The notes under the pieces: generated by a model
What the model saw: only the letters and a program-made list of their open reading frames with translations
What the model was told of the DNA's origin: nothing
Database searches by the model: none
In this document: one piece after another, positions 1 through 64,000 of the stretch
Numbering within the stretch: the stretch's first letter is position 1
How the letters are laid out: every line of letters begins with the position of its first letter
Assembly (NCBI GenBank): GCA_044892505.1
Contig: CM097883.1
Location: 394,630,001-394,694,000 of the forward strand
Source of the DNA: Schmidtea nova
Taxonomy: Eukaryota
Length of the DNA stretch: 64,000 nt
Reading direction: 5' to 3'
Position numbers and translations under genes: made by a program

Positions 1-725
1 TGTTAATATGATTATACAAACCACTTGTTTTTCCACCGGAATATTTTATCGTTTTTCTGCATACAACTGAATTCTCATCGTTTGTAATTAAATGACTCCA
101 TAATATGTAAAATTAATGAAATAAACCAAATTGTAAATATATGTTCAATCGTATATATAGGAATTGTTTTTTAATCAAATATTATTTAATTAAAAAAATA
201 TTAGCACTTATTTTAAAATGCATATAGAAACCGTCCTTTGAGGGCTGAATTTTTTTTCGGAAAATAATGAATAGGGCATATTTACTGGTTTAATATAAAC
301 AAATAAAACATACAAAACTAATATAATGAAAAGCATAGTATGCATTAAAATACCATATAGACAACACATTTAACGTCGTGGTTAGTTGAGAAAACCAGTA
401 GGAAGATATAAAACAATTTTTGAATGGGTGGTCTTCACAGATAACCAGCTGCCTTGAAAGGGTTAAGTCGACATGCCATTTTTATTTTTAAATTTAAATT
501 ATTATTTATTTTAGCGCAATTATGTTTATAACTTTGTTTTGAGATTCATTATAAATTTGAAAGTAATTTAGCAACCCAAAATCCTAAAATGTTGTCGGGA
601 AAATATGTCATTGAGATTTCAGATAGAAAACCTTTAAAATAATAGAATGGTTTTTAATTGGTATTAAAAAAGGATTTATTTTCGTTAATGATTAAAGTTT
701 TTAAATAAGTATCTTAAATAATTAC

Positions 726-1455
726 CTATAATCATCATTTATGTGACCAGTAAATTTTTGCAACAAACCTCCATTTTCATAGTCAAATAATCTAAGAATA
801 TTATCTGAGCAATTTACAAGAATCAAATGACAATCGGTAGCCAATTTTACACTGGTAGGCAATTTTCCAATGAAATCTTCACACAATTGCCCTTTTCTTA
901 AATCGTATATTCTAAGGGTTTCATCCAAAGAAGCAGTAAGAATAAACCATTTGTGAGAATCTACACTGATCACACTATCTCTAGCTTCATTTAATGATTG
1001 AATTGGATTTATTGATTTAGACCTACGATCCCAAACATAAACATGTTTATCTATTCCTCCGGATAAAACAACATTCGACTCATCGTTTAAAGCAATGGAA
1101 TTAACTCGTCCCAAATGTCGTCGCCACCTGTTAATTGATACTCCTGTTGTTACATCCCATAACATTACCATTTTGTCATCAGATCCAGATGCAATATGAG
1201 CATTATCAACAGTTGATACAACTTCAGTTATTTCACCAGCATGTCCACAATATGTCTTCAAATTGGTTCCATTAATAGGATTCCATAATATTATACGATT
1301 ATCAGAACCACCAGTCATGCAATAATTGCCGTCTCTGTTAAATGCAACACATCTTGTCACTCCATGACCACATAATATTTTATTATTTAACTTTTTCGGG
1401 TAACTATTACTCTAAATAAAAATAATAATTAAAATAATTAAAAATCATTTACCAT
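726..1455 (-). CDS. WDR83: WD40-repeat protein WDR83/MORG1 orthologue (first two coding exons; 3' exons not located)
   Basis: ORF 722-1360 matches WDR83 along its length (VAFNRDGNYCMTGGSD, WD repeats, PIQSLNEARDSV, YDLRKGQLCEDFIG). The frame stays open to an acceptor TTTAG at 1412. A predicted ATG-only exon (1453-1455) is followed by GTAAAT, giving a 41-nt intron. A donor GTAAT at 725 ends exon 2. Confidence 0.88.
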
Positions 1456-2297
1456 TTGGATTATGAATATGAAAAAGTAAATTTAATAGTAAAAATTTAA
1501 GAGATTATTTAAACAATTAAATTTGAATTAATTTAAACTTCAAAAAGTTTATTTGAAAAAATATATAAATTCATTTACTTTGACATCACAGTCTTTAATG
1601 GCAAGACTTCTAATTAAAAAAATAATAAATTGATTGCAATGAAAATCATTGTTCTTGAGGAATTTAAATTAAATTTAAATGAGTAATTTTAGGATTTACT
1701 AAATCTGATTGGTTTTTGTTTAATTAAATGTATATGTATTACCATAAAAATTAAGCTGCCCGTCTCATTTTGCGCACTTTCTATTATTACTTCAGCATTT
1801 TGCATAAACGATATACATCATTCAAAAGTTAATTCAATCACAAGTATCATATTCATACCCTCCAATGGTCCAAGGTTCAAAATTTTAAAACCTAATAATA
1901 TATACATCATTCAAAGGTAATTGCGAGTCAAGTATGATGGTGGTACCCTCGAAGGTAGGTGCTCTACCAGCAAAGGGTACTAAAACTTCAAAATTTTTAA
2001 TGTGATGAGTTAGGAACGTTGATTGTCTAGTTGTTGTCGTTGTTATGGTTTGTATATGGAGTACGGAAATCCCCCCCCCATTTATTCGGGTACAAGGCGA
2101 TTAAAAAATTATGTTTATTATTATTTTAATTTTTATTTGAATTTCGAATTTGGCTAACTATAGCAAACGCTATAGTAAGCCAAATTGACAAATTAAGAAT
2201 ATCGATAGTTGATTTAAAAAAATTAATTAACAACCTTATCAACAAGGAATATTCCAAATTTATAAATAATAAAGAAATAAAAATTGATCACCAAAAG

Positions 2298-2513
2298 GAA
2301 ACTCAAAAATTACGAAGAATAATCCCTATCAATTCGAATTTTCGTTATTTTATTCCGAAACTCAAAAATTACGAAGAATAATCCCTATCAATTCGAATTT
2401 TCGTTATTTTATTCCGAAACTCAAAAATTACGAAGAATAATCCCTATCAATTCGAACTTTCATTATTTTATTCTGAAACTCAAAAATTACAAAGACTAAT
2501 CCCTATCAATTCG
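2298..2513. repeat. 59-bp tandem repeat, about 3.7 copies
   Basis: Unit GAAACTCAAAAATTACGAAGAATAATCCCTATCAATTCGAATTTTCGTTATTTTATTCC starts at 2298, 2357, 2416 and 2475. Confidence 0.95.
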
Positions 2514-2783
2514 TGAGTAGGTGTAGTTGTAAATTGTAATTTATATTTTGTAATTTGTAATTACGCAACAGGAATTTTCGTTATTTTGTTGAGTTAATTT
2601 CGTTTTTTAAACAGCATACACAACATACACACGCACACACGCACCCAAAAGTACATAAGCATACACCCCGAGTGTCCCAACATAAATCGGTGACTCTCTC
2701 GGGCTGTTCAATAATTTCTCCCTCGCAACATATTCATTATCGACATTATAATAATAGCAATAAATAAATCACAACATATTACC

Positions 2784-3236
2784 ATAATAAGACTGATTAC
2801 GCCTTGTCTTGTTAGGGAGTCAAGCGTTGAAAGCGGATCGTCTAGAATGATTATTTCTGGATAACCTATTACTGCTATTGCTATGTTAAGTTTTTTAATA
2901 TTTGGCGGAGACAGGTCATTGACTAAGGTTTTTGCTTCTCTGTCGAGTAATAAAACATTCAAAATTTTCCAAACGAAACTTTTCAGCGAATAATCCGGCA
3001 GCAGTTGTATTCGGCCCCAATACTCAATCATTTCTTCAACGGTCAAATCCGGCATGTAAAATCTTTTCTCAGAGCAATAGCCGATTTTTCTGTTCTCTTT
3101 CCTGTGAATGGAGAGACGTTATCAAATTATTGTGAAAGTAAATTCCTCCGTCTGTCGGCACTATTTCTCCGAGAAGGATTTTCAAAAAATTGGTTTTATC
3201 GGAATCGTTTCGAGCGATAATTCCCAAAACTGTGCT
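2784..3236 (-). pseudogene. ABCA-subfamily nucleotide-binding-domain exon, degenerate and frameshifted
   Basis: GIIARNDSDKTNFLKILLGEIVPTDG (degenerate Walker A), a +1 frameshift near 3085, then IGYCSEKRFYMPDLTVEEM, LSPPNIKKLNIAIAVIG (signature) and IIILDDP (Walker B). Bounded by a TTTCAG acceptor (~3237) and a GTAATA donor (~2783). Confidence 0.75.
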
Positions 3237-3254
3237 CTGAAATATTTCCGGTAA

Positions 3255-4565
3255 AACCAAGAATTTTGTTATTTCCATAACAAATTTGGAGAAAAGGCAT
3301 TCAAATGCACTAAACCATGCAGATATAACGAAAAAAACTCTTCTACATTTGACGAAACAAATACAAAAAAACTGGAAACATTGCCAGTAGTCGCAAACAC
3401 ATTTGGTGACAAAAATAATGCATTTATGGTGCAATCAAACGACGCAGAATTTCTAATTGACACTTGTTCTGTGATCTCCTTATTACCCCATTACCTGCAC
3501 AAAAACTCAAAAAAACATTTAACCGCAGCCAATGGCACAAACATAAAAACATTTGGTGAACACACCCTAACTTTAACAATCAACTCAAAGAAATACAGCT
3601 GGACATTCTTAATCGCTGATGTTCAACAAGCAAAATTAGGAGCTGACTTCCTGGCACACTACAGCCTCACAGTAGACTGCCGAAATAAAACACTAACAGA
3701 AAAAACAAACACAAACAAAGAAACCGTCAAAACCATGGCAACAACCGATTCAAAAATAGACATTGGTGTTATCCAAATGGGTCCAATATACTACAAATCA
3801 AAACAAAAACTGAATCATGGCCCAGAAATAAATATACTAGTGGAAAAAGTCAACAAACTTATCACATCAGTAACTTTCGACGAGAAAGCAAACATAAAAA
3901 ACAACGAAGAAATGAACAAACAAATAGCAACTAAAAACAGTGAGAACATCGAAAACAAATTAAAAGGAATACTAAAAAAGAGACCAAACTCAGAGAACGA
4001 TGGCAAGATAGTACTCACAACCGATTAGTTACTGATAAAGAAGCCATACACAAAAGGTTCCGAGGAGAATTACGAAGGCTCATTCAAACTACTGGAAATT
4101 AACAAAAAGGTAGCCACAATAATTAAAAACAACAACAAAATAAGAATAAATATACGAAGGACGAAACCATATCACCAAAACCCAAAACCCCCATGCATCC
4201 CCTTACACGATGAACCCAAAACAAAAAATAGCACATAACATTCAACAGCAGAAACGCAATAAAAGAATTTGATAAAAACGCGATAATCACCCCATACAAA
4301 AAGCTATACAGCCAATGCCTAAAAAACACAACACTACATAGCATGGAAACATAAGATCGTTGTATATTTTTATTATTTTTGTCGAGAGTTGTTAAAACAT
4401 AAAACATAATACAGAAAACACACGACACAGTATGGACACAAAATAGAATATGTACAGAACACGTTTTTTTGTAAACAGTGTAACCTCCGGTTTTAAAGGG
4501 GGAAGTTATGTAAAGGTTATAACTTGTCATTATTTTCATTTTTATTATGGTCATTTTTATGATTG
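3255..4565 (+). mobile_element. Internally deleted Ty3/Gypsy element: gag C-terminus, protease, integrase C-terminus, PPT and start of 3' LTR
   Basis: In-frame CYFHNKFGEKAFKCTKPC (gag Cys-His motif) runs into FLIDTCSVISLLP...LGADFL (protease). YEGSFKLLE (GPY/F-like) lies at ~4070. PPT AAAGGGGGAAG at 4495-4505 precedes TG at 4509. No RT/RH. Confidence 0.8.
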
Positions 4566-4684
4566 TGTTGTGATTAAAATATTAATCACACATCAATTTA
4601 ACAAAATATTAATTTTGTTTAAATAACGAAATATTGTGAGAAATAAATATTTTGAATTTTATCTGATTATGTCAAATCATAACA
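4566..4684 (+). repeat. 5' LTR (119 bp) of compact Gypsy
   Basis: Direct repeat of 8092-8212; TG...CA ends; followed by PBS. Confidence 0.93.
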
Positions 4685-7600
4685 TTGGCGACCACGCGGC
4701 AATTCAACAACGATCAGAAGACGCTATTTTGCGAGTTTCAATCAAACCATGTCCATTCTACGGAAATAATCCAGCTCTATGGTTCAGACAGCTAGAATCC
4801 CAATTTAAATTGTCCAAATTATCAAATGATTCTACTAAATTTCACCATGTTATGGCTAATCTTCCTGAAGATGTCGTTGTCAATATTCCAGAGACAGTTA
4901 ATGAATCTTACCAAAGCATCAAAGAAATTATTATGAAGAATTTTGCCAAGCCACTGACAAAATATATTGAATACGCACTTGGAAAATTTAATCTAGATGA
5001 TTTAAAACCCACACAACTTCTTCAGAAAATTAGTAGGGCGTTCGCAGAAGCTCAAATAACAGACCAACGATTATTGCGACACAAGTTTATTGAAGCTTTC
5101 CCAAAAGATATTAGGCTCATAATCACAAGTTATCAAGACAAGTCTACGGAAGAATTGGCTGCAATAGCGGATGGGATGTTGGCTGTAATGGAAAATGAAA
5201 CACAATATTCGAATGAACATTTTAAAATCCATGCTTTAATGGATGAAATTGCAGAATTAAAAGAAGAAATATTCAATTTAAAAGAAAGTCCCAAGAAATT
5301 GAATAACCTTTGTTTCTATCATACTAAATATGGAAGAAATGCCAGAAAATGTGACAAATTGAAAGATGGATCCGATGTGCTTTATATGTTCCGTGTATTC
5401 AAAAGCGGTGTACAGAAAAATCAAATTTTTATTTTCAATAATAACGACAAATCTTTAGTGGATACAGGAGCATCCGTTTCATGTCTACCTCAAAAATATT
5501 TCAAGCCAGAAACTCCGTGCTCATCTCGACTTACAGCTGCTAATAGTACTCCAATAAAATGTTATGGGAATAGGAAAATTGAGTTACGAATCGATGAAAA
5601 AACAATTAGTTGGTCTTTCCATGTATGCGATGTATCGCAGCCTATTCTTGGTGCAGATTTTCTAGCAGCACATCACGCTCTAATTGACTACAAGTTGAAA
5701 AGAGTTTCAATTAATTCGATAGTTGATAATAACTTGTTGAATTACTTCAACAAACCAGAATGTAGTTGCCAAGATCACAACACAACATGACATTGTTTTA
5801 AATGATATCGTCAGATTATTCCCAGCAAGACGATTATATGGCGACAAATTAAAAGCTGCCAAAGATTAGTTTAACAAAAAGGGTAGACACTGGCAAATGT
5901 CGATTATCAAACTCGCCAATTTCTTCGCCACTAGTTGTTGTAAATCAAAATGGAAAATACAGTTTTTGCGGTGATTATAGAAATCTAAACACCGCAACCA
6001 TACTTGACAGATATCCAATTCCAAGAATCGAGGATATATTGCAGATTGTGAGAAATAAAAAATACTTCTCCACTATCGACCTTGAGAAGGCGTATTTACA
6101 AATTCCAATGAACGAGAATGACATTCCAAAGACAGCAATAACTACGCTGTTTGATATGTATGAATTCTTTTTCATGCCTTTTGGATTACGAAATGCCCCA
6201 TCGACCTTTCAAAGAACAATTGATACAATATTGCGAAAATTTTCATTCACAATAGCATACTTGGATGATGTAATTAATGCATCAGACACAGAAGAAGAAC
6301 ATGGCAAGCATTTACAAATAATTGCAAATGAATTGAATAAAGTTGGATTTTTAATCAATGTAGAAAAATGCAAAATTATACAATCTGAAGTAGATTTTAT
6401 GGGCCATCACATATCGAGAACTGGAATTTGTCCTTTAGAAATCAAAATCAAAACAATTATAAATTATAAATTGCCAGAGACAACCAAAAAACTAAGAAGA
6501 TTTTAAGGTATAATTAATTTTTATAATCGTTTCATTTCAGGGGCTGCAAATAAATTAGAATTGCTATATAAACTTATCAATTCAAAATCAAAAAAGATAA
6601 TTTGGATGGGGGAAGGCCTTAAATGTTTTGATGAAGCGAAACAAATATTACAAAAAACGACCGAACTCGCGTTATTTCATGAATCAGAACCTATCACTTT
6701 GAGAACAGATGCCTCAGGATCAGGTATTGGAGCAGTACTGGAGCAAAACGGGCGACTAATATCATTTTTTAGCAGACTGTTAACGAACACAGAATCCAGA
6801 TACAGTACATACGACAGAGAATTACTTGCAATATACAAAGCTTGCAAGCACTTCCGTCATTTCCTCGAAGGCACTGAATTCGTGATACAGACGGATCACA
6901 AACCGATTACCCAAGGACAACCAAAAGATCCAAGCAACAAACAATGGAGACATCGCCAATATATTCATGAATTTCAGTGCAAGATAGTATACTGCCCAGG
7001 AAATAAAAACCAAGTTGCTGATGCACTCTCTAGAACAGACGTTCAATTAGTTTCAGATAACGTTTACCCGTGGCCGTCGAAGAGATACTACAAAAGCAGA
7101 AAGAAGAGATGAAGCATAATAAAGATGAATTATTAATGAAAAATGGGAAATTAATATTACCTCCGAGTCTCAGAAGAGAAGCTTTTCAAATGATTCACAA
7201 TATCGCTCATCCATGAATACGAAGGACCAAGATATTGATGCTGAGTTCATATACATGGCACAAAATGACAAAGGATGTCCAGATGTGGTGTCAGCAATGC
7301 GATTCCTGCTCAAAATCAAAGGTATATCGTCATACTATCGTTTCATACTCTTCATATTAATATTGTTAGACCTCGTCCAGGAAATAACGGTAAGTCCTAC
7401 CTACTGACAATGATTGATAGGCAAACATCATGGCCTGAGGTGATAGCCATTAAAAATATAGATTCAGAAACCGTGGCAAAATTTCTAATTGAAGTATGGA
7501 TTTCCCAATATGGAATTCCATCCGAAATCGTAACAGATCGTGGTAGGCAATTTACAAGCTCTTTATTCCAGAATATGTGCAATGTTCTTGGAATAAATAC

Positions 7601-8091
7601 AAATAAAACATGCGCTTATCATCCTCAAGCCAATGGAAAAGTAGAAAGATTTCATCGAACACTAAAATCTCAAGTTATGGCTTCAATGGATAAAACTAAA
7701 AAAAGGTGGAATGACATATTACCTCAGGTACTGTTAACAGTCCAGGAACAGTCCAGATTCAACAGGTTACTCTCCGGCACAGAAAGCATTTGGATGTGAT
7801 CTTGCTGTTTAATTCCCCAAAAGAAGCTTCTCCATTTCAATTAAAAGAAATTATTGAGAGCTTCAAAATAATCGAAAGACCACTGCAAGATGGTATGACA
7901 ATCCCGAAATCTATTAAGGACTGTGAATTTGTGTACTTGAGAAAAGATGTACGGAAATCATTAGAAACTCCATATACAGGTCCGTTTCGTGTATTAGAAA
8001 AGCAGCCAAAATATTTCAAGCTATCGAATGGGGAGAATGTATCAGTTGATCGTCTGAAACCAGCATGGCAATCAATTTAGGAAGGGAGAAT

Positions 8092-8212
8092 TGTTGTGAT
8101 TAAAATATTAATCACACATCAATTTAACAAAATATTAATTTTGTTTAAATAACGAAATAAATCTTGAGAAATAAATATTTTGAATTTTATCTGATTATGT
8201 CAAATCATAACA
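8092..8212 (+). repeat. 3' LTR (121 bp) of compact Gypsy
   Basis: Direct repeat of 4566-4684; preceded by PPT; followed by TSD ATTG. Confidence 0.93.
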
Positions 8213-9097
8213 ATTGTTATTATCTTATTGTTGTTATAATTATTGCAACCGCTTTTGTGGTCGTGGGCATCCTTTCGGACACAGGAGGACCCCCTCCCAT
8301 TTTATTATTTCTGTTATTTTTATGATTTTGGTTGACTGGAAAATGTGCCATGAAATAATTATATAAATAATTATATAAAATAGTTATATAAAATAGTTAA
8401 AACAAAAATCAATACATATAAAAATTAACAAAATACATTGGAACGAGAAAAATAGTTAATGGATTGATATCTGAAATGAAATTGTGAAAATATGAAAAAT
8501 AAGAAAGTTGGAAATTGATGAAAATTAAGAAAACAGAGAATTCATCGGGGGAAAAATACTTTTTGAAATTTTAGGACTATATTATTGATTACGTGAGTAC
8601 AGGTTGACATTTACTGTTTAGTTTTGTTTTAGAAATAATAAATTGTAAATAATTTTTATTCATTGTTTATTTGTTATTAAACACATTCTCTCGCATACAC
8701 TCACACCTAAATAACAAGCACACCGAGTGTCTCCACACAGTTTTGGGAAGACTCTCTCGGGTTCTAACAAACTTCTTACACAAAACACGTTCTCCACTCA
8801 ATATTAATCAAAAACATTATTTCAACAATATAATTCACAACATAACCCTCCATTGACCTTAACAATTACAATAATATATATCAAACTAAAGGTAATTGTA
8901 AGTTGAGTATGATGGTCATGTTGTTAGGGTTTGAGACCAAATGATCTCGTTTTTTTAAAATTTTGGTAAACATATAATAAATACTTACTTAAAATAGGAT
9001 ACAGAAATAATTAAATAGAATAAAGAATTAATTAAATACTATAAATATGATATAGAGGTAAAAATAAATAATAAAAAGTAATAATAATAATAATAAT

Positions 9098-9760
9098 TGT
9101 TGGGCCAAAACTGCAAATTGCTTAAATGAAGCGGCAACACCACAAGTAGAAAGCGCGCAAGATTCTATTTTAAACAAAACATCATTTAAAACCGAAGTGG
9201 TTAAGTGAAAACAGGCCAAAAATTAAATTGGACAAATGCGCATTAACCAGTAGAGAACGAGCAAGCTTTTAATTTACAATCCTTAAAACAAAACACCAAG
9301 TAAAACTAAAAGATGTTAAAAGAAGAACGTTTAGAAAGCTAGAATATGCCAAAAACACACTGGATACGCACGTGAAGAACGCATTTACGTTATAAAACTT
9401 CAGTTGTGGAAATTTAGCATGCTTTTAGAAGGAAGGTTACGATCTTATCCTAAAAATTCGTAAAAATATAAAAGAAAAACAATTTTGATCAAATCACAAC
9501 AAATTAAATCAAATTAGAATAAACTTTAATTCAAAAGTAAAAGTTTGGATGAAAAATAAATTATTTAAAGTTTTATGAAAATTTGATGTAAAAATATTAA
9601 TTTAATTTTGCGGAAAATTGTTGGAATTAATCTCGAGCAAATTAGAAACTCCTTCTAGAACAATTTGTTTTAATACATCAATGAAGGTAACACACAGAAG
9701 GAGGTATATATACCGTCAAAAAATGGCAGAATTCAGAATTTGTGGAAAAATTTTGTTTAA
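9098..9760 (+). mobile_element. Diverged, truncated relative of the giant-element LTR 5' end
   Basis: Starts TGTTGGGCCAAAAC like 19917 and is collinear with about 19917-20560 (GCGCAAGATT, AAATTAAATCAAAT, TTCTAGAACAATTTGTTTTA, GGTATATATACCG, AAAATGGCAGA). Confidence 0.85.
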
Positions 9761-9826
9761 ATTTTATTTCTTTTTGGTCGCAGAAGAATTATTGCAGAAA
9801 AAGAGAAAAAAAATTCCAAAACAATT

Positions 9827-11657
9827 CCAATTTGTATTGTGTGTGATGAAAAACTATTAAATGAGTCAATGGTACCAAACAAGCTTGAACGACATTTTAA
9901 ATTAAAACACCCAAGTTTATCTACTAAAACAACAGGTTATTTTCAAAGACTTTTAAATTTAAAAATAATTGCAACAACAAACATTTTCAAAATTAGTAAA
10001 GGTATCTGAGAAAGCTCAAGAAGCTAGCTATAATATTGTTGAGCTTATTGTAAGGATAAGAAAGTCACACCTAATAGCTGAAAGCCTTATTTTGTCTGCT
10101 TGTCAAATAGTGGTGAGAACTATTTTAGGAGATGAAGCTGAAAAAAATTTATCAAAATACCACTTTCTAACAATACTATTAGTAGAAGAATCTTGAATAT
10201 GTCAGAGGATATTGAACAACAGGTATTTGAAATCATCACATCCCAGAAAATGTTTGCACTACAAGTAGATGAGTCAATCGACATTAGTGGAAAAGTTTAG
10301 TTGTTAGCCTTTATAAGGTTTGTTTAAAATAAAAGTATAGTTAGTCAATTTTTTTGCTGCAAATAGCTAACTGAAACTACAACTGGTCGAGATGTTTTTA
10401 ATATAATTAATAATTACGTATATGGAAAAATATAATATTTTCTGGAACCTTTGCAATAGTATGTGCACTGATGGAGCTCCGTCTATGAATGGCTCAATAA
10501 AAGGATTTGTAACTATCGCTAAGGACTAAAACTTTGCCATTATGACTACTCATTGCTTTTTACATCGCAAAGCGTTGGTTGCAAAATGTATTGTTAGTGA
10601 TTTAAAGATTATACTCGATCAAGTAGTGAAAATGGTTAATTATATCATACCAAAAAATATGCGATTATTTTCAAAATTGTGCAAATTCATGAAAGCTGAT
10701 CATTTGACATTGATAATTCACGCTGAGGTAAGATAGTTGTCGAAAGGAAAGGTTCTTTCCAGATTTTATGAATTGCATAATGAACTTCTAATCTATTTTA
10801 CTATCGAAATGAGCGAATATTGTGACTTGTTGAGTGATGAAATTAGGTGCTCAAAGATTGGCTTCCAGGCAGATATTTTTGCTCATCTTAATTAATTAAA
10901 CTCCAGTATACAAGGAGGAAATGAAAGTGTTCTCAGTTTGCTGATAAGTTACATGCTTTTTAGGATAAACTTAATATGTGGAAACGGCGTGTATTACAAA
11001 AGAATGTTGAAATGTTTCCATTAACAGCAAATACTTCATTTAATAATGAAGTTTTAAAACTTATTGCTGATACGTTAAATGTTTTTGGTGAGAAAATAAA
11101 TTTTTATTTTCTTTCACTTGACATTGTCCATTTCGATTGGGTGCATAATCCATTTGGCAGTGAATTAGACACAACACACCTAGAATTAAAAGAGGAAGAA
11201 GAATTTTACGAAATGCTAAATGATCGAACATTAAGAATTAAATTCAATACCGAGGAATTAAGTAACTTTTGTATTAGTATATCAAGAGAATATGCAGCTT
11301 TAGCGAAAAAAGTTCTAACGTTATTATTGCCATTTTCCACTTCTTATTTGGGCGAATTAGCTTTTTCTGCACTCAGCGAAATAAAGTGTAAAAAGCGAGA
11401 AAGATTGCTATCTGTAGAAGACGAATTAAGAGTGTCTTTGTCAACAATTCCACCACTATGTTCAGAACATCAGGCGCATACTTCACATTAAGTTTTTACT
11501 TTTTATAAATTTTAATTTTATTAAAAAAATGAACATGTATTATTTTATAATTAAAATATCTTTTCCTTATAAAATATGGATATTATTGTCAACTGTGTCG
11601 CATAATTTGATTACCTTGAACAATGTTTCGATACACATGAAAGATTGGGAAACACTG
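9827..11657 (+). mobile_element. hAT (Buster/ZBED5-ZBED8-type) DNA transposon remnant with decayed transposase and 3' TIR
   Basis: PICIVCDEKLLNESMVPNKLERHF (BED), LQVDESID, CTDGAPSM, HCFLHRKAL, LLPFSTSYLGELAFS, HQAHTSH, with many stops/frameshifts. 3' TIR TTGGGAAACACTG ends at 11657 and is followed by TTCTAGAT (nnnTAnnn, the Buster target pattern). Confidence 0.92.
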
Positions 11658-11855
11658 TTCTAGATGTAACATGCTGTGTATGAAATGTCAATGAGTGAAA
11701 CGATATAATTTAAATGTATATATGGTTGAATGAACTTTTGTAGGTGGTGTCATATATAGGTGATTCTAATGAGTGAAACGGGTGTACTGATCTGCAAATA
11801 TGATTGTATGGATTTTTCTTAGGTTTAATAGGGTAATTTATGAAACCATATATAA

Positions 11856-11860
<5 letters not shown>

Positions 11861-11918
<58 letters not shown>
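11861..11918. repeat. (TA)n microsatellite
   Basis: Uninterrupted TA run. Confidence 0.97.
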
Positions 11919-11922
<4 letters not shown>

Positions 11923-11971
11923 AACTTTTGAGAATTTTTATGAAATATTTATGATTTTTCTGAATAATTTA

Positions 11972-14900
11972 AAATTGTTGATTGTTTAAATAATCAAAAG
12001 AAAGATGTGTTTTTAAATAAATAATTAATCTTGCTGTTTGAATTTTTAATGAAGTTAGAAGGAGACATAACTGGTTTACCACGCCAAGAAATCAATGCCG
12101 TCACTAGACAGCAGTCAACTAAAAGTATGTTGGAATCATTATCAAAGCAGGCTCGAGAAATATTAAATTTTAACGTGAGGAAGCTCGTTGGAAAAGTTGG
12201 TTGTGAGGCCGAATTATGGCTTAAAGATATTTCAGAATGGTTGAGGCTAGAAGACCAAAGTTTAGTCAATGCGTTTGATCTTTTACTTTCAGAGGTAGCA
12301 GTTCTATTATAGGGAGCAGCCAAAGGAGAGAAAATGGCAGATCTACTAGCGAAAGAATGGTTCATTGAAACGTCTACAGAAAAGAAAACTATTACGAACA
12401 AGATCGTGGAACTTGCCCGATTATATCAATAAGTTTTTGAAATAAGAGTTAAAACGTTAGTAAAGGTCGTATTTAGCTCGGACATGTCGGAAGAACAAAT
12501 TGTCCGGGATATAATCTCAAACAGAGCAAAAGACGATCGGGTAAAAGAGATATTTATGTCAGGAAAATTAACTAGTTTTGAAGAAGCAAGAGATATGGCG
12601 AAAACTCAAGAAAAAATTGAGAACGAGAACGACACCATCACCAGAGAAATTAGCTCCTGGTCAGTGTTTCTGCTATGGAGAAAGAGGACATCGACGTTTT
12701 AAATGTCCAACGAAAGAATATGTCTCATTTGTGATAAGGAAGGCCATCAATTCAGAGACTGTTATTTACTAAATAATAGAAACAATTACAAGAAAAGAGT
12801 AACATGTAAATATGAAGAAAATCTGACAAATAACAACAACAAAGACACCCAGGATACCTATAGTAATTACGATGAAATGATACAAAAATCAGTGGACAAG
12901 GCAAAAGACAGAGTCGATCCCGTTGCTTTCATTTCGTCAGTGGGATCGGCACAATAGAGAAGAGAGAGAATCGAAATGAAGTCAAGAACCTGAAGATGTA
13001 CGAGACAGATGATAGAAGAAAGTGGAGAAAAATAATTATTTTGAATGGAACAAAAATCGATATGATGTGGGACTCTGGAGCATCAGTTTCAGTGATGCGC
13101 AAGAGCAGTTGAACAAAAATAGGAAAACCAAAGCTGGCAGTAAGTAATATCTCATTATGTGGAGTGTTTTCATCTAGTTTGGAAAGACCACTAGGGGAGA
13201 AATGACGATAGAAGCAGATTGGAATGGTAAAAGGAGAAAGATAAGTGGGTTGGTAGTTACAGACATACGGTCAAATTTTATTGGTGGTGTAGACACGATG
13301 GAAAAATTTGGAATTTAGCTGGTAGAGATCAATAATATCGAAGAATTACTGGTGGGGAAGACATATCAGAATTAACAACGAGAAATGAAAGCGCTGGAGA
13401 TGTTGGGGAGTTGTAAAGACGAAGATTTAGAAAGAATTATACAGAAATTCAGAAAATTTTCATGGCATCAACTTTAGATTTGGGATTCACTGAAATGGTA
13501 AATCATGAGATGAATATAACAGGAGATTCAGTTAGAATAAAGCCCAAAAGACAACCAATGCATCTGGAACAAAAACTATACGAGTTAATCATAAACTTAC
13601 TGGAAGCAAAGGTCATTAGTAAATGTAAAAGTGCATGGAACGCACCGCTAGTGATAATCGCAAAGAAAGACAGTTCAATTAGAATGTGTCTGGACTACAG
13701 AGGATTGAATGCCATTACAAAAAAAGTTTCGTCTCCAATGCCAGATTCTCGATTCCTTTTGGACTGGCTTGTAGATTCGAAGTATTTTACTTCCATTGAT
13801 CTAGGACATGCCTATTACCAGGTCGGGATGGCGGAAGAAATACAAGACGTCACAGCTTTAAGTACAAGGCAAGGACAATTTTGCTTCAACAGGTTACCTT
13901 TTGGACTAGCAACAGCCTCAGCAACATTCGAGAGGATGATGCACTCAATACTGGAAGAAATATTGTTTAAAGGAGCTGTGGTTTACCTATACGATATATT
14001 GATTTATGGAAAAGACAGAAAAGAACATAATTTACAGCTAGTGGAAGTATTCAAAAGGATACAAATAGCAGGGCTGAAGAATAATCTTGGTAAATGCGAT
14101 ATTCTTAAAGAAGAACAGACATTTCTGGGACACACTGTTAGTTCCAAGGGGATAAAGACGAATGACAAGAAGATCAAAGAAATTAAAGAGGCAGAGATAC
14201 CGACATGCGCTAAACAATTGAGGTCGTTCCTTGGTACGACTAACTACTACAGGAAGTTCATAAAAGATTACGCAAAGATTGCTGAACCGTTGTACGCAGT
14301 CACTTCCGGATGCGGGAAAATGATTAATTGGTCAGAAGATTTCAATAAAAATTTTGAATTGCTTAAAACCAAATTATGTGATGCCCCAATCCTGGATTAT
14401 TCAAGAGTAGAGAACAAATTTATTCTGGACACAGATGCTAGTTTTGGAGCAATCGGAGCCCGTCTGTGTCAAGAAAGATGAGACCATACAAAGGTGTTTA
14501 TTGCGTATGGATCAAGACATTTAACAGCACACGAAAAAGGGTATTGTGTTACAATGAAGGAATTGCTTGCAATACACGAATATATTTCATACGATATCTA
14601 TATGAGAAGGCTTTTGTAGTGCGAACAGATCACAAAGCACTAGTTTTCATGAGATACACCAAGAAAGCAACAAGCCCACAGTTTCAGACATGGCTAACTG
14701 ACCTTTTCGGATACGACTTCGACTCGCAATATATGAAAGGAGAAGAACAAGGGAATGCAGACGGTATCTCAAGGATAAAGGGGATGTTATGTGCTCAATG
14801 CGAGACACAACATGAAGACGCAAAAGAGGGAAAACCAGAGTGAGACATATTAGTATATTACAGAAGACTAAATCAACGACTATTAAGCAAACAAGAGGAT

Positions 14901-16172
14901 GACGTAGACGTTATACACATGTCAAGTGTATTACTAGGAAAAGATAACAGAGGAACTCTGAACAAGTTGAAATTTCCTTTTAATTTGCTGAAGAACACAA
15001 AATTCGAAAACGGATTATTACTGCTTGAGAGAGACGGAAAGGATGTCATATTAGTACCATTAGACTACACTAATACATTAGTCAAAGACATACATACAGA
15101 AATGTGTATTATTGGAGTGAAGAAATTAACAAGTTACATGAGCGATTTATTTTTTTGGCCGAATTTGCAAGGAACAATTCAAAGCTGTTTAAGATCATGT
15201 GAAATATGTTGTAATCGGAAGATAGTACAAGAGAAAACAAAGGAACGACTGATACCGATAATGAGTTCAGATTTTTTAGAACAATTGGCTGTAGATATAG
15301 CCCACATAAAACCTCAGGGAAGTTACAGATATTTATTAGTTATTATTGACCGTTTTAGCAAGATGGTTAGTCTACCTGCAATGGAAAGACAAGATGAGAA
15401 ATCGTTGTTCAAAGCCATATTAGAGAAGTGGATATATAGATTCGATAAACCACGAAGTCTTTTATCAGACAAAGGTAAGAATTTCGACAGCATGTCGTGA
15501 AGACACATCTAAGAAAATTAGGCATCGAACAACACCTGAGCTCGCCATACCAACTTCAATCGAATGGGCTAGTGGAAAGAACTATACGAACAGTCAGAGA
15601 CTTATTAACAACTTCTATATTCAGTGTATTAGGGGAGACAAATTGGGTAGATTTACTCCCACGTATATAATTTTGTATCAATGCGAAAACACAGAGTACA
15701 ACAGGATTCTCACCTTTCAAAATTGTTTTCGAGAGGAAAATTAATCTATATTCAACACTACCACAGACAAATTTGAACGCAACCGAAATACGTAAGCAGG
15801 TTCTAGCAAACAGTGAAAGAGCAGCAAAACGAATGCAAGAAACAGACACGGATAGAAGGACACATAGAACTTTTCAGGTAGAGGAGAAAGTATTATTTCG
15901 GAAAGAACCACAAAATCGGGACATAGATGACCTTCAATAAGACGGGCCATTCGTAATATCAAGATTTTTGGCAGAACACCAAGTGGAGCTGATCGATGGA
16001 GATTCAAAGAAACTTCAACTTATCGAATGGCTGAAGAGATGGGTAGATCCTTAAAGAAAGGGGGAGTTATATAAATTGTTGATTGTTTAAATAATCAAAA
16101 GAAAGATGTGTTTTTAAATAAATAAATAATCTTGCTGTTTGAATTTTTAATGAATTTATAAGGAGACGTAAC
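11972..16172 (+). mobile_element. Degenerate Ty3/Gypsy LTR retrotransposon (about 4.2 kb, ~100-bp LTRs)
   Basis: Direct repeats ~11972-12071 and ~16073-16172; PPT AAAGAAAGGGGGAG at 16053. Gag has two CCHC-like knuckles, PR WDSGAS lies at ~13070, RT ORF 13462-14481 has YLDD mutated to YLYD, then RNase H, HHCC-integrase fragments and a GPF motif. Many stops. Exact LTR ends are approximate. Confidence 0.9.
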
Positions 16173-16649
16173 TAAAATAAATTTAAATTTAAATTTCTAT
16201 AAAATTTTATATAATAAATAACAAATTCCAGATCCATAATGTTTATACTTTGCAAGATTAATTTGAATTTAAAATTTTTCATAATATATTATTTTTAATA
16301 ATAGAATTATATTTTTTATCAAAAAGATAACTTTGATCACATACGAATCCTCCAAAAGAATATGCAAAAGATTTTCAAGCTATTTCGTTTGGAGATTTCG
16401 AATACCAAAAATTATAAATAAAATTTTGAAGGTTTTCATGAACTCTTTCTTTTCCGATTTAAGTTCAATTCAGCTAAATAAAATCAAATATAATTTACAT
16501 AATCTAATCCAATCTATATCCTCTATTATAATCTAGACATTTCCACCACGCTCTGAGCTCCTAGTTAGACGATCTTTATGAATTCAACTTTCAGATAACA
16601 TTGCGATTTCTTTCGTGATAAAGTGAAGAAGATGTTCATGTGAGCGAAG

Positions 16650-16738
16650 TAGAGGTCGCAATCCCGGGATCCCGGGATCCCGGGTATATATTCAATCTCG
16701 AAATCCCGGGATTCAGGATCCCAAATCCCGATCCCGGA
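16650..16738. mobile_element. Probable DNA-transposon (hAT-like) terminus with GGGATCCC subterminal repeats
   Basis: TAGAGGTCGCAATCCCGGGATCCCGGGATCCCGGG: GC-rich palindromic repeats in an AT-rich background. Partner end not found. Confidence 0.4.
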
Positions 16739-17779
16739 AAAACCATTCAAATTATTAACTAATTTCTAAAAAAATGAAAAATAATTTACATTGTATATTT
16801 TTAAGTATTTTGAATTTTGGCTGTTTTCTATTGTGTAAGTAGGCTTTGCTTTTCGATTACCATGGGTGAATTACGAGGTGGATACATAGTTTCGATAACT
16901 TTTATTATGTCCGAACTTTTTTGTGGTTATGAGAGTTATGTAAATTGATATAAATAAATAAATACTATACTATAATTAAATATTAATTTGCGTCTTTGAA
17001 TACCATATCACATTTCAATGAAAATGTAATAGGATTCTAGACGTTTAATTATTTTGAACAGACCTTGGGCTTGACCAAGCCACTTCTCCTCACACAGACA
17101 GGTATGAGATGAAATGCTATTGGATGTTTGCGCTCACTTCGCTGAAAAAAATGAATCAGAAAACTGGACGAACCCACAGCTAACTAATGATTCACAAAAG
17201 CGACTAATGACGTTACAACTTATCGCTGGACCATCATCAGACTTATGGAAACAAAATTAACATAATTTTATAAATCTAAGATAACTAAATAACGATAAAT
17301 ATATTTATGGGTTACTTGAATAAGGTTGGGTAAATGTGACAAAATCTTGAACTCGTTAATTAGAAAAGTTTTAATAATGAATTCCTTTATATTAGTTCAT
17401 AAAAGTGGAAACATGAAATGATAGATAAAATAGATAATTATTAGTATATAACATAGAGAAATCATAACAATAATTTATCATAAAAGTTAAAAATGAATAC
17501 AATTATAATCTTTAATAACAAATGTGACTAAGTTCCATAAAAAAATAAAATACTAGACAGGGAACAATCTAGGGACATGATCTCGATGGTTCCCTACATT
17601 TTAACAGATTGATCCTTATGTATTGAGTATTCGACTGGGTTCTCTGAGTGTGATAATCGGTGCAATCAAGTGATGTTTCTCCTGAATGTTTGATTCGCGA
17701 ACTATAATTCCCTAGAGTGTAACTTTTGAATTTTGTTGAAAATTTTGACAGGGATTCGCATTTAAAAGCCGCACCGTTT

Positions 17780-17960
17780 GGTTTTGCAAATTCTCTAATT
17801 TTGAAAGTTGCAAAATCCCGAATTTAATGATTTCGATGGCGGTATATATACTTATTTCAGACAGTTATTTTCGCTTATGCATTTAAACAAATTGTTTTAG
17901 AAGGAATTCTCCATTCTTCCAAAATTAAATTTAACAATTTTAAGTAAAATTGGATTATTA
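17780..17960 (-). mobile_element. Relic of the giant-element LTR promoter region (reverse strand)
   Basis: Reverse complement contains TTCTAAAACAATTTGTTT, GTATATATACCGCCATC and AGAGAATTTG, collinear with 20460-20590. Confidence 0.65.
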
Positions 17961-18395
17961 CTTTTTTGTTTAAAGTTTTAATAAAACTTTAAATAATTTA
18001 TTTTCGATCCAAAATATTTATTTTAAAATAAAAGTTTTTTCTAATTTAATTTAATTTGCCATTTTTTCTCTAAAACAATTTTCTTTGATATTTTTCTGAG
18101 TTTTTAAGGTAAAAATCGAAAATCTCCAGAAAATATTTTAAATTTTCTTAATCTGTAATTTTATTTCATAATTGATGTTTTTATATTATATATACTTTTT
18201 TCACTTGTAAATTTGATGCGCTTTTGTTCATTTTAATTTTTAAACGTGTTTTATTTAATTATTTCGGTTTCTGGGGATTACTATGTTTTACTTGATATTT
18301 TAGCTCATAGAATTTTAAATTTACTTCTTGCGAGCTCTCTACGTCCTGTGTTATCACTTCATTCAAACAACTCTCAGTTTTTGCCCAACACAATC

Positions 18396-19307
18396 AATAT
18401 ACAAAGAGCTATTAAATTTAAAAATGCTGCTATTTTCAAGAAGTATATTGATCCAAATACTAAGCTAAGAGCTGAGTCGAAAAATAGTCTTGATAAGAAT
18501 TATTATAAATTGTTTAACAACAGTCTGTACAGAAAAAACAGTCAAAAGTTTGAAGAAAAGAATGAATTTGAGGCTATGTAATACAAAACATAAGAGGATT
18601 ACATATGCTTCCAATCCAACTTTTCAAAGAAGTATAAAAATTGATGATGATTTAATAGCTGCCTTACTAAATAAAGACTCCATTTGTTTGCATAGACCCA
18701 TCTATATAGGTCAATCAGTTTTGGATTTATCGAAACTTCTGATGTATTAGTTACAATATCTGAAGTTAGCTAAATATCAAGCACAATTCAGTTGTAAAAT
18801 AAATATTGTTGCTAGAGATATCGATAGGTTTCTCCTGGAATGTATAAATCTTAAATTAGATACATTATTACTGACAATGGTTGATGACAATCTCTTGAAT
18901 ATGTCTAATTATCCTTCGGAACATCCACTCTTTTCCAGGAAATAAAATTCAGTTATCGGAAAGTTGAACGATGAAAGTAAAGGCGATGCAAATAAAGAAG
19001 GGTGTTTTTAAGACCAAAGTGCTATAGTTTGTTAGGTGATAAAGAGAGTATCAAAGTTCCGGGAAAACATTGAAGGGTACTGACAGAAAACATGAATCGT
19101 ACCTGGATTGTTATAATATCAACAAAAGGCTTTTACTATCATAATATTGAATTGGTAAAAAACACCATTTATTTAGTTTCATCAGTTGAAAGTTGCTTTA
19201 ACAAATGCTGATCATAAAATAAATTGGATTGAAAAGAATAAGAGTCACGCATATGGGCACTATTGCGAAGAGAAAATGAAAACAATATATGAAGAAGATA
19301 GTTTGTG
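18396..19307 (+). pseudogene. Protein-primed family-B DNA polymerase relic (Polinton/Maverick type)
   Basis: IQRAIKFK...KYIDPNTKLR...YKLFNNSLYRK (motif B), RPIYIGQSVLDLSKLLMY, VIGKLNDE, LRPKCYS and C-terminal AYGHY, broken by frameshifts and stops. Confidence 0.8.
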
Positions 19308-20510
19308 ATGAAATTATGTTATGCTTAATAAATATTATCTCAAAAAAGATTTAGATTTGTCCCAGTCTGTTTTTGTTCTGACTTGAGTACTATTTTTGTG
19401 ATTTGTTTCAATTATTTTTATTGAATGTAAAAATATTTATTTCTCTGATGTTTAAAAATATTAATGCATGCTTCATTCGCTCTTACAGTTCTCTAACTGA
19501 TGCTTCATGCTCACATCTTTTGAACACTCTTATTTTAAATTTTGAATTTGGTGGTTAAAAATGATATGAAATAAAATCCATTTGATATAAAATTGTCTCT
19601 AAAAACAAAAATAATTAAAATACTATTTATCTAAATTAATAATTACAAATGGCGGTTTAAATTAAAACAATATTGGTCATGATCTTGATGACGTCATAAT
19701 ATGTGCTATGTAAACACTGAGTTATTATAAATGAATTTGTGTGCTACGTAAAAACTAATGATTACGAGTGGTGCCGTCACTATGCCCTACTAGTATCCAC
19801 ACATTAGTGGCATTACCAACGTTTCTTTGCAAAGGGTAACTAGTGGTTAAAATGTGTGCTTTTAATAACCCACTGATATTGTAATAATTTATGATTCAAT
19901 TACCATTAGATACCTGTGTTGGGCCAAAACGCAATTTGTTTTAATAAAACGATAACCCAATAGGTAGAGAACGCGCAAGATTCCATTTTTAACCTTAGCT
20001 TCCATTAAAAATCCAACAATTAAGTGGAAAACACCAAAAGGTGAAGATGAATCAAAACACAGCAACCGGTAGAATGCGCGCTAACTGCGAATTTATAAAT
20101 ATTTTCACTGAAATCTCGAGAAAAATTAAAAGCAGAATGTTTGGAAGCTAGAATAGGCAAAAAACCCATGGAAAGTGCCCATAAAGAACAGAATTTTATC
20201 ATAAAACCTTCAGTACAGAAAAATTAACAAAATTTTAGAAGAAAATTGTGAATTTATCACAAAATTTCACATATAACAATAGAAAGAATTAATATGGATC
20301 GAAAATCATAAATTAAATCAAATCGAACAAATTTCGATTCAAACATAGAAATTTTGAATTAAAATAAATTATTTATAGTTTATAAAAAATTATTATACAT
20401 AAATATGGAATTAATTTTCGGAAAATCATTAGAATTAATTTAGAAAAAATTAAGAGAAAATTCTAGAACAATTTGTTTTATTGCACTACCGGAGATAGAG
20501 AAAATTTGAT

Positions 20511-20538
20511 GGTATATATACCGCCATCAAAATGGCAG
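20511..20538 (+). promoter_or_regulatory. Putative LTR core promoter: TATA-like box plus paired YY1-type motifs
   Basis: GGTATATATACCGCCATCAAAATGGCAGA; conserved in diverged relics at 9703 and 17832 (minus) and repeated at 42927. Confidence 0.55.
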
Positions 20539-23500
20539 ATTTCAGATTTTGTGGAAAAAATTTTTTTGTTTTGCTAGCTAAGAGAATTTGTGAGAAGTTT
20601 TCCGAAAATTTTTATTGCTAACCTAATTAAAGAGAATTTGTACCATTTGCCTCAGAAATTTAGAATTGAAGATATTGTTGAAAGGATTCAATTTATTGGA
20701 AAATCGGAATTGGTCAAAATTTAGTTCCCGGAGCACGAACCTTTTTAGTAGAAAACAAAATTTCTTCCTGGAGTTTGAAATGTTAGGTTTATTTTACTTT
20801 TGTTTTATTTTAAACTGATTCGAGGGGTATGGGATCGTCGGCAATCATGCCTGTCGATCATCCCATTCCTCACGTTCGTATTATTTAAAAATGTATTATT
20901 TTTGTTATTTTATATAATGCAATTATTTTATTTTGATATTATTAAATATTAAAAATTTATTTTATTCAGTTTGATTTTGAAAATATTTTTGTTTATTATA
21001 CTCACAAGTTCCCAAAACACCTAAAATTACTATGAGAATTGTCGAAATAAACTTATGAAATTAAATAAATTTTTTTTTATCTCCCATATCTTCTGACGAT
21101 CCGTCCAGCCTTGGTTGTGCGGATCTGTTAGTAGCCTGGGTGGATCGTTGTCTGATTGGTAATCGGCCAGCCCATATTTCCACTTTAAGGTGAGGCTCAT
21201 ACATCCAAATTCTCGTCATCCCAACTGGGGAATCGTGGTTTGGCCAAGAGCAAGGTTTTGTTATACTAATGATTTGTATTATAATAGAGTATCATATTTT
21301 TATTATCTACATAAGCAATTTCGTAATACAACATAATAATTTCTACCTCATGTCTTGAAATCTAAAATAGGAAATATTATTGATTAAAAAGTCGACTCGT
21401 ACTCACCTTCACCTTCACACTCTCAACAACGTTCATCTCATAAGAAAATGCAAGAAAAATGGATGCTGATGATGAAAAGAAAATTGTTCGAAATAATGCT
21501 CAAGTCTAGAATAATGCTCATGAAGTGAAATAAATTGTGAAACAAGTATTGATTTAATCTGAATTAAAGCTCATTATGGTCTAAATAAGTTTTCCTGTGA
21601 ATCTTGTTTTTCGAGAGCCTGAAATTCCTAAGTGAAGTGTCCCGAAAAATTCGCGTACACTTTGATTGGGAAATTCATGCTCAACAAAACCGAAATTTAC
21701 TTTACTTGATATTAAAAACATTCGTTGAAAAATTTTATAACTTATTTTTATTTTTATCTTTATTTAGCATATAAATTTTTTTTTATTATTGAATGCTTAT
21801 TTAGATTTCGAAATTTATGGATAAAAATTTATTATCATTTCATTTGGATCAGAAATAAAAATTTACTTTTTATTATGTTGAAAAGATTTTATATGGAAAA
21901 AATTGTAAACCAAATTTGGTTCCTAATATTATTAATATATAAAAGATTTTATCATTTCATAAAATTCCCGAGAATTTGAAAATCAAAAGTTATATTAAAC
22001 CCCATAAAATTTATAGATTGAAATTTTATTATTATATTAAAAAACTCTTATCATTTTATAAAAATACGAATTGGAAATTTTATAGAAAATTTTTTGGTTA
22101 ATATATATTCTAAAATCTAAAAAGTTAAAAACCTATCTTATAAAAATTAAAAATTTTATCATTAGTAAATTTTTCATGAAACTATAAATTAAAAAATTCA
22201 TAAAAAGCATTATAAAACTTATTATTATTTTAATTTAAAATTATTATTATTTTAATTTAAAAATATTTTATATAGTGTACTTGAATTATAATATAACCCC
22301 CCCACGATATCTTAAAAATAATGATACATCACTCATTGCAAGAAATCACACCCTTTACACTCAATAGCATCATCCATACTAATACACCAGCAACATACAT
22401 ATAAAACACAATACACACATACACAGTGTCATTCAACAACATCCAACAATCACATACACACCAACAAACCATACCAAAAATTTCACACAGCCATGCTAGT
22501 TAGAATCGTACGTCCAACCACACTCACAAGCACTCAATTGTTTTAAATCACTCATCATACAATCACACACAAACACAATAGTAACAATAGAACACACAGT
22601 CATCATACTACACCTCATCCACCAATAAATCATTTATTCTCATCCAACAGTCAAGTCAACATACAGACACATATAATCACATACAATCTCCTGTACTATC
22701 AATGAAAAATTCATAATAAACCTGTAAAAGTGTATCAACAATCAAACTCGAAATGATAGCATCCCACATCATACATAGACATGCATACCTCCAAAAAGAC
22801 AATGCCAAGGTTTCATCCCTTCAACCACCACAAAATACCATATTCATTTTACTATTTTTTTTTTATAAGTCGGAAACTTCTGGTAAAAATGAGAACCAAC
22901 AACCAAAAAACGATATTTATTTTTAAATAAAATCAATAATAAACTATTAGTCTTTATTATAAAGTAAATTAAGCTTTCATATAAAATCAATAATCACGAA
23001 CAATGGTTATTTTTATTATAAAGAGAATAAAAATCTTTTATCGATCAACGTTGCGCAAATACCGAGGAAAACTGATTGTTTGAGGAGTGAATGAGAAATC
23101 TCAAAATAAATTCCACTCAAAAACAGAAATTTGTGAAGAACTGTTAGAAGATTTCTTCGGAAAATGCTGGATCCTATTATTGACAATCCTGTTCACTTGT
23201 ATTCTCATGGCGCTGACCTTTATAACTTTAGTTGTTGAGAAGTGAACAGATGCTTTCTGAATTCCCGTGTTCAATTGGGAGGATATTGACATAATGTTTG
23301 AGCAATTCATTTAGATATATTCCGATAGAAATCAATAACTGATGCCTTGTAGGAAGATTCGTAAAGGTTTTATCAATTCAGATATTCCTTTGGAACTAGA
23401 TAACTCTATTGGCAGCTTAGGATTGACGTTGGGAGATAAGCACGCATAACATTGAAAATTCCAATAGACGTTTAAAATCCGACGAAAATTACATGTTGGA

Positions 23501-24585
23501 ATAAAAATGTTGAATCGATGGAAGCACACTTTCTTTTGATGTAGAGAGAAGATTTCTGAGGTGATGAAGCGATCCCAGGGAGAAATCCGAGTCCTGAGAA
23601 TATATATGGTAAAGGAAGTGAAGAATAAAACTGAAAGTTTACCTGTAGAGACAACTGGATAGGAGAATTCTATTATTGAGTTCGATATCTGCAAAAATCG
23701 ATAATTATATAACATTAACATATTATAATGTAAACATTAACCAATCAGGTTGCGATATTTACCTGTTTAAAACAATGACCTGGAAAGTGATAATTGTTAA
23801 ATAAATTTTTTTTTTGTTGCTTGCATGAAATGAGGAAATCCAGGAAGAAAATTTTAATATGACAGAATTATTTTTTGTAAGTCGTAAAATAGTCTTTACA
23901 TGAGTAAATAAAACATCTAGGTCATCAAAGTTGTTTCAATTAGCTACATTGTAATCGATGTAGTTGTCAAGGCCGCGGAAAAGTTTTCAAAGAATGAAAA
24001 TATAAAAATTTCAGTAAAATTATAAATGTTATTTTTCTAAGCAAGATAGACAATAGGATTTGAATTTTCGAAAACAAAATTTAATTTAAAATCTGAAAAT
24101 ATAGGGATTTAACTAAAATCAATAGATAATAATTAAAATAAATATCTAGGTAGTTCATATCGATACCGTTGCTAATGCCTCGGCAAATTTTGGAAAAATT
24201 AAATAAAAATAAAAAAATTTAGAAAATTACAATTATGTTTCTGCAAGATAGACATTAGGAATAAGGAATAAGTGAGATATCGTTAAATTTATCGACATAG
24301 AAAATTACAAATTTAGGAGAATCTCGAAACTAATAATAAAAAGTTTAGTTAAAAATCATTAAAAATCCAATACCGTGAATAGATGTGTTAATAAAATGGG
24401 TTACCCTTTTTGATTTCCCGGATTGAGAGTTGATAAGCATATCCGTGAAAAAACTCGCGATCAAATATGTGAGAACTCCTTAACTTATTGCATTAATGAA
24501 TGAACTAATTAATTTTTGTGTATGATGATAATTTAGTAAATATTATACGATAACCAATGTCTTAAATGTTCGAACTTTTCTAGCA

Positions 24586-25158
24586 ATGAACCCAATGCAA
24601 CAACTTGAAGAGATCCGGGCGTTATTGCTAGAAAACGCCAAGCACAACAAAAGGGTCGATGCACGGTTGGCCGAACTGGAAGCCAAGGGCGCATCCAACG
24701 TAGATGCCCTCCAGATAATGACCGGCCGCATGGAAAAATTCCGGGCCCGCTGTCGCGAGATGGAGGCGACATGGTCCGATGGGGAAACAGTGGAGAAGCT
24801 CAAGAAGCAAAATCAGATGCTGCTCCAGCAGGCAGCCGAGGACGCCATGCGATTGCGAGCATGTCGAGTTTCCATGCGGGAGCAGGAGCTCACCAATCAG
24901 AAGCTACAGGTAGATAGCGGTCTTATAACGGCCATTCTGCCAAAGCCCCAATTCCCACCTCACGAGCTGTTCCCGGTGAGGGTGGAGGAAGAGATAGCAG
25001 CAGCCGCGGCTCCAGTCAAACCAAAGCGATGGAGGCCCAGTAAAGGGGCAAGGGCCCGCAACAAGCGCCGGCAAGAAGCGCGAGTTTTGGGGCAATTGAG
25101 GGTCGAGGCCTCAAAAATTGGTAGTCTATCGATCGACCTGACGCAGGCACCCTTTTGA
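24586..25158 (+). CDS. LTR-encoded 190-aa protein: coiled coil, Arg-rich motif and NES-like tail
   Basis: Intact GC-rich ORF inside an AT-rich LTR; preceded by CTTTTCTAG|CA-ATG; contains KPKRWRPSKGARARNKRRQEAR and ends ...IGSLSIDL. Confidence 0.75.
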   Translation: MNPMQQLEEIRALLLENAKHNKRVDARLAELEAKGASNVDALQIMTGRMEKFRARCREMEATWSDGETVEKLKKQNQMLLQQAAEDAMRLRACRVSMREQELTNQKLQVDSGLITAILPKPQFPPHELFPVRVEEEIAAAAAPVKPKRWRPSKGARARNKRRQEARVLGQLRVEASKIGSLSIDLTQAPF

Positions 25159-25623
25159 ACACTTCACATTTTTTTTTTATTGTGATTTTAGTAACAAATG
25201 TTATCATTTTATTATGAAATTATAAGTTTGTAATTGTTTTTTTTTGTATTTGATTGCATGGAGATAAAAGTAAATATAAAGATATTTGAATTAGTATTAA
25301 ACAAACCACCGTCGGCGAAAATGCTCAAATAAAAATCTCGTAATAAACATATACAGTGATAGAACAGATAAATTAAGGGGGACAAAAATGGGCAAGAAAC
25401 CTTCTATCGGTAGCCCTTGGACCCAGGAGATATTCGGTCAATCATAGTTTCGTATTGACGACGCTCACTGATTGCGAATACCCACCCACTTGTTACAGTA
25501 CCAACGTTACATAGTGACGGGTAACAAGGTGGTAATTTCAATGTTTTATGTGTTGAGTTGTTGATGAGAGCCATAGAAACGTCAAGGTCATATTGACGGT
25601 CAACAACCCACCATATAAAAATT

Positions 25624-25642
25624 TGGGGGCTCAGCCGGGATT
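25624..25642 (+). promoter_or_regulatory. Primer-binding site, tRNA-Pro-like
   Basis: TGGGGGCTCAGCCGGGATT matches the complement of the tRNA-Pro 3' end (TGGGGGCTCGTCCGGGATT) with 2 mismatches; lies 10 nt after the LTR end. Confidence 0.8.
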
Positions 25643-25928
25643 CTCGATTTAGCTAGTTTGTTTTGTGTGAAGCGAAAATCAATGGAAATGACTTTACGTG
25701 GGAATTTATTAATGTTTTTGTGTTGGAAAGATAAAATATTTTAAAGAAAAACGAGATTTGGTAAAAGTTTTGTAAAAATCGATAATCATTTGAGTACTTT
25801 CGACGAAAATGGGAAAAATTTATGCTTGACTATTAATATTATTTATATTGCTATTATTATTTTTACGACAATAGTTATTTTATACCATTATAAGTATTAT
25901 TATTAGGATTATAATTATAAACAGTACG

Positions 25929-25947
25929 ATTATTATTATTATTATTA

Positions 25948-26020
<73 letters not shown>

Positions 26021-26037
26021 TACCATTATTATTATTA
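25929..26037. repeat. (ATT)n microsatellite abutting an assembly gap
   Basis: ATT run directly before the N stretch. Confidence 0.95.
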
Positions 26038-26042
26038 GGATT

Positions 26043-26234
26043 NNNNNNNNNNNNNNNNNNNNNNNNNNNNNNNNNNNNNNNNNNNNNNNNNNNNNNNNNN
26101 NNNNNNNNNNNNNNNNNNNNNNNNNNNNNNNNNNNNNNNNNNNNNNNNNNNNNNNNNNNNNNNNNNNNNNNNNNNNNNNNNNNNNNNNNNNNNNNNNNNN
26201 NNNNNNNNNNNNNNNNNNNNNNNNNNNNNNNNNN
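26043..26234. other. Assembly gap (192 N) inside the giant element
   Basis: N run; true size unknown. Confidence 1.
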
Positions 26235-26899
26235 AGTAGAGAATATCGTTTTAAGTACCATTTTGAATTAAGATTTGGAAAAATTTGGAAAATAAAAAGT
26301 TCCGAATCAAAATTACCGCGAAAGCGAATAAAAGTTAAGCCGAAAAAACGATCTTTAAGCCCCACGAACAGCCAACGATTGAAATTGAGAACGATTAATA
26401 ACAACAGAGCGTAGAATAAGTGTCTTTAATATAAATAAACGTCAAACATAGCATAGGATAAAAAGTTGAGCCGGAATGATCCAAAAGTCTAAGAAAATCA
26501 CGGGTAAAATAGTCAAAATACAAAATCGCGACAAATGAATCCCACGAACAACCAATAATCGTAAAATTGTTCAAATAACGTCCATAGAGCGTAGAAAGTG
26601 AGTACGCAGCACCGGCAAGTGGAAAATACCTCGAAAGATAGAATTTGACACCGAAATCCGCAAAAAGTGTAGAAAATCGCCGCTAAGAAATTCAAAAGAT
26701 TGAAGAAATTACGGAATTTTGACCCAAGAAAGCAGTAACACCGAGTATTAATGATAGTATAGATATCAGGATTATTATTATTATCATTTTAACAATAGAA
26801 AGAGTAATTTGGTCAAATAATAAAACCGATTTATTATATTTTTATTATAATTATTACGTAATAATATATAAGAAAAATATTGGGTAAATTGCCGCATAA

Positions 26900-27095
26900 C
26901 GCGCATTATTATTATTATCATTATAATTGCTATTATTACTATTATTATTATCATTTTAGTTATTATTACTAGTAGTACTATAAGCATCTTAGTATAATTA
27001 TTATTATTACTATTATTATCATTATTATCATTAATATTATCATTATTACTGTTATTATCATGAGTGTTACTGTAGATGTCATTATTATTACTAAC
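26900..27095. repeat. Imperfect (ATT/ATC/ACT)n low-complexity tract
   Basis: Degenerate trinucleotide run. Confidence 0.8.
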
Positions 27096-27849
27096 GATAT
27101 CAATGTTATGCTATTTGATTAAGAATGACCGAGGTATGACCCCTGTAATTTTATTTTGTTGGCAAGGAAGGACATGGAAAGTATCGGGTCTAGAAGAAAT
27201 AACGGCGAAAATGGAGCGATGCGTGAATTGTTTGTTTTAATTAATATAATAATAAAAGTGGAGAATGAATGATATAATCTAATGAGTTTGAAGTTTGAAT
27301 GTTGAAAAAGATAGATTGTTGAAGTCAAAATGATGCATGGTGATATTGGAATGTTGATCGCGACTCAATTCGGGAATCGAAAACGGGAATAACTCTAAAA
27401 TCTTATGAAATCATAAAATAAAATCTAGCAACGACTTAAAAACAAATATAATCAAACAGGAAAAAGTGAGACTTAACGTAAATACGAAAATTGTGAGATG
27501 CCCAAAAATTGGGAACCTAGTAAAAGGAAATGTTATATGATCATACGATACGGGATAGAGTTCACGCAAATCACCTAGAAAACAAATATTCGAGTATACA
27601 AAAATTGCTTTCAGTAAACGAAAAATTACCAAAAATTGCGAGTGCTGTAAATAAAAATATAATTATCCTAAAATTGATAAAAAGAGTAAAAATCATGAAA
27701 ATTGTGTAAATAAATGTTTAATTATTTTTTATGTAGAAAATATTAGTATATTTAAAAAATATAAAAAATCATAAAAATCATGTACTTAATGGCTGATTAT
27801 TTTATTCAAAAAATATCGAATATGGACGAATGGAGAAAATTATAAAATA

Positions 27850-27990
27850 TAAAAAGGTAAAAATATAAAAATATAAAAATATAAAAATACAAAAATATAT
27901 GTATAAAAATGGCTGAATATTCTGTTAGTTAAAAATATAAAAATATAAAAATATAAAAATATAAAAATATAAAAATATATGTATAAAAAT
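27850..27990. repeat. AAAATATA 8-mer repeats with duplicated GTATAAAAATGGCTGA block
   Basis: Seen directly in the sequence. Confidence 0.8.
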
Positions 27991-28158
27991 GGCTGATTAT
28001 TCTGTTAATAGTAGTTTTGAAAAAATACAAAAATATATAAAAAATTATAAAAATTCGTGTACATAGCTGTTGAAGTTTTTATTATTTATTTTTCGTTCAA
28101 ATTATAATGAATGGTTAATTTAAAAAGTTATAAACACCAGTCATCATGAATATTTTAG

Positions 28159-28641
28159 ATGGAATCGATTGAGCATATTCTACTACGAATCGAGTTGTTT
28201 TTCGATTTTAAAAATGACCCATTGCAGGTGTTGAGCGAGAAACTCGAACGAGTAAATGGAATAAAAGATGAATTATTGTTGAATCCTAGACCACAACCTG
28301 AGAACCTAATAGTGATTGCAGGAATTGTGGGAACAACAAACGATATTTCGTTGGAAACGATTTATGAATTACAACGATTGCGACTGAATAATCCGAATTT
28401 TAATCTGAATATACAAGAATGGATTGGTAAGATCGATAAAATTATGGACAAGCTAGAGAGATCGATAAATCAACAGATCGATTCATTCGAAAGATTTTAT
28501 ATTTGTCGACAAAAAGAAGCGAACATTTTGTTCATGCCATGTGGGCATTTGTGTTATTGCCAGCCGTGCTCTAGAGAAATAAAGCGATGCGTAATCTGCA
28601 AACAGACAATTGATGACAAAATCGTCGTATTCTGTTCGTAA
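28159..28641 (+). CDS. 160-aa protein with C-terminal IAP-type RING (first Cys replaced by Phe)
   Basis: FYICRQKEANILFMPCGHLCYCQPCSREIKRCVICKQTI; TTTTAG directly before the ATG. Confidence 0.85.
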   Translation: MESIEHILLRIELFFDFKNDPLQVLSEKLERVNGIKDELLLNPRPQPENLIVIAGIVGTTNDISLETIYELQRLRLNNPNFNLNIQEWIGKIDKIMDKLERSINQQIDSFERFYICRQKEANILFMPCGHLCYCQPCSREIKRCVICKQTIDDKIVVFCS

Positions 28642-29268
28642 AGAATGTCGTTCAAAATAAACGTTTTAGTCATGTTGAACTTCGTCGATCATCCAGTAAT
28701 ACAAACCGTTATAAAAATTAAATAAACAAAAAACACTAGGTAATTAATGATTGAGAGTCGTGTAAAAACATAACAAGTAACGGCTAATGCCGAAAAATCA
28801 AACATTAGGAAAATGGGAATTTGTGACAAAGTTATTTTCTTTTCTTTTTGAATTTTCTTTATTATTATTATTATAAATCCTCCTCATCATTATTATATTG
28901 AACCGAATTTCATTACTATAATCTCCCTTATTACCATTATTATATTGATTATCATTATTATACTGATCATTATATATATAAATATGTATGTATTAGGACG
29001 AGCAATAAGTAGCGTTATAGGAGTTGATTTTATAAGGAAATCTTCCGAAATACAGTGAGAAATGAGTGTCTGAGTAGAAACGAGAAAATAATCCACAAAT
29101 TCATAACTGAGCTATCAAAAGATAGTACGCCAAGTTTTAACAGAGCTATCAAAAGATAGTACGTCAATATTTCTGTTGTTGAAAAATTAGCAAACAACAA
29201 ACGGGGAAAAACCTGATCACCTTAAGGAGAAAGTGTAGAATAGGATCCATCGCAAATGTGGATAAATT

Positions 29269-31047
29269 TTGTTTGTGACTGATCATCACAACTTGCAGAA
29301 CGAGTCGACGCGATTATTTTACGATTTTAACTTAGGAGAAAGGGTCAAACCCGTAATGTTCGTCTTATACACCAGTTTACCAAGGCATGATTGGTACACT
29401 GAGGTAGGAGACAGTAATATTAATAAAGAGAAAGATGCTGCAGATTTTAGAAAGTCGAAAGAGTAGAAAGTGAACTTCGACGATTTTACCATGGTAATTA
29501 AGAAATGAATTCGTAATTGAGAAGTAGTAGAACAATTTGAGAAAAACCAGTCAGCAACAGCGAATTTATTTAAAAATTTGAGAATAGGGAAACGAGTGAT
29601 TGAATAGCATAAAGAGAACAATTGAAGACGGCCGAGATAATTGAGAGACTTTGAGAGTCCATTGAGAGACTTTGAGAGTCCATTGAGAGACTTTGATAGT
29701 CCATTGAGAGACTTTGATAGTCCATTGAGAGACTTTGATAGTCCATTGAGAGACTTTGATAGTCCATTGAGAGACTTTGAGAGTCCATTGAGAGACTTTG
29801 ATAGTCCATTGAGAGACTTTGAGAGTCCATTGAGAGACTTTGATAGTCCATTGAGAGACTTTGATAGTCCATTGAGAGACTTTGATAGTCCATTAAGAGA
29901 CTTTGAGAGTCCAGATAATTGAGCGCTCGGGGAGAGACTTTGAGAGTCCAGATAATTGAGAAACTTTGAGAGTTCATGTATGTGAGAGACTTTGAGAGTC
30001 CAATGTTTGCGAATATTGTTGAGAAATTTAGGAAAAATGTTTGAGAAATAGAATTAAATAAAACTGCAGTTATAATTTTGTCATGACAGAGAAAAACGTT
30101 GAACGCGAATACTCAAGGTGTATAAGAGCAGATAAAAGACATCGAGAAATACTTAGGAAATAAAATAATGGCCATGAATAGATAACGAACAAGACATTTT
30201 TTTTTACCTCGAATGCCGAGATGAATATGAAAACGAGTCGACAGGATCCTACTGTTATTATAGTATTAGTATAGTTATTATTATTGTTATTGTTATTATT
30301 ATTATTAGGGTATAGATAATTGATACGACCATATAGATAATTATTACGAGATATAGATAATTTAAAATCTGAGCTCAAAGTAAAAGGGGGGTAAATGGCG
30401 TCGATGAAGAAGCGATTTTTTTATTTAGATTGTCCAACAGATCAAAGCCAAGTCAAGAGACAGTCAAATCAATCAGTTATTGAAGAGGTATATATAGAAG
30501 AAAAGAAGAAAAAGAAGTCTAATTGAAAAGGAAAGAAGTAAAAGAAAATAAATCAAAGAAGATCCAATTGAAGATAAACGAGAGATCAGCAATCGATATT
30601 AAACGCAAATTGATAATACTACCAAACCAACCAAGTTCGTAAAGTCGAAAGATAAAGAGTCAAATCTATTAAAACGACGAAAGGAAATTACAAAGAAACA
30701 AAGCTGATAAATAAGGAAGTAAAATCCACAATATTTGAATGTTTGTAGCCGATTTTCAGAAAGAAATGGAAGAGAATCAGAAAGTGACCAGTGTAAACTC
30801 GGAAGATAATTTATTAAAAGAAGAGCAGAAAATAACCAGTCCAAAAGTAGAAGATAATTTGCAGGAAGAAGAAAAAGAAGTAGTAACAATGAATATGCAA
30901 CTGCAACAGAATATCGAAGGAAAGGTAAATGAAATGATAACCGAACTATCAGACGTTGAAATTGAAAGAAAGGGAAATGTATATGAATTTTCAGTAAAAG
31001 ATATGGAGGGAGAAGAAAAGAAGAAGTTTGTGGAGAAATATAACTGA
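29269..31047 (+). pseudogene. Decayed coding-like region at the gag position (fragmented by stops and repeats)
   Basis: Purine-rich plus-strand fragments (29269-29466, 30739-31047) broken by in-frame stops, upstream of the protease ORF; no diagnostic gag motif recognised. Confidence 0.35.
29641..30001 (+). repeat. 21-bp minisatellite (13 near-perfect plus about 3 degenerate copies), open as (RDF[D/E]SPL)n
   Basis: Unit GAGAGACTTTGA(T/G)AGTCCATT; no spacers. Confidence 0.96.
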
Positions 31048-31086
31048 AAAAGAAGAGAAAGAAGAAGCGATGATGACACATGTAGC

Positions 31087-33876
31087 ATGGACGAGAAATG
31101 GGATGAATCTACGACAATCAAATTAGAAGAAGTGGCACAAAGATTGTTAACAATTACCATGGAAGAAATGACGAAAATGGATCAAAAATCAGAAGAAAAG
31201 AGGAAATCAGCAAAGCTTGAAAGATCAAGACAAACAGAGATGTCAAAGACCGAACGATTAATCAGTAACCTAAGCAAGAGTGCAGGAAATCAATGTGAAA
31301 CAACAACTGAATTACTAAAATGGGTTATAAAAAATAGTGCAAATATATCAAATATGAGATTGATAGTGAAAGAAATTGAGAAATGCAGACATTTATGCCC
31401 TTGGTATTCAACACAAATTGATGACATCATGAGAAAATGGAAACAACTGGAACAAACAAATGATGATCCACAGATGTGCAGATTGAAAATTCAGTTTCCG
31501 AGTCTAGAAGAAATAAAGATGAATGTATCATTAACAACAAAGATCAAAGAGATAAAAGAGAGATTACCATTCAATTTACCATTTCACTTGAAATATGATG
31601 GAGAATCGCTGGATGATGATATAGAAATCGGTGTAACCCCGATACAAATCGAAACAAGTAATAAATTAACTGTTGATAAAATTGCAGGAAGCGAGTTAAC
31701 CAGAAAAGCGAGAGGTGAAGATAATCCCGAAACAACGATAATTGCAATGATGAAAACTCCAGCTGGACCAACACTTACAATTAACATCAAAGTTAATGAC
31801 GTAAAAGTAGACGCGATGATAGATACTGGCGCAAATATATCAGCAATAGATATCGATATGATACCAGAAATGTTACGGTTATGCATCGAGAAAACATCAG
31901 TAGACGTAATAACATGCAGCAAAGAATCTGTCAATATCGTTGGAAAGATATGGACAGACATCGAATACAGAAATGTAAAAATATCAACTTATTTGACAGT
32001 AATAAAACAACTGGGTGCCTCATGCATTATTGGAACAGACTTAATACCAAAACTGTTAAAAGGATCTGTAATTGATTTGAATACGATGAAGTTGAAACAC
32101 CAAATTGAAGAGAATTGCACAAGAGAAACAATGATAGAACAATCAAATCCAGAAACAACCAGAAAAGGACAAGTATATATGTTCCGAGAGAATAAAAATG
32201 ACGATTGGCTACATCGTATATTAACTGCGAGCAGAAAAGTAAATCAGCCAACAACAATATCTGAACAACCTAAGGTAGTTGACGATGTAAAAATGGAGCA
32301 CCGCAAAAAGATGGAATTGATCATAGAGATTACCAAAGAAATTATGCCAGAATGGTCAAAAAGTAAAAATCTATTCGAAATATTGGGAGGAGTAAGCTTA
32401 ATGGTTGAGGAATATGCCAAAGGAAATGAAACAACAGAAGCGATGAATACCATAAAAGAAAGATTACCAATATTATTTACAATTGCCAGTTTTAAAGATG
32501 AAATACCATTGTATCACGCAATAAAAAGTGGGAATGAACAGAGAATGTTTGAAATCATAAAACTCATGGAAAAGTGTAAACAACATACCAACACGAAAAA
32601 CTGGAAAGATCAAACACCCTTGATGATAGCAATTGAAAAAGGAGGATCCAAGAAACTCATAGCAGAACTGATGAGAACCGGATCAAGTTTTAAAGAAAGA
32701 GATGATAAAAATGAAACGGTGTTATCATATGCAGTGCAAGCAAATAACCATCAAATAATCAAATATATTATGTCAAATGCTACAGAAGAAGATATTGAAG
32801 TGCTCAGTTCAGATCCAAATCCATTAGTAAATGCAGTGAACAAAGATGCCGACGAAACAACAGCAAAAATGATTAAATGGTTACATCCAGTTACGCACGA
32901 AGGAGTGATAAATGTCAATGACAGATTTGAAGACGGTGAAAATATGATAATGAAAAGAGCCATGAAAAGAAAATGGAAAATGTGTAAAACGATTAAAGCA
33001 TTGCTGCAAAGACCTGATTTCAGATTTACAAACAACAAAAAAGAAAAAGAAAGAATTGGATCTAAAAGATATGATATATGTCAGCAAGTCATCATATGGA
33101 AAGAACATATAAAAGAAAGCAGAATTCACCGAAGCTGGAACAATGCCAAAGATGAGATAACCAAGAGAGCAAATATAAAAGCCGAAGCAGATGAAATAGC
33201 TAAAAGATATGAGGAAATAATAAAATTAATAAATGTCGAGGACGACATTTTAATCAGAACCGAGGGTGGTGCTGATGATCACAATGAGCCTGACGATGAA
33301 GATGAAGAGAATGATAACAACAAAACAAAGAAAGATGACAATGAAAGTACCAACAGAAACAATGACAAAGACGAGAAAGATGATGGAAAAAGCAATAACG
33401 ATGAAATTGGGAACAAAAGTGATGAACCCAAGCAAGAAACTTCAAATTATGAAAAACGAACAGCATGTCTACATAAAACTCGAATAAAAGACATAATATT
33501 GCTGATACTGATGCTGTCAACATTGAAAGGAACGGAAGCCGATGATAAAAGAAAACCAGTACAAGTATTAACATCAGGAGCAGATAATGAAGAAGCATGT
33601 TGGAGTAGCATCAATTTGCAAAGTAAAGGAGATAATCCAGTCAAAAGTCAACGAGCAGAAGGAGGAGAAATCCGAATAAATGGATTGAAGCGGGATGCAA
33701 AATACAAAATCTGGGTTTACAAAAGGAAAGCATCACAAGAAATGTTTAGAACACTCGTATGTCAGATAGTAACACATAATGGTTCAAAAGTCACCCAAGA
33801 AGACATAAAAGTCATATTAACCGACGAGCCAGATGAGAACATCAGGATGTCGTCGAAACGCAAGTTGTCAGAGTAA
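31087..33876 (+). CDS. 929-aa polyprotein: ubiquitin-like domain, retroviral aspartic protease, about 4 ankyrin repeats, acidic linker, internal signal-peptide-like segment, FN3-like tail
   Basis: UBL-like aa 130-202 (IKMNVSLTTKIKEIKERL...LKYDGESLDDD...KIAGS). Protease DAMIDTGANISAI (DTG at 31822) and CIIGTDL. ANK motifs LYHAIKSG, TPLMIAIEKG, TVLSYAVQAN, NPLVNAVNK. DIILLILMLSTLKGTEA, then IRINGLKRDAKYKIWVY. Confidence 0.85.
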   Translation: MDEKWDESTTIKLEEVAQRLLTITMEEMTKMDQKSEEKRKSAKLERSRQTEMSKTERLISNLSKSAGNQCETTTELLKWVIKNSANISNMRLIVKEIEKCRHLCPWYSTQIDDIMRKWKQLEQTNDDPQMCRLKIQFPSLEEIKMNVSLTTKIKEIKERLPFNLPFHLKYDGESLDDDIEIGVTPIQIETSNKLTVDKIAGSELTRKARGEDNPETTIIAMMKTPAGPTLTINIKVNDVKVDAMIDTGANISAIDIDMIPEMLRLCIEKTSVDVITCSKESVNIVGKIWTDIEYRNVKISTYLTVIKQLGASCIIGTDLIPKLLKGSVIDLNTMKLKHQIEENCTRETMIEQSNPETTRKGQVYMFRENKNDDWLHRILTASRKVNQPTTISEQPKVVDDVKMEHRKKMELIIEITKEIMPEWSKSKNLFEILGGVSLMVEEYAKGNETTEAMNTIKERLPILFTIASFKDEIPLYHAIKSGNEQRMFEIIKLMEKCKQHTNTKNWKDQTPLMIAIEKGGSKKLIAELMRTGSSFKERDDKNETVLSYAVQANNHQIIKYIMSNATEEDIEVLSSDPNPLVNAVNKDADETTAKMIKWLHPVTHEGVINVNDRFEDGENMIMKRAMKRKWKMCKTIKALLQRPDFRFTNNKKEKERIGSKRYDICQQVIIWKEHIKESRIHRSWNNAKDEITKRANIKAEADEIAKRYEEIIKLINVEDDILIRTEGGADDHNEPDDEDEENDNNKTKKDDNESTNRNNDKDEKDDGKSNNDEIGNKSDEPKQETSNYEKRTACLHKTRIKDIILLILMLSTLKGTEADDKRKPVQVLTSGADNEEACWSSINLQSKGDNPVKSQRAEGGEIRINGLKRDAKYKIWVYKRKASQEMFRTLVCQIVTHNGSKVTQEDIKVILTDEPDENIRMSSKRKLSE

Positions 33877-34026
33877 CCAGTGGAAGGAACAGTGTATATA
33901 GTGTATAAAATTATATTGTATTATAAAAGTAGAATATATTTGTATAATAAAAATTTAAAAATCCAAAAAATGAATACCTCAAAACTGGGAAAAACAAATG
34001 ATAATATTGTGTAATTATTGACAGAA

Positions 34027-34662
34027 ATGAATCCGAACAACGAGAATCAAAGTTATCAAACATCAGTTCCAACGTTCAATGAACCATCAAATCAAACTCA
34101 GTTTCCAGAAGATACCAATATACGAGAAAGAGAAGGGTCACTGCAAACCCCAGTAATCGAAAATGAAACGCAAAATCCAACAATTGACGAAAGAAACCTG
34201 ATATACCAAGTTGAAATTCCACTATTTGATGAAACCATGAACCCAATTCAAACGACATTCGTATTAAATCAACAACCAACAAATAGCCAGACTCAATCAA
34301 TATCAGCTCCGATGGTTTATCAGCAGACAATGACGCAAGAGTTATCATGGAAAACGCAATGTGAATTATTAAGCAGGATGTTGAATCAAGCCTATGCACA
34401 ATGGAAAAACGAACAAGCTTTGTTAACAGAAAGCGTAAACAGAAATTTATTATATCTTGCTAAAATGGAAGAACAACAACAAATGATAATCCAAAAGGAC
34501 CAGAGAATTGAATGGTTAACAAGACATACGGAGTGGCAAACAAACGAAATCAGAAGATTGAATGAGACGCGAGAAGAAGTTAGAGCATGGTATAACTGGT
34601 TAGACAATTTTCCAGAACCGGTTCGAGAACCTGACTCGACGGGAAGGGATGAACTATTATAA
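34027..34662 (+). CDS. 211-aa hypothetical protein (Q/N/T/P-rich N-terminus, coiled-coil C-terminus)
   Basis: Intact ORF; TTGACAG|AA precedes the ATG at 34027. Confidence 0.7.
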   Translation: MNPNNENQSYQTSVPTFNEPSNQTQFPEDTNIREREGSLQTPVIENETQNPTIDERNLIYQVEIPLFDETMNPIQTTFVLNQQPTNSQTQSISAPMVYQQTMTQELSWKTQCELLSRMLNQAYAQWKNEQALLTESVNRNLLYLAKMEEQQQMIIQKDQRIEWLTRHTEWQTNEIRRLNETREEVRAWYNWLDNFPEPVREPDSTGRDELL

Positions 34663-34702
34663 AAATTTAAAACCAGTGTAAATAAAATGTAAAAATGTGA
34701 AT

Positions 34703-36160
34703 ATGAATAAAACTTGGTATAAAGAGCAAAACGAAAAAATTGTAAATTATTTTAGAATGCAGACCGAGAATCAGCAGAAACAAGAGGAATTGATCGAACT
34801 ATATCAGATACTACAGAGACAACGGATAGAACCAACAGAATTTCAAGAAAGATTTAAATGTAAAGTATGTAGAAATTTATTGATAGAACCCAGACAAACT
34901 GAATGTGGATGTCGAATATGCACTAATTGCGTGATGAAAATAATACGAACCAAACAGAAGCTATGTCCTGAATGTGGTGAAGCAATAATAGATCAATTTG
35001 ACCAAACCAGACCAGATATCGCAATGAATCGGGAAATAATGAACGCAGCAACAACCTGTCCAAATAAACCATGTGTATGGAGTGGGCCAATAAAATGGAT
35101 CGCCAAACACCTTTATAATTGTGATGATACGAAAGCCAAATGCAAGTGGTGTAAGGAAGAAATGTTGAAGAAAGTCAAAGACAGTCATGAGGAAATGTGT
35201 GAACAACGACAGGAAATATGTGAGTTTTGCAATGAAACAGACGCTTGGATAGTGTTAAAAGATGAGCATTGGAATATAGAAGAAGGGCAAGTATGTGACG
35301 AGTATGAAGGTAATTGTAATCAATGTGGAATGGCAGAAAACGTGAAGCTAAAAGAACATTGGGAAATATGCGAAAAGAAGCCTACTGCATGTCCACTAAA
35401 ATTATTCAACTGCAAAGTGAGATTACCAAAAGAGGAAATACAAAAGCATGTAGATGAAAATAGTGTAAATCATTTGAGAACCGTTGTGGAAGCTATTGGA
35501 GCAACCGCACTGGTAATTGGAGAAGCCAACACAGAAATAAAATCACACAAAATCATGATACAAGAGATGTTGGATACGAGAGGAAACTTTGAAAGAATAA
35601 GAGAACAAATGATCCAAAAAATGATACTATTAGACCAGAAAATAACAGAAATATCAACAATCCAACAAAGATTGGAAAGCATATTGCCAACAATGGAAGA
35701 ACTACCCGTCACACCCTACTATTGGAAAATCACAGAATTTACAGAGAAATTGAGACTAGCAAGAGAAGGAGGTCAACGTGTATGGACAAGTCCACCTTGT
35801 CACAGTTGGAAACATGGTTACAAGCTTAGATTCAAAGTATATCTAACGGGAGACGGACTAGGAGCCGGAACTCATTTATCTGTATATTTTCAAATATGTA
35901 AAGGAGATTATGACGATTGGTTGGAATGGCCCTACGATTGTGATATAACTATGATGATCGGAACAAAGGAAAACAACGTTCGGGAAGTATTCAGACCAAA
36001 CTTGAAGAAGGTAGAAGCAGCTTATAGGAAGCCGATCGAAAACTACAACGTAGCTGTAGGAAATCCACGTTTTATTGCATTACATTATTTAACCACAGAA
36101 CAATCATTATATTTGGTAAATAATATCCTGTATCTGATTATCGAAGTGAGGAAGCCGTAG
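34703..36160 (+). CDS. TRAF: Full-length intronless TRAF-family protein (RING, TRAF Zn fingers, coiled coil, MATH), TRAF2/3/5-like
   Basis: RING CKVC...ECGCRICTNC...CPEC; repeated Cx-Hx3C fingers; MATH YYWKITEF...GYKLRFKVYLTGDGLGAGTHLSVYFQICKGDYDDWLEWPY; 485 aa from the ATG at 34703. Confidence 0.95.
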   Translation: MNKTWYKEQNEKIVNYFRMQTENQQKQEELIELYQILQRQRIEPTEFQERFKCKVCRNLLIEPRQTECGCRICTNCVMKIIRTKQKLCPECGEAIIDQFDQTRPDIAMNREIMNAATTCPNKPCVWSGPIKWIAKHLYNCDDTKAKCKWCKEEMLKKVKDSHEEMCEQRQEICEFCNETDAWIVLKDEHWNIEEGQVCDEYEGNCNQCGMAENVKLKEHWEICEKKPTACPLKLFNCKVRLPKEEIQKHVDENSVNHLRTVVEAIGATALVIGEANTEIKSHKIMIQEMLDTRGNFERIREQMIQKMILLDQKITEISTIQQRLESILPTMEELPVTPYYWKITEFTEKLRLAREGGQRVWTSPPCHSWKHGYKLRFKVYLTGDGLGAGTHLSVYFQICKGDYDDWLEWPYDCDITMMIGTKENNVREVFRPNLKKVEAAYRKPIENYNVAVGNPRFIALHYLTTEQSLYLVNNILYLIIEVRKP

Positions 36161-36380
36161 CGAAGATGGAAAAAGTGTAAATATGTCTGTATTATAATGA
36201 AGTATCTGTATCATAATGTACAAAATAAAATTAAAAAATCACAAAAAACATAAAAATTAAAAAGAAATATAAAAATGAGAAAAACCAAAAAATCAAATAT
36301 AAAAATGAGAAAAATCAAAATTTTGTAAATATAGAAAACAAAAATTGTGAAAATATAACGGAGAAAATATTGTAGATACA

Positions 36381-37550
36381 ATGACTGAAAGGAAGATCGT
36401 GAAAATACGAGAAGATGACAGATCATTCAAAAGTTTATGCGAATTAATGAAAAGAGGTAAAGAAAAGATGTCAAAACCAATTACCTCAGAAATGATTCAT
36501 TGTCGATTTACACGAACAATATCGAATGTTCCTAAGGAAAGGAGTTATGGAAAATTCAAAATTATCGATGAAACGTTGAAAAATGAGAACCGAAGATATA
36601 TAACCTTTTTACAACAAGACAATTTCTATGAAAAGCAATACAGAAAATTCGCCAAAGATGGTTTGTATTTTGCAGGGACAATTGAGAAACCCGATAAAGT
36701 AACCTGTGTATTTTGCAGAATTGAAATAGAACCTTGGAGAATTAACGATGATCCACTTACAGAGCATAGAAAACTTTCACCCACATGCCAGTTTGTGTTA
36801 AAGGCATGCGAAAAACCAAGAAAACCAGCAACAATGAACCACGACGAAGAAGAAAAACCCAAAATAGTAACGATAACTTCAACAGGTCCAGCAAAGATAC
36901 GATTCATAGAAATTGATCCAAAATATACGATTAATGGGAGAACTGACACCTTTGCGGATAAAAAGATGGGTATCAGATTAGCAATAGAAGGTTTTTATGC
37001 AATAAATGAATCAACAGCTGAATGTTCAGAGTGTGGAATACAATATCAATTACCAAAAGAGGAAGGAGAATACCTGAAACACAACGAATATTGTAAATAT
37101 GGAGAAGAATTATATGAAGACGAAGAACCGATCAATTATAAAAACCCAGAGATGCCTGTTAATGAATTATTAGTAGATAAGATATTAGACGAACCACGAA
37201 CTCAAAAGGTAATGGAACGCACCGGCAAAAGCGAAATATTTGTGAAAGAAGTTGTCAGAGAGAGATTGAGAAGAAATGGAGAAACATTTGGATCAACCCT
37301 AGAATTTTTCAAAGCTATGATACAGTTCACCAGAAAATCCCAAGTTGTCAACCCAGAATCATGTATCAAGAAAGTTATATTAAATAAACACCCCTGTTCA
37401 ATTTGTTGGATAAAGAAAGTAGAAGTTATTCATTTACCGTGTGGACATCTGTTAGCATGTGAAAATTGTAGCAATAAATTGAGATTGTGCTCGATGTGCA
37501 GGAAACCGGTCGACAAACGGATCAAGGGATTCCGTTATGCCGACCAATAA
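36381..37550 (+). CDS. IAP: Intronless inhibitor-of-apoptosis protein (BIR, degenerate BIR, UBA-like, RING)
   Basis: BIR CVFCRIEIEPWRINDDPLTEHRKLSPTC (Cx2Cx16Hx6C); second BIR CSEC...HNEYC; UBA-like VMERTGKSEIFVKEVVRERLRRNGETFGST; RING CSIC...LPCGHLLACENC...CSMC. Confidence 0.94.
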   Translation: MTERKIVKIREDDRSFKSLCELMKRGKEKMSKPITSEMIHCRFTRTISNVPKERSYGKFKIIDETLKNENRRYITFLQQDNFYEKQYRKFAKDGLYFAGTIEKPDKVTCVFCRIEIEPWRINDDPLTEHRKLSPTCQFVLKACEKPRKPATMNHDEEEKPKIVTITSTGPAKIRFIEIDPKYTINGRTDTFADKKMGIRLAIEGFYAINESTAECSECGIQYQLPKEEGEYLKHNEYCKYGEELYEDEEPINYKNPEMPVNELLVDKILDEPRTQKVMERTGKSEIFVKEVVRERLRRNGETFGSTLEFFKAMIQFTRKSQVVNPESCIKKVILNKHPCSICWIKKVEVIHLPCGHLLACENCSNKLRLCSMCRKPVDKRIKGFRYADQ

Positions 37551-37684
37551 TCCAATCAAACAACTTTGTAAATAAATTGTAAAGATTTTAATTTCAATCG
37601 ATGTATACAAGTATTATTTAATAAGCATGAGCAACAAAAAATGTATAAACAAAAGGAAATTACCCATGTTATTATTATTTCAGA

Positions 37685-39232
37685 ATGAATATACAACAAT
37701 TGATAGACATCCTAGATCAGGAGATGGCCAAAAGACAAGAGCAACTAAATCAAATGAGAAATTATGAACAAAGAATGGAAGCCATCCAAGAGAACGTTAA
37801 AATGATTGAAAAACGAACCCAAGAGATCAATAAAATAAAAGAGGAAAATGAGGAACTGCGAAAGATAATAATCGACAAGGCGCATGTCGAAGCTGAACTA
37901 GAAAATTATAAACGAGAGTACAGGGAAATGGAGAGAAAACTCGAGCATGAACAACGAAAGTCGGTACCGTTGAAAAATCAAGCAAGATTGAGAAAAGATG
38001 AGCTCGAAACTTATAAAAGAGATACCGAAACAAGGTATGACAACTCCATAAGATTCTATCAGCAGCAACTCGAAAGTGAAAGAAACAGATATGAAGCCAT
38101 GAAAAAGAAATGGGAAAAGTGTCGAGATGAAGCATTTGTTTTGAGAGGACAACCTCAAAAGAAGCTTAAAGTCAGAACAAGAAACATTGAACCTGAAAGC
38201 GAACAAGAAAAGATCATTAGAAAAGTTAAAGCAGAGGCTAGGAAATGGAAACAAGAACACCAAGATTTGTTGGAAATGGCTCGACACAGAAAAATGCTAC
38301 AGGAAGAATTACTAAGACGGAGAGACGTTCAAATCGAGGCTCTGAAAGAGGAATGTCATTGGTATGCAGACATACGTCATGAGGAAACGGAGAAACTCAG
38401 AAAAGAAATATTCCAGTTGAAAACGAGCGGACAGTTCAGAGAAAGAAGCATAAAGCATCAAATAAAGTGGCTAATAGAACAAGCCAGAACATGGAAAAAG
38501 ACCTGGAAAAGAACTCGAGACGAACTACGAGAATTCCCCAAGAAGCTGATGTCAATAAATGAAGCAGAATTGTGGGAAAATGCAGAAAAGCAAGAGATAG
38601 AAAACAAAGAATTAAGACGGCAAATTCAATTAAAAACCGAATGGAATCAAAGGAGAATGAAATTTACCAGGAATCAAGAAGCTCGCATCAAATATCTGGA
38701 ATTCGAAAACAGGCAATATGACCAACAGAAGAATATGGATGATCGAAGTATTGAAGAACTGACAAGAGAATTGACTATTGCAAACCGTGAAGTCAACGGA
38801 TATCGAGGAACAAATACTCATAAAGACATTGTTATTCAACACCAGCGACGGCAGATAGAAGAAACAAAGGCCGAATGTGAGAAAGCGATCCAGCAATCGC
38901 AGTATGAAATTGAAATGGCTATCCAAAGTTTGGAAGAAAACCGCCAAAACTATGAAAGAGAGATTGAAAGATTGAAAAATATGGAAAATACGAGAGAGCT
39001 CGAGATAGAAAAAGAACAGCTGAGTGAAGAACTCGATTATATGACCTATTTGCTAGATGAAGAGATAGAAATCTCAAGAACTTTGCGAGAGAGAGTTCAG
39101 AGCCTACAAAATCAACCTCCAATCATTCTATGGCCACTATATCCAACACCAATACAACCTGTACATTTGGAGCCAGAAAATCCTCAAATCGAAGATGAAG
39201 GGTTCGGAGAAATTGAAGAGACGTTTGTATAA
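37685..39232 (+). CDS. 515-aa long coiled-coil protein of unknown function
   Basis: Intact E/K/R/Q-rich ORF with heptad character; TTTTCAG|A precedes the ATG. Confidence 0.8.
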   Translation: MNIQQLIDILDQEMAKRQEQLNQMRNYEQRMEAIQENVKMIEKRTQEINKIKEENEELRKIIIDKAHVEAELENYKREYREMERKLEHEQRKSVPLKNQARLRKDELETYKRDTETRYDNSIRFYQQQLESERNRYEAMKKKWEKCRDEAFVLRGQPQKKLKVRTRNIEPESEQEKIIRKVKAEARKWKQEHQDLLEMARHRKMLQEELLRRRDVQIEALKEECHWYADIRHEETEKLRKEIFQLKTSGQFRERSIKHQIKWLIEQARTWKKTWKRTRDELREFPKKLMSINEAELWENAEKQEIENKELRRQIQLKTEWNQRRMKFTRNQEARIKYLEFENRQYDQQKNMDDRSIEELTRELTIANREVNGYRGTNTHKDIVIQHQRRQIEETKAECEKAIQQSQYEIEMAIQSLEENRQNYEREIERLKNMENTRELEIEKEQLSEELDYMTYLLDEEIEISRTLRERVQSLQNQPPIILWPLYPTPIQPVHLEPENPQIEDEGFGEIEETFV

Positions 39233-39507
39233 ATAATAAAAGTGAATGTAAAGTGTAAAAAGAAATTGAAATGTAGTGTAAAAAGAAAACGTTGTAAAGA
39301 AATGTAAAAAGAAAAAGTTGTAAAATATATCCAAAAAAAAAAAAAATTTAAATAAAAAGCAGAAAAAAATAAAAAATTCAATAAAAATTAGAAAAAATGA
39401 AAAACAAATAAAAATTAGAAAATGATAAAAATGATAAAAATGATAAAAACAAAAAACAAAATTAATAAAACTGTAGAAAAGAGTTATGAAAATTCAAATT
39501 ATAGAAA

Positions 39508-40083
39508 ATGAGACTATTGAAGCAAAGATCAGAACCAGAACAACAAACGATATCAAAAGAAAGATTCAAAAAATGGAAAAGAGCAACAGAGCAATATTAT
39601 CAAGACCAAATAGACCAATTGAAGGAAGTAGTGAGCAAAGATAGAAAATATATCGCACAAATGGAGCAAGAGTGCGAGACGATGGAAATAATCAAGCGAG
39701 AAAATTATCTATTTCGCCAACAAAATGGTCTCACTCAAAAATATTGCGACAGACAGAAGCAAGAGATTGACAGACTCAAAAGGGAAATAAGCAGTGAACA
39801 GAACACTGTTAATAAAAGGAGAATTAAGATCGAGTCATTACAACGATCCTTGAAGAGCAAACAGAAAAAGATTATAAAAAGAGAGAAACAGATAATAAAG
39901 TTGAAAAGTGAAATCATAGAAGCAAAATTCGATACGTTCAAAGCAAAGAAAGTTGTAGAAATTAAAACGGCAGAAAACTACGTCCTCAAAGAGAAAAGGC
40001 GAAAAGAAGCAGACGAGATTGCAAAAATGGGTAACTGGAAGCCAGAAAGTCCGTTAAAGCTAAATGAAGAGACGAAAGAATAA
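39508..40083 (+). CDS. 191-aa basic coiled-coil protein
   Basis: Intact ORF; TTATAG|AAA precedes the ATG. Confidence 0.75.
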   Translation: MRLLKQRSEPEQQTISKERFKKWKRATEQYYQDQIDQLKEVVSKDRKYIAQMEQECETMEIIKRENYLFRQQNGLTQKYCDRQKQEIDRLKREISSEQNTVNKRRIKIESLQRSLKSKQKKIIKREKQIIKLKSEIIEAKFDTFKAKKVVEIKTAENYVLKEKRRKEADEIAKMGNWKPESPLKLNEETKE

Positions 40084-40178
40084 AATATATCTAAACTCAT
40101 GTAAATATCCCTGTAAAAATATCAAAGAGAAAATTTGACAAATCATTAAACAAATTTGAATCTATAAATCTATAGAAA

Positions 40179-41003
40179 ATGAACAATCTAATGAGGATCA
40201 CAACAACCATCATGATATTTATAATTACAAACTGCCGAAGCGAAGAAGCATTGAGTCAATGTCAAGCAAGCCATCCATTTAGAAGATCCGATAGCATTTG
40301 CGTAAGCTATCAAGAAATTTGTATCAGCAGAAATGAGGAGTGTCAACAGATCCAACTACAATGTCAACAATGTCCTAAACCCAGAGAAGATTCAATCACC
40401 ATCCTTAAACAATTGAGAAATGAAACTCAACAATTAATCCAATTACAAATCTCCTTAACCAAAAGAAACAATCTTCAACTAAAGAAATAGCTCGAAAACC
40501 AATCATCCTTCAAACAGTTAACGACCGAACTAAAGAAATTGAGCAAGTTAATAGAAAAATCTCTAAATAATAAAGATGAAGTTAATGAGGAAAGATCAAG
40601 TTTCACAGAGGAGTTAAATCAAAAACTAAAAACTCAACTTCATCAAACCGAGAGAATTATAAAGCAATTGATATTACCCGAAAAGCAAAAGGAGATTATC
40701 CCTAAACAAGGATCAACCAACGAAGACGTCAGAGACCGAGAAGCAGCCATCACAGTCGTTCTACAAGGCATCAGTCTTTTCGCGGTCATAATGATCCTTA
40801 GCATGGTTGCATCAATCGGATTAGAGAAAATGAAATTAGAGAAAGCGAAAATCCAGCTGAATACCATCAAACGAATCACCCTTGAAGACAACAACCCGGC
40901 AAAAAATTTTCTAAGATCAGTATTTGAAGATCCAGTTCCAAGACATCCTAATCCTGAGACATCTACAACCTCGGTGCAGATGAATTACTTCTATAAACAA
41001 TAA
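40179..41003 (+). CDS. Type I membrane protein 1 (274 codons) interrupted by one in-frame TAG at 40488-40490
   Basis: Signal peptide MNNLMRITTTIMIFIITNCRS and Cys-rich/coiled ectodomain. ORF-track entries 40179-40490 and 40539-41003 share a frame with no other stop. TM helix AAITVVLQGISLFAVIMILSMVASIGL. Confidence 0.75.
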
Positions 41004-41205
41004 TACGATTCTATTCCCTTTTTGACAATTCATGTATTTTCTTCCAGTCATTCAACCTATCTATCTATTTGTATTCTCATCTTTAACAATATTTCATCAT
41101 CATTTAAATCATAACCCTGTGTAAAATCGTAACGCCCCTGTAAATAGCAAAAATTGTTTATCGTCATTATTCAATTTCTCTCTATTAGAAAAATAAAAAT
41201 CAACA

Positions 41206-42000
41206 ATGAAATCGTACCGAGAAGTTTTTCTAATCGCCATGATCACAACAATTTGTTGTCATCTTGAAGAGACCCGGAAATCAAGCCAATTAAACCCAAA
41301 TCAACCAGATAATAAAGAATCATTTGAAATCTCTAACAACAAACAACTATCCGAAAAGATCGAGCAAGCCAAAATCGAAATTCAAAATACCCTTTTCAAT
41401 CAAAATGATGAAATTTCAAGTCTAAAAAGAATAGCAAGGATAATATTAGCCGATTTAGCGATCAGAGATACATTCGAGGATATTTTTGATAATGATCGAG
41501 AAACCCGTGACGCAATAAAAAGTCTCACCAAAGAACTTAAAAGGAATGTAGGCAAGTTAATCGATCAGCTAACGATAAATTCATCAAGCCCGAAATGTCT
41601 GAAACAAATCCAGCAAATTCATCATAACCTGTCCCAGTAGATTTCCGAAGTAGGAAACCAAACGGCACAACAACTGAGAAAGGCTTATTTCGAGAACCTG
41701 GCATTTAAGAATAAAATCCACGATCACGTAAAAGAGATATCGAAACCGGATAACAATCAAGACAGAGACAAGTGCAGAGTATCCCTCCTATCATCCGAAC
41801 GAATTCTCGGGATCTGCCTGATCATCCTTAACTTTTTCTTAATAATCGGAATTTGTGGTATAATATGGTTAGGCTTGACCGCCACAAGAATAATGAACAA
41901 CATGACCTCCAAACAATCCCGAAGAGAAGATGACAAGAAACAGTTGATCAATTCCGAGTCATTCAAACTATTCCAGTCGAAGATCCAACCAATTCAATAA
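41206..42000 (+). CDS. Type I membrane protein 2 (264 codons) interrupted by one in-frame TAG at 41638-41640
   Basis: Signal peptide MKSYREVFLIAMITTICCHL. Manual translation past the TAG stays open for 119 codons to TAA at 41998-42000 and includes TM ILGICLIILNFFLIIGICGIIWLGL. Confidence 0.75.
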
Positions 42001-42332
42001 TAAATTTGATAATTTAACAAACTTAATAAACTTGATAAAACTATTATCCGAGTCGTTGTAGACTCATATTGAATTTTGATTAGCCGCTGTAGGCACATAT
42101 ATTACATTACATTTAATTTTGCTTGCGAGTCGATGTAGACTCATATTTATGTATATGTGTAATTTTATTAATTTTTTTTTTATAAACTTTTTATTTTTAT
42201 TGTCGCGAACGGCATGATCACGACCAAGTAGCTCGTGTATAATGTACAACCTTTTGACCTTTGATTAGTCTTGGTTCTTAACCCCTCTGAGAAATTGCGG
42301 GACGCAATTTTTGCGGGCCCCCGAGTATTTTA

Positions 42333-45300
42333 TGTTGGGCCAAAACGCAATTTGTTTTAATAAAACGATAACCCAATAGGTAGAGAACGCGCAAGATTCC
42401 ATTTTTAACCTTAGCTTCCATTAAAAATCCAACAATTAAGTGGAAAACACCAAAAGGTGAAGATGAATCAAAACACAGCAACCGGTAGAATGCGCGCTAA
42501 CTGCGAATTTATAAATATTTTCACTGAAATCTCGAGAAAAATTAAAAGCAGAATGTTTGGAAGCTAGAATAGGCAAAAAACCCATGGAAAGTGCCCATAA
42601 AGAACAGAATTTTATCATAAAACCTTCAGTACAGAAAAATTAACAAAATTTTAGAAGAAAATTGTGAATTTATCACAAAATTTCACATATAACAATAGAA
42701 AGAATTAATATGGATCGAAAATCATAAATTAAATCAAATCGAACAAATTTCGATTCAAACATAGAAATTTTGAATTAAAATAAATTATTTATAGTTTATA
42801 AAAAATTATTATACATAAATATGGAATTAATTTTCGGAAAATCATTAGAATTAATTTAGAAAAAATTAAGAGAAAATTCTAGAACAATTTGTTTTATTGC
42901 ACTACCGGAGATAGAGAAAATTTGATGGTATATATACCGCCATCAAAATGGCAGATTTCAGATTTTGTGGAAAAAATTTTTTTGTTTTGCTAGCTAAGAG
43001 AATTTGTGAGAAGTTTTCCGAAAATTTTTATTGCTAACCTAATTAAAGAGAATTTGTACCATTTGCCTCAGAAATTTAGAATTGAAGATATTGTTGAAAG
43101 GATTCAATTTATTGGAAAATCGGAATTGGTCAAAATTTAGTTCCCGGAGCACGAACCTTTTTAGTAGAAAACAAAATTTCTTCCTGGAGTTTGAAATGTT
43201 AGGTTTATTTTACTTTTGTTTTATTTTAAACTGATTCGAGGGGTATGGGATCGTCGGCAATCATGCCTGTCGATCATCCCATTCCTCACGTTCGTATTAT
43301 TTAAAAATGTATTATTTTTGTTATTTTATATAATGCAATTATTTTATTTTGATATTATTAAATATTAAAAATTTATTTTATTCAGTTTGATTTTGAAAAT
43401 ATTTTTGTTTATTATACTCACAAGTTCCCAAAACACCTAAAATTACTATGAGAATTGTCGAAATAAACTTATGAAATTAAATAAATTTTTTTTTATCTCC
43501 CATATCTTCTGACGATCCGTCCAGCCTTGGTTGTGCGGATCTGTTAGTAGCCTGGGTGGATCGTTGTCTGATTGGTAATCGGCCAGCCCATATTTCCACT
43601 TTAAGGTGAGGCTCATACATCCAAATTCTCGTCATCCCAACTGGGGAATCGTGGTTTGGCCAAGAGCAAGGTTTTGTTATACTAATGATTTGTATTATAA
43701 TAGAGTATCATATTTTTATTATCTACATAAGCAATTTCGTAATACAACATAATAATTTCTACCTCATGTCTTGAAATCTAAAATAGGAAATATTATTGAT
43801 TAAAAAGTCGACTCGTACTCACCTTCACCTTCACACTCTCAACAACGTTCATCTCATAAGAAAATGCAAGAAAAATGGATGCTGATGATGAAAAGAAAAT
43901 TGTTCGAAATAATGCTCAAGTCTAGAATAATGCTCATGAAGTGAAATAAATTGTGAAACAAGTATTGATTTAATCTGAATTAAAGCTCATTATGGTCTAA
44001 ATAAGTTTTCCTGTGAATCTTGTTTTTCGAGAGCCTGAAATTCCTAAGTGAAGTGTCCCGAAAAATTCGCGTACACTTTGATTGGGAAATTCATGCTCAA
44101 CAAAACCGAAATTTACTTTACTTGATATTAAAAACATTCGTTGAAAAATTTTATAACTTATTTTTATTTTTATCTTTATTTAGCATATAAATTTTTTTTT
44201 ATTATTGAATGCTTATTTAGATTTCGAAATTTATGGATAAAAATTTATTATCATTTCATTTGGATCAGAAATAAAAATTTACTTTTTATTATGTTGAAAA
44301 GATTTTATATGGAAAAAATTGTAAACCAAATTTGGTTCCTAATATTATTAATATATAAAAGATTTTATCATTTCATAAAATTCCCGAGAATTTGAAAATC
44401 AAAAGTTATATTAAACCCCATAAAATTTATAGATTGAAATTTTATTATTATATTAAAAAACTCTTATCATTTTATAAAAATACGAATTGGAAATTTTATA
44501 GAAAATTTTTTGGTTAATATATATTCTAAAATCTAAAAAGTTAAAAACCTATCTTATAAAAATTAAAAATTTTATCATTAGTAAATTTTTCATGAAACTA
44601 TAAATTAAAAAATTCATAAAAAGCATTATAAAACTTATTATTATTTTAATTTAAAATTATTATTATTTTAATTTAAAAATATTTTATATAGTGTACTTGA
44701 ATTATAATATAACCCCCCCACGATATCTTAAAAATAATGATACATCACTCATTGCAAGAAATCACACCCTTTACACTCAATAGCATCATCCATACTAATA
44801 CACCAGCAACATACATATAAAACACAATACACACATACACAGTGTCATTCAACAACATCCAACAATCACATACACACCAACAAACCATACCAAAAATTTC
44901 ACACAGCCATGCTAGTTAGAATCGTACGTCCAACCACACTCACAAGCACTCAATTGTTTTAAATCACTCATCATACAATCACACACAAACACAATAGTAA
45001 CAATAGAACACACAGTCATCATACTACACCTCATCCACCAATAAATCATTTATTCTCATCCAACAGTCAAGTCAACATACAGACACATATAATCACATAC
45101 AATCTCCTGTACTATCAATGAAAAATTCATAATAAACCTGTAAAAGTGTATCAACAATCAAACTCGAAATGATAGCATCCCACATCATACATAGACATGC
45201 ATACCTCCAAAAAGACAATGCCAAGGTTTCATCCCTTCAACCACCACAAAATACCATATTCATTTTACTATTTTTTTTTTATAAGTCGGAAACTTCTGGT

Positions 45301-48029
45301 AAAAATGAGAACCAACAACCAAAAAACGATATTTATTTTTAAATAAAATCAATAATAAACTATTAGTCTTTATTATAAAGTAAATTAAGCTTTCATATAA
45401 AATCAATAATCACGAACAATGGTTATTTTTATTATAAAGAGAATAAAAATCTTTTATCGATCAACGTTGCGCAAATACCGAGGAAAACTGATTGTTTGAG
45501 GAGTGAATGAGAAATCTCAAAATAAATTCCACTCAAAAACAGAAATTTGTGAAGAACTGTTAGAAGATTTCTTCGGAAAATGCTGGATCCTATTATTGAC
45601 AATCCTGTTCACTTGTATTCTCATGGCGCTGACCTTTATAACTTTAGTTGTTGAGAAGTGAACAGATGCTTTCTGAATTCCCGTGTTCAATTGGGAGGAT
45701 ATTGACATAATGTTTGAGCAATTCATTTAGATATATTCCGATAGAAATCAATAACTGATGCCTTGTAGGAAGATTCGTAAAGGTTTTATCAATTCAGATA
45801 TTCCTTTGGAACTAGATAACTCTATTGGCAGCTTAGGATTGACGTTGGGAGATAAGCACGCATAACATTGAAAATTCCAATAGACGTTTAAAATCCGACG
45901 AAAATTACATGTTGGAATAAAAATGTTGAATCGATGGAAGCACACTTTCTTTTGATGTAGAGAGAAGATTTCTGAGGTGATGAAGCGATCCCAGGGAGAA
46001 ATCCGAGTCCTGAGAATATATATGGTAAAGGAAGTGAAGAATAAAACTGAAAGTTTACCTGTAGAGACAACTGGATAGGAGAATTCTATTATTGAGTTCG
46101 ATATCTGCAAAAATCGATAATTATATAACATTAACATATTATAATGTAAACATTAACCAATCAGGTTGCGATATTTACCTGTTTAAAACAATGACCTGGA
46201 AAGTGATAATTGTTAAATAAATTTTTTTTTTGTTGCTTGCATGAAATGAGGAAATCCAGGAAGAAAATTTTAATATGACAGAATTATTTTTTGTAAGTCG
46301 TAAAATAGTCTTTACATGAGTAAATAAAACATCTAGGTCATCAAAGTTGTTTCAATTAGCTACATTGTAATCGATGTAGTTGTCAAGGCCGCGGAAAAGT
46401 TTTCAAAGAATGAAAATATAAAAATTTCAGTAAAATTATAAATGTTATTTTTCTAAGCAAGATAGACAATAGGATTTGAATTTTCGAAAACAAAATTTAA
46501 TTTAAAATCTGAAAATATAGGGATTTAACTAAAATCAATAGATAATAATTAAAATAAATATCTAGGTAGTTCATATCGATACCGTTGCTAATGCCTCGGC
46601 AAATTTTGGAAAAATTAAATAAAAATAAAAAAATTTAGAAAATTACAATTATGTTTCTGCAAGATAGACATTAGGAATAAGGAATAAGTGAGATATCGTT
46701 AAATTTATCGACATAGAAAATTACAAATTTAGGAGAATCTCGAAACTAATAATAAAAAGTTTAGTTAAAAATCATTAAAAATCCAATACCGTGAATAGAT
46801 GTGTTAATAAAATGGGTTACCCTTTTTGATTTCCCGGATTGAGAGTTGATAAGCATATCCGTGAAAAAACTCGCGATCAAATATGTGAGAACTCCTTAAC
46901 TTATTGCATTAATGAATGAACTAATTAATTTTTGTGTATGATGATAATTTAGTAAATATTATACGATAACCAATGTCTTAAATGTTCGAACTTTTCTAGC
47001 AATGAACCCAATGCAACAACTTGAAGAGATCCGGGCGTTATTGCTAGAAAACGCCAAGCACAACAAAAGGGTCGATGCACGGTTGGCCGAACTGGAAGCC
47101 AAGGGCGCATCCAACGTAGATGCCCTCCAGATAATGACCGGCCGCATGGAAAAATTCCGGGCCCGCTGTCGCGAGATGGAGGCGACATGGTCCGATGGGG
47201 AAACAGTGGAGAAGCTCAAGAAGCAAAATCAGATGCTGCTCCAGCAGGCAGCCGAGGACGCCATGCGATTGCGAGCATGTCGAGTTTCCATGCGGGAGCA
47301 GGAGCTCACCAATCAGAAGCTACAGGTAGATAGCGGTCTTATAACGGCCATTCTGCCAAAGCCCCAATTCCCACCTCACGAGCTGTTCCCGGTGAGGGTG
47401 GAGGAAGAGATAGCAGCAGCCGCGGCTCCAGTCAAACCAAAGCGATGGAGGCCCAGTAAAGGGGCAAGGGCCCGCAACAAGCGCCGGCAAGAAGCGCGAG
47501 TTTTGGGGCAATTGAGGGTCGAGGCCTCAAAAATTGGTAGTCTATCGATCGACCTGACGCAGGCACCCTTTTGAACACTTCACATTTTTTTTTTATTGTG
47601 ATTTTAGTAACAAATGTTATCATTTTATTATGAAATTATAAGTTTGTAATTGTTTTTTTTTGTATTTGATTGCATGGAGATAAAAGTAAATATAAAGATA
47701 TTTGAATTAGTATTAAACAAACCACCGTCGGCGAAAATGCTCAAATAAAAATCTCGTAATAAACATATACAGTGATAGAACAGATAAATTAAGGGGGACA
47801 AAAATGGGCAAGAAACCTTCTATCGGTAGCCCTTGGACCCAGGAGATATTCGGTCAATCATAGTTTCGTATTGACGACGCTCACTGATTGCGAATACCCA
47901 CCCACTTGTTACAGTACCAACGTTACATAGTGACGGGTAACAAGGTGGTAATTTCAATGTTTTATGTGTTGAGTTGTTGATGAGAGCCATAGAAACGTCA
48001 AGGTCATATTGACGGTCAACAACCCACCA
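42333..48029 (+). repeat. 3' LTR of giant element (5,697 bp)
   Basis: Copy of 19917-25613; followed by TSD CCTG. Confidence 0.96.
47002..47574 (+). CDS. Second copy of the LTR-encoded 190-aa protein
   Basis: Translation identical to 24586-25158. Confidence 0.75.
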   Translation: MNPMQQLEEIRALLLENAKHNKRVDARLAELEAKGASNVDALQIMTGRMEKFRARCREMEATWSDGETVEKLKKQNQMLLQQAAEDAMRLRACRVSMREQELTNQKLQVDSGLITAILPKPQFPPHELFPVRVEEEIAAAAAPVKPKRWRPSKGARARNKRRQEARVLGQLRVEASKIGSLSIDLTQAPF

Positions 48030-48445
48030 CCTGAGTGATTTTGTAATTCACACAATGGGACTACTGACAGTCTGTTCATATATACCTGCTAGCAAATAAT
48101 TTTAAAAATGCTTGTTTTTTGGTCATTACTACGAAATAGTTATAAGTGAGAAATGTAATTCAATTTATTAACACAACAAAATCTTAAATAAAAATCCGTG
48201 ACAATTTTCAAGCATTGAGCAAAAATTATCTACTCCTGATTTAAAGTGACTATTTTATGATCACACTGACCGATTGTTGGTTGATCCAAATGAATTCGTT
48301 TGTTTACGATCAATCTCTTAATTAAATTTTGTCAATTCATAGTTATTATTAAAATTTTGCTACAACCAAGAATTAATTAATAATAAAAAATTTTTGATAA
48401 AAGAAATTAACATAATTATCTTTTTTCACCTTTGATCTTTTTTTA

Positions 48446-48624
48446 TTATTATTATCAATAATTCTCATAATGACTATAGATCAAAATTTGTTTTTATAAA
48501 CAATTACACAATATTTCGGCACAGCCTTTATCAAGTGTGTCTAAAGACTGTGCCGAAATATTGTGTTATTGTTTATAAAAAAAATTTTTAATCTAGTCAT
48601 TATGAGAATTATTGATAATAATAA
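48446..48624. mobile_element. Palindromic foldback/MITE (about 80-bp inverted arms, short loop)
   Basis: Left arm ...ACAATATTTCGGCACAGCCTTTA and right arm TAAAGACTGTGCCGAAATATTGT... are near-perfect reverse complements out to TTATTATTATCAAT/ATTGATAATAATAA. Confidence 0.85.
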
Positions 48625-49164
48625 AAGAAATTAACATTTAAAAATAGAAACTTAACGAATTCTACATAAAAAGTCATTCTCAGGCTGATATGGAAATAAT
48701 TAAATGAAAAATTAATTATCAATAATATTTTTTATTTTCATCTTTGATCTTTTCGTTTCTATTTCAGAAATTAAAATTTTTTTTATGAAAACTAAATGAA
48801 ATATTTTTTAAAATGTATATCATACGCATTTGAAAAAGGCGAGTCAGAAATTATGTAATTTTAACAAATAAACTTAACAAATTTAAATTACAAATAAGAA
48901 TAATAACTTTAATTTGTATCTATATCATAAAATTAATATGAATATGCTTACTGCTTTCAATAGCTAATCAGAAATTTTATCGTTCTTATGTATTAGATGA
49001 AAATCTTAGATTACTATGTCGTCTTCAAATCCAGTATCCAACATACATTGAATAAATAGATAAATTACAAAAAAATAGAATATATTGTTAGAAATATTCT
49101 ATTTAATTATTATTAAAATTTCATATTTTCTATCTTAATTTAGAAACTTATGATAATAAAGGTT

Positions 49165-49500
49165 GTACGACAATCCGCCAAACGATAATCCGCCAAATCA
49201 TTAATAGGCTGGCGACAATCCGCCAAACGACAATCCGCCAAATCATTAATAGGCTGGCGACAATCCACCAAAGCGACAATCCGCCAAAGCGACAATCTGC
49301 CANNNNNNNNNNNNNNNNNNNNNNNNNNNNNNNNNNNNNNNNNNNNNNNNNNNNNNNNNNNNNNNNNNNNNNNNNNNNNNNNNNNNNNNNNNNNNNNNNN
49401 NNNNNNNNNNNNNNNNNNNNNNNNNNNNNNNNNNGGCGGATTGCCATTTGGCGGATTGTCGTACTTGCTGGATTGTCGTGTTGGCGGATTGTCGGAATAC
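49165..49500. mobile_element. Element with inverted arrays of GACAATCCGCCAA subterminal repeats, spanning an N gap (49303-49434)
   Basis: GACAATCCGCC repeats left of the gap and GGCGGATTGTC repeats right of it. Confidence 0.65.
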
Positions 49501-52500
49501 GGATAATAAATATTAAAAATGGTATACTTTATTTGTATTACTGTTTTATTTTTGACTCTTCCAACAGCATGTCAATTAGTAATGACCTTTCTTGATTATT
49601 TTTTCGATTTCCTTTGTTTTGCTGTCATCTTCTCGTTTTCTAAGTTTTGTCTTTCTCACCTCTTATGTCGATTTTTTAAACATCCCATCATTCAACCTGT
49701 TCATTTCCCGCCAATCCTTTTATTTATTTTTGCTAATATTTAGTTTATTATTTAGGTATCCTTAACAAAATTCATCAAAATTAAATGCATACAAAAAGAA
49801 ACGAATTCAAAACCCATGATAAAACGTTAAGCAGTAAAATAATGCTAAAGAAAATAAAACACTAAAGTACAATACTTGTCATACGAACCGTATTATCTAA
49901 GACGGTCGAGGTAGAGTTGAAACGATAGAAAAGAAGCATATCAAAAGAGAGCATACAATTTGAGTGTAGGTCAGATTTATATACGAAGGGACGCACGAAA
50001 ATTTAATGGGGAAAATCATTGCTCGTATGGAAAATACGCAAAGCAAAATCAAAGACTAAAATCAGTATCAGAATAAAAAAAATAATTTAGAAAAATTATA
50101 GAAAAAATCCACATTAAAATATCGTAATAATTACAGAGATAAGAATAAAAAAGAATTAAATTAAATTTTATTGTTTTAATTAATCAATTAACGTACAAAA
50201 CAACAATGGATACACACATCATTTAATGGAATTAAAAACAAAAACTTTAGAAAATAAATAAATAAAATTATAAAATAAAATTTTTAAAAAATAAATAAAT
50301 ACTTACTAAAACTAATAAGTAAGTTTAAATCGTTATATCATTATTTACATAACAACATATGTGGGCGTCAGTAGATTTAGTATAGACGATGAAAAATCAC
50401 AATCTAAACTTACTTAATATTAATTTACCGTTAGTAAACTTTTAGATTTTGCCAGCCAGTCGGTGGATCAAACTCGTAAGTATGGTGTTATGTTTTATTT
50501 GATTATAATGATTTGCAGCAATCTTTTTGTAGTTTTGCAATAACATTTTGAAGTAAATTTTTGTTTTGTTAATTTGCGGTTAAACCTTCATGATTATTCA
50601 GTGAAAAATAAATAAAGTGAGCCTTAGTGTTTTCCGACCACGGAGTTGCTAGTCTCTTGGTTGTGATCCTTAGAGATTATTTCTATGCGGTGTCTTTAAG
50701 CTAAATTCATGTGAGAAAAAGGGGATTACACATAGATATTCCTAATTTTGATAAAGCTTTTTAAGATGTAATCATGTGATAAGACCGTAAAGTAGGTGAG
50801 ATATGTGTAAGTCCTTCTATCGGCAGCAGGAATCCGAAAAAGAGAATATAGTGAGGAGTAGTTTTATAACAAAGCTACCGTGTAAACTACCAACATAGTT
50901 AATTGAGGTGAAACTATGGGTACACGTGCAAGGTTGTTCGACATTTATGAAGGGCTATGGGTTGTAGTCATTCCTAGTAACCAATAATATTTTTTCTTAA
51001 CAACAGCCCATAGTCCCCATAAAATATACTTTCTATGCACTCGCGGTTCTTTGTTTATCTTAAAAATCCCCTGACTATTATTTAAGTCATGATGAATGAA
51101 AATGTTAACTAGTTTATTTTTAATATAATTTTTAAAATTATTTATTTAAATATTAGTAAATGATGTTTTTGTATGAAAAAGTGATTTAATAAATCTTAGT
51201 TAATTTATAAATGTAAATTAAATTAATTTTACTTCAAAAGTTTTAACTATGGAAGAGTATAATAAAGACATTATTTCAAACTGAACATGACATGAAAATA
51301 TTTCATTTTACACCAAAGCGCATAAATTAAGGGCCAGACAGGCAAAATTTAAAGTTTCTATAATAACAAATTATTTTATATATAGAAAAAATATACATAC
51401 CTACTGCAGATTAGGACAAAGTAAAAAAGCACGGTCATAAATTACGGGCCTACACTATAGAAAATAAGAAAAATTAATTAGGTCAAAAAACACACTTACA
51501 CAATACACAAAAATCCTATAATGAAAAATACAAACACATGGACATAATTTAAGGGACAGTCTTTAATTAAGGGATTTTTAAATTTTAAAAAATCATGATT
51601 TATGATGATATTTCAGAAACGTTTTTGGAATCAACTGTACCATTTATTGGAGAGGATCAAGAAGAAATGTAAACTTACAATTATATTAAAAAATTTTAAA
51701 AAAATATTTTTAGAAATGCAGAAAATGAAGTTATAATGCCTCAAATGGCCGAAACTGTAGAAAGAAAACATCGAACAACGTAAAACAAATTTTAATTTTT
51801 AATTTTTAACTTAAAATTTTATAGATAATCTGAACATGACAAAAAATTATTAAAAGAAGTAATAAAACGGCATGAAAATTATGAAGAATTCGGCAGGTAA
51901 ATAGGTTTTGAACCTAAGTTTATTAAAGACATAGTGTCGAGGTAGAAAAAACTGGCATTCTTACAGCAGGGAAAAGAGGCAAATAAAATAGAATACAATG
52001 AATTGATTGTGGACCAAAATTATTGGATTACTTTGGAAGAAATGAAAAACTTCTTAAATACAATTAGCTGCAATGAATACACAAAAACAATATCCAAATG
52101 TTTAAAAGATAAGCTGATAAAATTATAAAGACTTACTTTTTTCTGTATTTCATAAATATCTAAAAAATATCTAGATAAAATAAATTGGTATTTAACTTAA
52201 AATATTAATAAATTTAAAATATGTTAAAATAGCTTAATTACATAGCTCAAAAATTAAATAAGAAGATAATAAATACCAACTGCCTGTATTAAGTGTCTTT
52301 ATGGCCCTTTATTACAGACTGTTGGTGTATACTACTTTAATTTTGTCAAACATATGTGAAAAATGATAATGATTCATATAAAATCGTTGAAACTACTCTT
52401 CAAATCGTTTACGAAAGCTGACGAGACTAAGGGTAATCAAAAAAGTCAAACTAAAAATGAATTGAAATCAACGATTACTTTTTCTAGATGTCGATTCCAA

Positions 52501-52818
52501 GGCAGAATGGAATCTCTTAAACCGAAGCAAAAATTTGAAGATGATTTTAAAGAAATAATAATCACTCACGTAGTTGGTCACGTAAATGCTCACATGATCC
52601 TGTGACAAAAGTGCTTTGTTATGTCCCTTTGACCTAAGTGTCAAAAATGTCTTTGTTTAAAGACAAATAAAAAACACGACAAAATTTTCGTGGTAAAATT
52701 ATTTTTGAAAAAATTCGTAATGTTTATTTACATACCCACATTCCCTGTGGTGGATCGAAGTATTTTTATTTGAGTGACTCTTTAACGCTGTATAATTATC
52801 TACTATTAATATAAGTAA

Positions 52819-53228
52819 CTAGCTGGGCAACCCGGCGTCGCCCGGGGTGTTTTTTTTTAAATCTCTACAAAAGGTTTTAGTATACATCGTTATGAAAATG
52901 ATAAAAATAAAAAAAATGTTTTTAAAGTTATAATTCTATTTTACTATTCAATAAAATAAAATTCAATAAAGAATTATTTACTTATTATTATAAGTAGCTT
53001 CAATCTAAGTAATTTTGATAATTACTTTTAACATTATTATTTTATGTTATTATTTTATGAATTATTTTAGGTTGCCCCTCGACTCCGTGGTCTTATTAAC
53101 CTATAAAGTCACCTAAACCTTCACGGGTGGGCGCACAACATTTGACCAAAGTTTTGTAGCAATCGGATGAGTAGTATAGGAACGCATACGGGACAGACAA
53201 AAAGACATTCATTTTTAATATATATAGA
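52819..53228 (-). mobile_element. Short non-autonomous Helitron (about 410 bp)
   Basis: Minus strand starts TC (TCTATATA) after an A, and ends with the hairpin CCCGGGCGACGCCGGG then CTAG before a T. Confidence 0.8.
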
Positions 53229-53460
53229 TATAGAAATTTTATAGAAATAATTTATTATTAGTTTATATGTATGATTCATAAAACATAAATATAAGCACAT
53301 GATTACGAGCCATTTGTTGGAAATAAAACAAATAGGCAAGCCAGTTGTTACTACTTTACTAGCACACTCATAAAGAAAGAAAATCTGATTTTAAATGAGT
53401 CAGATAATTAAGTATTTTAATTGATATTTAAGCAAATGCCTGCCATTTTCGAGGGATTAT

Positions 53461-53768
53461 ACCCCAGCCTATCAAAAGTCTCCAGTCAGACAGTGATTTA
53501 CATATTGTAGTTTATAATGAACAGCAATGGGAACAAATGTCAGAAATACACACGAATACTGAATGTCTTAGTATTCGTTATATCACCTTTCATCTGGATA
53601 ACAAGGCACACTCTTTTAGGCATTGAGTAGTCATATTCTGTATGTGTGCATGTTGAAAGTGTGGGTGACCTTTGTTCCCATTGCTGTTCATATTTGCACC
53701 GCAGACGTTCATTATAAACTGCAATATGTAAATAACTGCCTGACTGGAGACTTTTGGTAGGCCGGGGT
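53461..53768. mobile_element. MITE with about 60-bp imperfect terminal inverted repeats
   Basis: ACCCCAGCCTATCAAAAGTCTCCAGTCAG... versus ...CTGACTGGAGACTTTTGGTAGGCCGGGGT, plus an inner IR AACAGCAATGGGAACAAA/TTTGTTCCCATTGCTGTT. Confidence 0.85.
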
Positions 53769-53888
53769 GGCTAGTAGATAAAATTTAAATAAATTTAAAA
53801 AGTTAAATATCCATCTATCTTTACATCACCAACTATATCTAGTTAGTTTACCAATTCAAGAAAGAATGCGACCGACATTTGACGTGCC

Positions 53889-54150
53889 TTATATACAGCT
53901 AGAATATTTTATATTACTGTTATCAGCACAGACAATATAGTTAAAGGTACCTGCTAGTATTATAATTAATGCAGATCCAGTTAAAACAAATCCGATGAAA
54001 AGAATCCATACAAATATTTTTGAATGATCTATTCTATTCTTTATTTTTTGGCTTCCATACAAAACGCCAGTAAATTTTCCTCCTCGGCCAAATGGATGAA
54101 TATCTTCATTGTCATTAACTCGCAGTAAATCTAACGCCACACTCGAAAAC
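53889..54150 (-). CDS. Probable terminal coding exon of a host membrane protein (unidentified)
   Basis: Open frame after a TTTAAG acceptor (~54151), encoding ...KIFVWILFIGFVLTGSALIIILAGTF (TM helix) then a stop; no family recognised. Confidence 0.4.
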
Positions 54151-54323
54151 CTTAAATTAATAATTAATTTTTTTCTGTAAACAAAATCAGCAAATGTGAA
54201 AGTAAAATTTTAAATTCCAAATTATTTTAATTTAAAAATTCTACTTAGATGTCAGTAAATTAAATTTGATAATTTAAATAATGGAATCAGTAGAAAATGG
54301 GATACTTTCCAATGGCTCTAAGA

Positions 54324-54950
54324 CATGGGTATTCAACTAAATATTATGAAAGGCCAAATTTATCTTATAACGGCAATCGAGGGCCGTATCAATTAAAAAG
54401 TTGTTAGTTTTGTAGCGGATTACACTTTAACAAAATATACACGTGTTTTAGTGACTGTTATTCTATTACCAAGTATTATAATGTCTACCATATATTTTTA
54501 TATTATTATGTAATTTTCCAGACGCATTATTACCATTATTTCATTTATTTTTTTAAATTTTAACGCATTTCCCAAGGAATTTGAATGATCGCAGCCGCTT
54601 ATACACATATTTAATTTATTAAATATTAAATAAACCCTGTTTCCTATTCAAACTTACAAGACACCTTTTTCTAACATTTTACTGTTTTTTGCAAGTATTT
54701 TTATTGCAAAACTATCGCAATTTACACGAATTCCCAATTTCTTCCTACCGTTAAAGCAATAAAAACACCATTTTGATCGGGTTTGAATCTAAATAGACAG
54801 CCTTTTCTATATGCCATACATAAAATACTTGATCGTTTTTATGCATCCAAATATTTTTATATATGTGTAATATTCGAAGATATTGAAAGGGCCATTTTCA
54901 AATTTCGGCGGGCCGGATCCGGCCCGCGGGCCGCCAGTTGAATATCCCTG
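54324..54950. mobile_element. Buster-type hAT MITE (627 bp)
   Basis: TIRs CATGGGTATTCAACT / AGTTGAATATCCCTG; 8-bp TSD CTCTAAGA on both sides (54316-54323, 54951-54958); GGCCCGCGGGCC subterminal motif. Confidence 0.92.
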
Positions 54951-55460
54951 CTCTAAGATATCAATGCAAACCACTTCCAGAATGACAAGCATACCAGATA
55001 ACAACAGTTAGTAATAACGTTGATAATTTGTAGCCTGTTTTACTCCCGAATTTGAAATTGAGAGTTTGCGGAGCAATCAATCCGGTCAAACAAATCTTTT
55101 TTATTATTGGAAAATTCTGATAAATTTCATTATATAGTTGTTATCAATATTCAAAAACTTATGAACTGTCGCAAAAATAATAATTGTAATACAAAAATAC
55201 AATTAATATAGTGTAAAGATTGTCTAAAAGGTTTCTGAAAAAAGATGCTATTTTTAAATAAATGAAAAGTTTCTAACTCAATTTTGATTTCAATTCAATT
55301 TTTTAATGTTTATCAATTGAATCTAGATTTTAGGCGATCAAGAATTTCTTTTCAAAATCTTCAATTTAAACAAGTCAAAAAATGGAAAGTTTTCTACAAT
55401 AATTATTATTGAGATTAGGAAAGAAATTCATTTTTTAAGGTAAAAGAATTCCAAATAATT

Positions 55461-55949
55461 TCATGTGCAGTGTAGGAATGCTAAAAGCAAATAAGATTTT
55501 ATTAATAGAAATTGATCTCCAATTGACAAGTTGGTCTTTGGCAACCGGAAATCCTGACCGATGATAACAAGAGTTGAAATGAGCAAGCTCCATGACAGTC
55601 CGTATTGATTGATTTCTGGTTCTGGCGAATAATCGTTTAATCGAGATTGATTGTGATCCAATGTATTGATTTGTAGATTTTTTGAGTTATTCATTTCAGA
55701 TTTGTCTGGATAGTATATTAATATTGATCCAGTTGTTGACAAGCATCTTCCAGTTTGTACGGCTTCTTTACGCATTCCAGCAGCGAAATATTTCTGCAAT
55801 CTATGGAACTGGCAATTGTTTCTTCTTTGAATATCGACTATACAATCTCCACTAGAGTAGAACTGATAATTGTTGTCATTTGATGAAAACGAGTCGCTGT
55901 GAATGTCTTGAGTGAATGGGTATATCGAATCATTGTTAACAGCTTGCAT
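55461..55949 (-). pseudogene. Degenerate NR2-type nuclear receptor fragment (second Zn finger, hinge, start of LBD)
   Basis: DCIVDIQRRNNCQFHRLQKYFAAGMRKEAVQTGR with Zn-ligand Cys replaced by His/Tyr; NLSIGDQFLLIK resembles the LBD signature; first finger absent. Confidence 0.7.
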
Positions 55950-56434
55950 TTTTTTTGATCAGCGTGAAAAAGTGAAAATATGTAAATATTAAAACAACAT
56001 CTAATTTAATCCATTTAATAATTAATTATTTTATAAAATTGAAAATTTAATCTAAGGCACTACATGCAGTTTAAATATTTATTTATAAAGCTTCCCAATT
56101 GAAGTTAATGATAAAATTAAGATTTTACAATCTCAAACAAATAAAGTTCATCGATAATATTCAAAGAATTTAAATAATAATTTTACATAAATTCAGCATT
56201 AAACAAGGGTTGCTAGACGCCCCTGTTTTCAAGTCAATGTTCCGGTGTCCCGAAAGATGTTTTTGGGACCCTCATCAACAGAACTCGAAAACTTTTCTTT
56301 TACAATTTTAATTTCGTCACCGATATTTTTTGCAGGTTTATATTTTCATGTTATTTATTTTGTGTTTTTTATATTAATGTCAATAACATTGTCAACCTTT
56401 TTTAAAATAAATTTTGAAACTTTTTCTACTATAT

Positions 56435-57258
56435 TGTTGGGGTTAGGCTGAAGTAGTGCAAGTAAAATGAGAGTGCGCCGGGATTGAAGGAAGATCAATA
56501 AAAAAGCTGAAAAGCGTGAAATTCACAATTAATAATTAAGTAACAAAAAATTAATTAAAAATAAAAATTTAACGGGGAAATTGGTATGTACGGATGGGAA
56601 TTGGAGAGAGGAGTACGAATATGATAATAAAATATCAATGGGGGTCCCCATAAAAAGATATTCAGTAAATAATAATTAATAAAAAAATTATGAATAATTT
56701 ATAAGCCAAGTAGAAAACTCGAGTCAAGAGGAAGCCCGAGTGCATGGGAGATCCGCACTAATGGAAAGCCCGAGCAAAGGGAAACCCGAGAGGAAATCGA
56801 ATTAACAAAAGCACGGATCAAAGAAATCAAATTAGAGCAAATTATGATTAGCGAAATTCTAATTACGGAAAATCATAATTGAATTTGACTGCAAGTTGGG
56901 AAAACATAAACAATTTGTTAACAAATTGGTAAACTATAAAAGCGCCAAGAAAAACAGAAAATTACCAGTTTGGTCGAAGAGAGTTTTCGGTAGTTTTAAA
57001 GATTGGGTTAGTGAAAAGGAGATTATTGTACAGTAACATTAGCCAGTCAATCGTATCAGAAAGGGCAATCTACCCTTGGTAGACCTACCCGTATCGCTAA
57101 AAAAGGAGTGTAGAAACAATAAAGATTGTACTGATTTTAGTTGCTGTGAATTGTCAGATTTGAATAAATAAAATTTATTGTGTTGGGTCTCAGTTATATC
57201 GTTAGTAAAGGTGCACGAGGAGTAAGAAACTAGACCGACTCAAATTAATAACCCGACA
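56435..57258 (+). mobile_element. Solo LTR (824 bp)
   Basis: TGTTGGGGTTAG...ATAACCCGACA ends; 4-bp TSD ATAT; homologous to 58653-59432. Confidence 0.85.
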
Positions 57259-57849
57259 ATATTAAAATATTTGTTGTCTCGGTTGTTTGTGGTAAAAATC
57301 TGACAACCCTAATTAAACTAAAATTTCGTACTTAATATAATTTTATAGTTTTTAAAGTTTCATCCATAAGACAAATTTTAATCAAAAATATAATCAAAAT
57401 ATAATTACTCACAAAATATAATCACCCACAAAATATAATCAAAAGTTGAAAATAGAACATTTGAGCTAAAAATTACATGCAAAGTTTAGTTCATTACTGT
57501 TCACCGTTTGAGAGGACATCTTTGCATGTTTTTTGTATTACATTATAGATTTTTCATTTAGTTTATAGGCTTCTTCTCAACTTAAAAATGTTTTAAAAAA
57601 CTTCTTTAATTTTTAAATAAATTCCTGAATTTTAATCGTTTTTAAAATTATTGTCCAGATAACCCTTTATAAATGTATAATCTTCTTAATATTCCTGAAC
57701 AAATTTTTTTTATATTTCATCTCTAAGTAGATAACTTCTTTCATTTTTTTCCTTGTATGGCTTTCGTATCTGTGTGGGTGTTAGTTCCTAATTTCTTGTT
57801 TTCTTAGTACTTCATTTTTCAAAATTCATCTTTGTCTTGTTTCTTTTTC

Positions 57850-58560
57850 ATCTTTCATCTTTCGTTTTTCCGTTTTCTTTATGCTTTTTTTTCTATTTAT
57901 TTTTACTATAACGTTTTGATCTGCTGATCTTTTTCCTGAATATCACTTTGATAGGGTTCATTTCAATCGTCTTCTGTTTCGTTGCACTTAATATATAATC
58001 TACTTCTGGTAATATTTCTACCAAATTCTTCATATTATTAATATTTTTTAATAGTTCGGTAATTTTGTCACTATTATTCCTTTTGCATTGTGAAAATAAT
58101 GATTTGAATTTATCAATTTGGTTAAGGTTATTTACTTTAAGTCTATTGTGCTTTTGGATTCGAGTTTTTACCGCAATCTTAATTAATTTCCTTCAGAGCG
58201 TCAAAAGTTAAGATACTCTTGTTTCATAAAATTATTTCTATTGCCTTTTCGTATTTTTTGTTTATTACTGTTAACAATATATGTCTGCTGTATCTCTGTT
58301 CACTGTGTCTCTCCAAAGTCTGCAGATATCCATGTATACCCTTTCGTATGGCTATATTCTTATGATAGCCTTTGTCTCTTTCTTGGTCATTACTTTCTGG
58401 CATGTTTCGCATATTGAGGCAACTGTTTTTATTTAGGTCGTTATGTTCTCTGTGTCAAAATCTTTTTGATTATAAACAGTCAGTAGTGATAAATGAGCAG
58501 TTTGTGCCACGCACAAAATGAAGAAAACTGTACAAATTACATAATAATGATACAATGAAG
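57850..58560 (-). pseudogene. Gypsy-type integrase relic
   Basis: Minus-strand ASICETC (HHCC Cys pair), then IHGYLQ...HILLTVIN...NKSILTFDALKEI, with stops. Confidence 0.55.
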
Positions 58561-58652
58561 CCCTTGAAATCTTTTAGAGGATGGATAGTTTACAATAATT
58601 ATGTAATACTGTAAAATTTCACAATACATTCAAATTTTCTATTTTAACTACG

Positions 58653-59432
58653 TGTTGGGTTATTTTTCTGGTTAAGATCGGTTTACTGACCTGACTCCTC
58701 GTGCTCTTTAATTATCGAAATCAATGAACCCAACACAGAACAATCTTTTTATTCACGATCAACACAAATTACAAATTTTGTTATACACGCTTTTGGTCAA
58801 TTTACGCTTTCTGTTGGATTCGGATTTGACTCTTTAGTTAAAAGGATACTTTCTCACTTTGTCTGTTTGATTCCTTCAGGATCTTTCTTTATTTGTTTTC
58901 GAAACTTTTTAATATTCTCTTTTTTAACTATCAACTCGTCGGGCCCCGTCCTCTGTTTTGTGCTACCTTTTATAGTTCTAGCAAATAGCAATTAGGTTTT
59001 ATCGATACCTAAAAGTTAACCAATATCGGGTTTAATTGTTTTGCTAACAAATTATTTTAATTATCCTCGGATGGATTTTTCCTAATTGCCCCGACTTTGA
59101 TCTTTCAGGTCTCTTCGCGCTCGGGCTTCCTTCATCGCTCGGGTTTCCCATTGCCTCGGGCTTCCCATTGTCTCGGGTTTCCCATTGAGTGATTAATTAA
59201 TTTTAATTAGTTTGTTTTTATTAAATAACTTTCTCTGGGGACCCCTTACTAAATTTCTATTATTAGTTTTGGGTTCGTCTTTTGATTCGGCATTCAACCA
59301 TACCCATTTCACCCAATGCATATTAACTTTTGATAAATTTTAATTAATTTTTGCACTTTTATTTCTTTTGATATTTCTCTGTTTTTACTATTACTTCTTT
59401 GTACTTTTGTTATTTTTATGCTAACCCCAACA
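58653..59432 (-). mobile_element. Solo LTR (780 bp), same family as 56435-57258, inverted
   Basis: Minus strand TGTTGGGGTTAG...ATAACCCAACA; 4-bp TSD TACG on both sides; shared GAAGCCCGAG/AAACCCGAG and CACGAGGAGT blocks. Confidence 0.88.
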
Positions 59433-59884
59433 TACGTAACATTATTTTCAATTACATAAAAACATGTTTGATTATTATTTAACAAATTTTATTGCAAATC
59501 TGATCACATCGTCACATTTTTAGTTACATAATCCCAATTTTAGTAACGTAACCCATGTCATTGACGTAATCACATGTTTAGCGATGTAATTGCATTTCCG
59601 GTGACTTAATCGTATAAATTTGATTTATTTTATTTTTTAGTATTATTTTAGTATTTATTTATTATTAATATAAATTTTTGTTTAATTAATATTTTTCTAT
59701 AAACATTTACGAATAACTCATTTTTCAACAAAACTCACATAAAAGTTCTTGGAAATTTACAAGTTTTTATATAAAATCAATTTTCAAAATCTAAAATTTC
59801 AAAGTAAAAAGTTTTTACTTGCACAGAAAGGTCTACTCTCTTACCATAGCAGGATCTAATTCTATGGTAACCAAATAATTGTTG

Positions 59885-60050
59885 TTTTAACCAGTAGTTA
59901 CCCGTCGCAAGCAACGTTGGTAATGTAACTGTTGGGCGAACATACTCGCAAAAATAGCGCTGTTTCCAAAACTATGATTGATTGAGTAATTTCTACGGGT
60001 TCAAGAGCTATCGATAGAAGATATGTGCTCATTCCTATGTTTGGTCCCTT
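59885..60050 (-). mobile_element. Relic homologous to the 3' end of the giant-element LTR
   Basis: Reverse complement CTTCTATCGATAGCTCTTGAACCC...TCAATCATAGTTT...TACCAACGTT...GACGGGTAAC aligns with 25401-25530. Confidence 0.7.
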
Positions 60051-60391
60051 TCTTACTTTTTAATGTTTATTTAAAATTATTGTTTTTACTACCCGATAGA
60101 AAATAAATGTTTTTACTGGAATCGTTGATTAAAAATAGATTAAAAATAACGTCTCCATCAATAAAAAGAATTAAAGGCAATGAGAATCCAGAAATAACTT
60201 AATAAGTCAGATGAATAAATATAATGCCAATAAAATGGGCGAAATTAGATAGAATTCTAGAAAAGAATAAAGACAAAAAGAATTTTGATTATATGTGTAG
60301 ATGTTATTTAACGATCCTTGAAAAAATAACTTTATGATAATATAAATTATGACAACAGTCTATTTTAACAATTTCATTTCGATATAATAAC

Positions 60392-61152
60392 TAGGGTTGT
60401 TAAACGAGCAACGGTTAACCGGTTTCCGGTTCGCAAACCGGTTTCCGGTTTTCGTACTTACGAACCGGAAACCGTTTCCCCAAATTTGTAATACACATTA
60501 TTGCATTTCCGAGTTTGATCTGGAAATCGGTTAACAAAATAATAAATACAAGAAAAACCTGACATTGACATTGCCAGGATGAATTTATGCATTTGACCCG
60601 TTTGTTGATATCGCACTTTCGAATTCCGCGTTCAACATTTTAGAGTGTTCTTTAATCACCAGTGACGTCACTCGGCTTGACGAGCAATGATCGTATTCTT
60701 TCTAGTTGCGAACAATAAATTAATGTCGTCAGGTAATTCCACCCATGTTTCTAGTACTATCACTGCTACGTGGTTTTACTAGATCTTGGTTTTAGGCTGT
60801 AGACTCATCTGGGCATCTGAGTAATTTTTTTGTCAAATTGGCACTAATCGTAATTTGTTAAAATATATGCTATTTGGCAATTTCAAGTGTTTCTATCTAA
60901 ACTTTCTATTATTAGTATAACAGGAGATTTACATGCCCTCTATCAAAGTCCCAAAGCATGCAGCTGTAATTTTTACTTGGTTGTTCCGCCAGAAAAATCC
61001 GCCAGAAAAATCCGCCAGAAACCGATTCTCGGATCAAAAGTCTAGTCTGCTATGCAGTATGCCCTAGAGCATAGTCAAACCGATGACCGGTTTCAAACTG
61101 GTTTTTCAGAAACGGTTACCGGTTTCGTTAAAATTCGGTTTTAACAACCCTA
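60392..61152. mobile_element. hAT-type MITE (761 bp)
   Basis: TIRs TAGGGTTGTTAAA / TTTAACAACCCTA; 8-bp TSD ATAATAAC on both sides; AACCGGTT subterminal repeats. Confidence 0.93.
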
Positions 61153-62792
61153 ATAATAACTGCACGCTTGGATGGACAGTGAGTTATTGTATTTTATTAA
61201 TTTTTTTTACTTGTAGATTTCAATGTTGTGGATTATGGATTTAAGATGCCTCCAGTCATGTCAAATTAAATCGCAGCAATTTCTTTTGTTTGGTAACTAT
61301 GTTTTTTTAACCATATTAATTTCTTTAATGGTTTTATATTCTTTATTTGATTCATTAAAAAGAATATTTATGAGGTAAAGATTTTTTAATTATCTTTTTA
61401 ATGTGTATATGTTGCACGAAGTACTTTAACTTAAGTATTTTGTCCTTTCTATCGCTGCATCCGAAATTAAATTGTACATTCAATTATGTGTTTTATATGA
61501 AATGAGGTTGTAGATCTGTACAATTGTAGAATTGTCAACTTCTAACAATATGGATTTATGCTTCAACTTCTACCAAACTTCACTACAGCTTTTGCTACCT
61601 GTTTGTATGACTTTCAAATGGTGTTTACACATAAATGTTCCTGATATTTAAAGAAGATTTACTTTGAAAAACAAAACAAAGAAAAATAATAATTCTTTTA
61701 AGGAAAACAAATTTTTAATATAAAAATCTTGGGAATGAACCTCTGGCGGTTCTCTCACATCGTCGTGAGTATGAGACTGGTCTTTAATACCGCGTCAACA
61801 TCATGGGGTTAAACAGTTCGGGAGAATCCACTTAAAAATTGTAAACCCACACAGACTCCATGCATCACAAAAAGTTGGAATACTACAGCGAGTTAGCGAC
61901 TCGGAAGGTCAAGAAATTTAAACAATAAAAAACTTTCATTTTAGTGCTTGCAATGATGTTAATATCAATCGATATTGCATTGATCTTTTTCCAGAAAACC
62001 TTTATTTTAACACAACAATAGAATAGAAATTGACAAAGAAAGCCGTGGCATGTTCCAGTGCCAAATAAAATTAAAAATAGGACGATTAAAATAATCAAAC
62101 CGACGAACCTTTTATGTACGGAAATATACCGTTTCTCCAAAAATTTGGGCAGCTCTGACTGTGTTTCTTGCTACTTCTAAAATAGATATTTTCAAAATTT
62201 TCAGAAAGAACCTCGATTCTTCTTGAAAATTTCTCAATTTCTCAAAACAGTATTGAAAATACTGAAAATGGCATCTATTTATACCATTTGAGAGCATTTA
62301 ATTTAATTGTGTCATTAAAACAAATGCTTCTTGGATGTTCATTTAATTTAATAAAATTTAATTTAAAAGTTAAATATTTTATTTTTACACGAATAAGTTC
62401 ATTACTTTAATAAATTTTATTTTTATCAACATTTTATTTTTTACAAAAATTGTTGTTTTTGTTTTTGTTTTTATTTTTACAATTTACTTTTTTATATTAA
62501 TGCTACTAAAATTAAGCCAATTAATTATAAAAAATTTTTGAATTTTTATATTTACCTAATTCTTTCAATTTCAATTTACTTTTGTTTTAATTATATTTTC
62601 ATGTGTTTCTAACTATTTTTGTTTATTTGGTGTTGGCTCAGATTTTTAAGTACACTTCTTGCGCGCTCTCTACATGCTATGTCCGTGCTCGCTTCTAAAT
62701 TAACGGGATTCAGTTTTTGCCTAACAAAAGTAAAAGTAAAATGACTCGCACACGGTATATTTACAAGTAAAAATGAACAATTATTAGTAAAA

Positions 62793-62855
62793 TACGGTCA
62801 ACTCTCACAAAAACGGTCAACTCTCAAATAAAAACGGTCGACTCCCAGATTTCCA
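62793..62855. repeat. Three short tandem ACGGTC(A/G)ACTC repeats
   Basis: ACGGTCAACTCTCA twice, then ACGGTCGACTCCCA. Confidence 0.6.
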
Positions 62856-63199
62856 AAAAATAAATCTCAATTTCAAAATAATGACCCAAAAAAGGCAAAC
62901 TATCAAAACAAATTTAAAAAGTTCAAAAAGCCTAAAATTAAATTTTCAAGTGAAAAGTCTAAAATTAGATATTATCTATCAAAAAAAGTGTAATATCGAT
63001 GTATCAGATGAAAAACAATTCAATGAAAGTAAAAGTTTATTTAAAAAATATAATCATCTCAATAAAAAGTCATTGAAAAATATTAATAAAAAAGCCTGAA
63101 AAATAATTTTCAAGAAATAGAAAAGCCTTAAAAATCCAATCCTATATAAATAGTAAGCCAAAAATTAATTTAAGGTGATTAAAATTAATTAAAAGTGAT

Positions 63200-63730
63200 G
63201 ATATTGAAAGTATTTTTATTAATTGATATCTTTTAATAATAATATTTAAATATATTATTAATAATCATTATTTTGATAATATTTATATTAAATATTAATG
63301 ATAATTTTTATTAATAATAGTAATTTATTTAATAATAATTTTAAATAAAAATAATTAATAATATTCCTTATTTATAAAAATAATAAATTTTATTATTTTT
63401 AAATAATTTTAATTTTAATATTAATAATAAATAATTAATAAGAATAAGATTAATTATAGTAATATTATTTATAATAAATAATATTTACAATAATTATTAT
63501 ATTTTGAATTTTTTAGACTTCTATTTTTTAGTTTTCACATACTATAGATTTTTTAATTGATTTGCATTATTGACTTTCTTTAAAGAATAATTTTATTGTT
63601 TTATTTTTATTAATTTATTTTATCGATTTAATTTCAATTATTATTTATTTTAATTATTGTTTTATTTTCATTAATTTTCATTAAATTTTACTAATGATTT
63701 TATTTATTGTTTTATTTATTTTCATTAGTA
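63200..63730. repeat. Extremely AT-rich low-complexity tract
   Basis: Almost no G/C over about 500 bp. Confidence 0.8.
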
Positions 63731-64000
63731 TGTAGAAGTAAGCTGACAATGACTCATTAATTTTCGTCGAAATTTTTCCAAGTCCGAAATAGTCACGTTT
63801 GAAGGTCAAGATCATTAGAACAAAGACAGTTGTTACTATTTTTAGACTAAAAATGATGTGAGTACACAGTGACTCATCATTTCTCGAAATTTCTTTTTGG
63901 TTATTATTATTTCATAAATATTATTTAATGAAAATTTGTGGTTGTTAGTCATGCACATGTATTGTATTTTTGATAATTTATTATTATTTTATTATAATTA

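What the first reader, a model, noticed from the sequence alone, without database searches (positions are those of the whole stretch)
19917..48029. 28-kb LTR retroelement with 5.7-kb LTRs that has replaced pol with a host-signalling gene array
Seen: TG...CA direct repeats at constant offset 22,416, TSD CCTG, tRNA-Pro-like PBS, and about 10 same-strand intronless ORFs including an aspartic protease, with no RT, RNase H or integrase motif. Known: a 4-bp TSD with TG/CA ends marks integrase-mediated insertion, and the two LTRs are identical at insertion, so this copy is young. Giant elements with multi-kb LTRs (Burro) are reported in Schmidtea mediterranea. Inference: a non-autonomous, still-mobilised giant element whose payload is apoptosis/ubiquitin/TNF-pathway effectors, organised like a virus accessory-gene cassette.
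Basis: partly seen in the sequence, partly recalled or inferred. Interest (0 to 1): 0.95.

Follow-up and report, generated by a model that had tools for sequence, protein, structure and literature searches.

The report
Pol-less giant Burro-like LTR retroelement
A 28-kb virus-like mobile element with two identical 5.7-kb ends carries cell-death, ubiquitin and TNF-pathway genes but no gene for copying itself; this kind of cargo is already published for planarian 'Burro' elements, so only the missing replication genes and the tidy separate-gene layout are new.

Summary
Two direct repeats of 5,697 bp (19917-25613, 42333-48029) are 100% identical, end TG...CA, are flanked by CCTG on both sides, and a TGG-initiated primer-binding-like site lies 10 nt inside the 5' repeat. 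Diverged copies elsewhere in the window start at the same terminal base, so the terminus is biological. The 16.7-kb interior holds about ten same-strand ORFs: RING; SUMO-like + retropepsin + ankyrin; full-length TRAF; cIAP-like BIR-RING; coiled-coil proteins; small membrane proteins. No gag, CCHC, RT, RNase H or integrase was found in any frame, although the same searches found them easily in two small LTR elements upstream. The N gap (26043-26234) lies in a non-coding (ATT)n array in the leader, with no reading frame on either side. RING, Smc-like, MATH/TRAF, BIR, ankyrin and SUMO-like domains are published features of planarian Burro/GYPSM1 elements (PMC6431247), where they sit alongside gag and pol. 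This copy is best read as a gag- and pol-less, probably trans-dependent, Burro-like variant that inserted recently. One apparently new detail: six consecutive ORFs carry TGTA[AT]A starting 15-17 nt after the stop. Copy number, host species and Burro sequence identity could not be tested. Interest is moderate.

The parts
19913..19916 (.). left copy of the 4-bp target-site duplication (CCTG)
19917..25613 (+). 5' LTR, 5,697 bp, TG...CA, 100% identical to the 3' LTR. Its first 651 nt have diverged copies elsewhere in the window that start at the same base.
24586..25158 (+). 190-aa ORF inside the LTR (coiled coil plus arginine-rich tail), present again at 47002-47574. No Pfam or PDB relatives.
25624..25641 (+). 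primer-binding-site-like stretch starting TGG, 10 nt after the 5' LTR. tRNA identity not tested.
25887..26042 (.). (ATT)n microsatellite in the non-coding leader, running into the gap
26043..26234 (.). assembly gap (192 N, length estimated) in non-coding leader. No open frame on either side. Left unfilled.
26235..28158 (+). non-coding stretch with a second ATT-type array and an 80-nt/8-nt A-rich repeat
28159..28641 (+). 160-aa ORF with a C-terminal IAP-type RING (zf-C3HC4_3, 1.8e-12), 36% identical to the RING of the IAP-like ORF
29640..29913 (.). 13 copies of a 21-nt tandem repeat inside the 2.4-kb non-coding stretch 28642-31086
31087..33876 (+). 929-aa ORF: helical N-part; weak SUMO-like/Rad60-SLD hit (aa 132-181, E 0.004); retropepsin (aa 232-323, DTGA); ankyrin repeats (aa 475-565); acidic tract; hydrophobic segment
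34018..34662 (+). 214-aa Q/N-rich plus coiled-coil ORF with no family match
34697..36160 (+). 487-aa full-length TRAF-like ORF (RING, TRAF zinc fingers, coiled coil, MATH/TRAF-C)
36381..37550 (+). 389-aa IAP-like ORF (BIR 3.8e-16, C-terminal RING 8.6e-11). Best solved relative is cIAP1/BIRC2.
37685..39232 (+). 515-aa coiled-coil (Smc-like in composition) ORF. One distant metagenomic relative only.
39508..40083 (+). 191-aa basic coiled-coil ORF
40179..41003 (+). candidate small membrane protein gene: signal-peptide-like start, Cys-rich part, one transmembrane segment. Either two ORFs in one frame or one gene interrupted once by an in-frame stop.
41206..42000 (+). second candidate small membrane protein gene with the same layout: either two ORFs in one frame or one gene interrupted once by an in-frame stop. 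No detectable similarity to the first.
33892..40119 (+). span that holds the six post-stop motifs: TGTA[AT]A starts 15-17 nt after the stop of each of the six consecutive ORFs ending at 33876, 34662, 36160, 37550, 39232 and 40083. In five of the six a second copy follows 7-12 nt later.
42001..42332 (+). non-coding tail before the 3' LTR. No polypurine tract next to the LTR.
42333..48029 (+). 3' LTR, identical to the 5' LTR
48030..48033 (.). right copy of the 4-bp target-site duplication (CCTG)

Best explanation
This is a 28,113-bp LTR retroelement of the Burro kind, the giant Ty3/gypsy-like, provirus-like elements of dugesiid planarians. It keeps the cis-acting ends: 5.7-kb LTRs with TG/CA termini and a PBS-like site. 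It also keeps the family's accessory repertoire: RING, SUMO-like + protease + ankyrin, TRAF, cIAP-like, coiled-coil and small membrane proteins. It has no gag, reverse transcriptase, RNase H or integrase. Shown: the anatomy, the absence of these genes in the sequenced part, the integration hallmarks, and the identity of the LTRs. Inferred: (1) it was reverse-transcribed and integrated recently using proteins supplied by an autonomous relative, since it cannot supply them itself; (2) its cargo is expressed as separate messages, because each of six consecutive ORFs carries the same short signal at a fixed distance after its stop and the ORFs lie in different frames with A-rich spacers; (3) the cargo acts on the host cell's TNF/TRAF-cIAP, ubiquitin and apoptosis circuits, as proposed in the literature for Burro.
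For: Integration hallmarks and identical LTRs. The terminus is shared by diverged copies at 9098 (+) and 18390 (-), so it is a family boundary and not an assembly edge. PBS-like site. Domain set matches that published for Burro/GYPSM1, including the same Pfam family PF11976 (PMC6431247). RT, RNase H, integrase, gag and CCHC are absent, with a positive control in the same window: RVT_1 at 1.8e-31 and 5.3e-27, plus RNase H, rve and one CCHC, in two decayed small LTR elements. The protease ORF runs uninterrupted from the retropepsin into ankyrin repeats and ends with the same post-stop motif as its neighbours. This argues for an evolved architecture and against a random recent deletion. Post-stop motif: 6 of 9 element ORFs against 0 of 25 control ORFs, P about 2e-7 after correction for the post-hoc choice of window.
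Against: An N gap of only estimated length lies 430 nt inside the 5' LTR, near where gag would normally begin. No polypurine tract adjoins the 3' LTR. Only one copy could be examined, so propagation of this architecture is not shown. The 100% LTR identity could be inflated by assembly polishing. Sequence identity to published Burro entries and the host species could not be tested. The protease could be Ddi1-like instead of pol-derived: the best solved relative is yeast DDI1 at E 0.14, against a pairwise E of 2e-4 to a neighbouring element's protease. In that case nothing retroviral but the ends would remain.
Confidence: 0.6

Rival explanations
1. The element was autonomous when it inserted. 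Its gag and/or pol were lost afterwards by an internal deletion or rearrangement at this locus, or are missing only from the assembly (hidden in, or collapsed at, the gap and the tandem-repeat arrays).
For: The gap lies in the leader where gag would be expected, next to microsatellite arrays that recombine and assemble poorly. The interior is 16.7 kb against up to 25 kb reported for Burro (PMC6431247); that shortfall is about the size of gag plus pol. About 5 kb (25614-31086) is non-coding apart from one small ORF.
Against: The gap is estimated at 192 nt and lies upstream of the protease, whereas RT-RH-IN follow the protease in Ty3/gypsy elements and in Burro1. The protease ORF continues in frame into ankyrin repeats with no pol remnant. 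All ORFs are complete and regularly punctuated. With identical LTRs there has been little time for a tidy secondary loss.
Confidence: 0.22
2. The pair of identical 5.7-kb repeats is not an LTR pair but a segmental duplication or a scaffolding or consensus artefact around a cluster of host genes.
For: Zero differences over 5,697 bp. Two N gaps lie in the neighbourhood. The cargo consists of cellular-type genes. No RT, integrase or polypurine tract is present.
Against: Exact TG...CA ends with a terminal inverted repeat, a matching 4-bp flank across the two sides, and a PBS-like site directly inside the left repeat. Independent diverged copies begin at exactly the same terminal base. The flanks outside the repeats are unrelated. 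The domain set is that of a published retroelement family.
Confidence: 0.05
3. The element is an old, co-opted locus: a gene cluster now serving the host, with its LTRs kept identical by gene conversion and not by youth.
For: All cargo ORFs are intact, or interrupted at most twice. The cargo is highly diverged from any cellular homologue found. A large TRAF/MATH expansion is reported in the S. mediterranea transcriptome (PMC6109357).
Against: Gene conversion that keeps 5.7 kb free of any difference is less economical than a recent insertion. The neighbouring small LTR elements have terminal repeats at 96%. Related LTR fragments in the window are 60-70% diverged, typical of an active, turning-over family.
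Confidence: 0.08

Closest known systems
Burro / GYPSM1 giant Ty3/gypsy-like LTR retroelements of Schmidtea mediterranea and other Dugesiidae (Jurka 2007; Grohme et al. 2018; Arkhipova & Yushenova 2019, PMC6431247)
   Same: Multi-kb LTRs, giant size, internal tandem repeats, and the same unusual accessory domains: RING/AIR1-type, Smc-like coiled coil, MATH/TRAF-C, BIR, ankyrin, SUMO-like PF11976 and a retropepsin. Accessory functions may exist as separate ORFs; the Dugesia tigrina (now Girardia tigrina) relative has TRAF as a separate ORF.
   Different: There is no Gag or CCHC, no dUTPase, RT, RNase H or integrase, and no recognisable env-like or BCL2-like part. The genes are separate cistrons in different frames instead of one polyprotein of about 4,900 aa. 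The protease lies upstream of TRAF and BIR and is fused to ankyrin repeats. Total length is 28.1 kb, against more than 30 kb. Nucleotide identity to Burro entries was not testable here.
LARD / TRIM-type non-autonomous LTR retrotransposons of plants (Kalendar et al. 2004, cited in PMC6431247)
   Same: LTRs and a primer-binding site without gag or pol, and dependence on proteins of an autonomous partner. This describes how the element would work; it is not a claim of membership.
   Different: LARDs and TRIMs have a non-coding interior. This element keeps ten or so intact protein genes and a protease.
Complex retroviruses and foamy-like endogenous retroviruses with accessory ORFs (as reviewed in PMC6431247)
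   Same: Several accessory ORFs downstream of the core genes, on the same strand, aimed at host regulation.
   Different: Those retain gag, pol and env. Here only the accessory block and a protease remain.
Cellular TRAF2/3/5 with cIAP1/2 (TNF-receptor signalling pair) and Ddi1-type ubiquitin-like retropepsins
   Same: The TRAF ORF has the full RING, zinc-finger, coiled-coil and TRAF-C architecture. The IAP ORF has BIR plus RING as in cIAP1. The protease ORF pairs a ubiquitin-like stretch with a retropepsin, as Ddi1 does.
   Different: Identity is only 22-27% for TRAF. The genes are intronless and lie inside a mobile element. The Ddi1 likeness is weak (E 0.14) and the ubiquitin-like hit is below Pfam's threshold.

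Membership tests
LTR retrotransposon (structural class) | two long direct terminal repeats in the same orientation | tested here: met
   5,697 bp, 100% identical
LTR retrotransposon (structural class) | TG...CA termini with a short terminal inverted repeat | tested here: met
   the same terminus is seen in diverged copies
LTR retrotransposon (structural class) | 4-6 bp target-site duplication | tested here: met
   CCTG on both sides
LTR retrotransposon (structural class) | primer-binding site complementary to a tRNA 3' end next to the 5' LTR | tested here: inconclusive
   A TGG-initiated 18-nt stretch lies 10 nt after the LTR. No tool-supplied tRNA was available to compare, and no tRNA gene is in the window.
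LTR retrotransposon (structural class) | polypurine tract next to the 3' LTR | tested here: not met
   The last 40 nt before 42333 are not purine-rich. An A4G6 run exists, but 12 kb upstream at 30382-30391.
LTR retrotransposon (structural class) | gag and pol (RT, RNase H, integrase) genes | tested here: not met
   positive control
Ty3/gypsy (Metaviridae) | RT of the Ty3/gypsy clade and the order PR-RT-RH-IN | tested here: not met
   No RT is present. Only a retropepsin remains, weakly similar to the protease of a neighbouring gypsy-type element.
Burro / GYPSM1 | nucleotide or protein identity to the curated Burro-1 to -4 entries | not testable with these tools
   No planarian repeat library or genome is in the collections. 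The protein searches returned no close relatives.
Burro / GYPSM1 | accessory domains RING/AIR1, Smc-like, MATH_TRAF_C, BIR, ankyrin, SUMO-like | tested here: met
   against the list in PMC6431247. The Smc likeness rests on coiled-coil composition only, and the SUMO-like hit is weak (E 0.004).
Burro / GYPSM1 | N-terminal Gag with CCHC knuckles and C-terminal PR-dUTPase-RT-RH-IN in one giant ORF | tested here: not met
   separate ORFs in different frames
Burro / GYPSM1 | total length above 30 kb | tested here: not met
   28,113 bp with the gap counted as 192
Burro / GYPSM1 | host is a dugesiid planarian | not testable with these tools
   About 30% GC fits. A host WD40 exon found only unnamed metagenomic relatives.
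LARD/TRIM-type non-autonomous LTR elements | LTRs and PBS without gag or pol | tested here: met
LARD/TRIM-type non-autonomous LTR elements | non-coding internal domain | tested here: not met
   Ten or so intact ORFs, several with strong domain hits.

The most novel reading that the evidence does not exclude
This copy represents a lineage of 'satellite' proviruses derived from Burro-like elements. The lineage has shed gag, RT, RNase H, integrase and env, yet is still propagated, and it keeps an intact cassette of about ten separately expressed host-manipulating genes. Each gene is punctuated by its own conserved post-stop UGUA[A/U]A signal; five of the six first copies fit the PUF/Pumilio-type octamer pattern. 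On this reading selection acts on the cargo, and such elements contribute to the TRAF/MATH expansion reported for planarians.
Probability: 0.3. Interest if true: 0.7.

Novelty: new variant of a known kind. Interest (0 to 1): 0.4.

Why it matters
Burro elements are among the largest retroelements known and have been proposed to tinker with host apoptosis and ubiquitin pathways. If this architecture is multi-copy, a recently inserted relative that keeps only that tinkering cassette and the cis-acting ends would separate the cargo's function from replication. It would show that the accessory genes are maintained in their own right. It would also give a compact set of genes (TRAF, cIAP-like, RING, ubiquitin-like protease-ankyrin) and a candidate shared regulatory signal to look for in expression data. 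It further warns that part of the reported planarian TRAF/MATH expansion (PMC6109357) may be transposon-borne. If the copy is unique, or the gap hides gag and pol, it is simply one more Burro-type insertion.

Tried and rejected
1. Exact-protein look-ups of the TRAF, IAP and protease ORFs in public assemblies found nothing on record.
2. The word-indexed homologue search with the 515-aa coiled-coil ORF gave one distant metagenomic hit. The search with the TRAF ORF gave only vertebrate TRAF3/5 at 22-27% identity. The search with a host WD40 exon gave unnamed metagenomic hits, so the species was not identified.
3. The exhaustive representative search with the 929-aa ORF was swamped by ankyrin-repeat proteins and said nothing about the protease part. 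This was a poor choice of query on my part.
4. The single-sequence AlphaFold model of residues 1-345 of that ORF had mean pLDDT 39. It is unusable, so no fold search was run.
5. Rfam and tRNA scans of the window found nothing.
6. I considered that the two candidate small membrane genes might be paralogues. No similarity was found.
7. I considered that the flank just upstream of the element might be the end of an older LTR. The alignment does not hold to the end, so I rejected this.
8. I considered that the A-rich spacers might be relics of poly(A) tails of captured mRNAs. The ORFs themselves are 41-49% A, so the contrast is too weak to argue from.
9. I considered that a YAG just before each ATG might be a splice acceptor. 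Three of these are simply the in-frame stop that defines the ORF, so this is not significant.
10. Grohme et al. 2018 is not held in the paper library, so Burro-2 to -4 architecture is known to me only through PMC6431247.
Full report
**The gap, tested first.** The window has two N runs, 26043-26234 (192) and 49303-49434 (132). The first lies 430 nt inside the 5' repeat. Its left flank is a 150-nt (ATT)n microsatellite (25887-26042). Its right flank is unique, A-rich, non-coding sequence. On the + strand no open stretch of 60 codons or more exists between 25614 and 27524. The two minus-strand 'ORFs' that the ORF listing draws through the Ns come from the repeat and the Ns. Nothing coding therefore reads into the gap from either side, and 'in frame or not' has no meaning here. 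What remains unknown is the gap's true length. The second gap also sits in a tandem-repeat array, so both look like unresolved arrays, not joins of unrelated contigs.

**The observation.** A BLAST of the window against itself gives one outstanding pair: 19917-25613 and 42333-48029, 5,697 bp, 100% identical, no gaps, offset 22,416.
- Each copy starts TG and ends CA, and the first and last seven bases form a 6-of-7 inverted repeat.
- The four bases outside are CCTG on both sides, and the flanks beyond are unrelated. My arithmetic from base composition puts a chance 4-mer match at about 0.7%.
- Ten bases inside the left copy, an 18-nt stretch begins TGG (25624-25641). Its reverse complement ends CCA, as a tRNA 3' end does.
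- Whether that tRNA is tRNA-Pro I could not test. The window has no tRNA gene and no tool supplied a tRNA sequence, so the assignment stays a lead from memory.
- No polypurine tract adjoins the right copy.
- The terminus is not an assembly edge. Diverged copies (about 69%) of the first 651 nt begin at exactly the same base at 9098 on the + strand and at 18390 on the - strand. A diverged copy of nt 5259-5609 lies at 60235-59897.
The repeats are therefore LTRs of a family with older members nearby.

**What lies between the LTRs.** The interior (25614-42332, 16,719 bp counting the gap as 192) has about 5 kb of mostly non-coding, repeat-rich sequence holding one small ORF, then a dense same-strand gene block. 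Pfam and solved-structure searches give the following.
- 28159-28641: a 160-aa protein with an IAP-type RING (1.8e-12).
- 31087-33876: a 929-aa protein with a weak SUMO-like/Rad60-SLD hit (PF11976, E 0.004), a retropepsin (RVP 3.3e-5, above Pfam's threshold; DTGA and IIGTD present) and ankyrin repeats (1.8e-10).
- 34697-36160: a full-length TRAF with RING, TRAF zinc finger and MATH (8.7e-23). Its TRAF-C resembles TRAF1/2/3/5 at about 1e-24, and it covers 94% of the query in alignments to fish TRAF3 at 22-27% identity.
- 36381-37550: a BIR-RING protein closest to cIAP1/BIRC2 (9e-15).
- 37685-39232 and 39508-40083: two coiled-coil proteins.
- 34018-34662: a Q/N-rich protein.
- 40179-41003 and 41206-42000: two candidate small membrane-protein genes.
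The two RINGs are 36% identical to each other. Each membrane candidate consists of two open pieces in one frame. Each is therefore either two small ORFs or one gene interrupted once by an in-frame stop, which makes at most two breaks, both stops, in the whole element. An acidic open stretch of about 100 codons also lies just upstream of the protease ORF in the same frame, separated by one stop. I did not read any of these through.

**What is missing.** No reverse transcriptase, RNase H, integrase or gag family appears among the Pfam hits of the 75 open stretches of 60 aa or more on both strands of the interior. The table shows only the 25 best of 74 families, and anything hidden has E above about 0.0015. 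No frame of the element holds a CCHC knuckle or a Y/F-x-DD motif. The same window provides a positive control. Two ordinary small LTR elements upstream (about 4566-8216 and 11972-16173, terminal repeats 96% identical) give RVT_1 at 1.8e-31 and 5.3e-27, plus RNase H, integrase, a gag-like DUF7041 and one CCHC, even though their genes are decayed. The first is in at least six open pieces and the second in at least nine, through both stops and frameshifts. Using their pieces one at a time as tblastn queries against the giant element finds only a 21-aa match at the protease active site (pairwise E 2e-4 over 44 aa).

Each of the six consecutive ORFs ending at 33876, 34662, 36160, 37550, 39232 and 40083 has TGTA[AT]A starting 15, 15, 16, 17, 17 or 17 nt after the stop. 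In five of the six a second copy follows 7-12 nt later.
- The motif is six times denser in the spacers than in the ORFs.
- Six of nine element ORFs have it at +15 to +17, against none of 25 control ORFs elsewhere in the window.
- The binomial probability is 5e-9, or about 2e-7 after allowing for my post-hoc choice of window.
- Together with the different reading frames and the A-rich spacers, this says the block is a set of punctuated cistrons, not a decayed polyprotein.
- Its role is inferred only. In S. mediterranea the poly(A) signal is AAUAAA and close variants, and no UGUA element is seen genome-wide (PMC5068929). This suggests an element-specific signal, if the host is that species or a close relative.
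- Five of the six first copies fit the UGUANAUA pattern that PUF/Pumilio proteins bind; that pattern is established knowledge and was not tested here.

**Comparison with what is known.** Arkhipova and Yushenova (PMC6431247) summarise Jurka (2007) and Grohme et al. (2018).
- Burro1/GYPSM1 of Schmidtea mediterranea is a gypsy-like LTR element of more than 30 kb, present in thousands of copies.
- Its 4,873-aa ORF1 combines Gag with three CCHC knuckles, AIR1/RING, Smc, MATH_TRAF_C, a SUMO-like PF11976 domain, BCL2-like, an env-like region, PR, dUTPase, RT, RH and IN, together with BIR and ankyrin.
- The same motifs occur in Burro-2 to -4.
- In a Dugesia tigrina (now Girardia tigrina) relative, TRAF is a separate upstream ORF.
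- The authors argue that these elements are integrated proviruses that meddle with apoptosis and ubiquitination.
What differs here is the absence of gag, dUTPase, RT, RH, IN and any recognisable env or BCL2 part, the split into separate ORFs, the position of the protease upstream of TRAF and BIR fused to ankyrin, and a total of 28.1 kb. I found no paper in the library describing gag- and pol-less Burro derivatives. Grohme et al. itself is not held, so I cannot exclude that one of Burro-2 to -4 already has this form. Membership by sequence could not be tested: none of the collections holds a planarian genome or repeat library, and the protein searches returned no close relative. The host was not identified either. 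About 30% GC and the domain set fit a dugesiid planarian, but a host WD40 exon found only unnamed metagenomic relatives.

**How it most likely works.**
- Shown: an integrase-type insertion, with LTRs that have no difference in 5,697 bp. A Poisson 95% upper bound of three differences gives less than about 2.6e-4 differences per site summed over the two LTRs. Converting that to years needs a planarian substitution rate that I do not have. Assembly polishing could also flatter the identity. By this measure the insertion is younger than both neighbouring small elements, whose terminal repeats are 96% identical.
- Inferred: because the element encodes no gag, RT or integrase, the proteins came from an autonomous relative with compatible ends, as for plant LARD/TRIM elements. 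Unlike those, this one keeps a working-looking protein cassette.
- The TRAF-plus-cIAP-like pair, two further RING proteins and a ubiquitin-like + protease + ankyrin protein point to the TNF-receptor/NF-kB, ubiquitin and cell-death circuits. This is the same reading as proposed for Burro. It is an inference from domain families, not from any test.
- The protease's origin is open. Its best solved relative is the yeast DDI1 retropepsin (E 0.14 over 99 aa), and it sits behind a ubiquitin-like stretch as in Ddi1, but it also matches a neighbouring element's protease.
- The missing polypurine tract counts against easy plus-strand priming and remains unexplained.

**Rivals.**
- A deletion after insertion, or sequence hidden at the gap: about 0.22.
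- A co-opted locus with LTRs homogenised by gene conversion: about 0.08.
- A duplication or assembly artefact: about 0.05.
The evidence for and against each is given in the Rival explanations section of this report.

- PMC6431247 argues that Burro-like elements are proviruses of an animal.
- Three exact-protein look-ups were made before I reached that view. All returned nothing and no sequence was fetched.
- No fold search was run, because the only model was unusable.

**Verdict.** This is a new variant of a known kind: a gag- and pol-less Burro-like giant LTR element with a punctuated accessory-gene cassette. It is of moderate interest, pending a copy census and a comparison with the curated Burro entries.

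Noticed in passing
window 4566-8216: Small LTR retroelement on the + strand with about 125-bp terminal repeats 96% identical. It has a gag-like DUF7041, RT (1.8e-31), RNase H and integrase. Its genes are decayed into at least six open pieces by both stops and frameshifts. It served as a positive control.
   Followed up: partly
window 11972-16173: Second small LTR retroelement on the + strand with about 101-bp terminal repeats 96% identical. It has one CCHC knuckle, a protease, RT (5.3e-27), RNase H, and integrase H2C2 plus core. It is decayed into at least nine open pieces. Palindromic repeats lie just upstream at about 11848-11922.
   Followed up: partly
window 9098-9758 (+), 17811-18390 (-), 59897-60235 (-): Diverged (60-70%) fragments of LTRs related to the giant element's LTR. 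Two of them begin at exactly the same terminal base. What they once belonged to was not worked out.
   Followed up: partly
window 24586-25158 and 47002-47574: A 190-aa ORF inside each LTR, more GC-rich than its surroundings, with a coiled coil plus an arginine-rich tail and no Pfam or PDB relative. It could be an LTR-borne accessory gene or a chance ORF.
   Followed up: partly
window 33892-40119: TGTA[AT]A starts 15-17 nt after the stop of six consecutive ORFs, and in five of the six is repeated 7-12 nt later. Five of the six first copies fit the PUF-type UGUANAUA pattern. Function unknown.
   Followed up: yes
window 30382-30391: An A4G6 purine run of the kind usually seen as a polypurine tract, but 12 kb upstream of the 3' LTR, in the non-coding stretch before the protease ORF.
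   Followed up: no
window 29640-30002: Thirteen near-perfect copies of a 21-nt unit, followed by a 26-nt variant, in the element's non-coding region. On the minus strand this reads as a heptad repeat and produces spurious coiled-coil Pfam hits.
   Followed up: partly
window 725-1411 (-): Probable host exon encoding WD40 repeats. The closest protein in the databases is an unnamed 228-aa sequence from a JGI metagenome contig, 84% identical.
   Followed up: partly
window 55464-55958 (-): Open stretch with a nuclear-receptor-type C4 zinc finger (zf-C4, 6.9e-6). Probably an exon of a host nuclear receptor gene.
   Followed up: no
window 18246-18581 (+): Weak hit, below threshold, to organellar/viral type-B DNA polymerase (DNA_pol_B_2, E 1e-4). 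It overlaps one of the LTR-related fragments. It may be a Maverick/Polinton remnant or noise.
   Followed up: no
window 48439-48630 and 49167-49494: A 190-nt imperfect palindrome, and 15/45-nt tandem repeats that flank the second N gap (49303-49434) in inverted orientation, just downstream of the element.
   Followed up: no

Follow-up and report, generated by a model that had tools for sequence, protein, structure and literature searches.

How can ten genes that lie one behind another inside a single mobile element each obtain an mRNA of their own? The question is raised by the window, a 64,000-nt stretch of the Schmidtea nova genome in which a same-strand array of open reading frames (ORFs) is separated by short spacers, except for the RING and protease ORFs, which lie >2 kb from their neighbours. 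An earlier note on this DNA had proposed that nearly every ORF has a splice-acceptor-like YAG just ahead of its ATG and that the array is one polycistronic unit resolved by cis-splicing or by spliced-leader (SL) trans-splicing, while allowing that such AT-rich motifs may be chance. As argued below, the AGs ahead of the starts are almost certainly real acceptors, and one precursor RNA is very probably resolved by splicing. That the normal 5′ partner is the host SL, a putative assignment, is about as probable as its opposite.

The host of the array is a 28.1-kb Burro-type LTR retroelement of a planarian flatworm that lacks reverse transcriptase (RT). It totals 28,113 bp and is present in ~1,400 copies genome-wide (Table 1). 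Its PBS-like 18-mer, which we take to correspond to tRNA-Pro, has 2945 genome matches and is common to several families. Gag, env, RT and integrase are absent from the window copy (Pfam) and were seen in none of the 39 long copies sampled. In family F324, by contrast, which shares the LTR ends (97%) and the leader, one ORF of 4906 aa is ordered gag-CCHC-MATH-fusion env-PR-RT-RH-IN-ankyrin. Since the polyprotein is missing here and present in a family that shares the LTR, the window element is a non-autonomous companion and not an autonomous Burro.

The cargo consists of ten separate ORFs, mostly intact, in which third codon positions are two to three times more variable (0.035) than first (0.016) and second (0.012) ones. 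The Burro accessory domains MATH/TRAF, BIR and ankyrin are present (Pfam), and a SUMO-like domain falls below the cut-off (E 0.021). To judge by its sequence, the protease-ankyrin ORF is a deletion derivative of the Burro polyprotein without gag, RT and integrase; among the matches listed in a protein search with it, the ankyrin region only was matched. A protein search with the IAP ORF gave no match, and BIR candidates number 1295 genome-wide. The 515-aa ORF has homologues in three autonomous families, as has the C-terminal half of the 211-aa ORF, there behind pol. Three ORFs carry in-frame stops in the window copy: that at 31045 is missing from 38/38 other copies read there, and those at 40488 and 41638 are private to this copy, the frames being open in 38/38 and 34/34 others, respectively. 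The ORF at 24586 belongs to a minority LTR variant, its exon occurring in 1/30 copies taken in genome order.

Table 1. Positions in the window of the element's landmarks, ORFs and spacers.
Feature	Position	Strand	Details
Target-site duplication CCTG	19913-19916 and 48030-48033		Flanks element
5′ LTR	19917..25613	+	5697 bp, TG..CA; 100% identical to 42333-48029
190-aa LTR ORF with acceptor-like TTTTCTAG	24576..25158	+	AG ends 24583, ATG 24586
PBS-like 18-mer	25624..25641	+	Starts 10 nt past LTR
RING ORF, 160 aa, with acceptor-like ATTTTAG	28152..28641	+	AG ends 28158; Pfam zf-C3HC4_3
41-nt GT..AG intron	30719..30759	+	Ahead of ATG 30766; alternative AG 30763
SUMO-like/aspartyl protease/ankyrin ORF	30766..33876	+	1036 aa in other copies
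Spacer	33877..34024	+	TGTATATA 16 nt past stop; donor 33903; acceptor TTGACAG
211-aa ORF	34027..34662	+	Pfam: no match
Spacer	34663..34755	+	TGTAAATA at +14; donor 34717; acceptor TTATTTTTAG ahead of ATG 34757
TRAF-like ORF (RING, zf-TRAF, MATH)	34757..36160	+	Pfam; cryptic donors 34865, 36056
Spacer	36161..36375	+	TGTAAATA at +15; acceptor-like ATTGTAG
IAP-like ORF (BIR + RING), 389 aa	36381..37550	+	Pfam
Spacer	37551..37683	+	TGTAAATA at +16; five GTA[AT] words, all used as donors; acceptor TTATTTCAG
515-aa coiled-coil-like ORF	37685..39232	+	Pfam: no match
Spacer	39233..39504	+	TGTAAAGT at +14; acceptor ATTATAG
191-aa coiled-coil-like ORF	39508..40083	+	No Pfam match above cut-off
Spacer	40084..40175	+	TGTAAATA at +16 (donor taken at its GT, 40101); acceptor TCTATAG
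ORF with hydrophobic N-terminus and C-terminal TM-like stretch	40179..41003	+	274 aa in other copies; no Pfam match above cut-off
Spacer	41004..41188	+	TGTAAATA at 41139, donor 41140; acceptor CTATTAG 17 nt ahead of ATG
Final ORF (N-terminus hydrophobic; TM-like stretch)	41206..42000	+	259-275 aa in other copies
3′ LTR	42333..48029	+	Contains 190-aa ORF twin at 47002

The nine YAG-ATG strings of the earlier note are all present at the coordinates given there. A YAG lies ≤6 nt before the first ATG of 8/10 ORFs, against 68/472 of the element's other plus-strand ATGs (Fisher p=9.5e-6), and the enrichment over shuffled sequence for which the note had suggested a test was found, with 0/5000 dinucleotide shuffles reaching eight starts (mean 1.0). 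Two starts had to be corrected. TRAF had been called the exception, but its second in-frame ATG, 34757, is preceded by TTATTTTTAG and a single a, and is served by the acceptor at 34755; the same arrangement occurs in one divergent family. Conversely, ATG 31087 had been credited with an acceptor of its own, which is rejected: this codon is an internal Met in frame with ATG 30766, behind stop 31045, and the true acceptor is TTTTCAG at 30759. At the AG at 31085, which serves as a control, splice joins number 0/13 among copies lacking the G, all of which are point or small-indel variants. After both corrections, 9/10 ORFs have a YAG ≤6 nt away (p=3.9e-7).

Exact intron losses in genomic copies show these AGs at work. 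Fifteen distinct GT..AG deletions end at array acceptors, at 7/10 sites, versus two non-GT deletions ending at array AGs; GT makes up 3.9% of dinucleotides. Such losses indicate that splicing uses these AGs as 3′ splice sites and that the copies are traces of reverse-transcribed spliced RNA; the retro-copies further imply that the array lies within one LTR-to-LTR RNA. For instance, the 30719-30759 intron is lost exactly in 3/56 copies holding that 21-mer, in four (plus one to 30763) of 28 exon matches from 30 copies in genome order, and in 4/9 long copies, with the same joint in run contigs. At 34024, 1/2 matches is an exact 33903-34024 loss; at 34755, 34717-34755 is missing in 3/3 matches (two placements, one GT..AG), and four other matches are point variants. 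At 37683, GT joins account for 46/46 matches, with donors 37603 (18), 37579 (17), 37568 (5), 37611 (2), 34865 (2), 37643 (1) and 31975 (1), and joins here occur in ~47 of roughly 1,400 copies. Repeated origin is suggested by the starred branches, which need at least nine changes for the 37579 join and at least five for 37603, a count of independent losses that recombination between copies may inflate. At 39504, of 23 matches one joins 31975 across 7530 nt (of its three placements, one is GT..AG), and 22 are point variants. Among 93 matches at 40175, eight are T-preceded, and the seven of these examined comprise six joins to 40101 and one to 36056. At 41188, 26/26 matches end at 41139 (two by script; 24 by eye, with a 1-nt indel). 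Junction copies number 0/2 matches at both 24583 and 28158, and 36375, the least supported site, gave no GT..AG join in three matches (two point variants and one non-GT 31-nt deletion). Thus, seven acceptors have junction copies, two more have conservation only, and 36375 has its motif only.

Conservation extends well beyond this family. Three autonomous Burro families without a blastn match to the window keep the same anatomy: a YAG lies ≤8 nt before 15/17 accessory first ATGs versus 397/1569 other ATGs (p=1e-7), or, under the strict rule, 14/17 versus 83/1569 (p=2e-15). A T-rich YAG is kept at 24583 in three divergent LTR-variant copies and likewise lies ahead of the LTR ORFs in both F326 and F327, and a YAG precedes the RING ATG in 3/3 divergent families. 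Near the gag-pol ATG, a T-rich YAG was found in none of four families, the nearest being at least 57 nt away. The cassette shared by the four families runs from a stop through 14-21 nt, TGTAWATA, an A-rich stretch and a T-rich YAG to an ATG 0-7 nt further on (17 nt at the last site); a further ORF of 482 aa, which other copies contain, has the same cassette.

The short spacers (seven of 92-272 nt in the window and 12 of 72-129 nt in the three other families) hold more than acceptors. All six TGTA(A/T)ATA copies reported earlier (33893, 34677, 36176, 37567, 40100 and 41139) are present, and in the seven window spacers TGTA occurs 32 times versus 11.9 expected and TGTAWATA seven times versus 0.6 (0/2000 shuffles each). 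The AATAAA said to lie often nearby is not enriched (11 versus 13.1 expected; 1594/2000 shuffles reach 11); in the other families it is irregular and missing from several spacers, so that internal 3′ ends are putative. Two regularities had escaped the earlier note: TGTAWATA, in each of the four families, is fixed 14-21 nt past the stop codon, and the spacer GTA words are cryptic donors. The position of TGTAHATA has an SD of 1.8 nt from the stop (n=16) versus 36 nt from the next ATG (n=15), and the stop-anchored form occurs in 16/19 short spacers. After RING, it is found in 0/4 families, and AATAAA lies ≤14 nt from the stop in 4/4. TGTAWATA is also one of many weak, opportunistic donors: nine of 12 donors scored match only 4-6/11 or 7/11 consensus positions (range 4-9), and GTA is preceded by T in 32/37 cases in spacers versus 33/99 in ORFs. 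By sequence, TGTAWATA matches the word of a putative PUF site, and UGUA often occurs in tandem. We take the PUF consensus to be UGUA[ACU]AUA in 3′ UTRs and the CFIm signal to be paired UGUA ahead of a poly(A) site in use. The earlier reading of UGUA as a CFIm motif is weakened because, in excerpts from one source, poly(A) sites of host genes in planarians are reported to have no UGUA upstream, and CFIm59/68 was not found, although CFIm25 was (PMC5068929).

What, then, joins to these acceptors? Chance is practically negligible as an explanation: AATAAA is at background and a YAG lies ≤6 nt from 14% of other ATGs, but it is refuted for the acceptors by the enrichment (p<1e-5), the exact GT..AG losses, the site that served as a negative control and the conservation across three families that lack DNA similarity, and it stands for AATAAA only. 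Cis alternative splicing of the kind known from complex retroviruses and the adenovirus late unit, a serious though doubtful candidate, would need one LTR promoter, one leader donor ahead of the packaging region and ten competing acceptors, with mRNAs that end either at the LTR or at the 3′ end of the individual gene. Every join observed is cis, including 2.8-7.5 kb skips over one to four other acceptors; distant donors reach downstream sites (34865 to 37683 in three copies, 36056 to 40175 in one, 31975 to both 37683 and 39504), and 30719 likewise has two acceptors (30759 and 30763), although these donors look cryptic. Strong donor words (GTGAGT/GTAAGT) lie behind the PBS in 3/4 families (the window family at 26598, F326 and F341). 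Nevertheless, none is seen joined, no homologous leader donor exists across families, F327 shows no obvious one, and only 17/27 copies keep 26598. No leader-joined copies occur among the matches examined at the ten acceptors, as expected because such RNAs would have lost the packaging region, and no SL-joined genomic copies were found at 37683, 34755 and 36375. Neither model predicts that these RNAs would be retro-copied. Finally, a nested 3′-coterminal set needs no conserved stop-anchored element confined to stops with a following acceptor.

An own internal promoter for each gene, within the spacer or the end of the ORF before it, with the acceptor closing a short 5′ UTR intron or outron, is improbable. 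The 41-nt intron ahead of ATG 30766 is lost in ~1/6 copies, like an ordinary 5′ UTR intron, the RING and protease ORFs have 2-2.5 kb of AT-rich upstream DNA, and TGTAAATA also matches a forkhead binding motif, as GTATAAAA does a TATA box. However, motif spacing is set by the upstream stop and not by the downstream start, TGTATATA is tolerated, local donors are numerous and weak, and spacers of 72-95 nt leave little space for promoter, first exon and intron. It is more improbable still that the spacers are regulated introns with TGTAAATA as donor, whose removal would leave stop and start <~20 nt apart for re-initiation, or whose back-splicing would circularise the ORFs. The stop-anchored TGTAAATA is indeed the donor at 40101 and in 5/46 joins at 37683, as is the copy at 41139 in 26/26, but 34024 and 34755 use other donors, and at 37683 it accounts for a minority of joins. 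With T at -1 and A at +5 it fits U1 poorly, the spacer is kept in ~97% of copies, and eukaryotic ribosomes re-initiate poorly once they have translated a long ORF.

The best explanation overall, with an even chance of being correct, is that the AGs split the LTR-to-LTR RNA into single-gene mRNAs, most likely through SL trans-splicing. The transcript of the RT-less element would carry the whole array, and the acceptor ahead of each cargo ORF would release its mRNA by accepting the host leader, as in flatworm operons. The acceptors would lack a dedicated local donor; this is suggested by the five GTA[AT] donors in one spacer, the weakness of donors and the ~47 joined copies in ~1,400. TGTAWATA may belong to the short 3′ UTR or 3′ end of the upstream gene, recognized by a PUF-like or UGUA-binding protein, and window-family copies are probably mobilised by the family that shares their LTR ends and carries env and RT. 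From the earlier proposal of one polycistronic unit resolved by splicing, the single LTR-to-LTR RNA and the working acceptors are retained, and the site at 31087 is not. Against this reading, the full-length RNA must escape ten acceptors, and no model considered explains how.

Complex retroviruses, spumaviruses and env-bearing Gypsy elements place accessory ORFs, each with its own acceptor, both downstream of pol and within the LTR; their gag-pol start has no acceptor, and their spliced RNAs are occasionally retro-copied. The planarian elements share all three traits. Unlike complex retroviruses, they pack at least ten acceptors tightly together, their leaders yielded no conserved donor, and each of their spacers bears a conserved stop-anchored element. 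Flatworm operons, according to excerpts, have genes ≤300 bp apart, with the lowest cis-splicing at operon acceptors (PMC12582326), spacing peaks near 100 bp in Macrostomum (PMC8629364), and Schmidtea has SL trans-splicing (PMC10899757). As in flatworm and nematode SL operons, genes here are closely spaced on one strand, with an acceptor just ahead of the ATG and low-level cis use (PMC12582326, PMC8629364); by contrast, the array sits in a mobile LTR element, which needs its full-length RNA to remain unprocessed. Tentatively, and at slightly less than even probability, a provirus-like giant LTR lineage may have evolved operons by hijacking the host SL machinery, making at least ten single-gene mRNAs (IAP, TRAF, RING, membrane proteins) through a conserved 70-270-nt intercistronic cassette, the ~1,400-copy RT-less satellite being a dedicated cargo carrier for an autonomous helper.

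Burro and GYPSM1 themselves are known as giant Ty3/Gypsy elements of planarians. The available parts of one description give Burro1 ORF1 as 4,873 aa, close, compared by description, to the 4906-aa ORF of F324, and list long LTRs, ~28 kb and MATH/TRAF, BIR, RING, ankyrin, SUMO-like and protease domains, as here; the three passages on splicing in those parts do not concern Burro (PMC6431247). The window family differs in lacking gag, env, RT and integrase and in splitting its cargo into ten ORFs. No description of this expression design was found in the literature searched, which lay outside the two main Burro descriptions. Another non-autonomous flatworm LTR element, ta-TRIM of Echinococcus, is reported in an excerpt to have cis donors that compete with the SL for one acceptor, but that acceptor is the host gene's, and the element is tiny and non-coding (PMC4558846). 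LARDs, as partly described, are likewise non-autonomous, with long LTRs, and moved in trans (the last trait being presumed for the window element) (PMC6431247); unlike them, the window element has ten mostly intact ORFs.

Of the ten acceptors that precede the cargo ATGs of the window element, an LTR element with ten cargo ORFs, seven are used splice sites in an RNA that spans the array. In retroelements, reverse transcription of spliced genomic RNA leaves exact GT..AG losses in the copies. A run contig was found to skip exactly 30719-30759, with GT..AG ends, and the genome was therefore searched for joins, which are genomic copies with an exact GT..AG loss that ends at an acceptor. The search took genomic copies whose exon start has other than the normal preceding bases, and the upstream sequence was then read. 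No joins were found at 24583 (0/2 matches), 28158 (0/2) or 36375 (0/3); those found at other acceptors are listed in the table. As the losses are exact, it follows that the acceptors are recognised by the spliceosome in array-spanning RNA, and to this extent the earlier note's proposal that the array is one unit resolved by splicing is supported.

Features of the window element and joins at its acceptors (acceptors are named by the end of the AG, donors by the position of the GT)
Feature	Position	Detail
LTR element	19917-48029	28,113 bp; two identical 5697-bp LTRs, TG..CA ends, CCTG target-site duplication
PBS-like 18-mer	10 nt 3' of 5' LTR	
RING domain	ORF at 28159	Pfam
Protease and ankyrin, weak SUMO-like match	ORF at 31087	Pfam
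TRAF domain	ORF at 34703	Pfam
BIR and RING	ORF at 36381	Pfam
Acceptor	30759	Exact 41-nt loss in 3/56 copies holding that 21-mer
Acceptor	30759	4/28 exon matches joined, in a set of 30 copies that follow genome order
Acceptor	30763	AG 4 nt downstream of 30759, same donor; one more copy of that 30-copy set
Acceptor	34024	1/2 matches joined, donor 33903
Acceptor	34755	34717-34755 absent from 3 copies; 4 other matches are point variants
Acceptor	37683	46/46 matches are GT joins: 37603 (18), 37579 (17), 37568 (5), 37611 (2), 34865 (2), 37643 (1), 31975 (1)
Acceptor	37683	2 further matches, 1/2 joins 34865
Acceptor	39504	1/23 matches joined, donor 31975, 7530 nt
Acceptor	40175	93 matches, 8 T-preceded, 7 of these examined: 6 join 40101, 1 joins 36056
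Acceptor	41188	26/26 join 41140 (24 read by eye)

Fifteen distinct GT..AG junctions end at these AGs versus two non-GT deletions (the ambiguous copy L125 was left out of this count), and GT makes up 3.9% of dinucleotides. The splice joins mostly have one possible placement, whereas ordinary deletions lie mostly in microhomologies. When 39 long copies and the window were compared all against all, 7 of 144 deletion keys were GT..AG-compatible, and those with a unique placement end only at 30759, 30763 or 37683. On a tree of 61 copies, joined copies are scattered among intact ones, the two commonest joins requiring at least nine and at least five forced changes, counts that recombination could have inflated. 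A canonical branch-point word is present at some acceptors only. Deletions other than by splicing are also common among the copies (L024-L053, L201-L260), such as the combined loss of TRAF and IAP (33632-37546, 34457-37530) and that of 587 nt of the last ORF; in genome order, 15 of 30 copies lack the TRAF and IAP starts.

Every YAG-ATG and TGTA(A/T)ATA string that the earlier note had listed is present in the array. YAG lies within 6 nt of 8/10 first ATGs versus 68/472 other ATGs (p=9.5e-6), and none of 5000 shuffles equalled the observed enrichment. In the seven short spacers, TGTA occurs 32 times (11.9 expected) and TGTAWATA 7 times (0.6 expected), while the AATAAA said to accompany them is not enriched there (11 vs 13.1 expected). 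TRAF had been taken for an exception to the acceptor rule, which it is not, since TTATTTTTAG and one further a precede its second ATG (34757). The ORF assigned to the ATG at 31087 in fact begins at 30766, behind TTTTCAG, which makes 31087 an internal ATG; 38/38 other copies read there lack the stop at 31045, and AG 31085, proposed as a weak acceptor and used here as a control, had 0/13 joins.

The PBS 18-mer has 2945 genome matches, the first 30 of which belong to several families. Three autonomous families fetched by this shared PBS (F326, F327 and F341) have no blastn match of at least 150 nt to the window and a protein identity of 24-49%; they carry homologues of the RING, 211-aa, TRAF and coiled-coil ORFs, together with an ORF that corresponds in position to the secreted ORFs. 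In them, YAG is found within 8 nt of 15/17 accessory first ATGs versus 397/1569 other ATGs (p=1e-7), or 14/17 versus 83/1569 under a strict rule, the F326 sp match following the loose rule only. The two misses are the F327 TRAF, where the acceptor stands, like that of the window TRAF, before the second ATG, and an AAG. A T-rich YAG close to the gag-pol ATG is absent in all four autonomous families. The LTR-ORF acceptor is kept in three divergent LTR-variant copies and, among close copies, variation amounts to 4/606 in the AG and 9/1818 in the six preceding bases, versus 663/36915 in spacers overall. By these comparisons, the acceptor design is old. The element is of a known kind; its splice architecture is real and under selection, and had so far been cryptic.

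The donors in use include each of the five GTA[AT] words in one spacer, as well as three intra-ORF sites, with 4-9/11 consensus matches; TGTA motifs thus act as donors, opportunistically. Nevertheless, T precedes 32/37 spacer GTA versus 33/99 GTA in ORFs, and therefore the selected word is TGTA and not a donor. In 16/19 short spacers from four families (window 33877-41188; L353-L361), the start of TGTAHATA lies 14-21 nt past the stop codon (SD 1.8 nt), whereas the next ATG is 56 to 205 nt away; a second TGTA usually follows about 10 nt beyond. TGTAHATA is missing after RING and after the last internal ORF, and in 4/4 families the RING stop has an AATAAA no more than 14 nt away. Given its link to the stop, its variable distance to the next ATG and its absence after these two ORFs, TGTAHATA would be part of the 3' end of the upstream gene. 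The motif fits the Pumilio word. A CFIm reading is less likely because, in PMC5068929, planarian poly(A) sites reportedly lack UGUA, with CFIm25 found and CFIm59/68 not found.

As to the 5' partner of the acceptors, there is an even chance that it is supplied by trans-splicing of the spliced leader (SL), with a slightly smaller one that SL reads will be found at these acceptors. Several features count for SL. The gene spacing is operon-like (PMC12582326, PMC8629364), the acceptors adjoin their ATGs and have no donor dedicated to them, cis use is rare (seen in about 3% of copies at 37683), every spacer holds an element of 3' type, and Schmidtea has the SL machinery (PMC10899757). Under any of the models considered, the full-length RNA must escape ten acceptors, a step that none of them accounts for. 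Cis splicing from a leader donor is less likely than SL; for it count that all joins seen are cis, long skips past other acceptors exist, two acceptors are reached by one donor, candidate leader donors occur in 3/4 families and AATAAA is irregular. Internal promoters are improbable as the source of the downstream messages, spacer introns or circles considerably more so, and chance motifs scarcely credible.

Only splices that keep the PBS and the packaging region enter retro-copies, and therefore SL- or leader-joined copies are not expected in the genome. There were none among the pattern matches at 37683 (0 and 2), 34755 (3), 36375 (1), 28158 (2) and 40175 (6); 59/93 matches of the search at 40175 were outside the fetched list. 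Ten further matches, judged from the matched letters alone, were seven CAG variants, two AAG and one known join. By hand count, the terminal SL AUG is in frame with 5/11 ORFs, a share that is uninformative. Four unlabelled read runs were rejected as RNA, as their coverage over spacers and more than 100 different LTR-end flanks resemble genomic DNA, with no SL, leader or poly(A) ends; their depth profile was left out of the analysis.

If SL is the partner, an LTR element or provirus of an animal would be organised as an operon on the host SL machinery, for which literature searches gave no precedent; if cis, it would still be a Ty3/Gypsy element whose roughly ten spliced accessory genes rival those of complex retroviruses. 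The acceptor and donor positions are given exactly, and both they and the conserved cassette between cistrons (upstream stop, TGTAWATA, A-rich stretch, T-rich YAG, next ATG) can be tested at once with existing RNA data. The approach itself needs no RNA: a genome assembly suffices, its intron-less retro-copies showing where the splice sites are. Planarian genomes are rich in Burro elements, and the Burro1 IAP reportedly helps stem cells to survive and aids regeneration (Lee et al. 2026, as cited in PMC13465017). Literature searches on Burro extra-ORF expression and SL use by LTR elements showed no account of the design; Burro transcripts may already be on record in Grohme 2018, Lee 2026 or the supplements of these.

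The domain set of the window element agrees with that of the Burro/GYPSM1 planarian elements described in PMC6431247, and the host is accordingly taken to be a planarian. Pfam detects no gag, RT or integrase in the window element, and protein searches brought neither usable homologues nor usable context. A motif 5' of the last ORF has 1433 genome matches, which give the family count and also served as an unbiased list of copies. F324 (L347-L349), fetched by its PBS, has LTR ends 97% identical to those of the window family and an ORF of 4906 aa (gag-MATH-env-PR-RT-RH-IN-ankyrin); the likeliest reading is that the window family is a companion of F324 that lacks RT. F324 is an autonomous Burro1-type element whose leader is also common to the window family; its ORF includes a Monjiviricetes-type fusion domain, and motifs resembling the spacers, with no cargo ORF of at least 100 aa, lie behind pol. 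In all four autonomous families (L347-L361), the gag-pol frame is open for 100-153 codons 5' of the first ATG, which hints at translation from a codon other than AUG or at an exon further upstream; three of the four have a related acidic sequence ending in DSGI there. F322 (L350-L352) is an 11-kb element with an identical PBS and one 898-aa ORF, with TGTAAATA 21 nt after the stop.

L005-L007 were considered as autonomous copies and rejected, an extra 482-aa ORF being present instead. This ORF (L153:8493-9941; also L006, L208, L227, L242, L244, L253) sits between the protease and 211-aa ORFs behind an acceptor cassette of identical design. Its N-terminus is hydrophobic and its end TM-like, it includes a Cys-rich stretch, and it has no Pfam match above cut-off; in one copy, 37 nt with GT..AG ends are missing from within it. 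A Bcl-2 family (L297-L316) was likewise rejected as a possible helper, being an unrelated element of about 14 kb with LTRs of 1.1-1.7 kb, a 3,000-aa ORF that includes a Bcl-2 domain, and another ORF that reaches 850 aa; it has no DNA similarity to the window element and accounts for many of 1679 genomic Bcl-2 candidates.

The LTR middle (22000-25385) is swapped between variants that have both LTR ends in common, and the last 230 bp of the LTR also match other elements at 73-78%. A C+A-rich, G-poor LTR stretch lies at 22264-22854 (GC skew -0.5), and the internal leader holds, at 29577-29975, a variable tandem array of 21-nt units. Upstream of the element are two frame-broken ordinary Gypsy-like elements, 3426-7799 and 11972-16173, the latter with terminal repeats of 101 nt. 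By eye, fragments on the minus strand resemble WD40 (722-1318), an ABC transporter (2708-3055) and a nuclear receptor (55461-55949); the last recurs beside another element in L358 and may itself be repeated.

Follow-up and report, generated by a model that had tools for sequence, protein, structure and literature searches.

Planarian genomes contain many Burro elements. As described in the available text of a review (PMC6431247), Burro/GYPSM1 are giant planarian Gypsy elements of >30 kb, which encode a protease and accessory domains within a 4,900-aa polyprotein, and one Burro element reportedly aids stem cells as well as regeneration (Lee et al. 2026, as summarized in the accessible part of PMC13465017). 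For the question of how a 30-kb multi-gene retroelement expresses all of its genes as well as a full-length RNA, no explanation was found in the literature searched. The nef and foamy virus bel genes overlap the LTR. A protein gene inside the LTR, and hence present twice per element, is described for the MMTV U3 ORF (sag/naf) in the accessible text of PMC9412291. Retroviral Rev-like proteins combine helical oligomerization and an arginine-rich motif with a target in env or the LTR, the beta- and deltaretroviral response elements lying in the LTR region (available sections of PMC5568270). The aORFs of LTR retrotransposons, according to the available text of PMC7264820, are conserved and family-less, some being nuclear or SMC-like, and a regulatory role comparable to that of retroviral accessory proteins was proposed for them. 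The words “ORFs within the LTRs” in PMC6673714 were considered as a precedent for an LTR-borne gene and set aside, as they belong to a methods sentence on whole-element ORF prediction. The available text of the Burro literature searched, including PMC8532177, PMC13465017, and PMC11410931, yielded no account of a gene in the LTR or of acceptors for individual ORFs; Grohme et al. 2018 and Lee et al. 2026, which lay outside that scope, may annotate them.

The window, which is the whole 64-kb stretch of DNA analyzed here, contains an element of 28.1 kb whose LTRs form a perfect direct repeat with 0 mismatches. The features of the element are as follows.

19913..19916, + strand: left target-site duplication CCTG (4 bp, from the sequence)
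19917..25613, + strand: 5' LTR, 5,697 bp, TG..CA ends (direct-repeat comparison)
25624..25641, + strand: primer-binding-site-like 18-mer, 10 nt after the LTR, presumably tRNA-Pro-like
28159..28641, + strand: RING ORF, 160 aa, with YAG directly before the ATG (Pfam)
31087..33876, + strand: 929-aa ORF with aspartic protease, ankyrin repeats, and a weak SUMO-like match (Pfam)
34027..34662, + strand: 211-aa ORF, no family (Pfam)
34703..36160, + strand: TRAF-like ORF with RING, zf-TRAF, and MATH (Pfam)
36381..37550, + strand: IAP-like ORF with BIR and RING (Pfam)
37685..40083, + strand: pair of ORFs of 515 and 191 aa, charged and coiled-coil-like, without a significant family (Pfam)
40179..42000, + strand: two ORFs, each with a hydrophobic N-terminus, a single TAG within the frame, and a second hydrophobic segment further on (by eye)
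42333..48029, + strand: 3' LTR, identical to the 5' LTR, without a classical polypurine tract just upstream (direct-repeat comparison)
48030..48033, + strand: right target-site duplication CCTG (4 bp, from the sequence)

As in Burro/GYPSM1, to the extent covered by the available text of PMC6431247, the element approaches 30 kb (slightly less than the quoted >30 kb), has 5.7-kb LTRs with TG..CA ends and a 4-bp duplication, lies in AT-rich host DNA, and encodes protease, ankyrin, MATH/TRAF, BIR, RING, and coiled-coil segments among its accessory ORFs, the SUMO-like match reaching only E 0.021. Unlike Burro/GYPSM1 in the same text, it carries these domains in separate ORFs and not in a 4,900-aa polyprotein, and the review text available mentions no LTR ORF. 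No Gag-env-PR-RT-RH-IN polyprotein was found in the element. The Pfam analysis of 11 element proteins assigned domains to four, and the other seven, including the LTR-borne ORF190 described below, had no match better than E 0.007; RT, RNase H, integrase, Gag knuckle, BCL2, and env were without a match in the element. The controls were two Gypsy elements of the ordinary type (3426-8212 and 11972-16173), which have broken frames, contain RT and integrase pieces, and are unrelated to the large element. A tblastn search with seven Gypsy gag/pol pieces from the window gave 0 matches to the element at E ≤ 0.1, under conditions in which the RT and IN pieces detected each other; its six frames also lack YxDD and CCHC motifs. 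Because of these two blank results we consider the element to be probably non-autonomous, and read it as a young Burro-like Gypsy derivative; the identity of the LTRs points to either a young insertion or an assembly effect. The gene content suggests a triclad flatworm as the host.

Both the primer-binding-site-like sequence at 10 nt from the LTR end (25614-25641) and the absence of a polypurine tract at 42280-42332 are atypical for an LTR element. No tRNA genes were found in the 64-kb window, and an Rfam search yielded two chance matches only. The leader contains a gap of 192 N (26043-26234), the true size of which may differ from the N count. A 21-bp tandem array of 14 units (29577-29975) can be read as an open heptad repeat on both strands, and is in frame with the ORFs at 30739 and 31087, with stops between. 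In the frames at 40179-41003 and 41206-42000, the hydrophobic N-terminus is followed after ~100-145 aa by the single TAG and by 120-170 more open codons that include the hydrophobic segment; the same break in both frames could reflect programmed read-through, giving secreted and anchored forms.

Both LTRs contain ORF190, an orphan gene of 190 codons. The features relevant to it are listed below.

24569..24583, + strand: candidate 3' splice acceptor, with 9 of 12 pyrimidines followed by TAG, 2 nt before the ORF190 ATG (from the sequence, use putative)
24586..25158, + strand: ORF190, GC-rich orphan gene, copy in the 5' LTR (intact frame, GC, homologue, silent-site bias)
24592..24936, + strand: two long predicted helices, aa 3-63 and 66-117, with AxCRxxExTW (AlphaFold2, P0001 alignment)
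25018..25083, + strand: basic motif, aa 145-166, with K+R at 9 of 17 positions, RPxKxARAR, and NLS patterns from aa 147, at the start of helix 153-179
25096..25140, + strand: NES candidate of the preliminary description, aa 171-185, not supported
25328..25347, + strand: two AATAAA hexamers, candidate poly(A) signals, 170-185 nt after the ORF190 stop (from the sequence)
25375..25613, + strand: terminal ~240 bp of the LTR, apparently common to many short LTR-like units without ORF190 (contig loose ends)
44002..44123, + strand: extended, imperfectly paired hairpin within the 5' third of the LTR, candidate RNA target (other copy at 21586-21707; z -4.5, 0 of 200 shuffles)
47002..47574, + strand: ORF190, identical copy in the 3' LTR (ORF listing, LTR comparison)

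A preliminary description of this DNA had noted an intact ORF of this length, about twice as GC-rich as its surroundings, some 450 bp from the LTR 3' end and present in two copies, and all of this was borne out: the frame is intact, its stop lies 455 bp before the LTR end, and both LTRs of the repeat carry it. The GC content of ORF190 is 0.56, with all three codon positions raised (0.63/0.42/0.63), versus 0.26 in the 500 nt upstream, 0.23 in the 172 nt after the stop, 0.29 in the LTR without ORF190, and 0.31 in the window, and the two ORF190 copies are the only places in the 64 kb where 300-nt windows reach a GC of ≥0.5. The GC step coincides with the reading frame, beginning at the ATG and ending at the stop. 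Third-position GC is 0.63, compared with 0.21-0.38 in 16 other frames of the window (0.30-0.38 in nine internal ORFs and 0.21-0.37 in seven frames outside the element), and the A content is 28%, compared with 36-49% in 10 internal frames. A structured RNA as the source of this composition was rejected, as the RNA of the ORF folds like its shuffles (z 0.01). The preliminary description had suggested a foreign origin, which the results neither favor nor oppose; no foreign donor was found in the sequence and homologue searches. The length of the ORF alone is weak evidence for a gene, because an equally long open frame occurred in 3.9% of 3000 Markov samples with the composition of the GC-rich stretch, and the second copy says nothing on conservation, because the two LTRs are identical. 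An overlapping 102-codon frame (24609-24914), without a start context of its own, displayed neither constraint nor a family and was dropped.

ORF190 is a real gene under selection, as two independent lines of evidence, a silent-site bias among copies and a protein homologue, P0001, support this conclusion. The copies were compared using contigs of four runs from one study, which represent at most three samples and share ~60% of their words; 40 of 179 copy differences were listed, 12 of them in ORF190, together with 12 of 35 indels. Among the 12 listed differences in ORF190, nine were silent third-position changes, against an expectation of 23-30% (P 2e-4 to 2e-3), and the remaining three were R-K, T-A, and a third one that is silent if linked to its neighbor in the same codon. 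Read in four other frames, 1-2 of the 12 would be silent, and in the antisense frame, whose third positions coincide with those of ORF190, the number is 7. No stop occurred among the 12 listed differences, from which a rough dN/dS of 0.06-0.10 was obtained, and no indel among the 12 listed of 35 fell inside ORF190; one contig in one run skips 447 nt of it. Since the 12 differences run in both directions (seven towards A/T and five towards G/C), the GC-rich composition appears to be common to diverged copies rather than decaying. In each of the four runs, ORF190 had a higher contig depth than the flanking sequence; this measure cannot rank the parts, AT bias could contribute to it, and it was not counted.

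P0001 is a protein of 157 aa with 34% identity to ORF190 (E 6e-4), the sole protein returned among 1.84 billion representatives, and is encoded on contigs of 638 and 549 nt. The ORF190/P0001 alignment scored 138, while two sets of 2000 shuffles reached maxima of 70 (full) and 91 (local), and the other ORFs of the element scored 26-72, arguing that the match does not result from coiled-coil bias. The helical core with AxCRxxExTW and the basic part with RPxKxARAR are kept in P0001. No further relatives were obtained among near-length proteins, either in a word-indexed search (0 of 519 candidates at E ≤ 1) or in a search with a three-sequence alignment, which returned P0001 alone among 5125 candidates. 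When metagenomes were scanned, the alignment gave 212 pattern matches and P0001 gave 598, and a viral-contig scan gave 124, none of which was confirmed. These blank searches say little, because a control search with the IAP ORF also returned no relatives (0 of 739), which indicates that the collections barely cover the lineage. No paralogy between ORF190 and the internal ORFs of the element was detected. With P0001 as the query, the ESM Atlas ranked first a cluster named “uncharacterized protein zgc:113691” (0.95, 157 of 256 features shared), followed by generic coiled-coil clusters; the former is a lead only, and a literature search on zgc:113691 returned nothing relevant. On the basis of their sequences, we regard ORF190 and P0001 as a new small protein family.

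AlphaFold2 with the three-row alignment predicted helices at aa 3-63, 66-117, and 153-179 with a disordered linker, the long helices having a pLDDT of mostly 80-94 and the model a global pTM of 0.26. The two N-terminal helices probably form an oligomerization coiled coil: the long helices are predicted with good local confidence, and the coiled coil proposed earlier is deduced from a moderate heptad pattern, in which only 11 of 18 and 8 of 14 a/d positions are hydrophobic in the best register. A homodimer prediction of aa 1-120 had a score of 0.04 and was counted neither way. The Arg-rich stretch of the preliminary description was located at about aa 145-166, where the net charge is +10 over 22 aa (+9 in P0001); within 17 aa there are six Arg in ORF190 and four in P0001, which is modest for an arginine-rich motif. 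A monopartite NLS pattern is present in both proteins and a bipartite one in ORF190 only, so that ORF190 displays, as a sequence pattern, an arginine-rich motif that doubles as an NLS. The hydrophobic-spaced terminal peptide, LRVEASKIGSLSIDL, was also found, at aa 171-185, but its reading as an NES did not hold. Profile searches and structure prediction placed ORF190 in no known family or fold, related or unrelated to retroviral regulators. Homology to Rev, Rex, or Rec received no support from Pfam (E ≤ 1), PDB sequences (E ≤ 10), or BFVD or PDB folds, and the fold search of BFVD and PDB gave nothing at E ≤ 0.001, a weak test given the pTM of the model. Hepatitis delta antigen and bZIP were dropped as identities, as a Pfam match was absent and the domain order was wrong.

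The element also bears a pattern of candidate splice acceptors. A YAG lies within 5 nt before the ATG in 8 of the 11 + strand ORFs of ≥100 aa. The frequency is lower for the remaining ATGs of the element (64 of 472, P about 1e-5), for ATGs with an AT-rich context (33 of 431), and for ORFs outside the element (0 of 9). Three ORFs of the element deviate: the one at 30739 has no such YAG, and at 34703 and 41206 the distances are 26 and 17 nt. In a related contig (one per run), the sequence upstream of ORF190 is unlike that of the element, and the TAG is kept at the same place. Because 8 of 11 ORFs have a near-ATG acceptor against a background of about 13%, the element resembles, over 28159-41206, a series of cassettes that are each spliced on their own, in agreement with the multiply spliced genome suggested in the preliminary description. 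No strong splice donor was found on the + strand of the LTR and leader, which contain six weak candidates. In the spacers, counted as the stretches after 10 ORFs (two with chosen end points), TGTA occurs 41 times versus 9.6 ± 2.9 expected (maximum 19 in 2000 shuffles) and TGTANATA eight times versus 0.5 expected, five of these at 15-17 nt after internal stops; we take TGTANATA to resemble CFIm or Pumilio sites. The ORF190 trailer has only two TGTA and no TGTANATA, and the spacers contain AATAAA/ATTAAA at the chance level (20 versus 19.8 expected). The spacers between 31087 and 41206 measure 40-275 nt, and flatworm operons have ~100-bp spacers and spliced-leader processing, as stated in the available text of PMC8629364; the cassette pattern would fit cis-splicing from the leader and spliced-leader operon processing equally.

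The AT-rich 5' third of the LTR contains three long hairpins at 20759-21733 (43175-44149), with z values of -3.1, -2.0, and -4.5 against 200 shuffles, which are possible RNA elements or small-RNA precursors. The hairpin at 44002..44123 was the best of 89 windows scanned, three of which had z ≤ -2.5. At the other end of the LTR, each listed site has ~70-120 contigs whose match is confined to the final ~240 bp or to part of it, with unlike sequence on both sides and a TGTTG LTR-like start, which suggests an abundant short LTR-like unit of ~240 bp without ORF190. If this short unit is a complete LTR, an argument built on mixed contigs, the start site and R would lie there and ORF190 would be situated in an expanded U3, like MMTV sag/naf. 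The protein itself is unrelated to sag/naf, and its gene may lie in either U3 or R. ORF190 resembles the aORFs in the available text of PMC7264820 in being conserved and without a family; it is unlike them, as they lie in the internal region, mostly from pol to the 3' LTR, in that it is located in the LTR on the sense strand, with its own candidate acceptor and a sharply different GC. Its location in the LTR is unusual, though probably not the only case of its kind.

Our best explanation, held tentatively and at somewhat less than an even chance, is that ORF190 is a nuclear, RNA-binding regulator of the processing of the element's own RNA. In this reading, ORF190 is an accessory gene carried by the enlarged LTR of a Burro-like Gypsy element that is young and non-autonomous. 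It would most likely be translated from a processed mRNA of its own, spliced onto the acceptor before the ATG either in cis from the leader or in trans by a spliced leader. The long N-terminal helices would form an oligomer, the basic motif would mediate nuclear entry, and the RPxKxARAR helix would bind element RNA, so that ORF190 would shift the processing of a transcript rich in acceptors and 3'-end motifs towards long or full-length RNA. It is a candidate for such a role because an element with about ten acceptors still requires full-length RNA, and a putative nuclear oligomer with a conserved basic helix would suit the task. In lentiviruses, early regulators escape the A-rich bias. By analogy, ORF190, with its 28% A, might be an early regulator of this kind, and the logic would be Rev-like, an early, compositionally distinct gene licensing the A-rich late RNA, with no CRM1 route implied. 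Like Rev, Rex, Rec, Rem, and Rej in the available sections of PMC5568270, ORF190 has a predicted helical region that may serve oligomerization, a basic motif, a probable expression from spliced RNA, and an element that needs unspliced RNA. Unlike them, it has neither homology nor a credible NES, places ~115 aa of helix ahead of the basic motif, and lies entirely within the LTR of an invertebrate retrotransposon. The Rev/Rex-like layout put forward earlier is retained in part: the constrained gene, the helical N-terminal two thirds, the conserved basic motif with its NLS, and a part order compatible with the available text of PMC5568270 stand, and the NES and any homology are not supported. The earlier proposal of a trans-acting export or regulatory factor is compatible with the basic motif, the NLS patterns, and the spliced-element pattern, and has no support from a CRM1-type NES or from Rev/Rex/Rec homology. 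ORF190 may work like Rev, and its membership in the Rev family is without a sequence or fold match.

The narrower form of this idea, in which ORF190 is the equivalent of Rev, Rex, or Rec and connects the unspliced RNA of the element with CRM1 by means of a leucine-rich NES at its C-terminus, is very doubtful. The order of helix, basic motif, and hydrophobic tail is that of nearly all Rev-like proteins in the available text of PMC5568270, I178-x2-L181-x-I183 fits the last three NES positions, and the stable LTR hairpin lies where beta- and deltaretroviral response elements are found. However, no strict NES class matched the tail, a relaxed match within the last 30 aa was also present in 59% of 2000 shuffles, and the two strict matches in ORF190 lie in amphipathic helices (aa 7 and 42), at least one such match being found in 96% of 5000 shuffles; the tail is also poorly conserved in P0001, and no Rev/Rex/Rec profile or structure was matched. 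The basic motif alone does not choose between RNA and DNA, because a basic helix may equally serve to bind DNA, nucleoli, or importins. Another reading of ORF190 is a transcriptional transactivator or anti-silencing factor that would bind DNA or chromatin as a dimer, act on the LTR, and be expressed, like MMTV sag/naf, from a promoter inside the LTR. This reading is unlikely, though by no means far-fetched, with foamy-virus Tas and deltaretrovirus Tax as functional parallels for LTR transactivation; set against it, no DNA-binding family was matched, and the protein lacks a clear acidic activation tail, its net charge ranging from -3 to +8 in 20-aa blocks. The domain order of bZIP proteins is the reverse of a zipper placed before a basic region, and the helix and basic part of ORF190 are thus in the opposite order to bZIP.

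A host-directed effector, which would bind a host protein or a component of a small-RNA pathway or act in the nucleolus, is an unlikely explanation too. The element is full of host-modulating genes (IAP, TRAF, and RING), the Burro1 IAP was reported to shield stem cells from apoptosis (Lee et al. 2026, via the accessible part of PMC13465017), and the LTR location would let solo LTRs retain the gene; ORF190, however, has no recognizable host-derived domain, unlike the IAP and TRAF genes, and its conserved basic motif indicates nucleic acid binding or nuclear import. It is highly improbable that ORF190 is a passenger, that is, foreign DNA captured recently, or else something that merely accompanies a GC-rich DNA or RNA element, with no protein role. 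The third-position GC far outside the range of the 16 other frames, the 3.9% of composition-matched samples with an equally long frame, and the contig that skips 447 nt would be in keeping with a passenger, but the silent-site bias, the protein-level homologue, the bounding of the GC step by the ATG and the stop, and the lack of excess RNA structure all argue against it. Returning to the preferred reading of an RNA-processing regulator, a more far-reaching version would be a polycistronic Burro-like element that releases every gene as a separate mRNA at an acceptor of its own, possibly by means of the host spliced-leader machinery, and in which ORF190 is an early switch that binds an LTR hairpin and frees the full-length RNA from processing, a circuit like that of complex retroviruses that evolved independently in an invertebrate retrotransposon, with a new protein family; we consider this combination quite unlikely as a whole.

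The locus offers two testable handles on the expression of such giant elements, namely the candidate acceptor before most ORFs and a conserved, compositionally distinct, probably nuclear LTR protein. If ORF190 regulates the fate of RNA, it would represent a Rev-like solution in an element that is not a vertebrate retrovirus; if it is no RNA regulator, it would still be a new small protein family, under selection and in an odd location. ORF190 is also the copy that would persist in solo LTRs. Elsewhere in the window, remnants of the LTR 5' end, 69-70% identical, are present at 9098-9758 and 17830-18065, neither of which reaches ORF190. To the right of the element, near-perfect palindromes occur at 48439-48630 and 49152-49477, one of them beside an N gap, and they are either MITE-like or assembly-related.

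Follow-up and report, generated by a model that had tools for sequence, protein, structure and literature searches.

A condensed Burro-type polyprotein within an abundant non-autonomous LTR element of Schmidtea nova

The LTR element and its long reading frame

The window analyzed here is a 64,000-nt stretch of the Schmidtea nova genome (GCA_044892505.1, CM097883.1:394,630,001-394,694,000, forward strand); positions below are window-based and all features lie on the plus strand. It holds a 28.1-kb LTR element (19917-48029), which carries the ORF under study (31087-33876). The element is flanked by a 4-bp target-site duplication (19913-19916, recurring at 48030-48033) and bounded by a 5′ LTR (19917-25613) and a 3′ LTR (42333-48029), each of 5,697 bp, of the form TG...CA and identical without a single mismatch. 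The primer-binding site (PBS), 18 nt located 10 nt after the LTR end (25624-25641), is the exact complement of the 3′ end of host tRNA-Pro(TGG) plus CCA. A long leader with ATT and 21-bp tandem repeats (25614-30765) precedes the coding region, and a conserved GC-rich stretch, which is not a purine tract, lies directly before the 3′ LTR (42300-42332).

A sequence-only reading of the window had reported a 929-aa ORF at 31087-33876, which is present as claimed and forms part of a condensed polyprotein of about 1,036 aa. The family-wide start lies about 107 codons upstream of the annotated one, and of the best 150 matches to the protease, 115 sit in frames of at least 1,040 aa. In the window this N-terminal part is found at 30739-31047 (likely start ATG 30766; matching aa 554-612 of the helper polyprotein described below) and ends in a premature in-frame stop at 31045-31047, upstream of the annotated start, that none of 25 other copies has.

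Domains of the polyprotein

The first recognizable domain is SUMO/ubiquitin-like (UBL; 31474-31695, aa 130-203). The ubiquitin fold proposed earlier for aa 130-202 receives consistent but middling support: Pfam Rad60-SLD matches aa 132-180 below its cut-off (E 0.021) and a profile search against PDB sequences returned no match, while the AlphaFold model (pLDDT 56) has the order beta-beta-alpha-beta-beta-beta, the first ten Foldseek rows are all ubiquitin-like (E 0.04-0.11), VIA gives a best Z of 6.4 with an rmsd of 2.5 across 63 aa, and ESM Atlas scores of 0.76-0.78 serve as a lead only. The domain was also said to end in IAGS instead of di-glycine, and indeed IAGS or close variants occur in 14 of 14 copies, with IAGN in the helper; the satellite UBL thus lacks the C-terminal di-glycine of a ubiquitin-like modifier.

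It is followed by a Gypsy-type aspartic protease (31753-32106) with DTG at aa 246 (31822-31830). Pfam RVP confirms the retroviral assignment at aa 232-323 (24.6 bits, cut-off 20.7), although PDB sequences gave no match, and D246 is retained in all 14 open copies. Two candidate cleavage sites flank the protease, one directly upstream of it (31741-31752, aa 219-222; helper aa 2743) and the other upstream of the ankyrin module (32173-32184, aa 363-366; helper aa 3905, past the integrase). Both are present in 14 of 14 open copies, consistent with the suggestion that the protease would release UBL and ankyrin modules. The reverse transcriptase (RT) that would normally follow such a protease is missing, as had been noted, and there is none anywhere in the element.

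Ankyrin repeats occupy 32509-32781 (aa 475-565) and are clearly detected by Ank_2 (E 1.8e-10); their number is nearer three than the four proposed, the fourth being seen by eye only. The idea that they mimic IkB gained no support from the best 60 of 101 PDB matches, none of which is an IkB or NF-kB chain. After an unconstrained, acidic Asp/Asn low-complexity linker (33262-33486) comes an internal signal-peptide-like segment (33493-33546), predicted by hydropathy and homology: aa 803-813 form the sole 11-residue hydropathy peak and align with a signal-like helper segment, in line with the earlier call if on weaker grounds. The ORF ends in a single FN3-like domain (33553-33801), for which support is again weaker but consistent. 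It is homologous to four repeats of the helper, where the region exceeds the Pfam fn3 cut-off (28.7 against 25), and a profile of these five repeats matches fibronectin (E 1e-4). The model of the tail (pLDDT 59) gives FN3 as the top VIA rows (Z 6.8), but Foldseek ranks pVHL first and FN3 sixth; in ESM Atlas the tail scores 0.86-0.88 against FN3 clusters, a lead only.

Derivation from a Burro-type helper

The genome also contains an autonomous Burro1-like partner, the helper, with the same LTR ends, PBS and pre-LTR stretch as the window element and its relatives, the satellites. Its frame of 4,992-5,006 aa encodes Gag, MATH, env, protease (PR), RT, RNase H, integrase (IN) and ankyrin; the 150 best RT matches are all 100% identical, 70 of them in frames of at least 4,980 aa. 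Burro1 exceeds 30 kb in total length; the lengths obtained for two copies of the helper are about 27 and 29.7 kb. A SUMO-like domain of middling fold support follows MATH (aa 1504-1581; it shares 64% identity with the UBL of the satellite), while BCL2-like and dUTPase-like domains gave no Pfam match in the expected helper segments, with a BH2-like motif near aa 1890 seen by eye only. Other env-bearing Gypsy families, which came up in the Bcl-2 search, were rejected as helpers, having LTRs of about 1 kb and proteases only 26-33% identical.

With the helper polyprotein as query, Gag, env, RT, RNase H and IN had no match within 19917-48029, and since the N run of 192 bp is too short for them, the replication genes are not hidden in an assembly gap. 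The window element is therefore not an autonomous Burro, which would carry all five. Like the non-autonomous LTR partners defined in PMC11302176, it lacks RT and IN, shares PBS, LTR termini and pre-3′-LTR stretch with its helper, and bears signs of recent insertion, namely identical LTRs and the 4-bp duplication, the latter found in two other satellites as well. The PBS is identical in helper copies and has a 2-nt variant in one of four satellites compared, the GC-rich stretch has the same sequence in helper and satellite, and the first 650 and last 235 bp of the window LTR are 93-98% identical to most helper LTRs.

Alignment shows the ORF to be a Burro-type polyprotein in condensed form: four helper pieces, 44-61% identical, are joined in frame and in collinear order, corresponding to helper aa 554-652, 1396-1581, 2728-2877 and 3904-4268 and continuing to about 4450. 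By the same comparison its FN3 tail is a remnant of the four-repeat membrane protein at the helper's end. The earlier parallel with Ddi1/DDI2 loses its footing here, because the satellite protease is 61-69% identical to the Gypsy Pol protease of the helper, which precedes RT, and because about 1,150 aa separate the UBL from the protease in the helper; given the collinear condensation, their adjacency is a product of deletion. A tree containing no Ddi1 row likewise groups the satellite protease with that of the helper (100/99). Synonymous divergence between satellite and helper is 1.1-1.9 in the ORF, against about 90% identity in the leader, and leader trees unite the satellites as one group in 0% of bootstraps, with one satellite leader nested among helper leaders.

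Relatives beyond the genome were sought in several collections. The longer-protein database gave a single, ankyrin-only match and no true relative, all best 150 rows of the representative-protein search were generic ankyrin proteins, likewise without a true relative, and neither the ankyrin region against shorter proteins nor the helper ectodomain against the protein database gave any match. None of 77 metagenome and none of 16 viral contig candidates is a true relative, and no Burro sequence came up in any of these searches.

Neighboring cargo genes

Eight further ORFs accompany the polyprotein. Within the leader lies an IAP-type RING ORF of 160 aa (28159-28641), which is also whole in three of six helper leaders. 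Downstream are a Gln-rich ORF of 211 aa, without a family but under strong constraint (34027-34662), a full-length, intronless TRAF with RING, zinc fingers, coil and MATH (34703-36160), an IAP with BIR and RING (36381-37550), a coiled-coil ORF of 515 aa (37685-39232) retained in 31 of 31 sampled satellites, a basic coiled-coil ORF of 191 aa (39508-40083), and two ORFs with signal peptide and membrane segment (40179-41003 and 41206-42000), which in the window copy have stops at 40488-40490 and 41638-41640, respectively; no constraint was seen in the second. The element thus encodes three RING proteins. Of 20 helper copies whose 3′ end is intact, none has the TRAF/IAP/coiled-coil cassette. In seven of nine ORFs a YAG acceptor is no more than 6 nt away from the ATG, against a background of 15-17%; as this window and the cleavage motif were picked post hoc, the p-values for both are too small.

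Copy number and selection

There are 2,129 element ends in the genome, and of 40 sampled, 31 belong to satellites and eight to helpers, a ratio of about 4 to 1 in these sampled ends; we estimate 1,300-1,900 satellite copies, or about 3% of the genome. All 22 satellites sampled from their 5′ end contain the ORF. Among variants shared between the 14 open copies, amino-acid changes are under-represented (omega 0.38, p 2e-10; singletons 0.75), in a count that takes open copies only and treats related, recombining copies as independent. Because of this depletion and the 31 of 40 sampled ends that are satellite, a copy-specific chance fusion, the outcome that would have emptied the original observation, is refuted: the fusion is family-wide and constrained. 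Constraint is strongest in the ankyrin repeats (omega 0.07); omega is 0.27 for UBL plus PR and 0.30 for the protease. In the signal-peptide and FN3 part constraint does not reach significance (FN3 tail 0.62, p 0.06). In the end-sampled set omega is 0.20 for TRAF, 0.27 for IAP and 0.18 for the coiled coil.

Damaged copies continue to spread. Three stops interrupt the window copy although its LTRs are identical (across four satellites examined, LTR pairs agree at 99.96-100%), and a deletion common to four copies truncates the ORF at aa 853. TRAF and IAP are lacking in 10 of 31 satellites. These observations, together with the insignificant constraint on the signal-peptide and FN3 part, run counter to the main explanation offered below, as does the chance that the ORF came from an unseen sister autonomous family beyond the best 150 matches.

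Possible roles of the satellite

TRAF and IAP are a known pair in TNF-receptor survival signaling. We think it somewhat probable that the condensed Burro-type ORF, carried by an abundant and probably helper-dependent LTR element, supplies cleaved modules that dampen death and ubiquitin signaling along with TRAF and IAP. Satellite RNA would be co-packaged with helper RNA and copied by the autonomous partner, template switching would hold the leader and LTR ends of both in step, and each ORF would be expressed via a spliced RNA. A protease dimer would then cut at aa 219-222 and 363-366, yielding three products, namely an N-terminal fragment with the helical region and the UBL, the free protease, and an ankyrin fragment, the last perhaps anchored through its internal signal sequence such that one FN3 domain enters the ER. 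Where the elements are active, the SUMO-like and ankyrin modules may act with the TRAF and IAP proteins on these pathways, and the gain would be that stem or germ cells expressing them survive or mount a weaker immune response, to the benefit of both partners.

The satellite might instead be a selfish competitor, its protease and ankyrin module acting on the helper polyprotein or particle, through early cutting, mixed dimers or occupation of the ankyrin module's partner, and favoring satellite packaging or integration, with the host-signaling genes as side cargo. The retained pieces come from the helper, its candidate cleavage sites included, the ORF is universal in the 5′-sampled satellites while TRAF and IAP are optional, and the satellite outnumbers the helper; yet non-autonomous elements usually outnumber their helper, the identical RT matches indicate that the helper is thriving as well, and TRAF, IAP and four further cargo ORFs are under constraint as strong as that on the condensed ORF, so we regard this as unlikely. 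Selection at the level of the animal, with expressed satellite copies restricting the helper in dominant-negative fashion, would fit an ORF that retains a protease but neither of its substrates, Gag and RT, and Ty1 p22 and Fv1 are truncated element proteins that restrict their parents elsewhere. This we hold to be very improbable, however, because the satellite itself is highly mobile, as its near-identical LTR pairs attest, the shared variants mark spreading lineages and not single fixed loci, and the usual restriction modules, Gag or Env pieces, are not retained.

It is similarly doubtful that the ORF is a functionless relic, left by recent deletion in a sister autonomous Burro family from which it inherited the apparent selection. 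That the whole frame is open in just 10 of 22 junction-sampled copies, the spread of broken copies and the singleton omega would suit a relic, and such a sister family may exist beyond the best 150 matches. Against this, the in-frame junctions are common to all copies and yet variants are depleted domain by domain, from the ankyrin repeats to the acidic linker (omega 1.17), no frame exceeds 1,129 aa among the best 150 protease matches, no third element type with a long frame occurs among 72 sampled junctions, and proteases of other env-bearing families are too distant, at the identities given above. The adjacent, in-frame and constrained UBL and protease, in an element with three RING proteins, could also stay joined as a convergent, ubiquitin- or SUMO-directed protease acting on host proteins in the manner of Ddi1. 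We give this the least credence, since a candidate cleavage site separates the two in 14 of 14 copies, their adjacency arose by deletion, and the helical region precedes the UBL, whereas in Ddi1 it lies between UBL and protease.

An extension of the main explanation, in which modules and cargo dampen host signaling, is that the two partners form a bipartite env-bearing animal retroelement, the Burro gene set being split across two co-packaged, mutually dependent, leader-swapping genomic RNAs; we put this forward only tentatively. With the same reserve, one segment might carry Gag, Env, Pol and the FN3 receptor-like membrane protein, and the other, just as conjecturally, a self-processing accessory polyprotein together with TRAF, IAP, RING and membrane proteins expressed as a spliced array. 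If so, the accessory segment would keep host stem cells alive through copying bursts, and the TRAF expansion reported for planarians would be partly element-borne.

Mobile copies can swell the counts of TRAF, IAP and RING genes in genomes of this kind, and the end of the helper polyprotein appears to encode a receptor-like FN3 membrane protein. The coding non-autonomous LTR partners compared in the literature keep Gag (PMC11302176); here every structural and replication gene but the protease is shed and host-facing modules stay under selection. Interference of Burro with host apoptosis and ubiquitination is an idea proposed in the Burro passages of PMC6431247, and it becomes directly testable because the accessory functions are isolated on a separate, RNAi-targetable RNA.

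Comparison with known systems

Ddi1/DDI2, here compared by generally known features, resembles the satellite in having a UBL adjoining a retroviral-type protease, but it is a host gene for a cellular retropepsin distinct from retroelement Pol proteases, whereas the satellite has a Gypsy Pol protease, brought next to the UBL by deletion, in a multicopy mobile LTR element. For the ankyrin repeats, the vankyrins of polydnaviruses are comparable viral ankyrin proteins. The planarian nidovirus PSCNV likewise has about three divergent ankyrin repeats within a parasite's polyprotein, but those have close host relatives (PMC6211748) and the satellite repeats find only generic ankyrin matches.

Burro1/GYPSM1 are giant Gypsy elements of dugesiid planarians, Burro1 having a single ORF of 4,873 aa in the description given by PMC6431247. 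Judged by described domain order and ORF length, not by Burro1 sequence, the helper agrees with them in its ~5,000-aa ORF, Gag with three CCHC knuckles, MATH, SUMO-like domain, env, PR-RT-RH-IN and ankyrin, and of the motifs which that description gives for Burro1, BIR, coiled-coil (Smc-like) and RING all occur in the helper/satellite system. Unlike in Burro1 as so described, the ORF studied here resides on a non-autonomous partner, and BIR, coiled coil and full TRAF are on the satellite, not on the 20 helper copies. The passages of PMC6431247 on Burro1 contain no mention of a satellite or of what follows the ankyrins in the helper, namely a signal peptide, four FN3-like repeats and a membrane segment.

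Wheat RLG_Quinta with RLG_Cereba (PMC11302176) and the semi-autonomous Sabrina/WHAM are likewise old non-autonomous partners with the PBS and LTR ends of their helpers, and Quinta retains an intact helper-derived ORF, for which mutualism has been proposed (PMC11302176). Quinta keeps Gag, however, whereas the satellite drops it, retains protease, UBL and ankyrin, and adds up to seven host-like genes in 25-28 kb. LARDs, as outlined in the relevant part of PMC6431247, are also bounded by LTRs and mobilized in trans, but their internal cargo rarely exceeds 10 kb there, while that of the satellite spans 16.7 kb and holds many constrained ORFs.

Structure of the element and its 929-aa ORF

The 929-aa ORF claimed by the sequence-only reading is present (window 31087-33876) and lies within an LTR element whose 5′ LTR (19917-25613) and 3′ LTR (42333-48029), each 5,697 bp, show no mismatches to one another. 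A 4-bp target-site duplication is found on either side, and an 18-nt primer-binding site, complementary to the 3′ end of host tRNA-Pro(TGG), is offset by 10 nt from the 5′ LTR end (25614-25641). Before the 3′ LTR (42300-42332), a GC-rich stretch occurs instead of a purine tract and is found exactly in 2,129 places. The LTR middle (23430-25300 and 45846-47716) is only 74-76% identical at two other loci and holds a GC-richer 190-aa ORF (24586-25158; again 47002-47574) belonging to no family. The primer tRNA of these elements is encoded by a long tandem array of tRNA-Pro(TGG) genes with a 308-bp period at locus L104 (G000:C1:459.6 Mb); the gene pattern has 1,105 genome matches.

The ORFs of the 16.7-kb interior share a strand: a RING ORF, the 929-aa ORF, one of 211 aa, a complete TRAF, an IAP, a coiled-coil pair and a pair encoding membrane proteins with signal peptides. 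Nothing in the window element matches Gag, Env, RT, RNase H or integrase; the RT noted as missing after the protease is missing from the element as a whole.

The proposed retroviral protease (aa 232-323) and ankyrin repeats (aa 475-565) were both recovered above the Pfam cut-off. Of the two domains called by eye, the ubiquitin-like domain (UBL) has a SUMO-like Pfam match below cut-off (aa 132-180) and a low-confidence AlphaFold model (two-row input, pLDDT 56) with beta-grasp strand order, for which ubiquitin-like structures lead in both Foldseek and VIA (best Z 6.4). The tail model is a beta-sandwich, also of low confidence (pLDDT 59), for which FN3 domains top the VIA ranking (Z 6.8) and come sixth in Foldseek, where pVHL holds first place. 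Fold scores are middling for both, and the FN3 call rests more firmly on homology to the repeats of the autonomous helper, whose FN3-like region is above the Pfam fn3 cut-off.

The window copy has an in-frame stop at 31045-31047, so the start given by the earlier reading is an internal Met of the family ORF. Two further stops lie in the membrane ORFs. As the LTR pair is identical, the three stops are likely older than the insertion, although they may instead stem from assembly error.

Elsewhere in the window we noted two unremarkable Gypsy elements, decayed and carrying stops (3255-8160 and about 11970-16170), short inverted-repeat elements immediately right of the 3′ LTR (48440-49477) and, by eye, host-like exons on the minus strand resembling a WD40 protein (722-1411), an ABC transporter (fragment, 2708-3434) and a nuclear receptor (fragment, 55461-55958).

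Derivation from an autonomous helper

In the helper ORF of about 5,000 aa, Gag and its three CCHC knuckles are succeeded by MATH, a fusion glycoprotein, PR, RT, RNase H, IN and ankyrins; a signal-like segment then leads into four FN3-like repeats, behind which lie a membrane segment and a tail. This C-terminus is a second, receptor-like membrane protein beside Env; at L071:8046-9983 (helper aa 4347-4992) the repeats contain Cys, with a Thr-rich stalk before the membrane segment and a Tyr-rich tail. The helper is active, since identity is complete across the best 150 RT matches in the genome, of which 70 belong to frames of at least 4,980 aa.

The 929-aa ORF is collinear with helper aa 554-652 (44% identity), 1396-1581 (48%) and 2728-2877 (61%), and its last part aligns to aa 3904 to about 4450 (41-47%). 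Gag, MATH, the region through Env, RT, RNase H, IN, three of the four FN3 repeats and the membrane anchor have been lost, always in frame. Because about 1,150 aa separate UBL from protease in the helper, their adjacency, earlier likened to Ddi1, is a product of deletion. The protease groups with that of the helper (100/99) in a tree that took in five other env-bearing families and no Ddi1 row. The fusion is family-wide rather than copy-specific: 115 of the 150 best protease matches lie in frames of at least 1,040 aa, the longest being at most 1,129 aa.

Several other multicopy Gypsy families (L034:3052-, L085:1586-, L089, L040, L046), with frames of 3,000-3,400 aa and LTRs of 0.9-1.1 kb, are compact relatives of the Burro layout: they encode Gag, a Bcl-2-like protein, a fusion protein of Monjiviricetes type, PR, RT, RNase H and IN.

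Copy number and element types

We sampled 32 of 729 exact LTR-end junctions, leaving out those tied to top protease hits; with a junction pattern that favours the window's type, 22 were window-type, 2 led into the helper ORF, 3 were integrase-truncated and 5 interrupted. The interior-to-3′-LTR junction 31-mer, common to all types, occurs 2,129 times; the first 40 of these on the plus strand of contig 1 belong to 31 satellites of the window's type, 8 helpers and 1 integrase-truncated copy. If this sample is typical, the genome holds about 1,650 satellites (1,300-1,900) and about 430 helpers. The integrase-truncated copies (L062:5721-9773, L065:5252-9304, L098, L149) make up another non-autonomous type that shares these LTR ends; their 1,350-aa frame begins in the integrase core, is 98% identical to the helper C-terminus and retains the ankyrins and the entire FN3 membrane protein.

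TRAF and IAP are present in 21 of the 31 satellites; in 3 an alternative membrane protein takes their place, and 7 have neither. The alternative (L019:2282-3736) is a 481-aa protein of no Pfam family with a signal peptide, a membrane segment and, by eye, an EGF-like Cys pattern. The TRAF/IAP cassette is absent from 20 distinct helper copies with intact 3′ end (2 of 2; 13 of 14 fetched, one being interrupted; 8 of 8 including three repeats).

Selection and exchange

Fourteen open copies (the window, three top protease hits and 10 of the 22 junction-sampled; mean identity 96.6%) were scored against the commonest codon per column, with the mutation spectrum taken from four-fold sites. Omega is 0.38 for shared variants of the ORF (88 synonymous, 94 non-synonymous; p 2e-10, p-values here being too small because copies are related and recombining) and 0.75 for singletons. 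By region it is 0.07 in the ankyrins, 0.30 in the protease, 0.19 in the UBL (3 changes, alone not significant), 0.62 in the signal plus FN3 region (p 0.06) and 1.17 in the acidic linker. In the end-sampled set it is 0.20 for TRAF, 0.27 for IAP, 0.18 for a 515-aa coil, 0.21 for a 191-aa ORF, and 0.39 and 1.13 for membrane ORFs 1 and 2. The ORF is family-wide and constrained, and its domain-wise pattern is the one function predicts.

Satellite and helper have diverged by 1.1-1.9 at synonymous sites of the ORF, whereas their leaders are 90% identical; satellite leaders form a single group in 0 of 200 bootstrap trees, and one is nested among helper leaders at 99/99. This fits repeated exchange through co-packaging, or gene conversion.

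Possible working and function

Helper Gag would package satellite RNA, which tRNA-Pro would prime and helper enzymes copy and integrate. For 7 of 9 ORFs a YAG is found no more than 6 nt from the ATG, compared with a 15-17% background (the distance being chosen after looking), which suggests that each ORF has its own spliced RNA, by cis-splicing or by spliced-leader trans-splicing, which occurs in flatworms. A candidate cleavage motif, recognized by eye, appears five times in the helper (Gag end, pre-PR, RNase H/IN, post-IN), and both motifs flanking the satellite protease are kept in 14 of 14 copies. Self-cleavage would free the protease and leave two more products: a piece with the helical region and the UBL, and an ankyrin piece that terminates in the signal sequence, while a single FN3 domain would go into the ER. 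Without di-Gly, the UBL would act by binding instead of being conjugated.

The genes that were kept or gained encode RING, TRAF, IAP, UBL and ankyrin proteins, and for this reason we lean towards damping of death or immune signals, in the cell that expresses them, as the most likely selected function; against its necessity, broken copies spread and TRAF/IAP is optional. The main rival, that satellite proteins act directly on the helper particle, is improbable, and we hold it doubtful that the pair is a bipartite env-bearing retroelement with the satellite as accessory segment.

Comparison with known systems

No relatives were found outside the S. nova genome in protein databases or in metagenome and viral contigs. 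By description, the helper layout matches that of planarian Burro1/GYPSM1 (PMC6431247), which makes a dugesiid planarian the likely host; Burro elements with apoptosis and ubiquitin motifs are already known from that paper, whose Burro section does not mention a receptor-like FN3 membrane protein. In the literature searched, by title and abstract start, neither a Burro satellite nor a Burro FN3 membrane protein was found, and the covered text of PMC11410931 names Burro once and non-autonomous elements never; novelty may be lower if Grohme et al. 2018 or its supplements describe short Burro forms. A planarian virus bearing ankyrin (PMC6211748) and a planarian TRAF expansion (PMC6109357) have been reported. 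Unlike the window satellite, which has no Gag match, Quinta, a coding non-autonomous partner termed mutualistic, retains Gag (PMC11302176).

Follow-up and report, generated by a model that had tools for sequence, protein, structure and literature searches.

A probable helper-dependent Burro-family LTR retroelement with whole TRAF and IAP genes in a triclad flatworm

The closest described systems are the Burro elements, namely Burro1/GYPSM1, Burro-2, Burro-3 and Burro-4 of Schmidtea mediterranea and a Burro-like element of Dugesia tigrina. According to a review (PMC6431247), they share the size class and the long LTRs with the element analysed here, and their cargo is of the same kind (RING, MATH/TRAF, BIR, ankyrin, SUMO-like and Smc-like). 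There, the published cargo appears as motifs, mostly inside the polyprotein, although in D. tigrina an accessory ORF further upstream contains the MATH, and an interference of the cargo, including TRAF and BIR, with apoptosis and ubiquitination is proposed (PMC6431247). In contrast, the family found in our window, i.e. the whole 64,000-nt stretch of DNA analysed, has a whole TRAF and a BIR-UBA-RING IAP as separate genes 3' of a pol remnant and is devoid of RT, integrase and env. Non-autonomous LTR elements of the LARD and TRIM type similarly keep LTRs, primer site, target duplications and the termini of a helper, with RT and integrase gone; unlike these, the window element has about eight coding genes under purifying selection in place of non-coding filler.

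We consider it fairly likely that the window contains a helper-dependent Burro-family element with a constrained, modular row of genes including TRAF and IAP; the placement was set by size, LTRs and cargo descriptions. In the literature searched, with Grohme et al. 2018 and Jurka 2007 lying outside its scope, we found no whole TRAF and IAP genes, no non-autonomous Burro and no operon-like spacers. New is the occurrence of whole TRAF and IAP genes in a probably helper-dependent family with stereotyped spacers, such cargo having formerly been known as domains. Part of this may nevertheless be on record in Jurka 2007 or in Grohme et al. 2018, whose extended data and supplements may include TRAF and IAP ORFs of Burro-2/3/4. 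The presence of entire genes, the number of copies and the signal of selection make the published speculation on Burro and apoptosis testable.

The LTR element spans positions 19917-48029 of the window (28,113 bp), slightly below the approximately 30 kb of Burro elements, which have LTRs of several kb and occur in thousands of copies. Both LTRs (19917..25613 and 42333..48029, + strand, as are the features described below) are 5,697 bp long with no mismatch over their full length and have TG...CA termini; the element is flanked by the 4-bp target duplication CCTG, one copy of which follows the 3' LTR. The 5' LTR contains a 190-aa ORF (24586-25158) with no function assigned. A putative primer-binding site (25624..25641) starts 10 nt past the LTR and presumably resembles the 3' end of tRNA-Pro; its 18-mer is identical in the window element, an autonomous relative and a second element family (family B). 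No tRNA genes were found in the window, and contigs from four runs, uninformative on RNA, cover it in full. The first internal genes are an upstream accessory ORF of 160 aa with an IAP-type RING (28159..28641; Pfam PF13920, E 1.8e-12), which is 72% identical to its counterpart in the autonomous element, and an internally deleted polyprotein remnant with SUMO-like, aspartic protease and ankyrin parts (30739..33876), in which no gag core, env, RT, RNase H or integrase was found. A stop at 31045-31047 splits the remnant in the window copy; the frame is open there in four other copies. The SUMO-like match is weak (E 0.021), yet this part is homologous to the corresponding part of the helper polyprotein.

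Downstream of the remnant lies a gene cassette. Its first ORF (211 aa, 34027..34662) matches no family but has a homologue in family B. It is followed by a full-length TRAF of 485 aa (34703..36160) and, after a spacer of 220 bp, by an IAP of 389 aa (36381..37550), both stop-free as the preliminary description had reported. A long coiled-coil-like ORF of 515 aa (37685..39232) is 29-30% identical to the ORF at the same position in family B and is probably what Burro publications list as 'Smc'; another coiled-coil-like ORF has 191 aa (39508..40083). Two ORFs judged by eye to be of signal-peptide/transmembrane type (40179..42000) are both split by stops in the window copy (40488-40490 and 41638-41640) and measure 274 and 264 aa in copy L094. 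No Pfam match to a BCL2-like motif was obtained in the window ORFs or the helper. The TRAF-IAP pair thus sits between identical LTRs with a target duplication and is dispersed in high copy number, as expected of the retroelement cargo that it had been taken for; dispersed copies between LTRs rule out a single-copy syntenic host gene pair. Taken together, the window element is rather likely to be non-autonomous, to belong to the Burro family of LTR retroelements in a triclad flatworm and to have inserted very recently.

RT, RNase H, integrase and env are absent from the window element. None of 20 BIR-anchored copies, 16 of them spanning the protease-ankyrin junction, contained RT, RNase H or integrase, a count that rests on BIR-ranked copies, and none was present in four further copies fetched. 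Because these genes are absent from the window family, we filed it as a non-autonomous derivative and not as an autonomous Burro. RT-bearing autonomous relatives (L081-L084 and L136/L137) are present. The autonomous relative has the order gag-MATH-SUMO-env-PR-RT-RH-IN-ankyrin in a polyprotein approximately 5,000 aa long, the same as published Burro. All 150 scored matches of the helper RT showed 100% identity, many within frames of 4,990-5,010 aa, and a fusion glycoprotein of viral type (PF24664, E 1.6e-70) is among the helper's products. The LTR ends of the window element are 95-97% identical to those of the autonomous Burro1-like element; the two elements agree in their termini, in the primer site and in the 43 nt that lead up to the 3' LTR, and 4-bp target duplications were seen in the window copy, in two other copies and in the helper. 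Since LTR ends and primer site are shared with an active Burro1-like element, the RT-less window family is probably mobilised in trans by such a helper, whose proteins would package and reverse-transcribe its RNA.

The family comprises at least 1,079 IAP copies, in at least 861 of which the end of TRAF adjoins. Among 20 systematically sampled copies, TRAF and IAP were adjacent in all, one with half the TRAF, and both genes were intact in seven (TRAF in 8, IAP in 13). The preliminary description had proposed to examine selection across copies, and the ratios were not near 1: for shared variants, pN/pS was 0.25 for TRAF and 0.31 for IAP in the 49 best-matching copies, and 0.25 (p 1e-8) and 0.34 (p 2e-7), respectively, in the 20 systematically picked copies. 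Two duplicate rows (L090 of L002, L093 of L004) and two host loci (L055, L057) were omitted from the best-match sets. Shared TRAF and IAP variants were enriched at third codon positions, and shared stop-forming variants among the 20 systematic copies numbered one in TRAF and two in IAP. These data support that TRAF and IAP are under purifying selection in a transposing lineage. Selection is not special to these two genes, as the protease-ankyrin remnant shows a similar constraint (pN/pS 0.40, 20 systematic copies). For trans-acting cargo, the reason for selection on single copies is not obvious, and the constraint could derive from an RT-bearing parent of the window family that our sample missed.

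A related explanation holds that the cassette is a passenger from an autonomous parent, selected there, while RT-less copies amplify for their cis-signals and their cargo decays. At least one of the two genes is broken in 13 of the 20 systematic copies, singleton IAP variants are nearer neutral (pN/pS 0.65-0.89), and family B has an RT-bearing form (L136/L137) as well as an RT-less form, both with the TRAF cassette, all of which would fit. However, any element should decay once it has inserted, RT is absent from the window and from 20 fetched junction-spanning copies, and the fused remnant has diverged from the helper (65% identity in the protease part, 39% in the ankyrin part) yet remains open in most copies and constrained. 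We regard the passenger explanation as quite unlikely and retain the reading of a helper-dependent element with a constrained gene row.

Pfam detected the MATH domain of TRAF (E 8.7e-23), whereas its RING and zf-TRAF scored under the curated cut-offs; PDB matches of the ORF comprised TRAF RING/zinc-finger chains and MATH chains. The coiled coil was read from the sequence and from an alignment to TRAF1. For the IAP, Pfam matched BIR (E 3.8e-16) and RING (E 8.6e-11). The first BIR covers approximately aa 61-142, a degenerate BIR aa 186-245, the UBA aa 262-330 and the C3HC4 RING aa 339-373. The preliminary description had read the protein as BIR-BIR-UBA-RING; first BIR and RING stand by Pfam and the UBA by fold, whereas the second BIR is degenerate, retaining the GFY, CxxC, H and C ligand pattern in shortened form, and gave no Pfam BIR match at E 10. 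The UBA was not detected by sequence methods. The fold model of aa 262-330 placed cIAP1 (3t6p) first among 48,161 chains (Z 7.9, rmsd 3.6, 66 aligned) and the XIAP UBA (2kna) second (Z 5.5); with Z below 8 and a low-confidence single-sequence model, this is moderate evidence in itself for a UBA preceding the RING. The single-sequence folds were poor (pLDDT 36.9 and 30.4), the UBA part alone being usable. By sequence, the protein is an IAP of the XIAP/DIAP type, with one or more BIRs and a RING at its C-terminus. The four zinc ligands of BIR1 were kept in 53/53 loci and the RING ligands in 50-51 of 51, the RING being the most constrained part of the IAP (shared variants N 2, S 11). Word-index homologue searches gave no match for TRAF or IAP; a BIR profile found three proteins.

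The preliminary description had further suggested that the element co-captured a physical E3 complex of the TRAF2-cIAP kind that keeps stem or germ cells alive. A TRAF-IAP partnership exists in vertebrates and flies, and the cIAP1/2 layout consists of three BIRs plus a CARD. The vertebrate TRAF2-cIAP1/2 complex (PDB 3m0a) combines the same two protein classes, and UBA and RING of the element IAP are closest to cIAP1 and XIAP. The close adjacency of the two constrained genes in at least 861 places and in 20/20 systematic copies would agree with co-capture, as would the BIR1 scores on cIAP1/2 BIR1 chains (37.4 and 36.5 bits), nearly equal to the score on DIAP1 BIR1 (39.3 bits), a BIR of the caspase/IBM-binding class. 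Yet the TRAF/MATH proteins of three element families form a single clade (support 99/97 in one tree and 100 in another), and no BIR was shown in the two other families. An AU test rejected a grouping of the element TRAFs with fish TRAF2 (p 2.6e-5) in an 18-row quick tree; the TRAF trees are quick trees in which the element rows are long-branched and of unusual composition. The coiled coil had no match to that of TRAF2 in the PDB even at E 10, although coiled coils diverge fast. The element TRAF thus appears to belong to a triclad radiation and not to be a TRAF2 orthologue, and its presence on these elements seems to predate the TRAF-IAP pairing. A sister TRAF, P0002, is 40% identical. Unlike cIAP1/2, the IAP retains a single intact BIR, and its 389 aa gave no match to a CARD. 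Adjacency needs no complex, because unrelated neighbouring cassette genes are as tightly linked and as constrained as TRAF and IAP. A complex prediction with three TRAF coiled-coil/MATH chains and BIR1, run without alignments, scored 0.02 and counts neither way. Co-capture of TRAF2-cIAP partners, which the TRAF phylogeny and the IAP layout do not support, is therefore unlikely. Under the preferred explanation, TRAF would have been captured first, in an ancestor common to several Burro families; only the window lineage would have gained or kept the IAP module.

The TRAF-IAP spacer (36161..36380) contains UGUA at 15 and 27 nt past the TRAF stop and an AAUAAA, and an acceptor-like TTNYAG lies 5 nt upstream of the IAP ATG. 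All 12 same-strand spacers examined were 40-275 bp long; in 11 of them, 14-20 nt separated the stop from the first UGUA, and a YAG was found at most 22 nt upstream of the next ATG, again in 11. The exact TTNYAG occurred in only six of the 12 acceptors, that of TRAF being the weakest and 26 nt away. UGUA was observed 52 times in the spacers versus 21.4 expected (reached by 0/3,000 dinucleotide shuffles), and its density was 31/kb versus 5.0/kb in the 200 nt behind 10 host frames; these figures come from spacers that in part share a common ancestry and from motif windows picked after the data had been seen. The gene row is modular: an extra LamG/EGF-type gene of 482 aa, whole or partial, sits at one spacer in 5/20 copies, and the family B cassette has the same neighbours with the IAP missing.

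In the available parts of the literature, the genes of flatworm operons are separated by no more than 300 bp and preceded by UUNYAG acceptors (PMC12582326), and spliced-leader operons likewise combine same-strand genes with YAG acceptor-like sites near the ATG (PMC12582326, PMC8629364); a positioned UGUA pair was not found in these parts. Unlike such operons, the cassette is part of an LTR element, and the full-length RNA of that element has to avoid being processed in this way. The stereotyped spacers suggest operon-like mRNA processing, in which the splice acceptor just before the ATG would give a separate mRNA for each cassette gene. Trans-splicing of a spliced leader, with 3' ends formed close to the UGUA pair, has, in our estimation, just short of an even chance; cis-splicing from a 5' leader is a serious alternative, itself somewhat below even. 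Should the spacers act as their sequence suggests, we would be dealing with an LTR element that expresses a series of separate genes via operon-type RNA processing, of which the literature searched gave no description.

As to function, TRAF and IAP may be ubiquitin ligases or adaptors that blunt stress, JNK and caspase-driven death where Burro elements are active. They probably act on the same pathway, a direct complex between them being somewhat unlikely. Baculovirus and entomopoxvirus IAPs likewise are captured BIR-BIR-RING anti-death genes on a genetic parasite; unlike these, the element IAP has a UBA, a degenerate second BIR and an adjacent TRAF, and its carrier is an integrated retroelement. 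An anti-death role of the TRAF/IAP cargo, an idea already published for Burro cargo, is plausible. Two observations in the available parts of a report on S. mediterranea count against this explanation: it is chiefly in differentiated cells that BURRO1 becomes de-repressed, and the smedwi-2 phenotype was the same with BURRO1 RNAi (PMC8532177). Alternatively, TRAF and IAP could serve the element cycle, e.g. by ubiquitin-dependent assembly, budding or degradation of restriction factors, and not cell survival. Among the further products of the element are a stand-alone RING, a SUMO-like domain and proteins of membrane type, the helper has its fusion glycoprotein, and the RING is the part of the IAP under strongest constraint; but BIR1 keeps all zinc ligands and resembles DIAP1 BIR1, and the baculovirus IAPs are a precedent for an anti-death function, so that a role confined to the element cycle is decidedly unlikely. 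A wider reading of the helper-dependent element is rather improbable: it would be a satellite of an env-bearing retroelement that dropped its replication genes, persists by carrying host-control genes (TRAF, IAP, RING and surface proteins) as a modular operon on the host spliced-leader machinery, and may repay its BIR-less helper with an anti-death function.

The host, too, has several TRAFs, dispersed or in tandem, that consist of one open frame of 448-476 aa. The lack of introns is therefore not diagnostic, and retro-capture was rejected as a conclusion from it. Host TRAF tandem arrays on C2 fall into clades separate from the element TRAFs and appear to have expanded independently of the element. 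The earlier proposal that element copies account for part of the host TRAF/IAP expansion thus does not extend to these arrays, although BIR scans are indeed swamped by element copies. A search with a host BIR exon matched only itself and element copies. Such copies can dominate the number of TRAF/IAP genes counted in planarians, the targets of RNAi and the expression measured; in a six-frame BIR scan, 28 of the 30 best loci were element copies and two were host loci.

The TRAF and IAP genes lie within an LTR element at positions 19917-48029, whose two LTRs (5,697 bp each, TG...CA ends) differ by 0 mismatches and which is flanked by a CCTG target duplication. Its internal region runs from a RING ORF through a SUMO-like/protease/ankyrin ORF to a 3' row of separate genes, termed cassette here, with a 211-aa ORF, TRAF, IAP, two coiled-coil-like ORFs and two membrane-type ORFs. 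No gag core, env, reverse transcriptase (RT), RNase H or integrase was detected in this element. The architecture agrees with Burro, and a non-autonomous Burro derivative, rather than a TRAF2-cIAP pair, is the most fitting classification. Each LTR also contains a 190-aa ORF of no family (24586-25158 and 47002-47574), with a homologue (64%) at locus L139, and the leader carries tandem arrays of 21- and 26-bp units (29640-30002), which are longer in several other copies.

The TRAF/IAP feature of the preliminary description is real. Two stop-free ORFs were found, TRAF at 34703-36160 (485 aa) and IAP at 36381-37550 (389 aa), separated by 220 bp. In TRAF, Pfam identified a MATH domain (E 8.7e-23), and the structural-database matches were solved RING, zinc-finger and MATH chains of TRAF proteins. 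The BIR-BIR-UBA-RING layout proposed for IAP was recovered in part: one clear first BIR and a C3HC4 RING are present, but the second BIR is degenerate and shortened, and sequence searches of IAP detected no UBA. A language-model search with IAP returned BIR-RING clusters in all 8 rows listed. A UBA is supported by fold, as the modelled region retrieved cIAP1 at rank 1 (Z 7.9) and the XIAP UBA at rank 2 (Z 5.5) among 48,161 chains.

Exact-pattern counts gave at least 1,079 IAP copies across the 1.25-Gb genome (G000) and a TRAF end at the expected distance from IAP in 861 places. TRAF itself matched 797 times when up to one mismatch was allowed; control patterns gave 0 matches. All 40 scored DNA matches (1,372 candidates) were at least 99% identical. 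The LTR pairs of other copies showed 99.9% identity in two and 94.5% in one, and a fourth was interrupted by another insertion. RT, RNase H and integrase were found in 0 of 20 BIR-anchored copies of this family, searched over 10 kb upstream each; 16 of these cross the junction where such domains would lie and four are chimeric or truncated. One copy retains gag-like pieces (L105:3025-5329), suggesting stepwise deletion in this family.

An autonomous Burro1-like element (loci L081-L084; G000:C1:97568812-97597984, 97.57-97.60 Mb) encodes gag, MATH, a viral fusion glycoprotein, protease, RT, RNase H, integrase and ankyrin in one frame of 4,706 aa. The window element has termini, primer site and pre-LTR sequence in common with this autonomous element, which is likely the helper of the window family. 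All 150 scored matches of its RT were 100% identical, i.e. at least 150 copies exist. A BIR search of this element gave no match. Besides the fusion glycoprotein, which is in-frame, this element has a fibronectin-III domain near the end. A second family, B (L085-L087, L136-L139), has a full TRAF in its 3' row with neighbours homologous to the window cassette and no IAP; it occurs with RT (L136/L137) and without (L085-L087). Many dispersed 476-aa TRAF frames probably belong to family B (three examined).

In a carefully built MATH-domain tree (71 rows), the helper polyprotein, family B and the window family together with its sister TRAF protein P0002 form a single clade (support 99/97), and quick trees of full-length TRAFs concur (support 100 and 99). 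This clade is placed among triclad TRAFs, with those of Dendrocoelum and Dugesia as the nearest named ones; long branches and odd composition qualify these placements. Taken with the Burro-type architecture, these nearest TRAFs suggest that the genome is that of a triclad flatworm. Because all element sequences form one clade, TRAF was on the elements before the families split. The trees suggest that IAP was gained or retained by one element family, in which TRAF would be the older cargo. Co-capture of two TRAF2-cIAP-type partners is thus not borne out, since TRAF predates its pairing with IAP and a grouping of element TRAFs with fish TRAF2 was rejected (AU p 2.6e-5).

Cassette modules come and go, as an extra 482-aa gene, whose spacer is of the type seen elsewhere in the row, is present, whole or partial, in five of 20 sampled copies (L104:5591-7039; also L102, L103, L107, L116; insertion point 33885-33947 of the window); IAP can therefore occupy one family and not another. 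In the encoded protein, EGF-like and LamG-like parts occur together with a signal peptide and a transmembrane segment; it is neurexin/crumbs-like, with a high atlas score.

Being intronless proves nothing, as several host TRAFs are single-frame genes too (L125-L131, L134, L140; 368-476 aa), and debris of Burro LTRs flanks some of these. Element copies had been proposed to explain part of the host TRAF/IAP expansion; for TRAF this has to be narrowed, since the host tandem arrays on contig C2 (400-455 Mb) are a real, separate expansion with clades of their own. Among the best 30 BIR loci, 28 were element IAPs with TRAF upstream and two were host exons, namely L057 (C2:446.67 Mb) and L055 (C1:500.27 Mb). 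L057 combines a BIR with a helical region, lies in the TRAF-rich part of C2 and has a close relative, P0158; L055 is presumably BIRC6-like.

To assess selection, every copy was set site by site against the window copy, and variants were divided into singleton and shared ones. In the 49 best-matching copies shared pN/pS was 0.25 for TRAF and 0.31 for IAP, and singleton pN/pS 0.53 and 0.89. A systematic sample of 20 copies (every fifth among the first 100 places listed, all on C1) gave shared values of 0.25 and 0.34. A dN/dS near 1, named in the preliminary description as a refuting result, did not appear; broken copies are nonetheless common. TRAF was found in all 20 systematic copies (one half-length) and was intact in eight, IAP was intact in 13 and both in seven; frameshifts in some copies may be assembly errors. 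Constraint extends to the protease-ankyrin remnant (shared pN/pS 0.40) and other cassette genes (0.23-0.31).

The 12 spacers compared (window family, one variant and family B) are stereotyped and 40-275 bp long. A first UGUA, a motif that can serve as a CFIm or Pumilio site, lies 14-20 nt past the stop in 11 of 12, with a second usually near 25-28 nt. UGUA was observed 52 times versus 21.4 expected and UGUAHAUA 15 times versus 1.2, with 0 of 3,000 shuffles as high in either case; DNA behind ten host frames had UGUA at background only. YAG precedes the next ATG by at most 22 nt in 11/12 spacers and by at most 12 nt in 9/12. The acceptor ahead of IAP is conserved in 69/69 loci (some being one copy fetched twice), that ahead of the 515-aa ORF in 32/46 by a strict pattern. 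Flatworm operons are described with UUNYAG acceptors and spacers of up to 300 bp in the accessible parts of PMC12582326 and PMC8629364. Operon-like expression of the cassette is only a lead, because the spacers are partly related, motif thresholds were post hoc and support is at the DNA level.

The cargo theme is already known: the accessible text of PMC6431247 lists RING, Smc, MATH_TRAF, BIR, ankyrin, SUMO-like, BCL2-like and env motifs for Burro and proposes interference with apoptosis and ubiquitination. By analogy, the TRAF/IAP cargo might work like a virus-borne anti-death kit. In the portions available, PMC6109357 reports MATH expansion with no retroelement link, PMC7586133 treats host TRAFs in cell survival with 0 occurrences of 'transpos' and 'IAP', PMC8532177 finds that BURRO1 is de-repressed in differentiated cells and that RNAi against it brings no rescue, and PMC11410931 mentions Burro once. 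New here are the whole genes, the selection signal, the operon-like spacers and the probable dependence of roughly one thousand copies on a helper; figures or supplements of Grohme et al. 2018 and Jurka 2007 may bear on this novelty.

Elsewhere in the window, two broken ordinary gypsy-type elements (3426-7799 and 13462-15500) still carry fragments of protease, RT, RNase H and integrase, and old LTR remnants (9098-9758 and 17830-18112) share about 70% identity with the beginning of the element LTR. Host-like coding sequences comprise a WD40 repeat ORF (722-1318, minus strand) and a C4 zinc-finger exon of nuclear-receptor type (55461-55949, minus strand). MITE-like short inverted-repeat elements lie at 48440-48630, 49152-49477 and 53461-53768.
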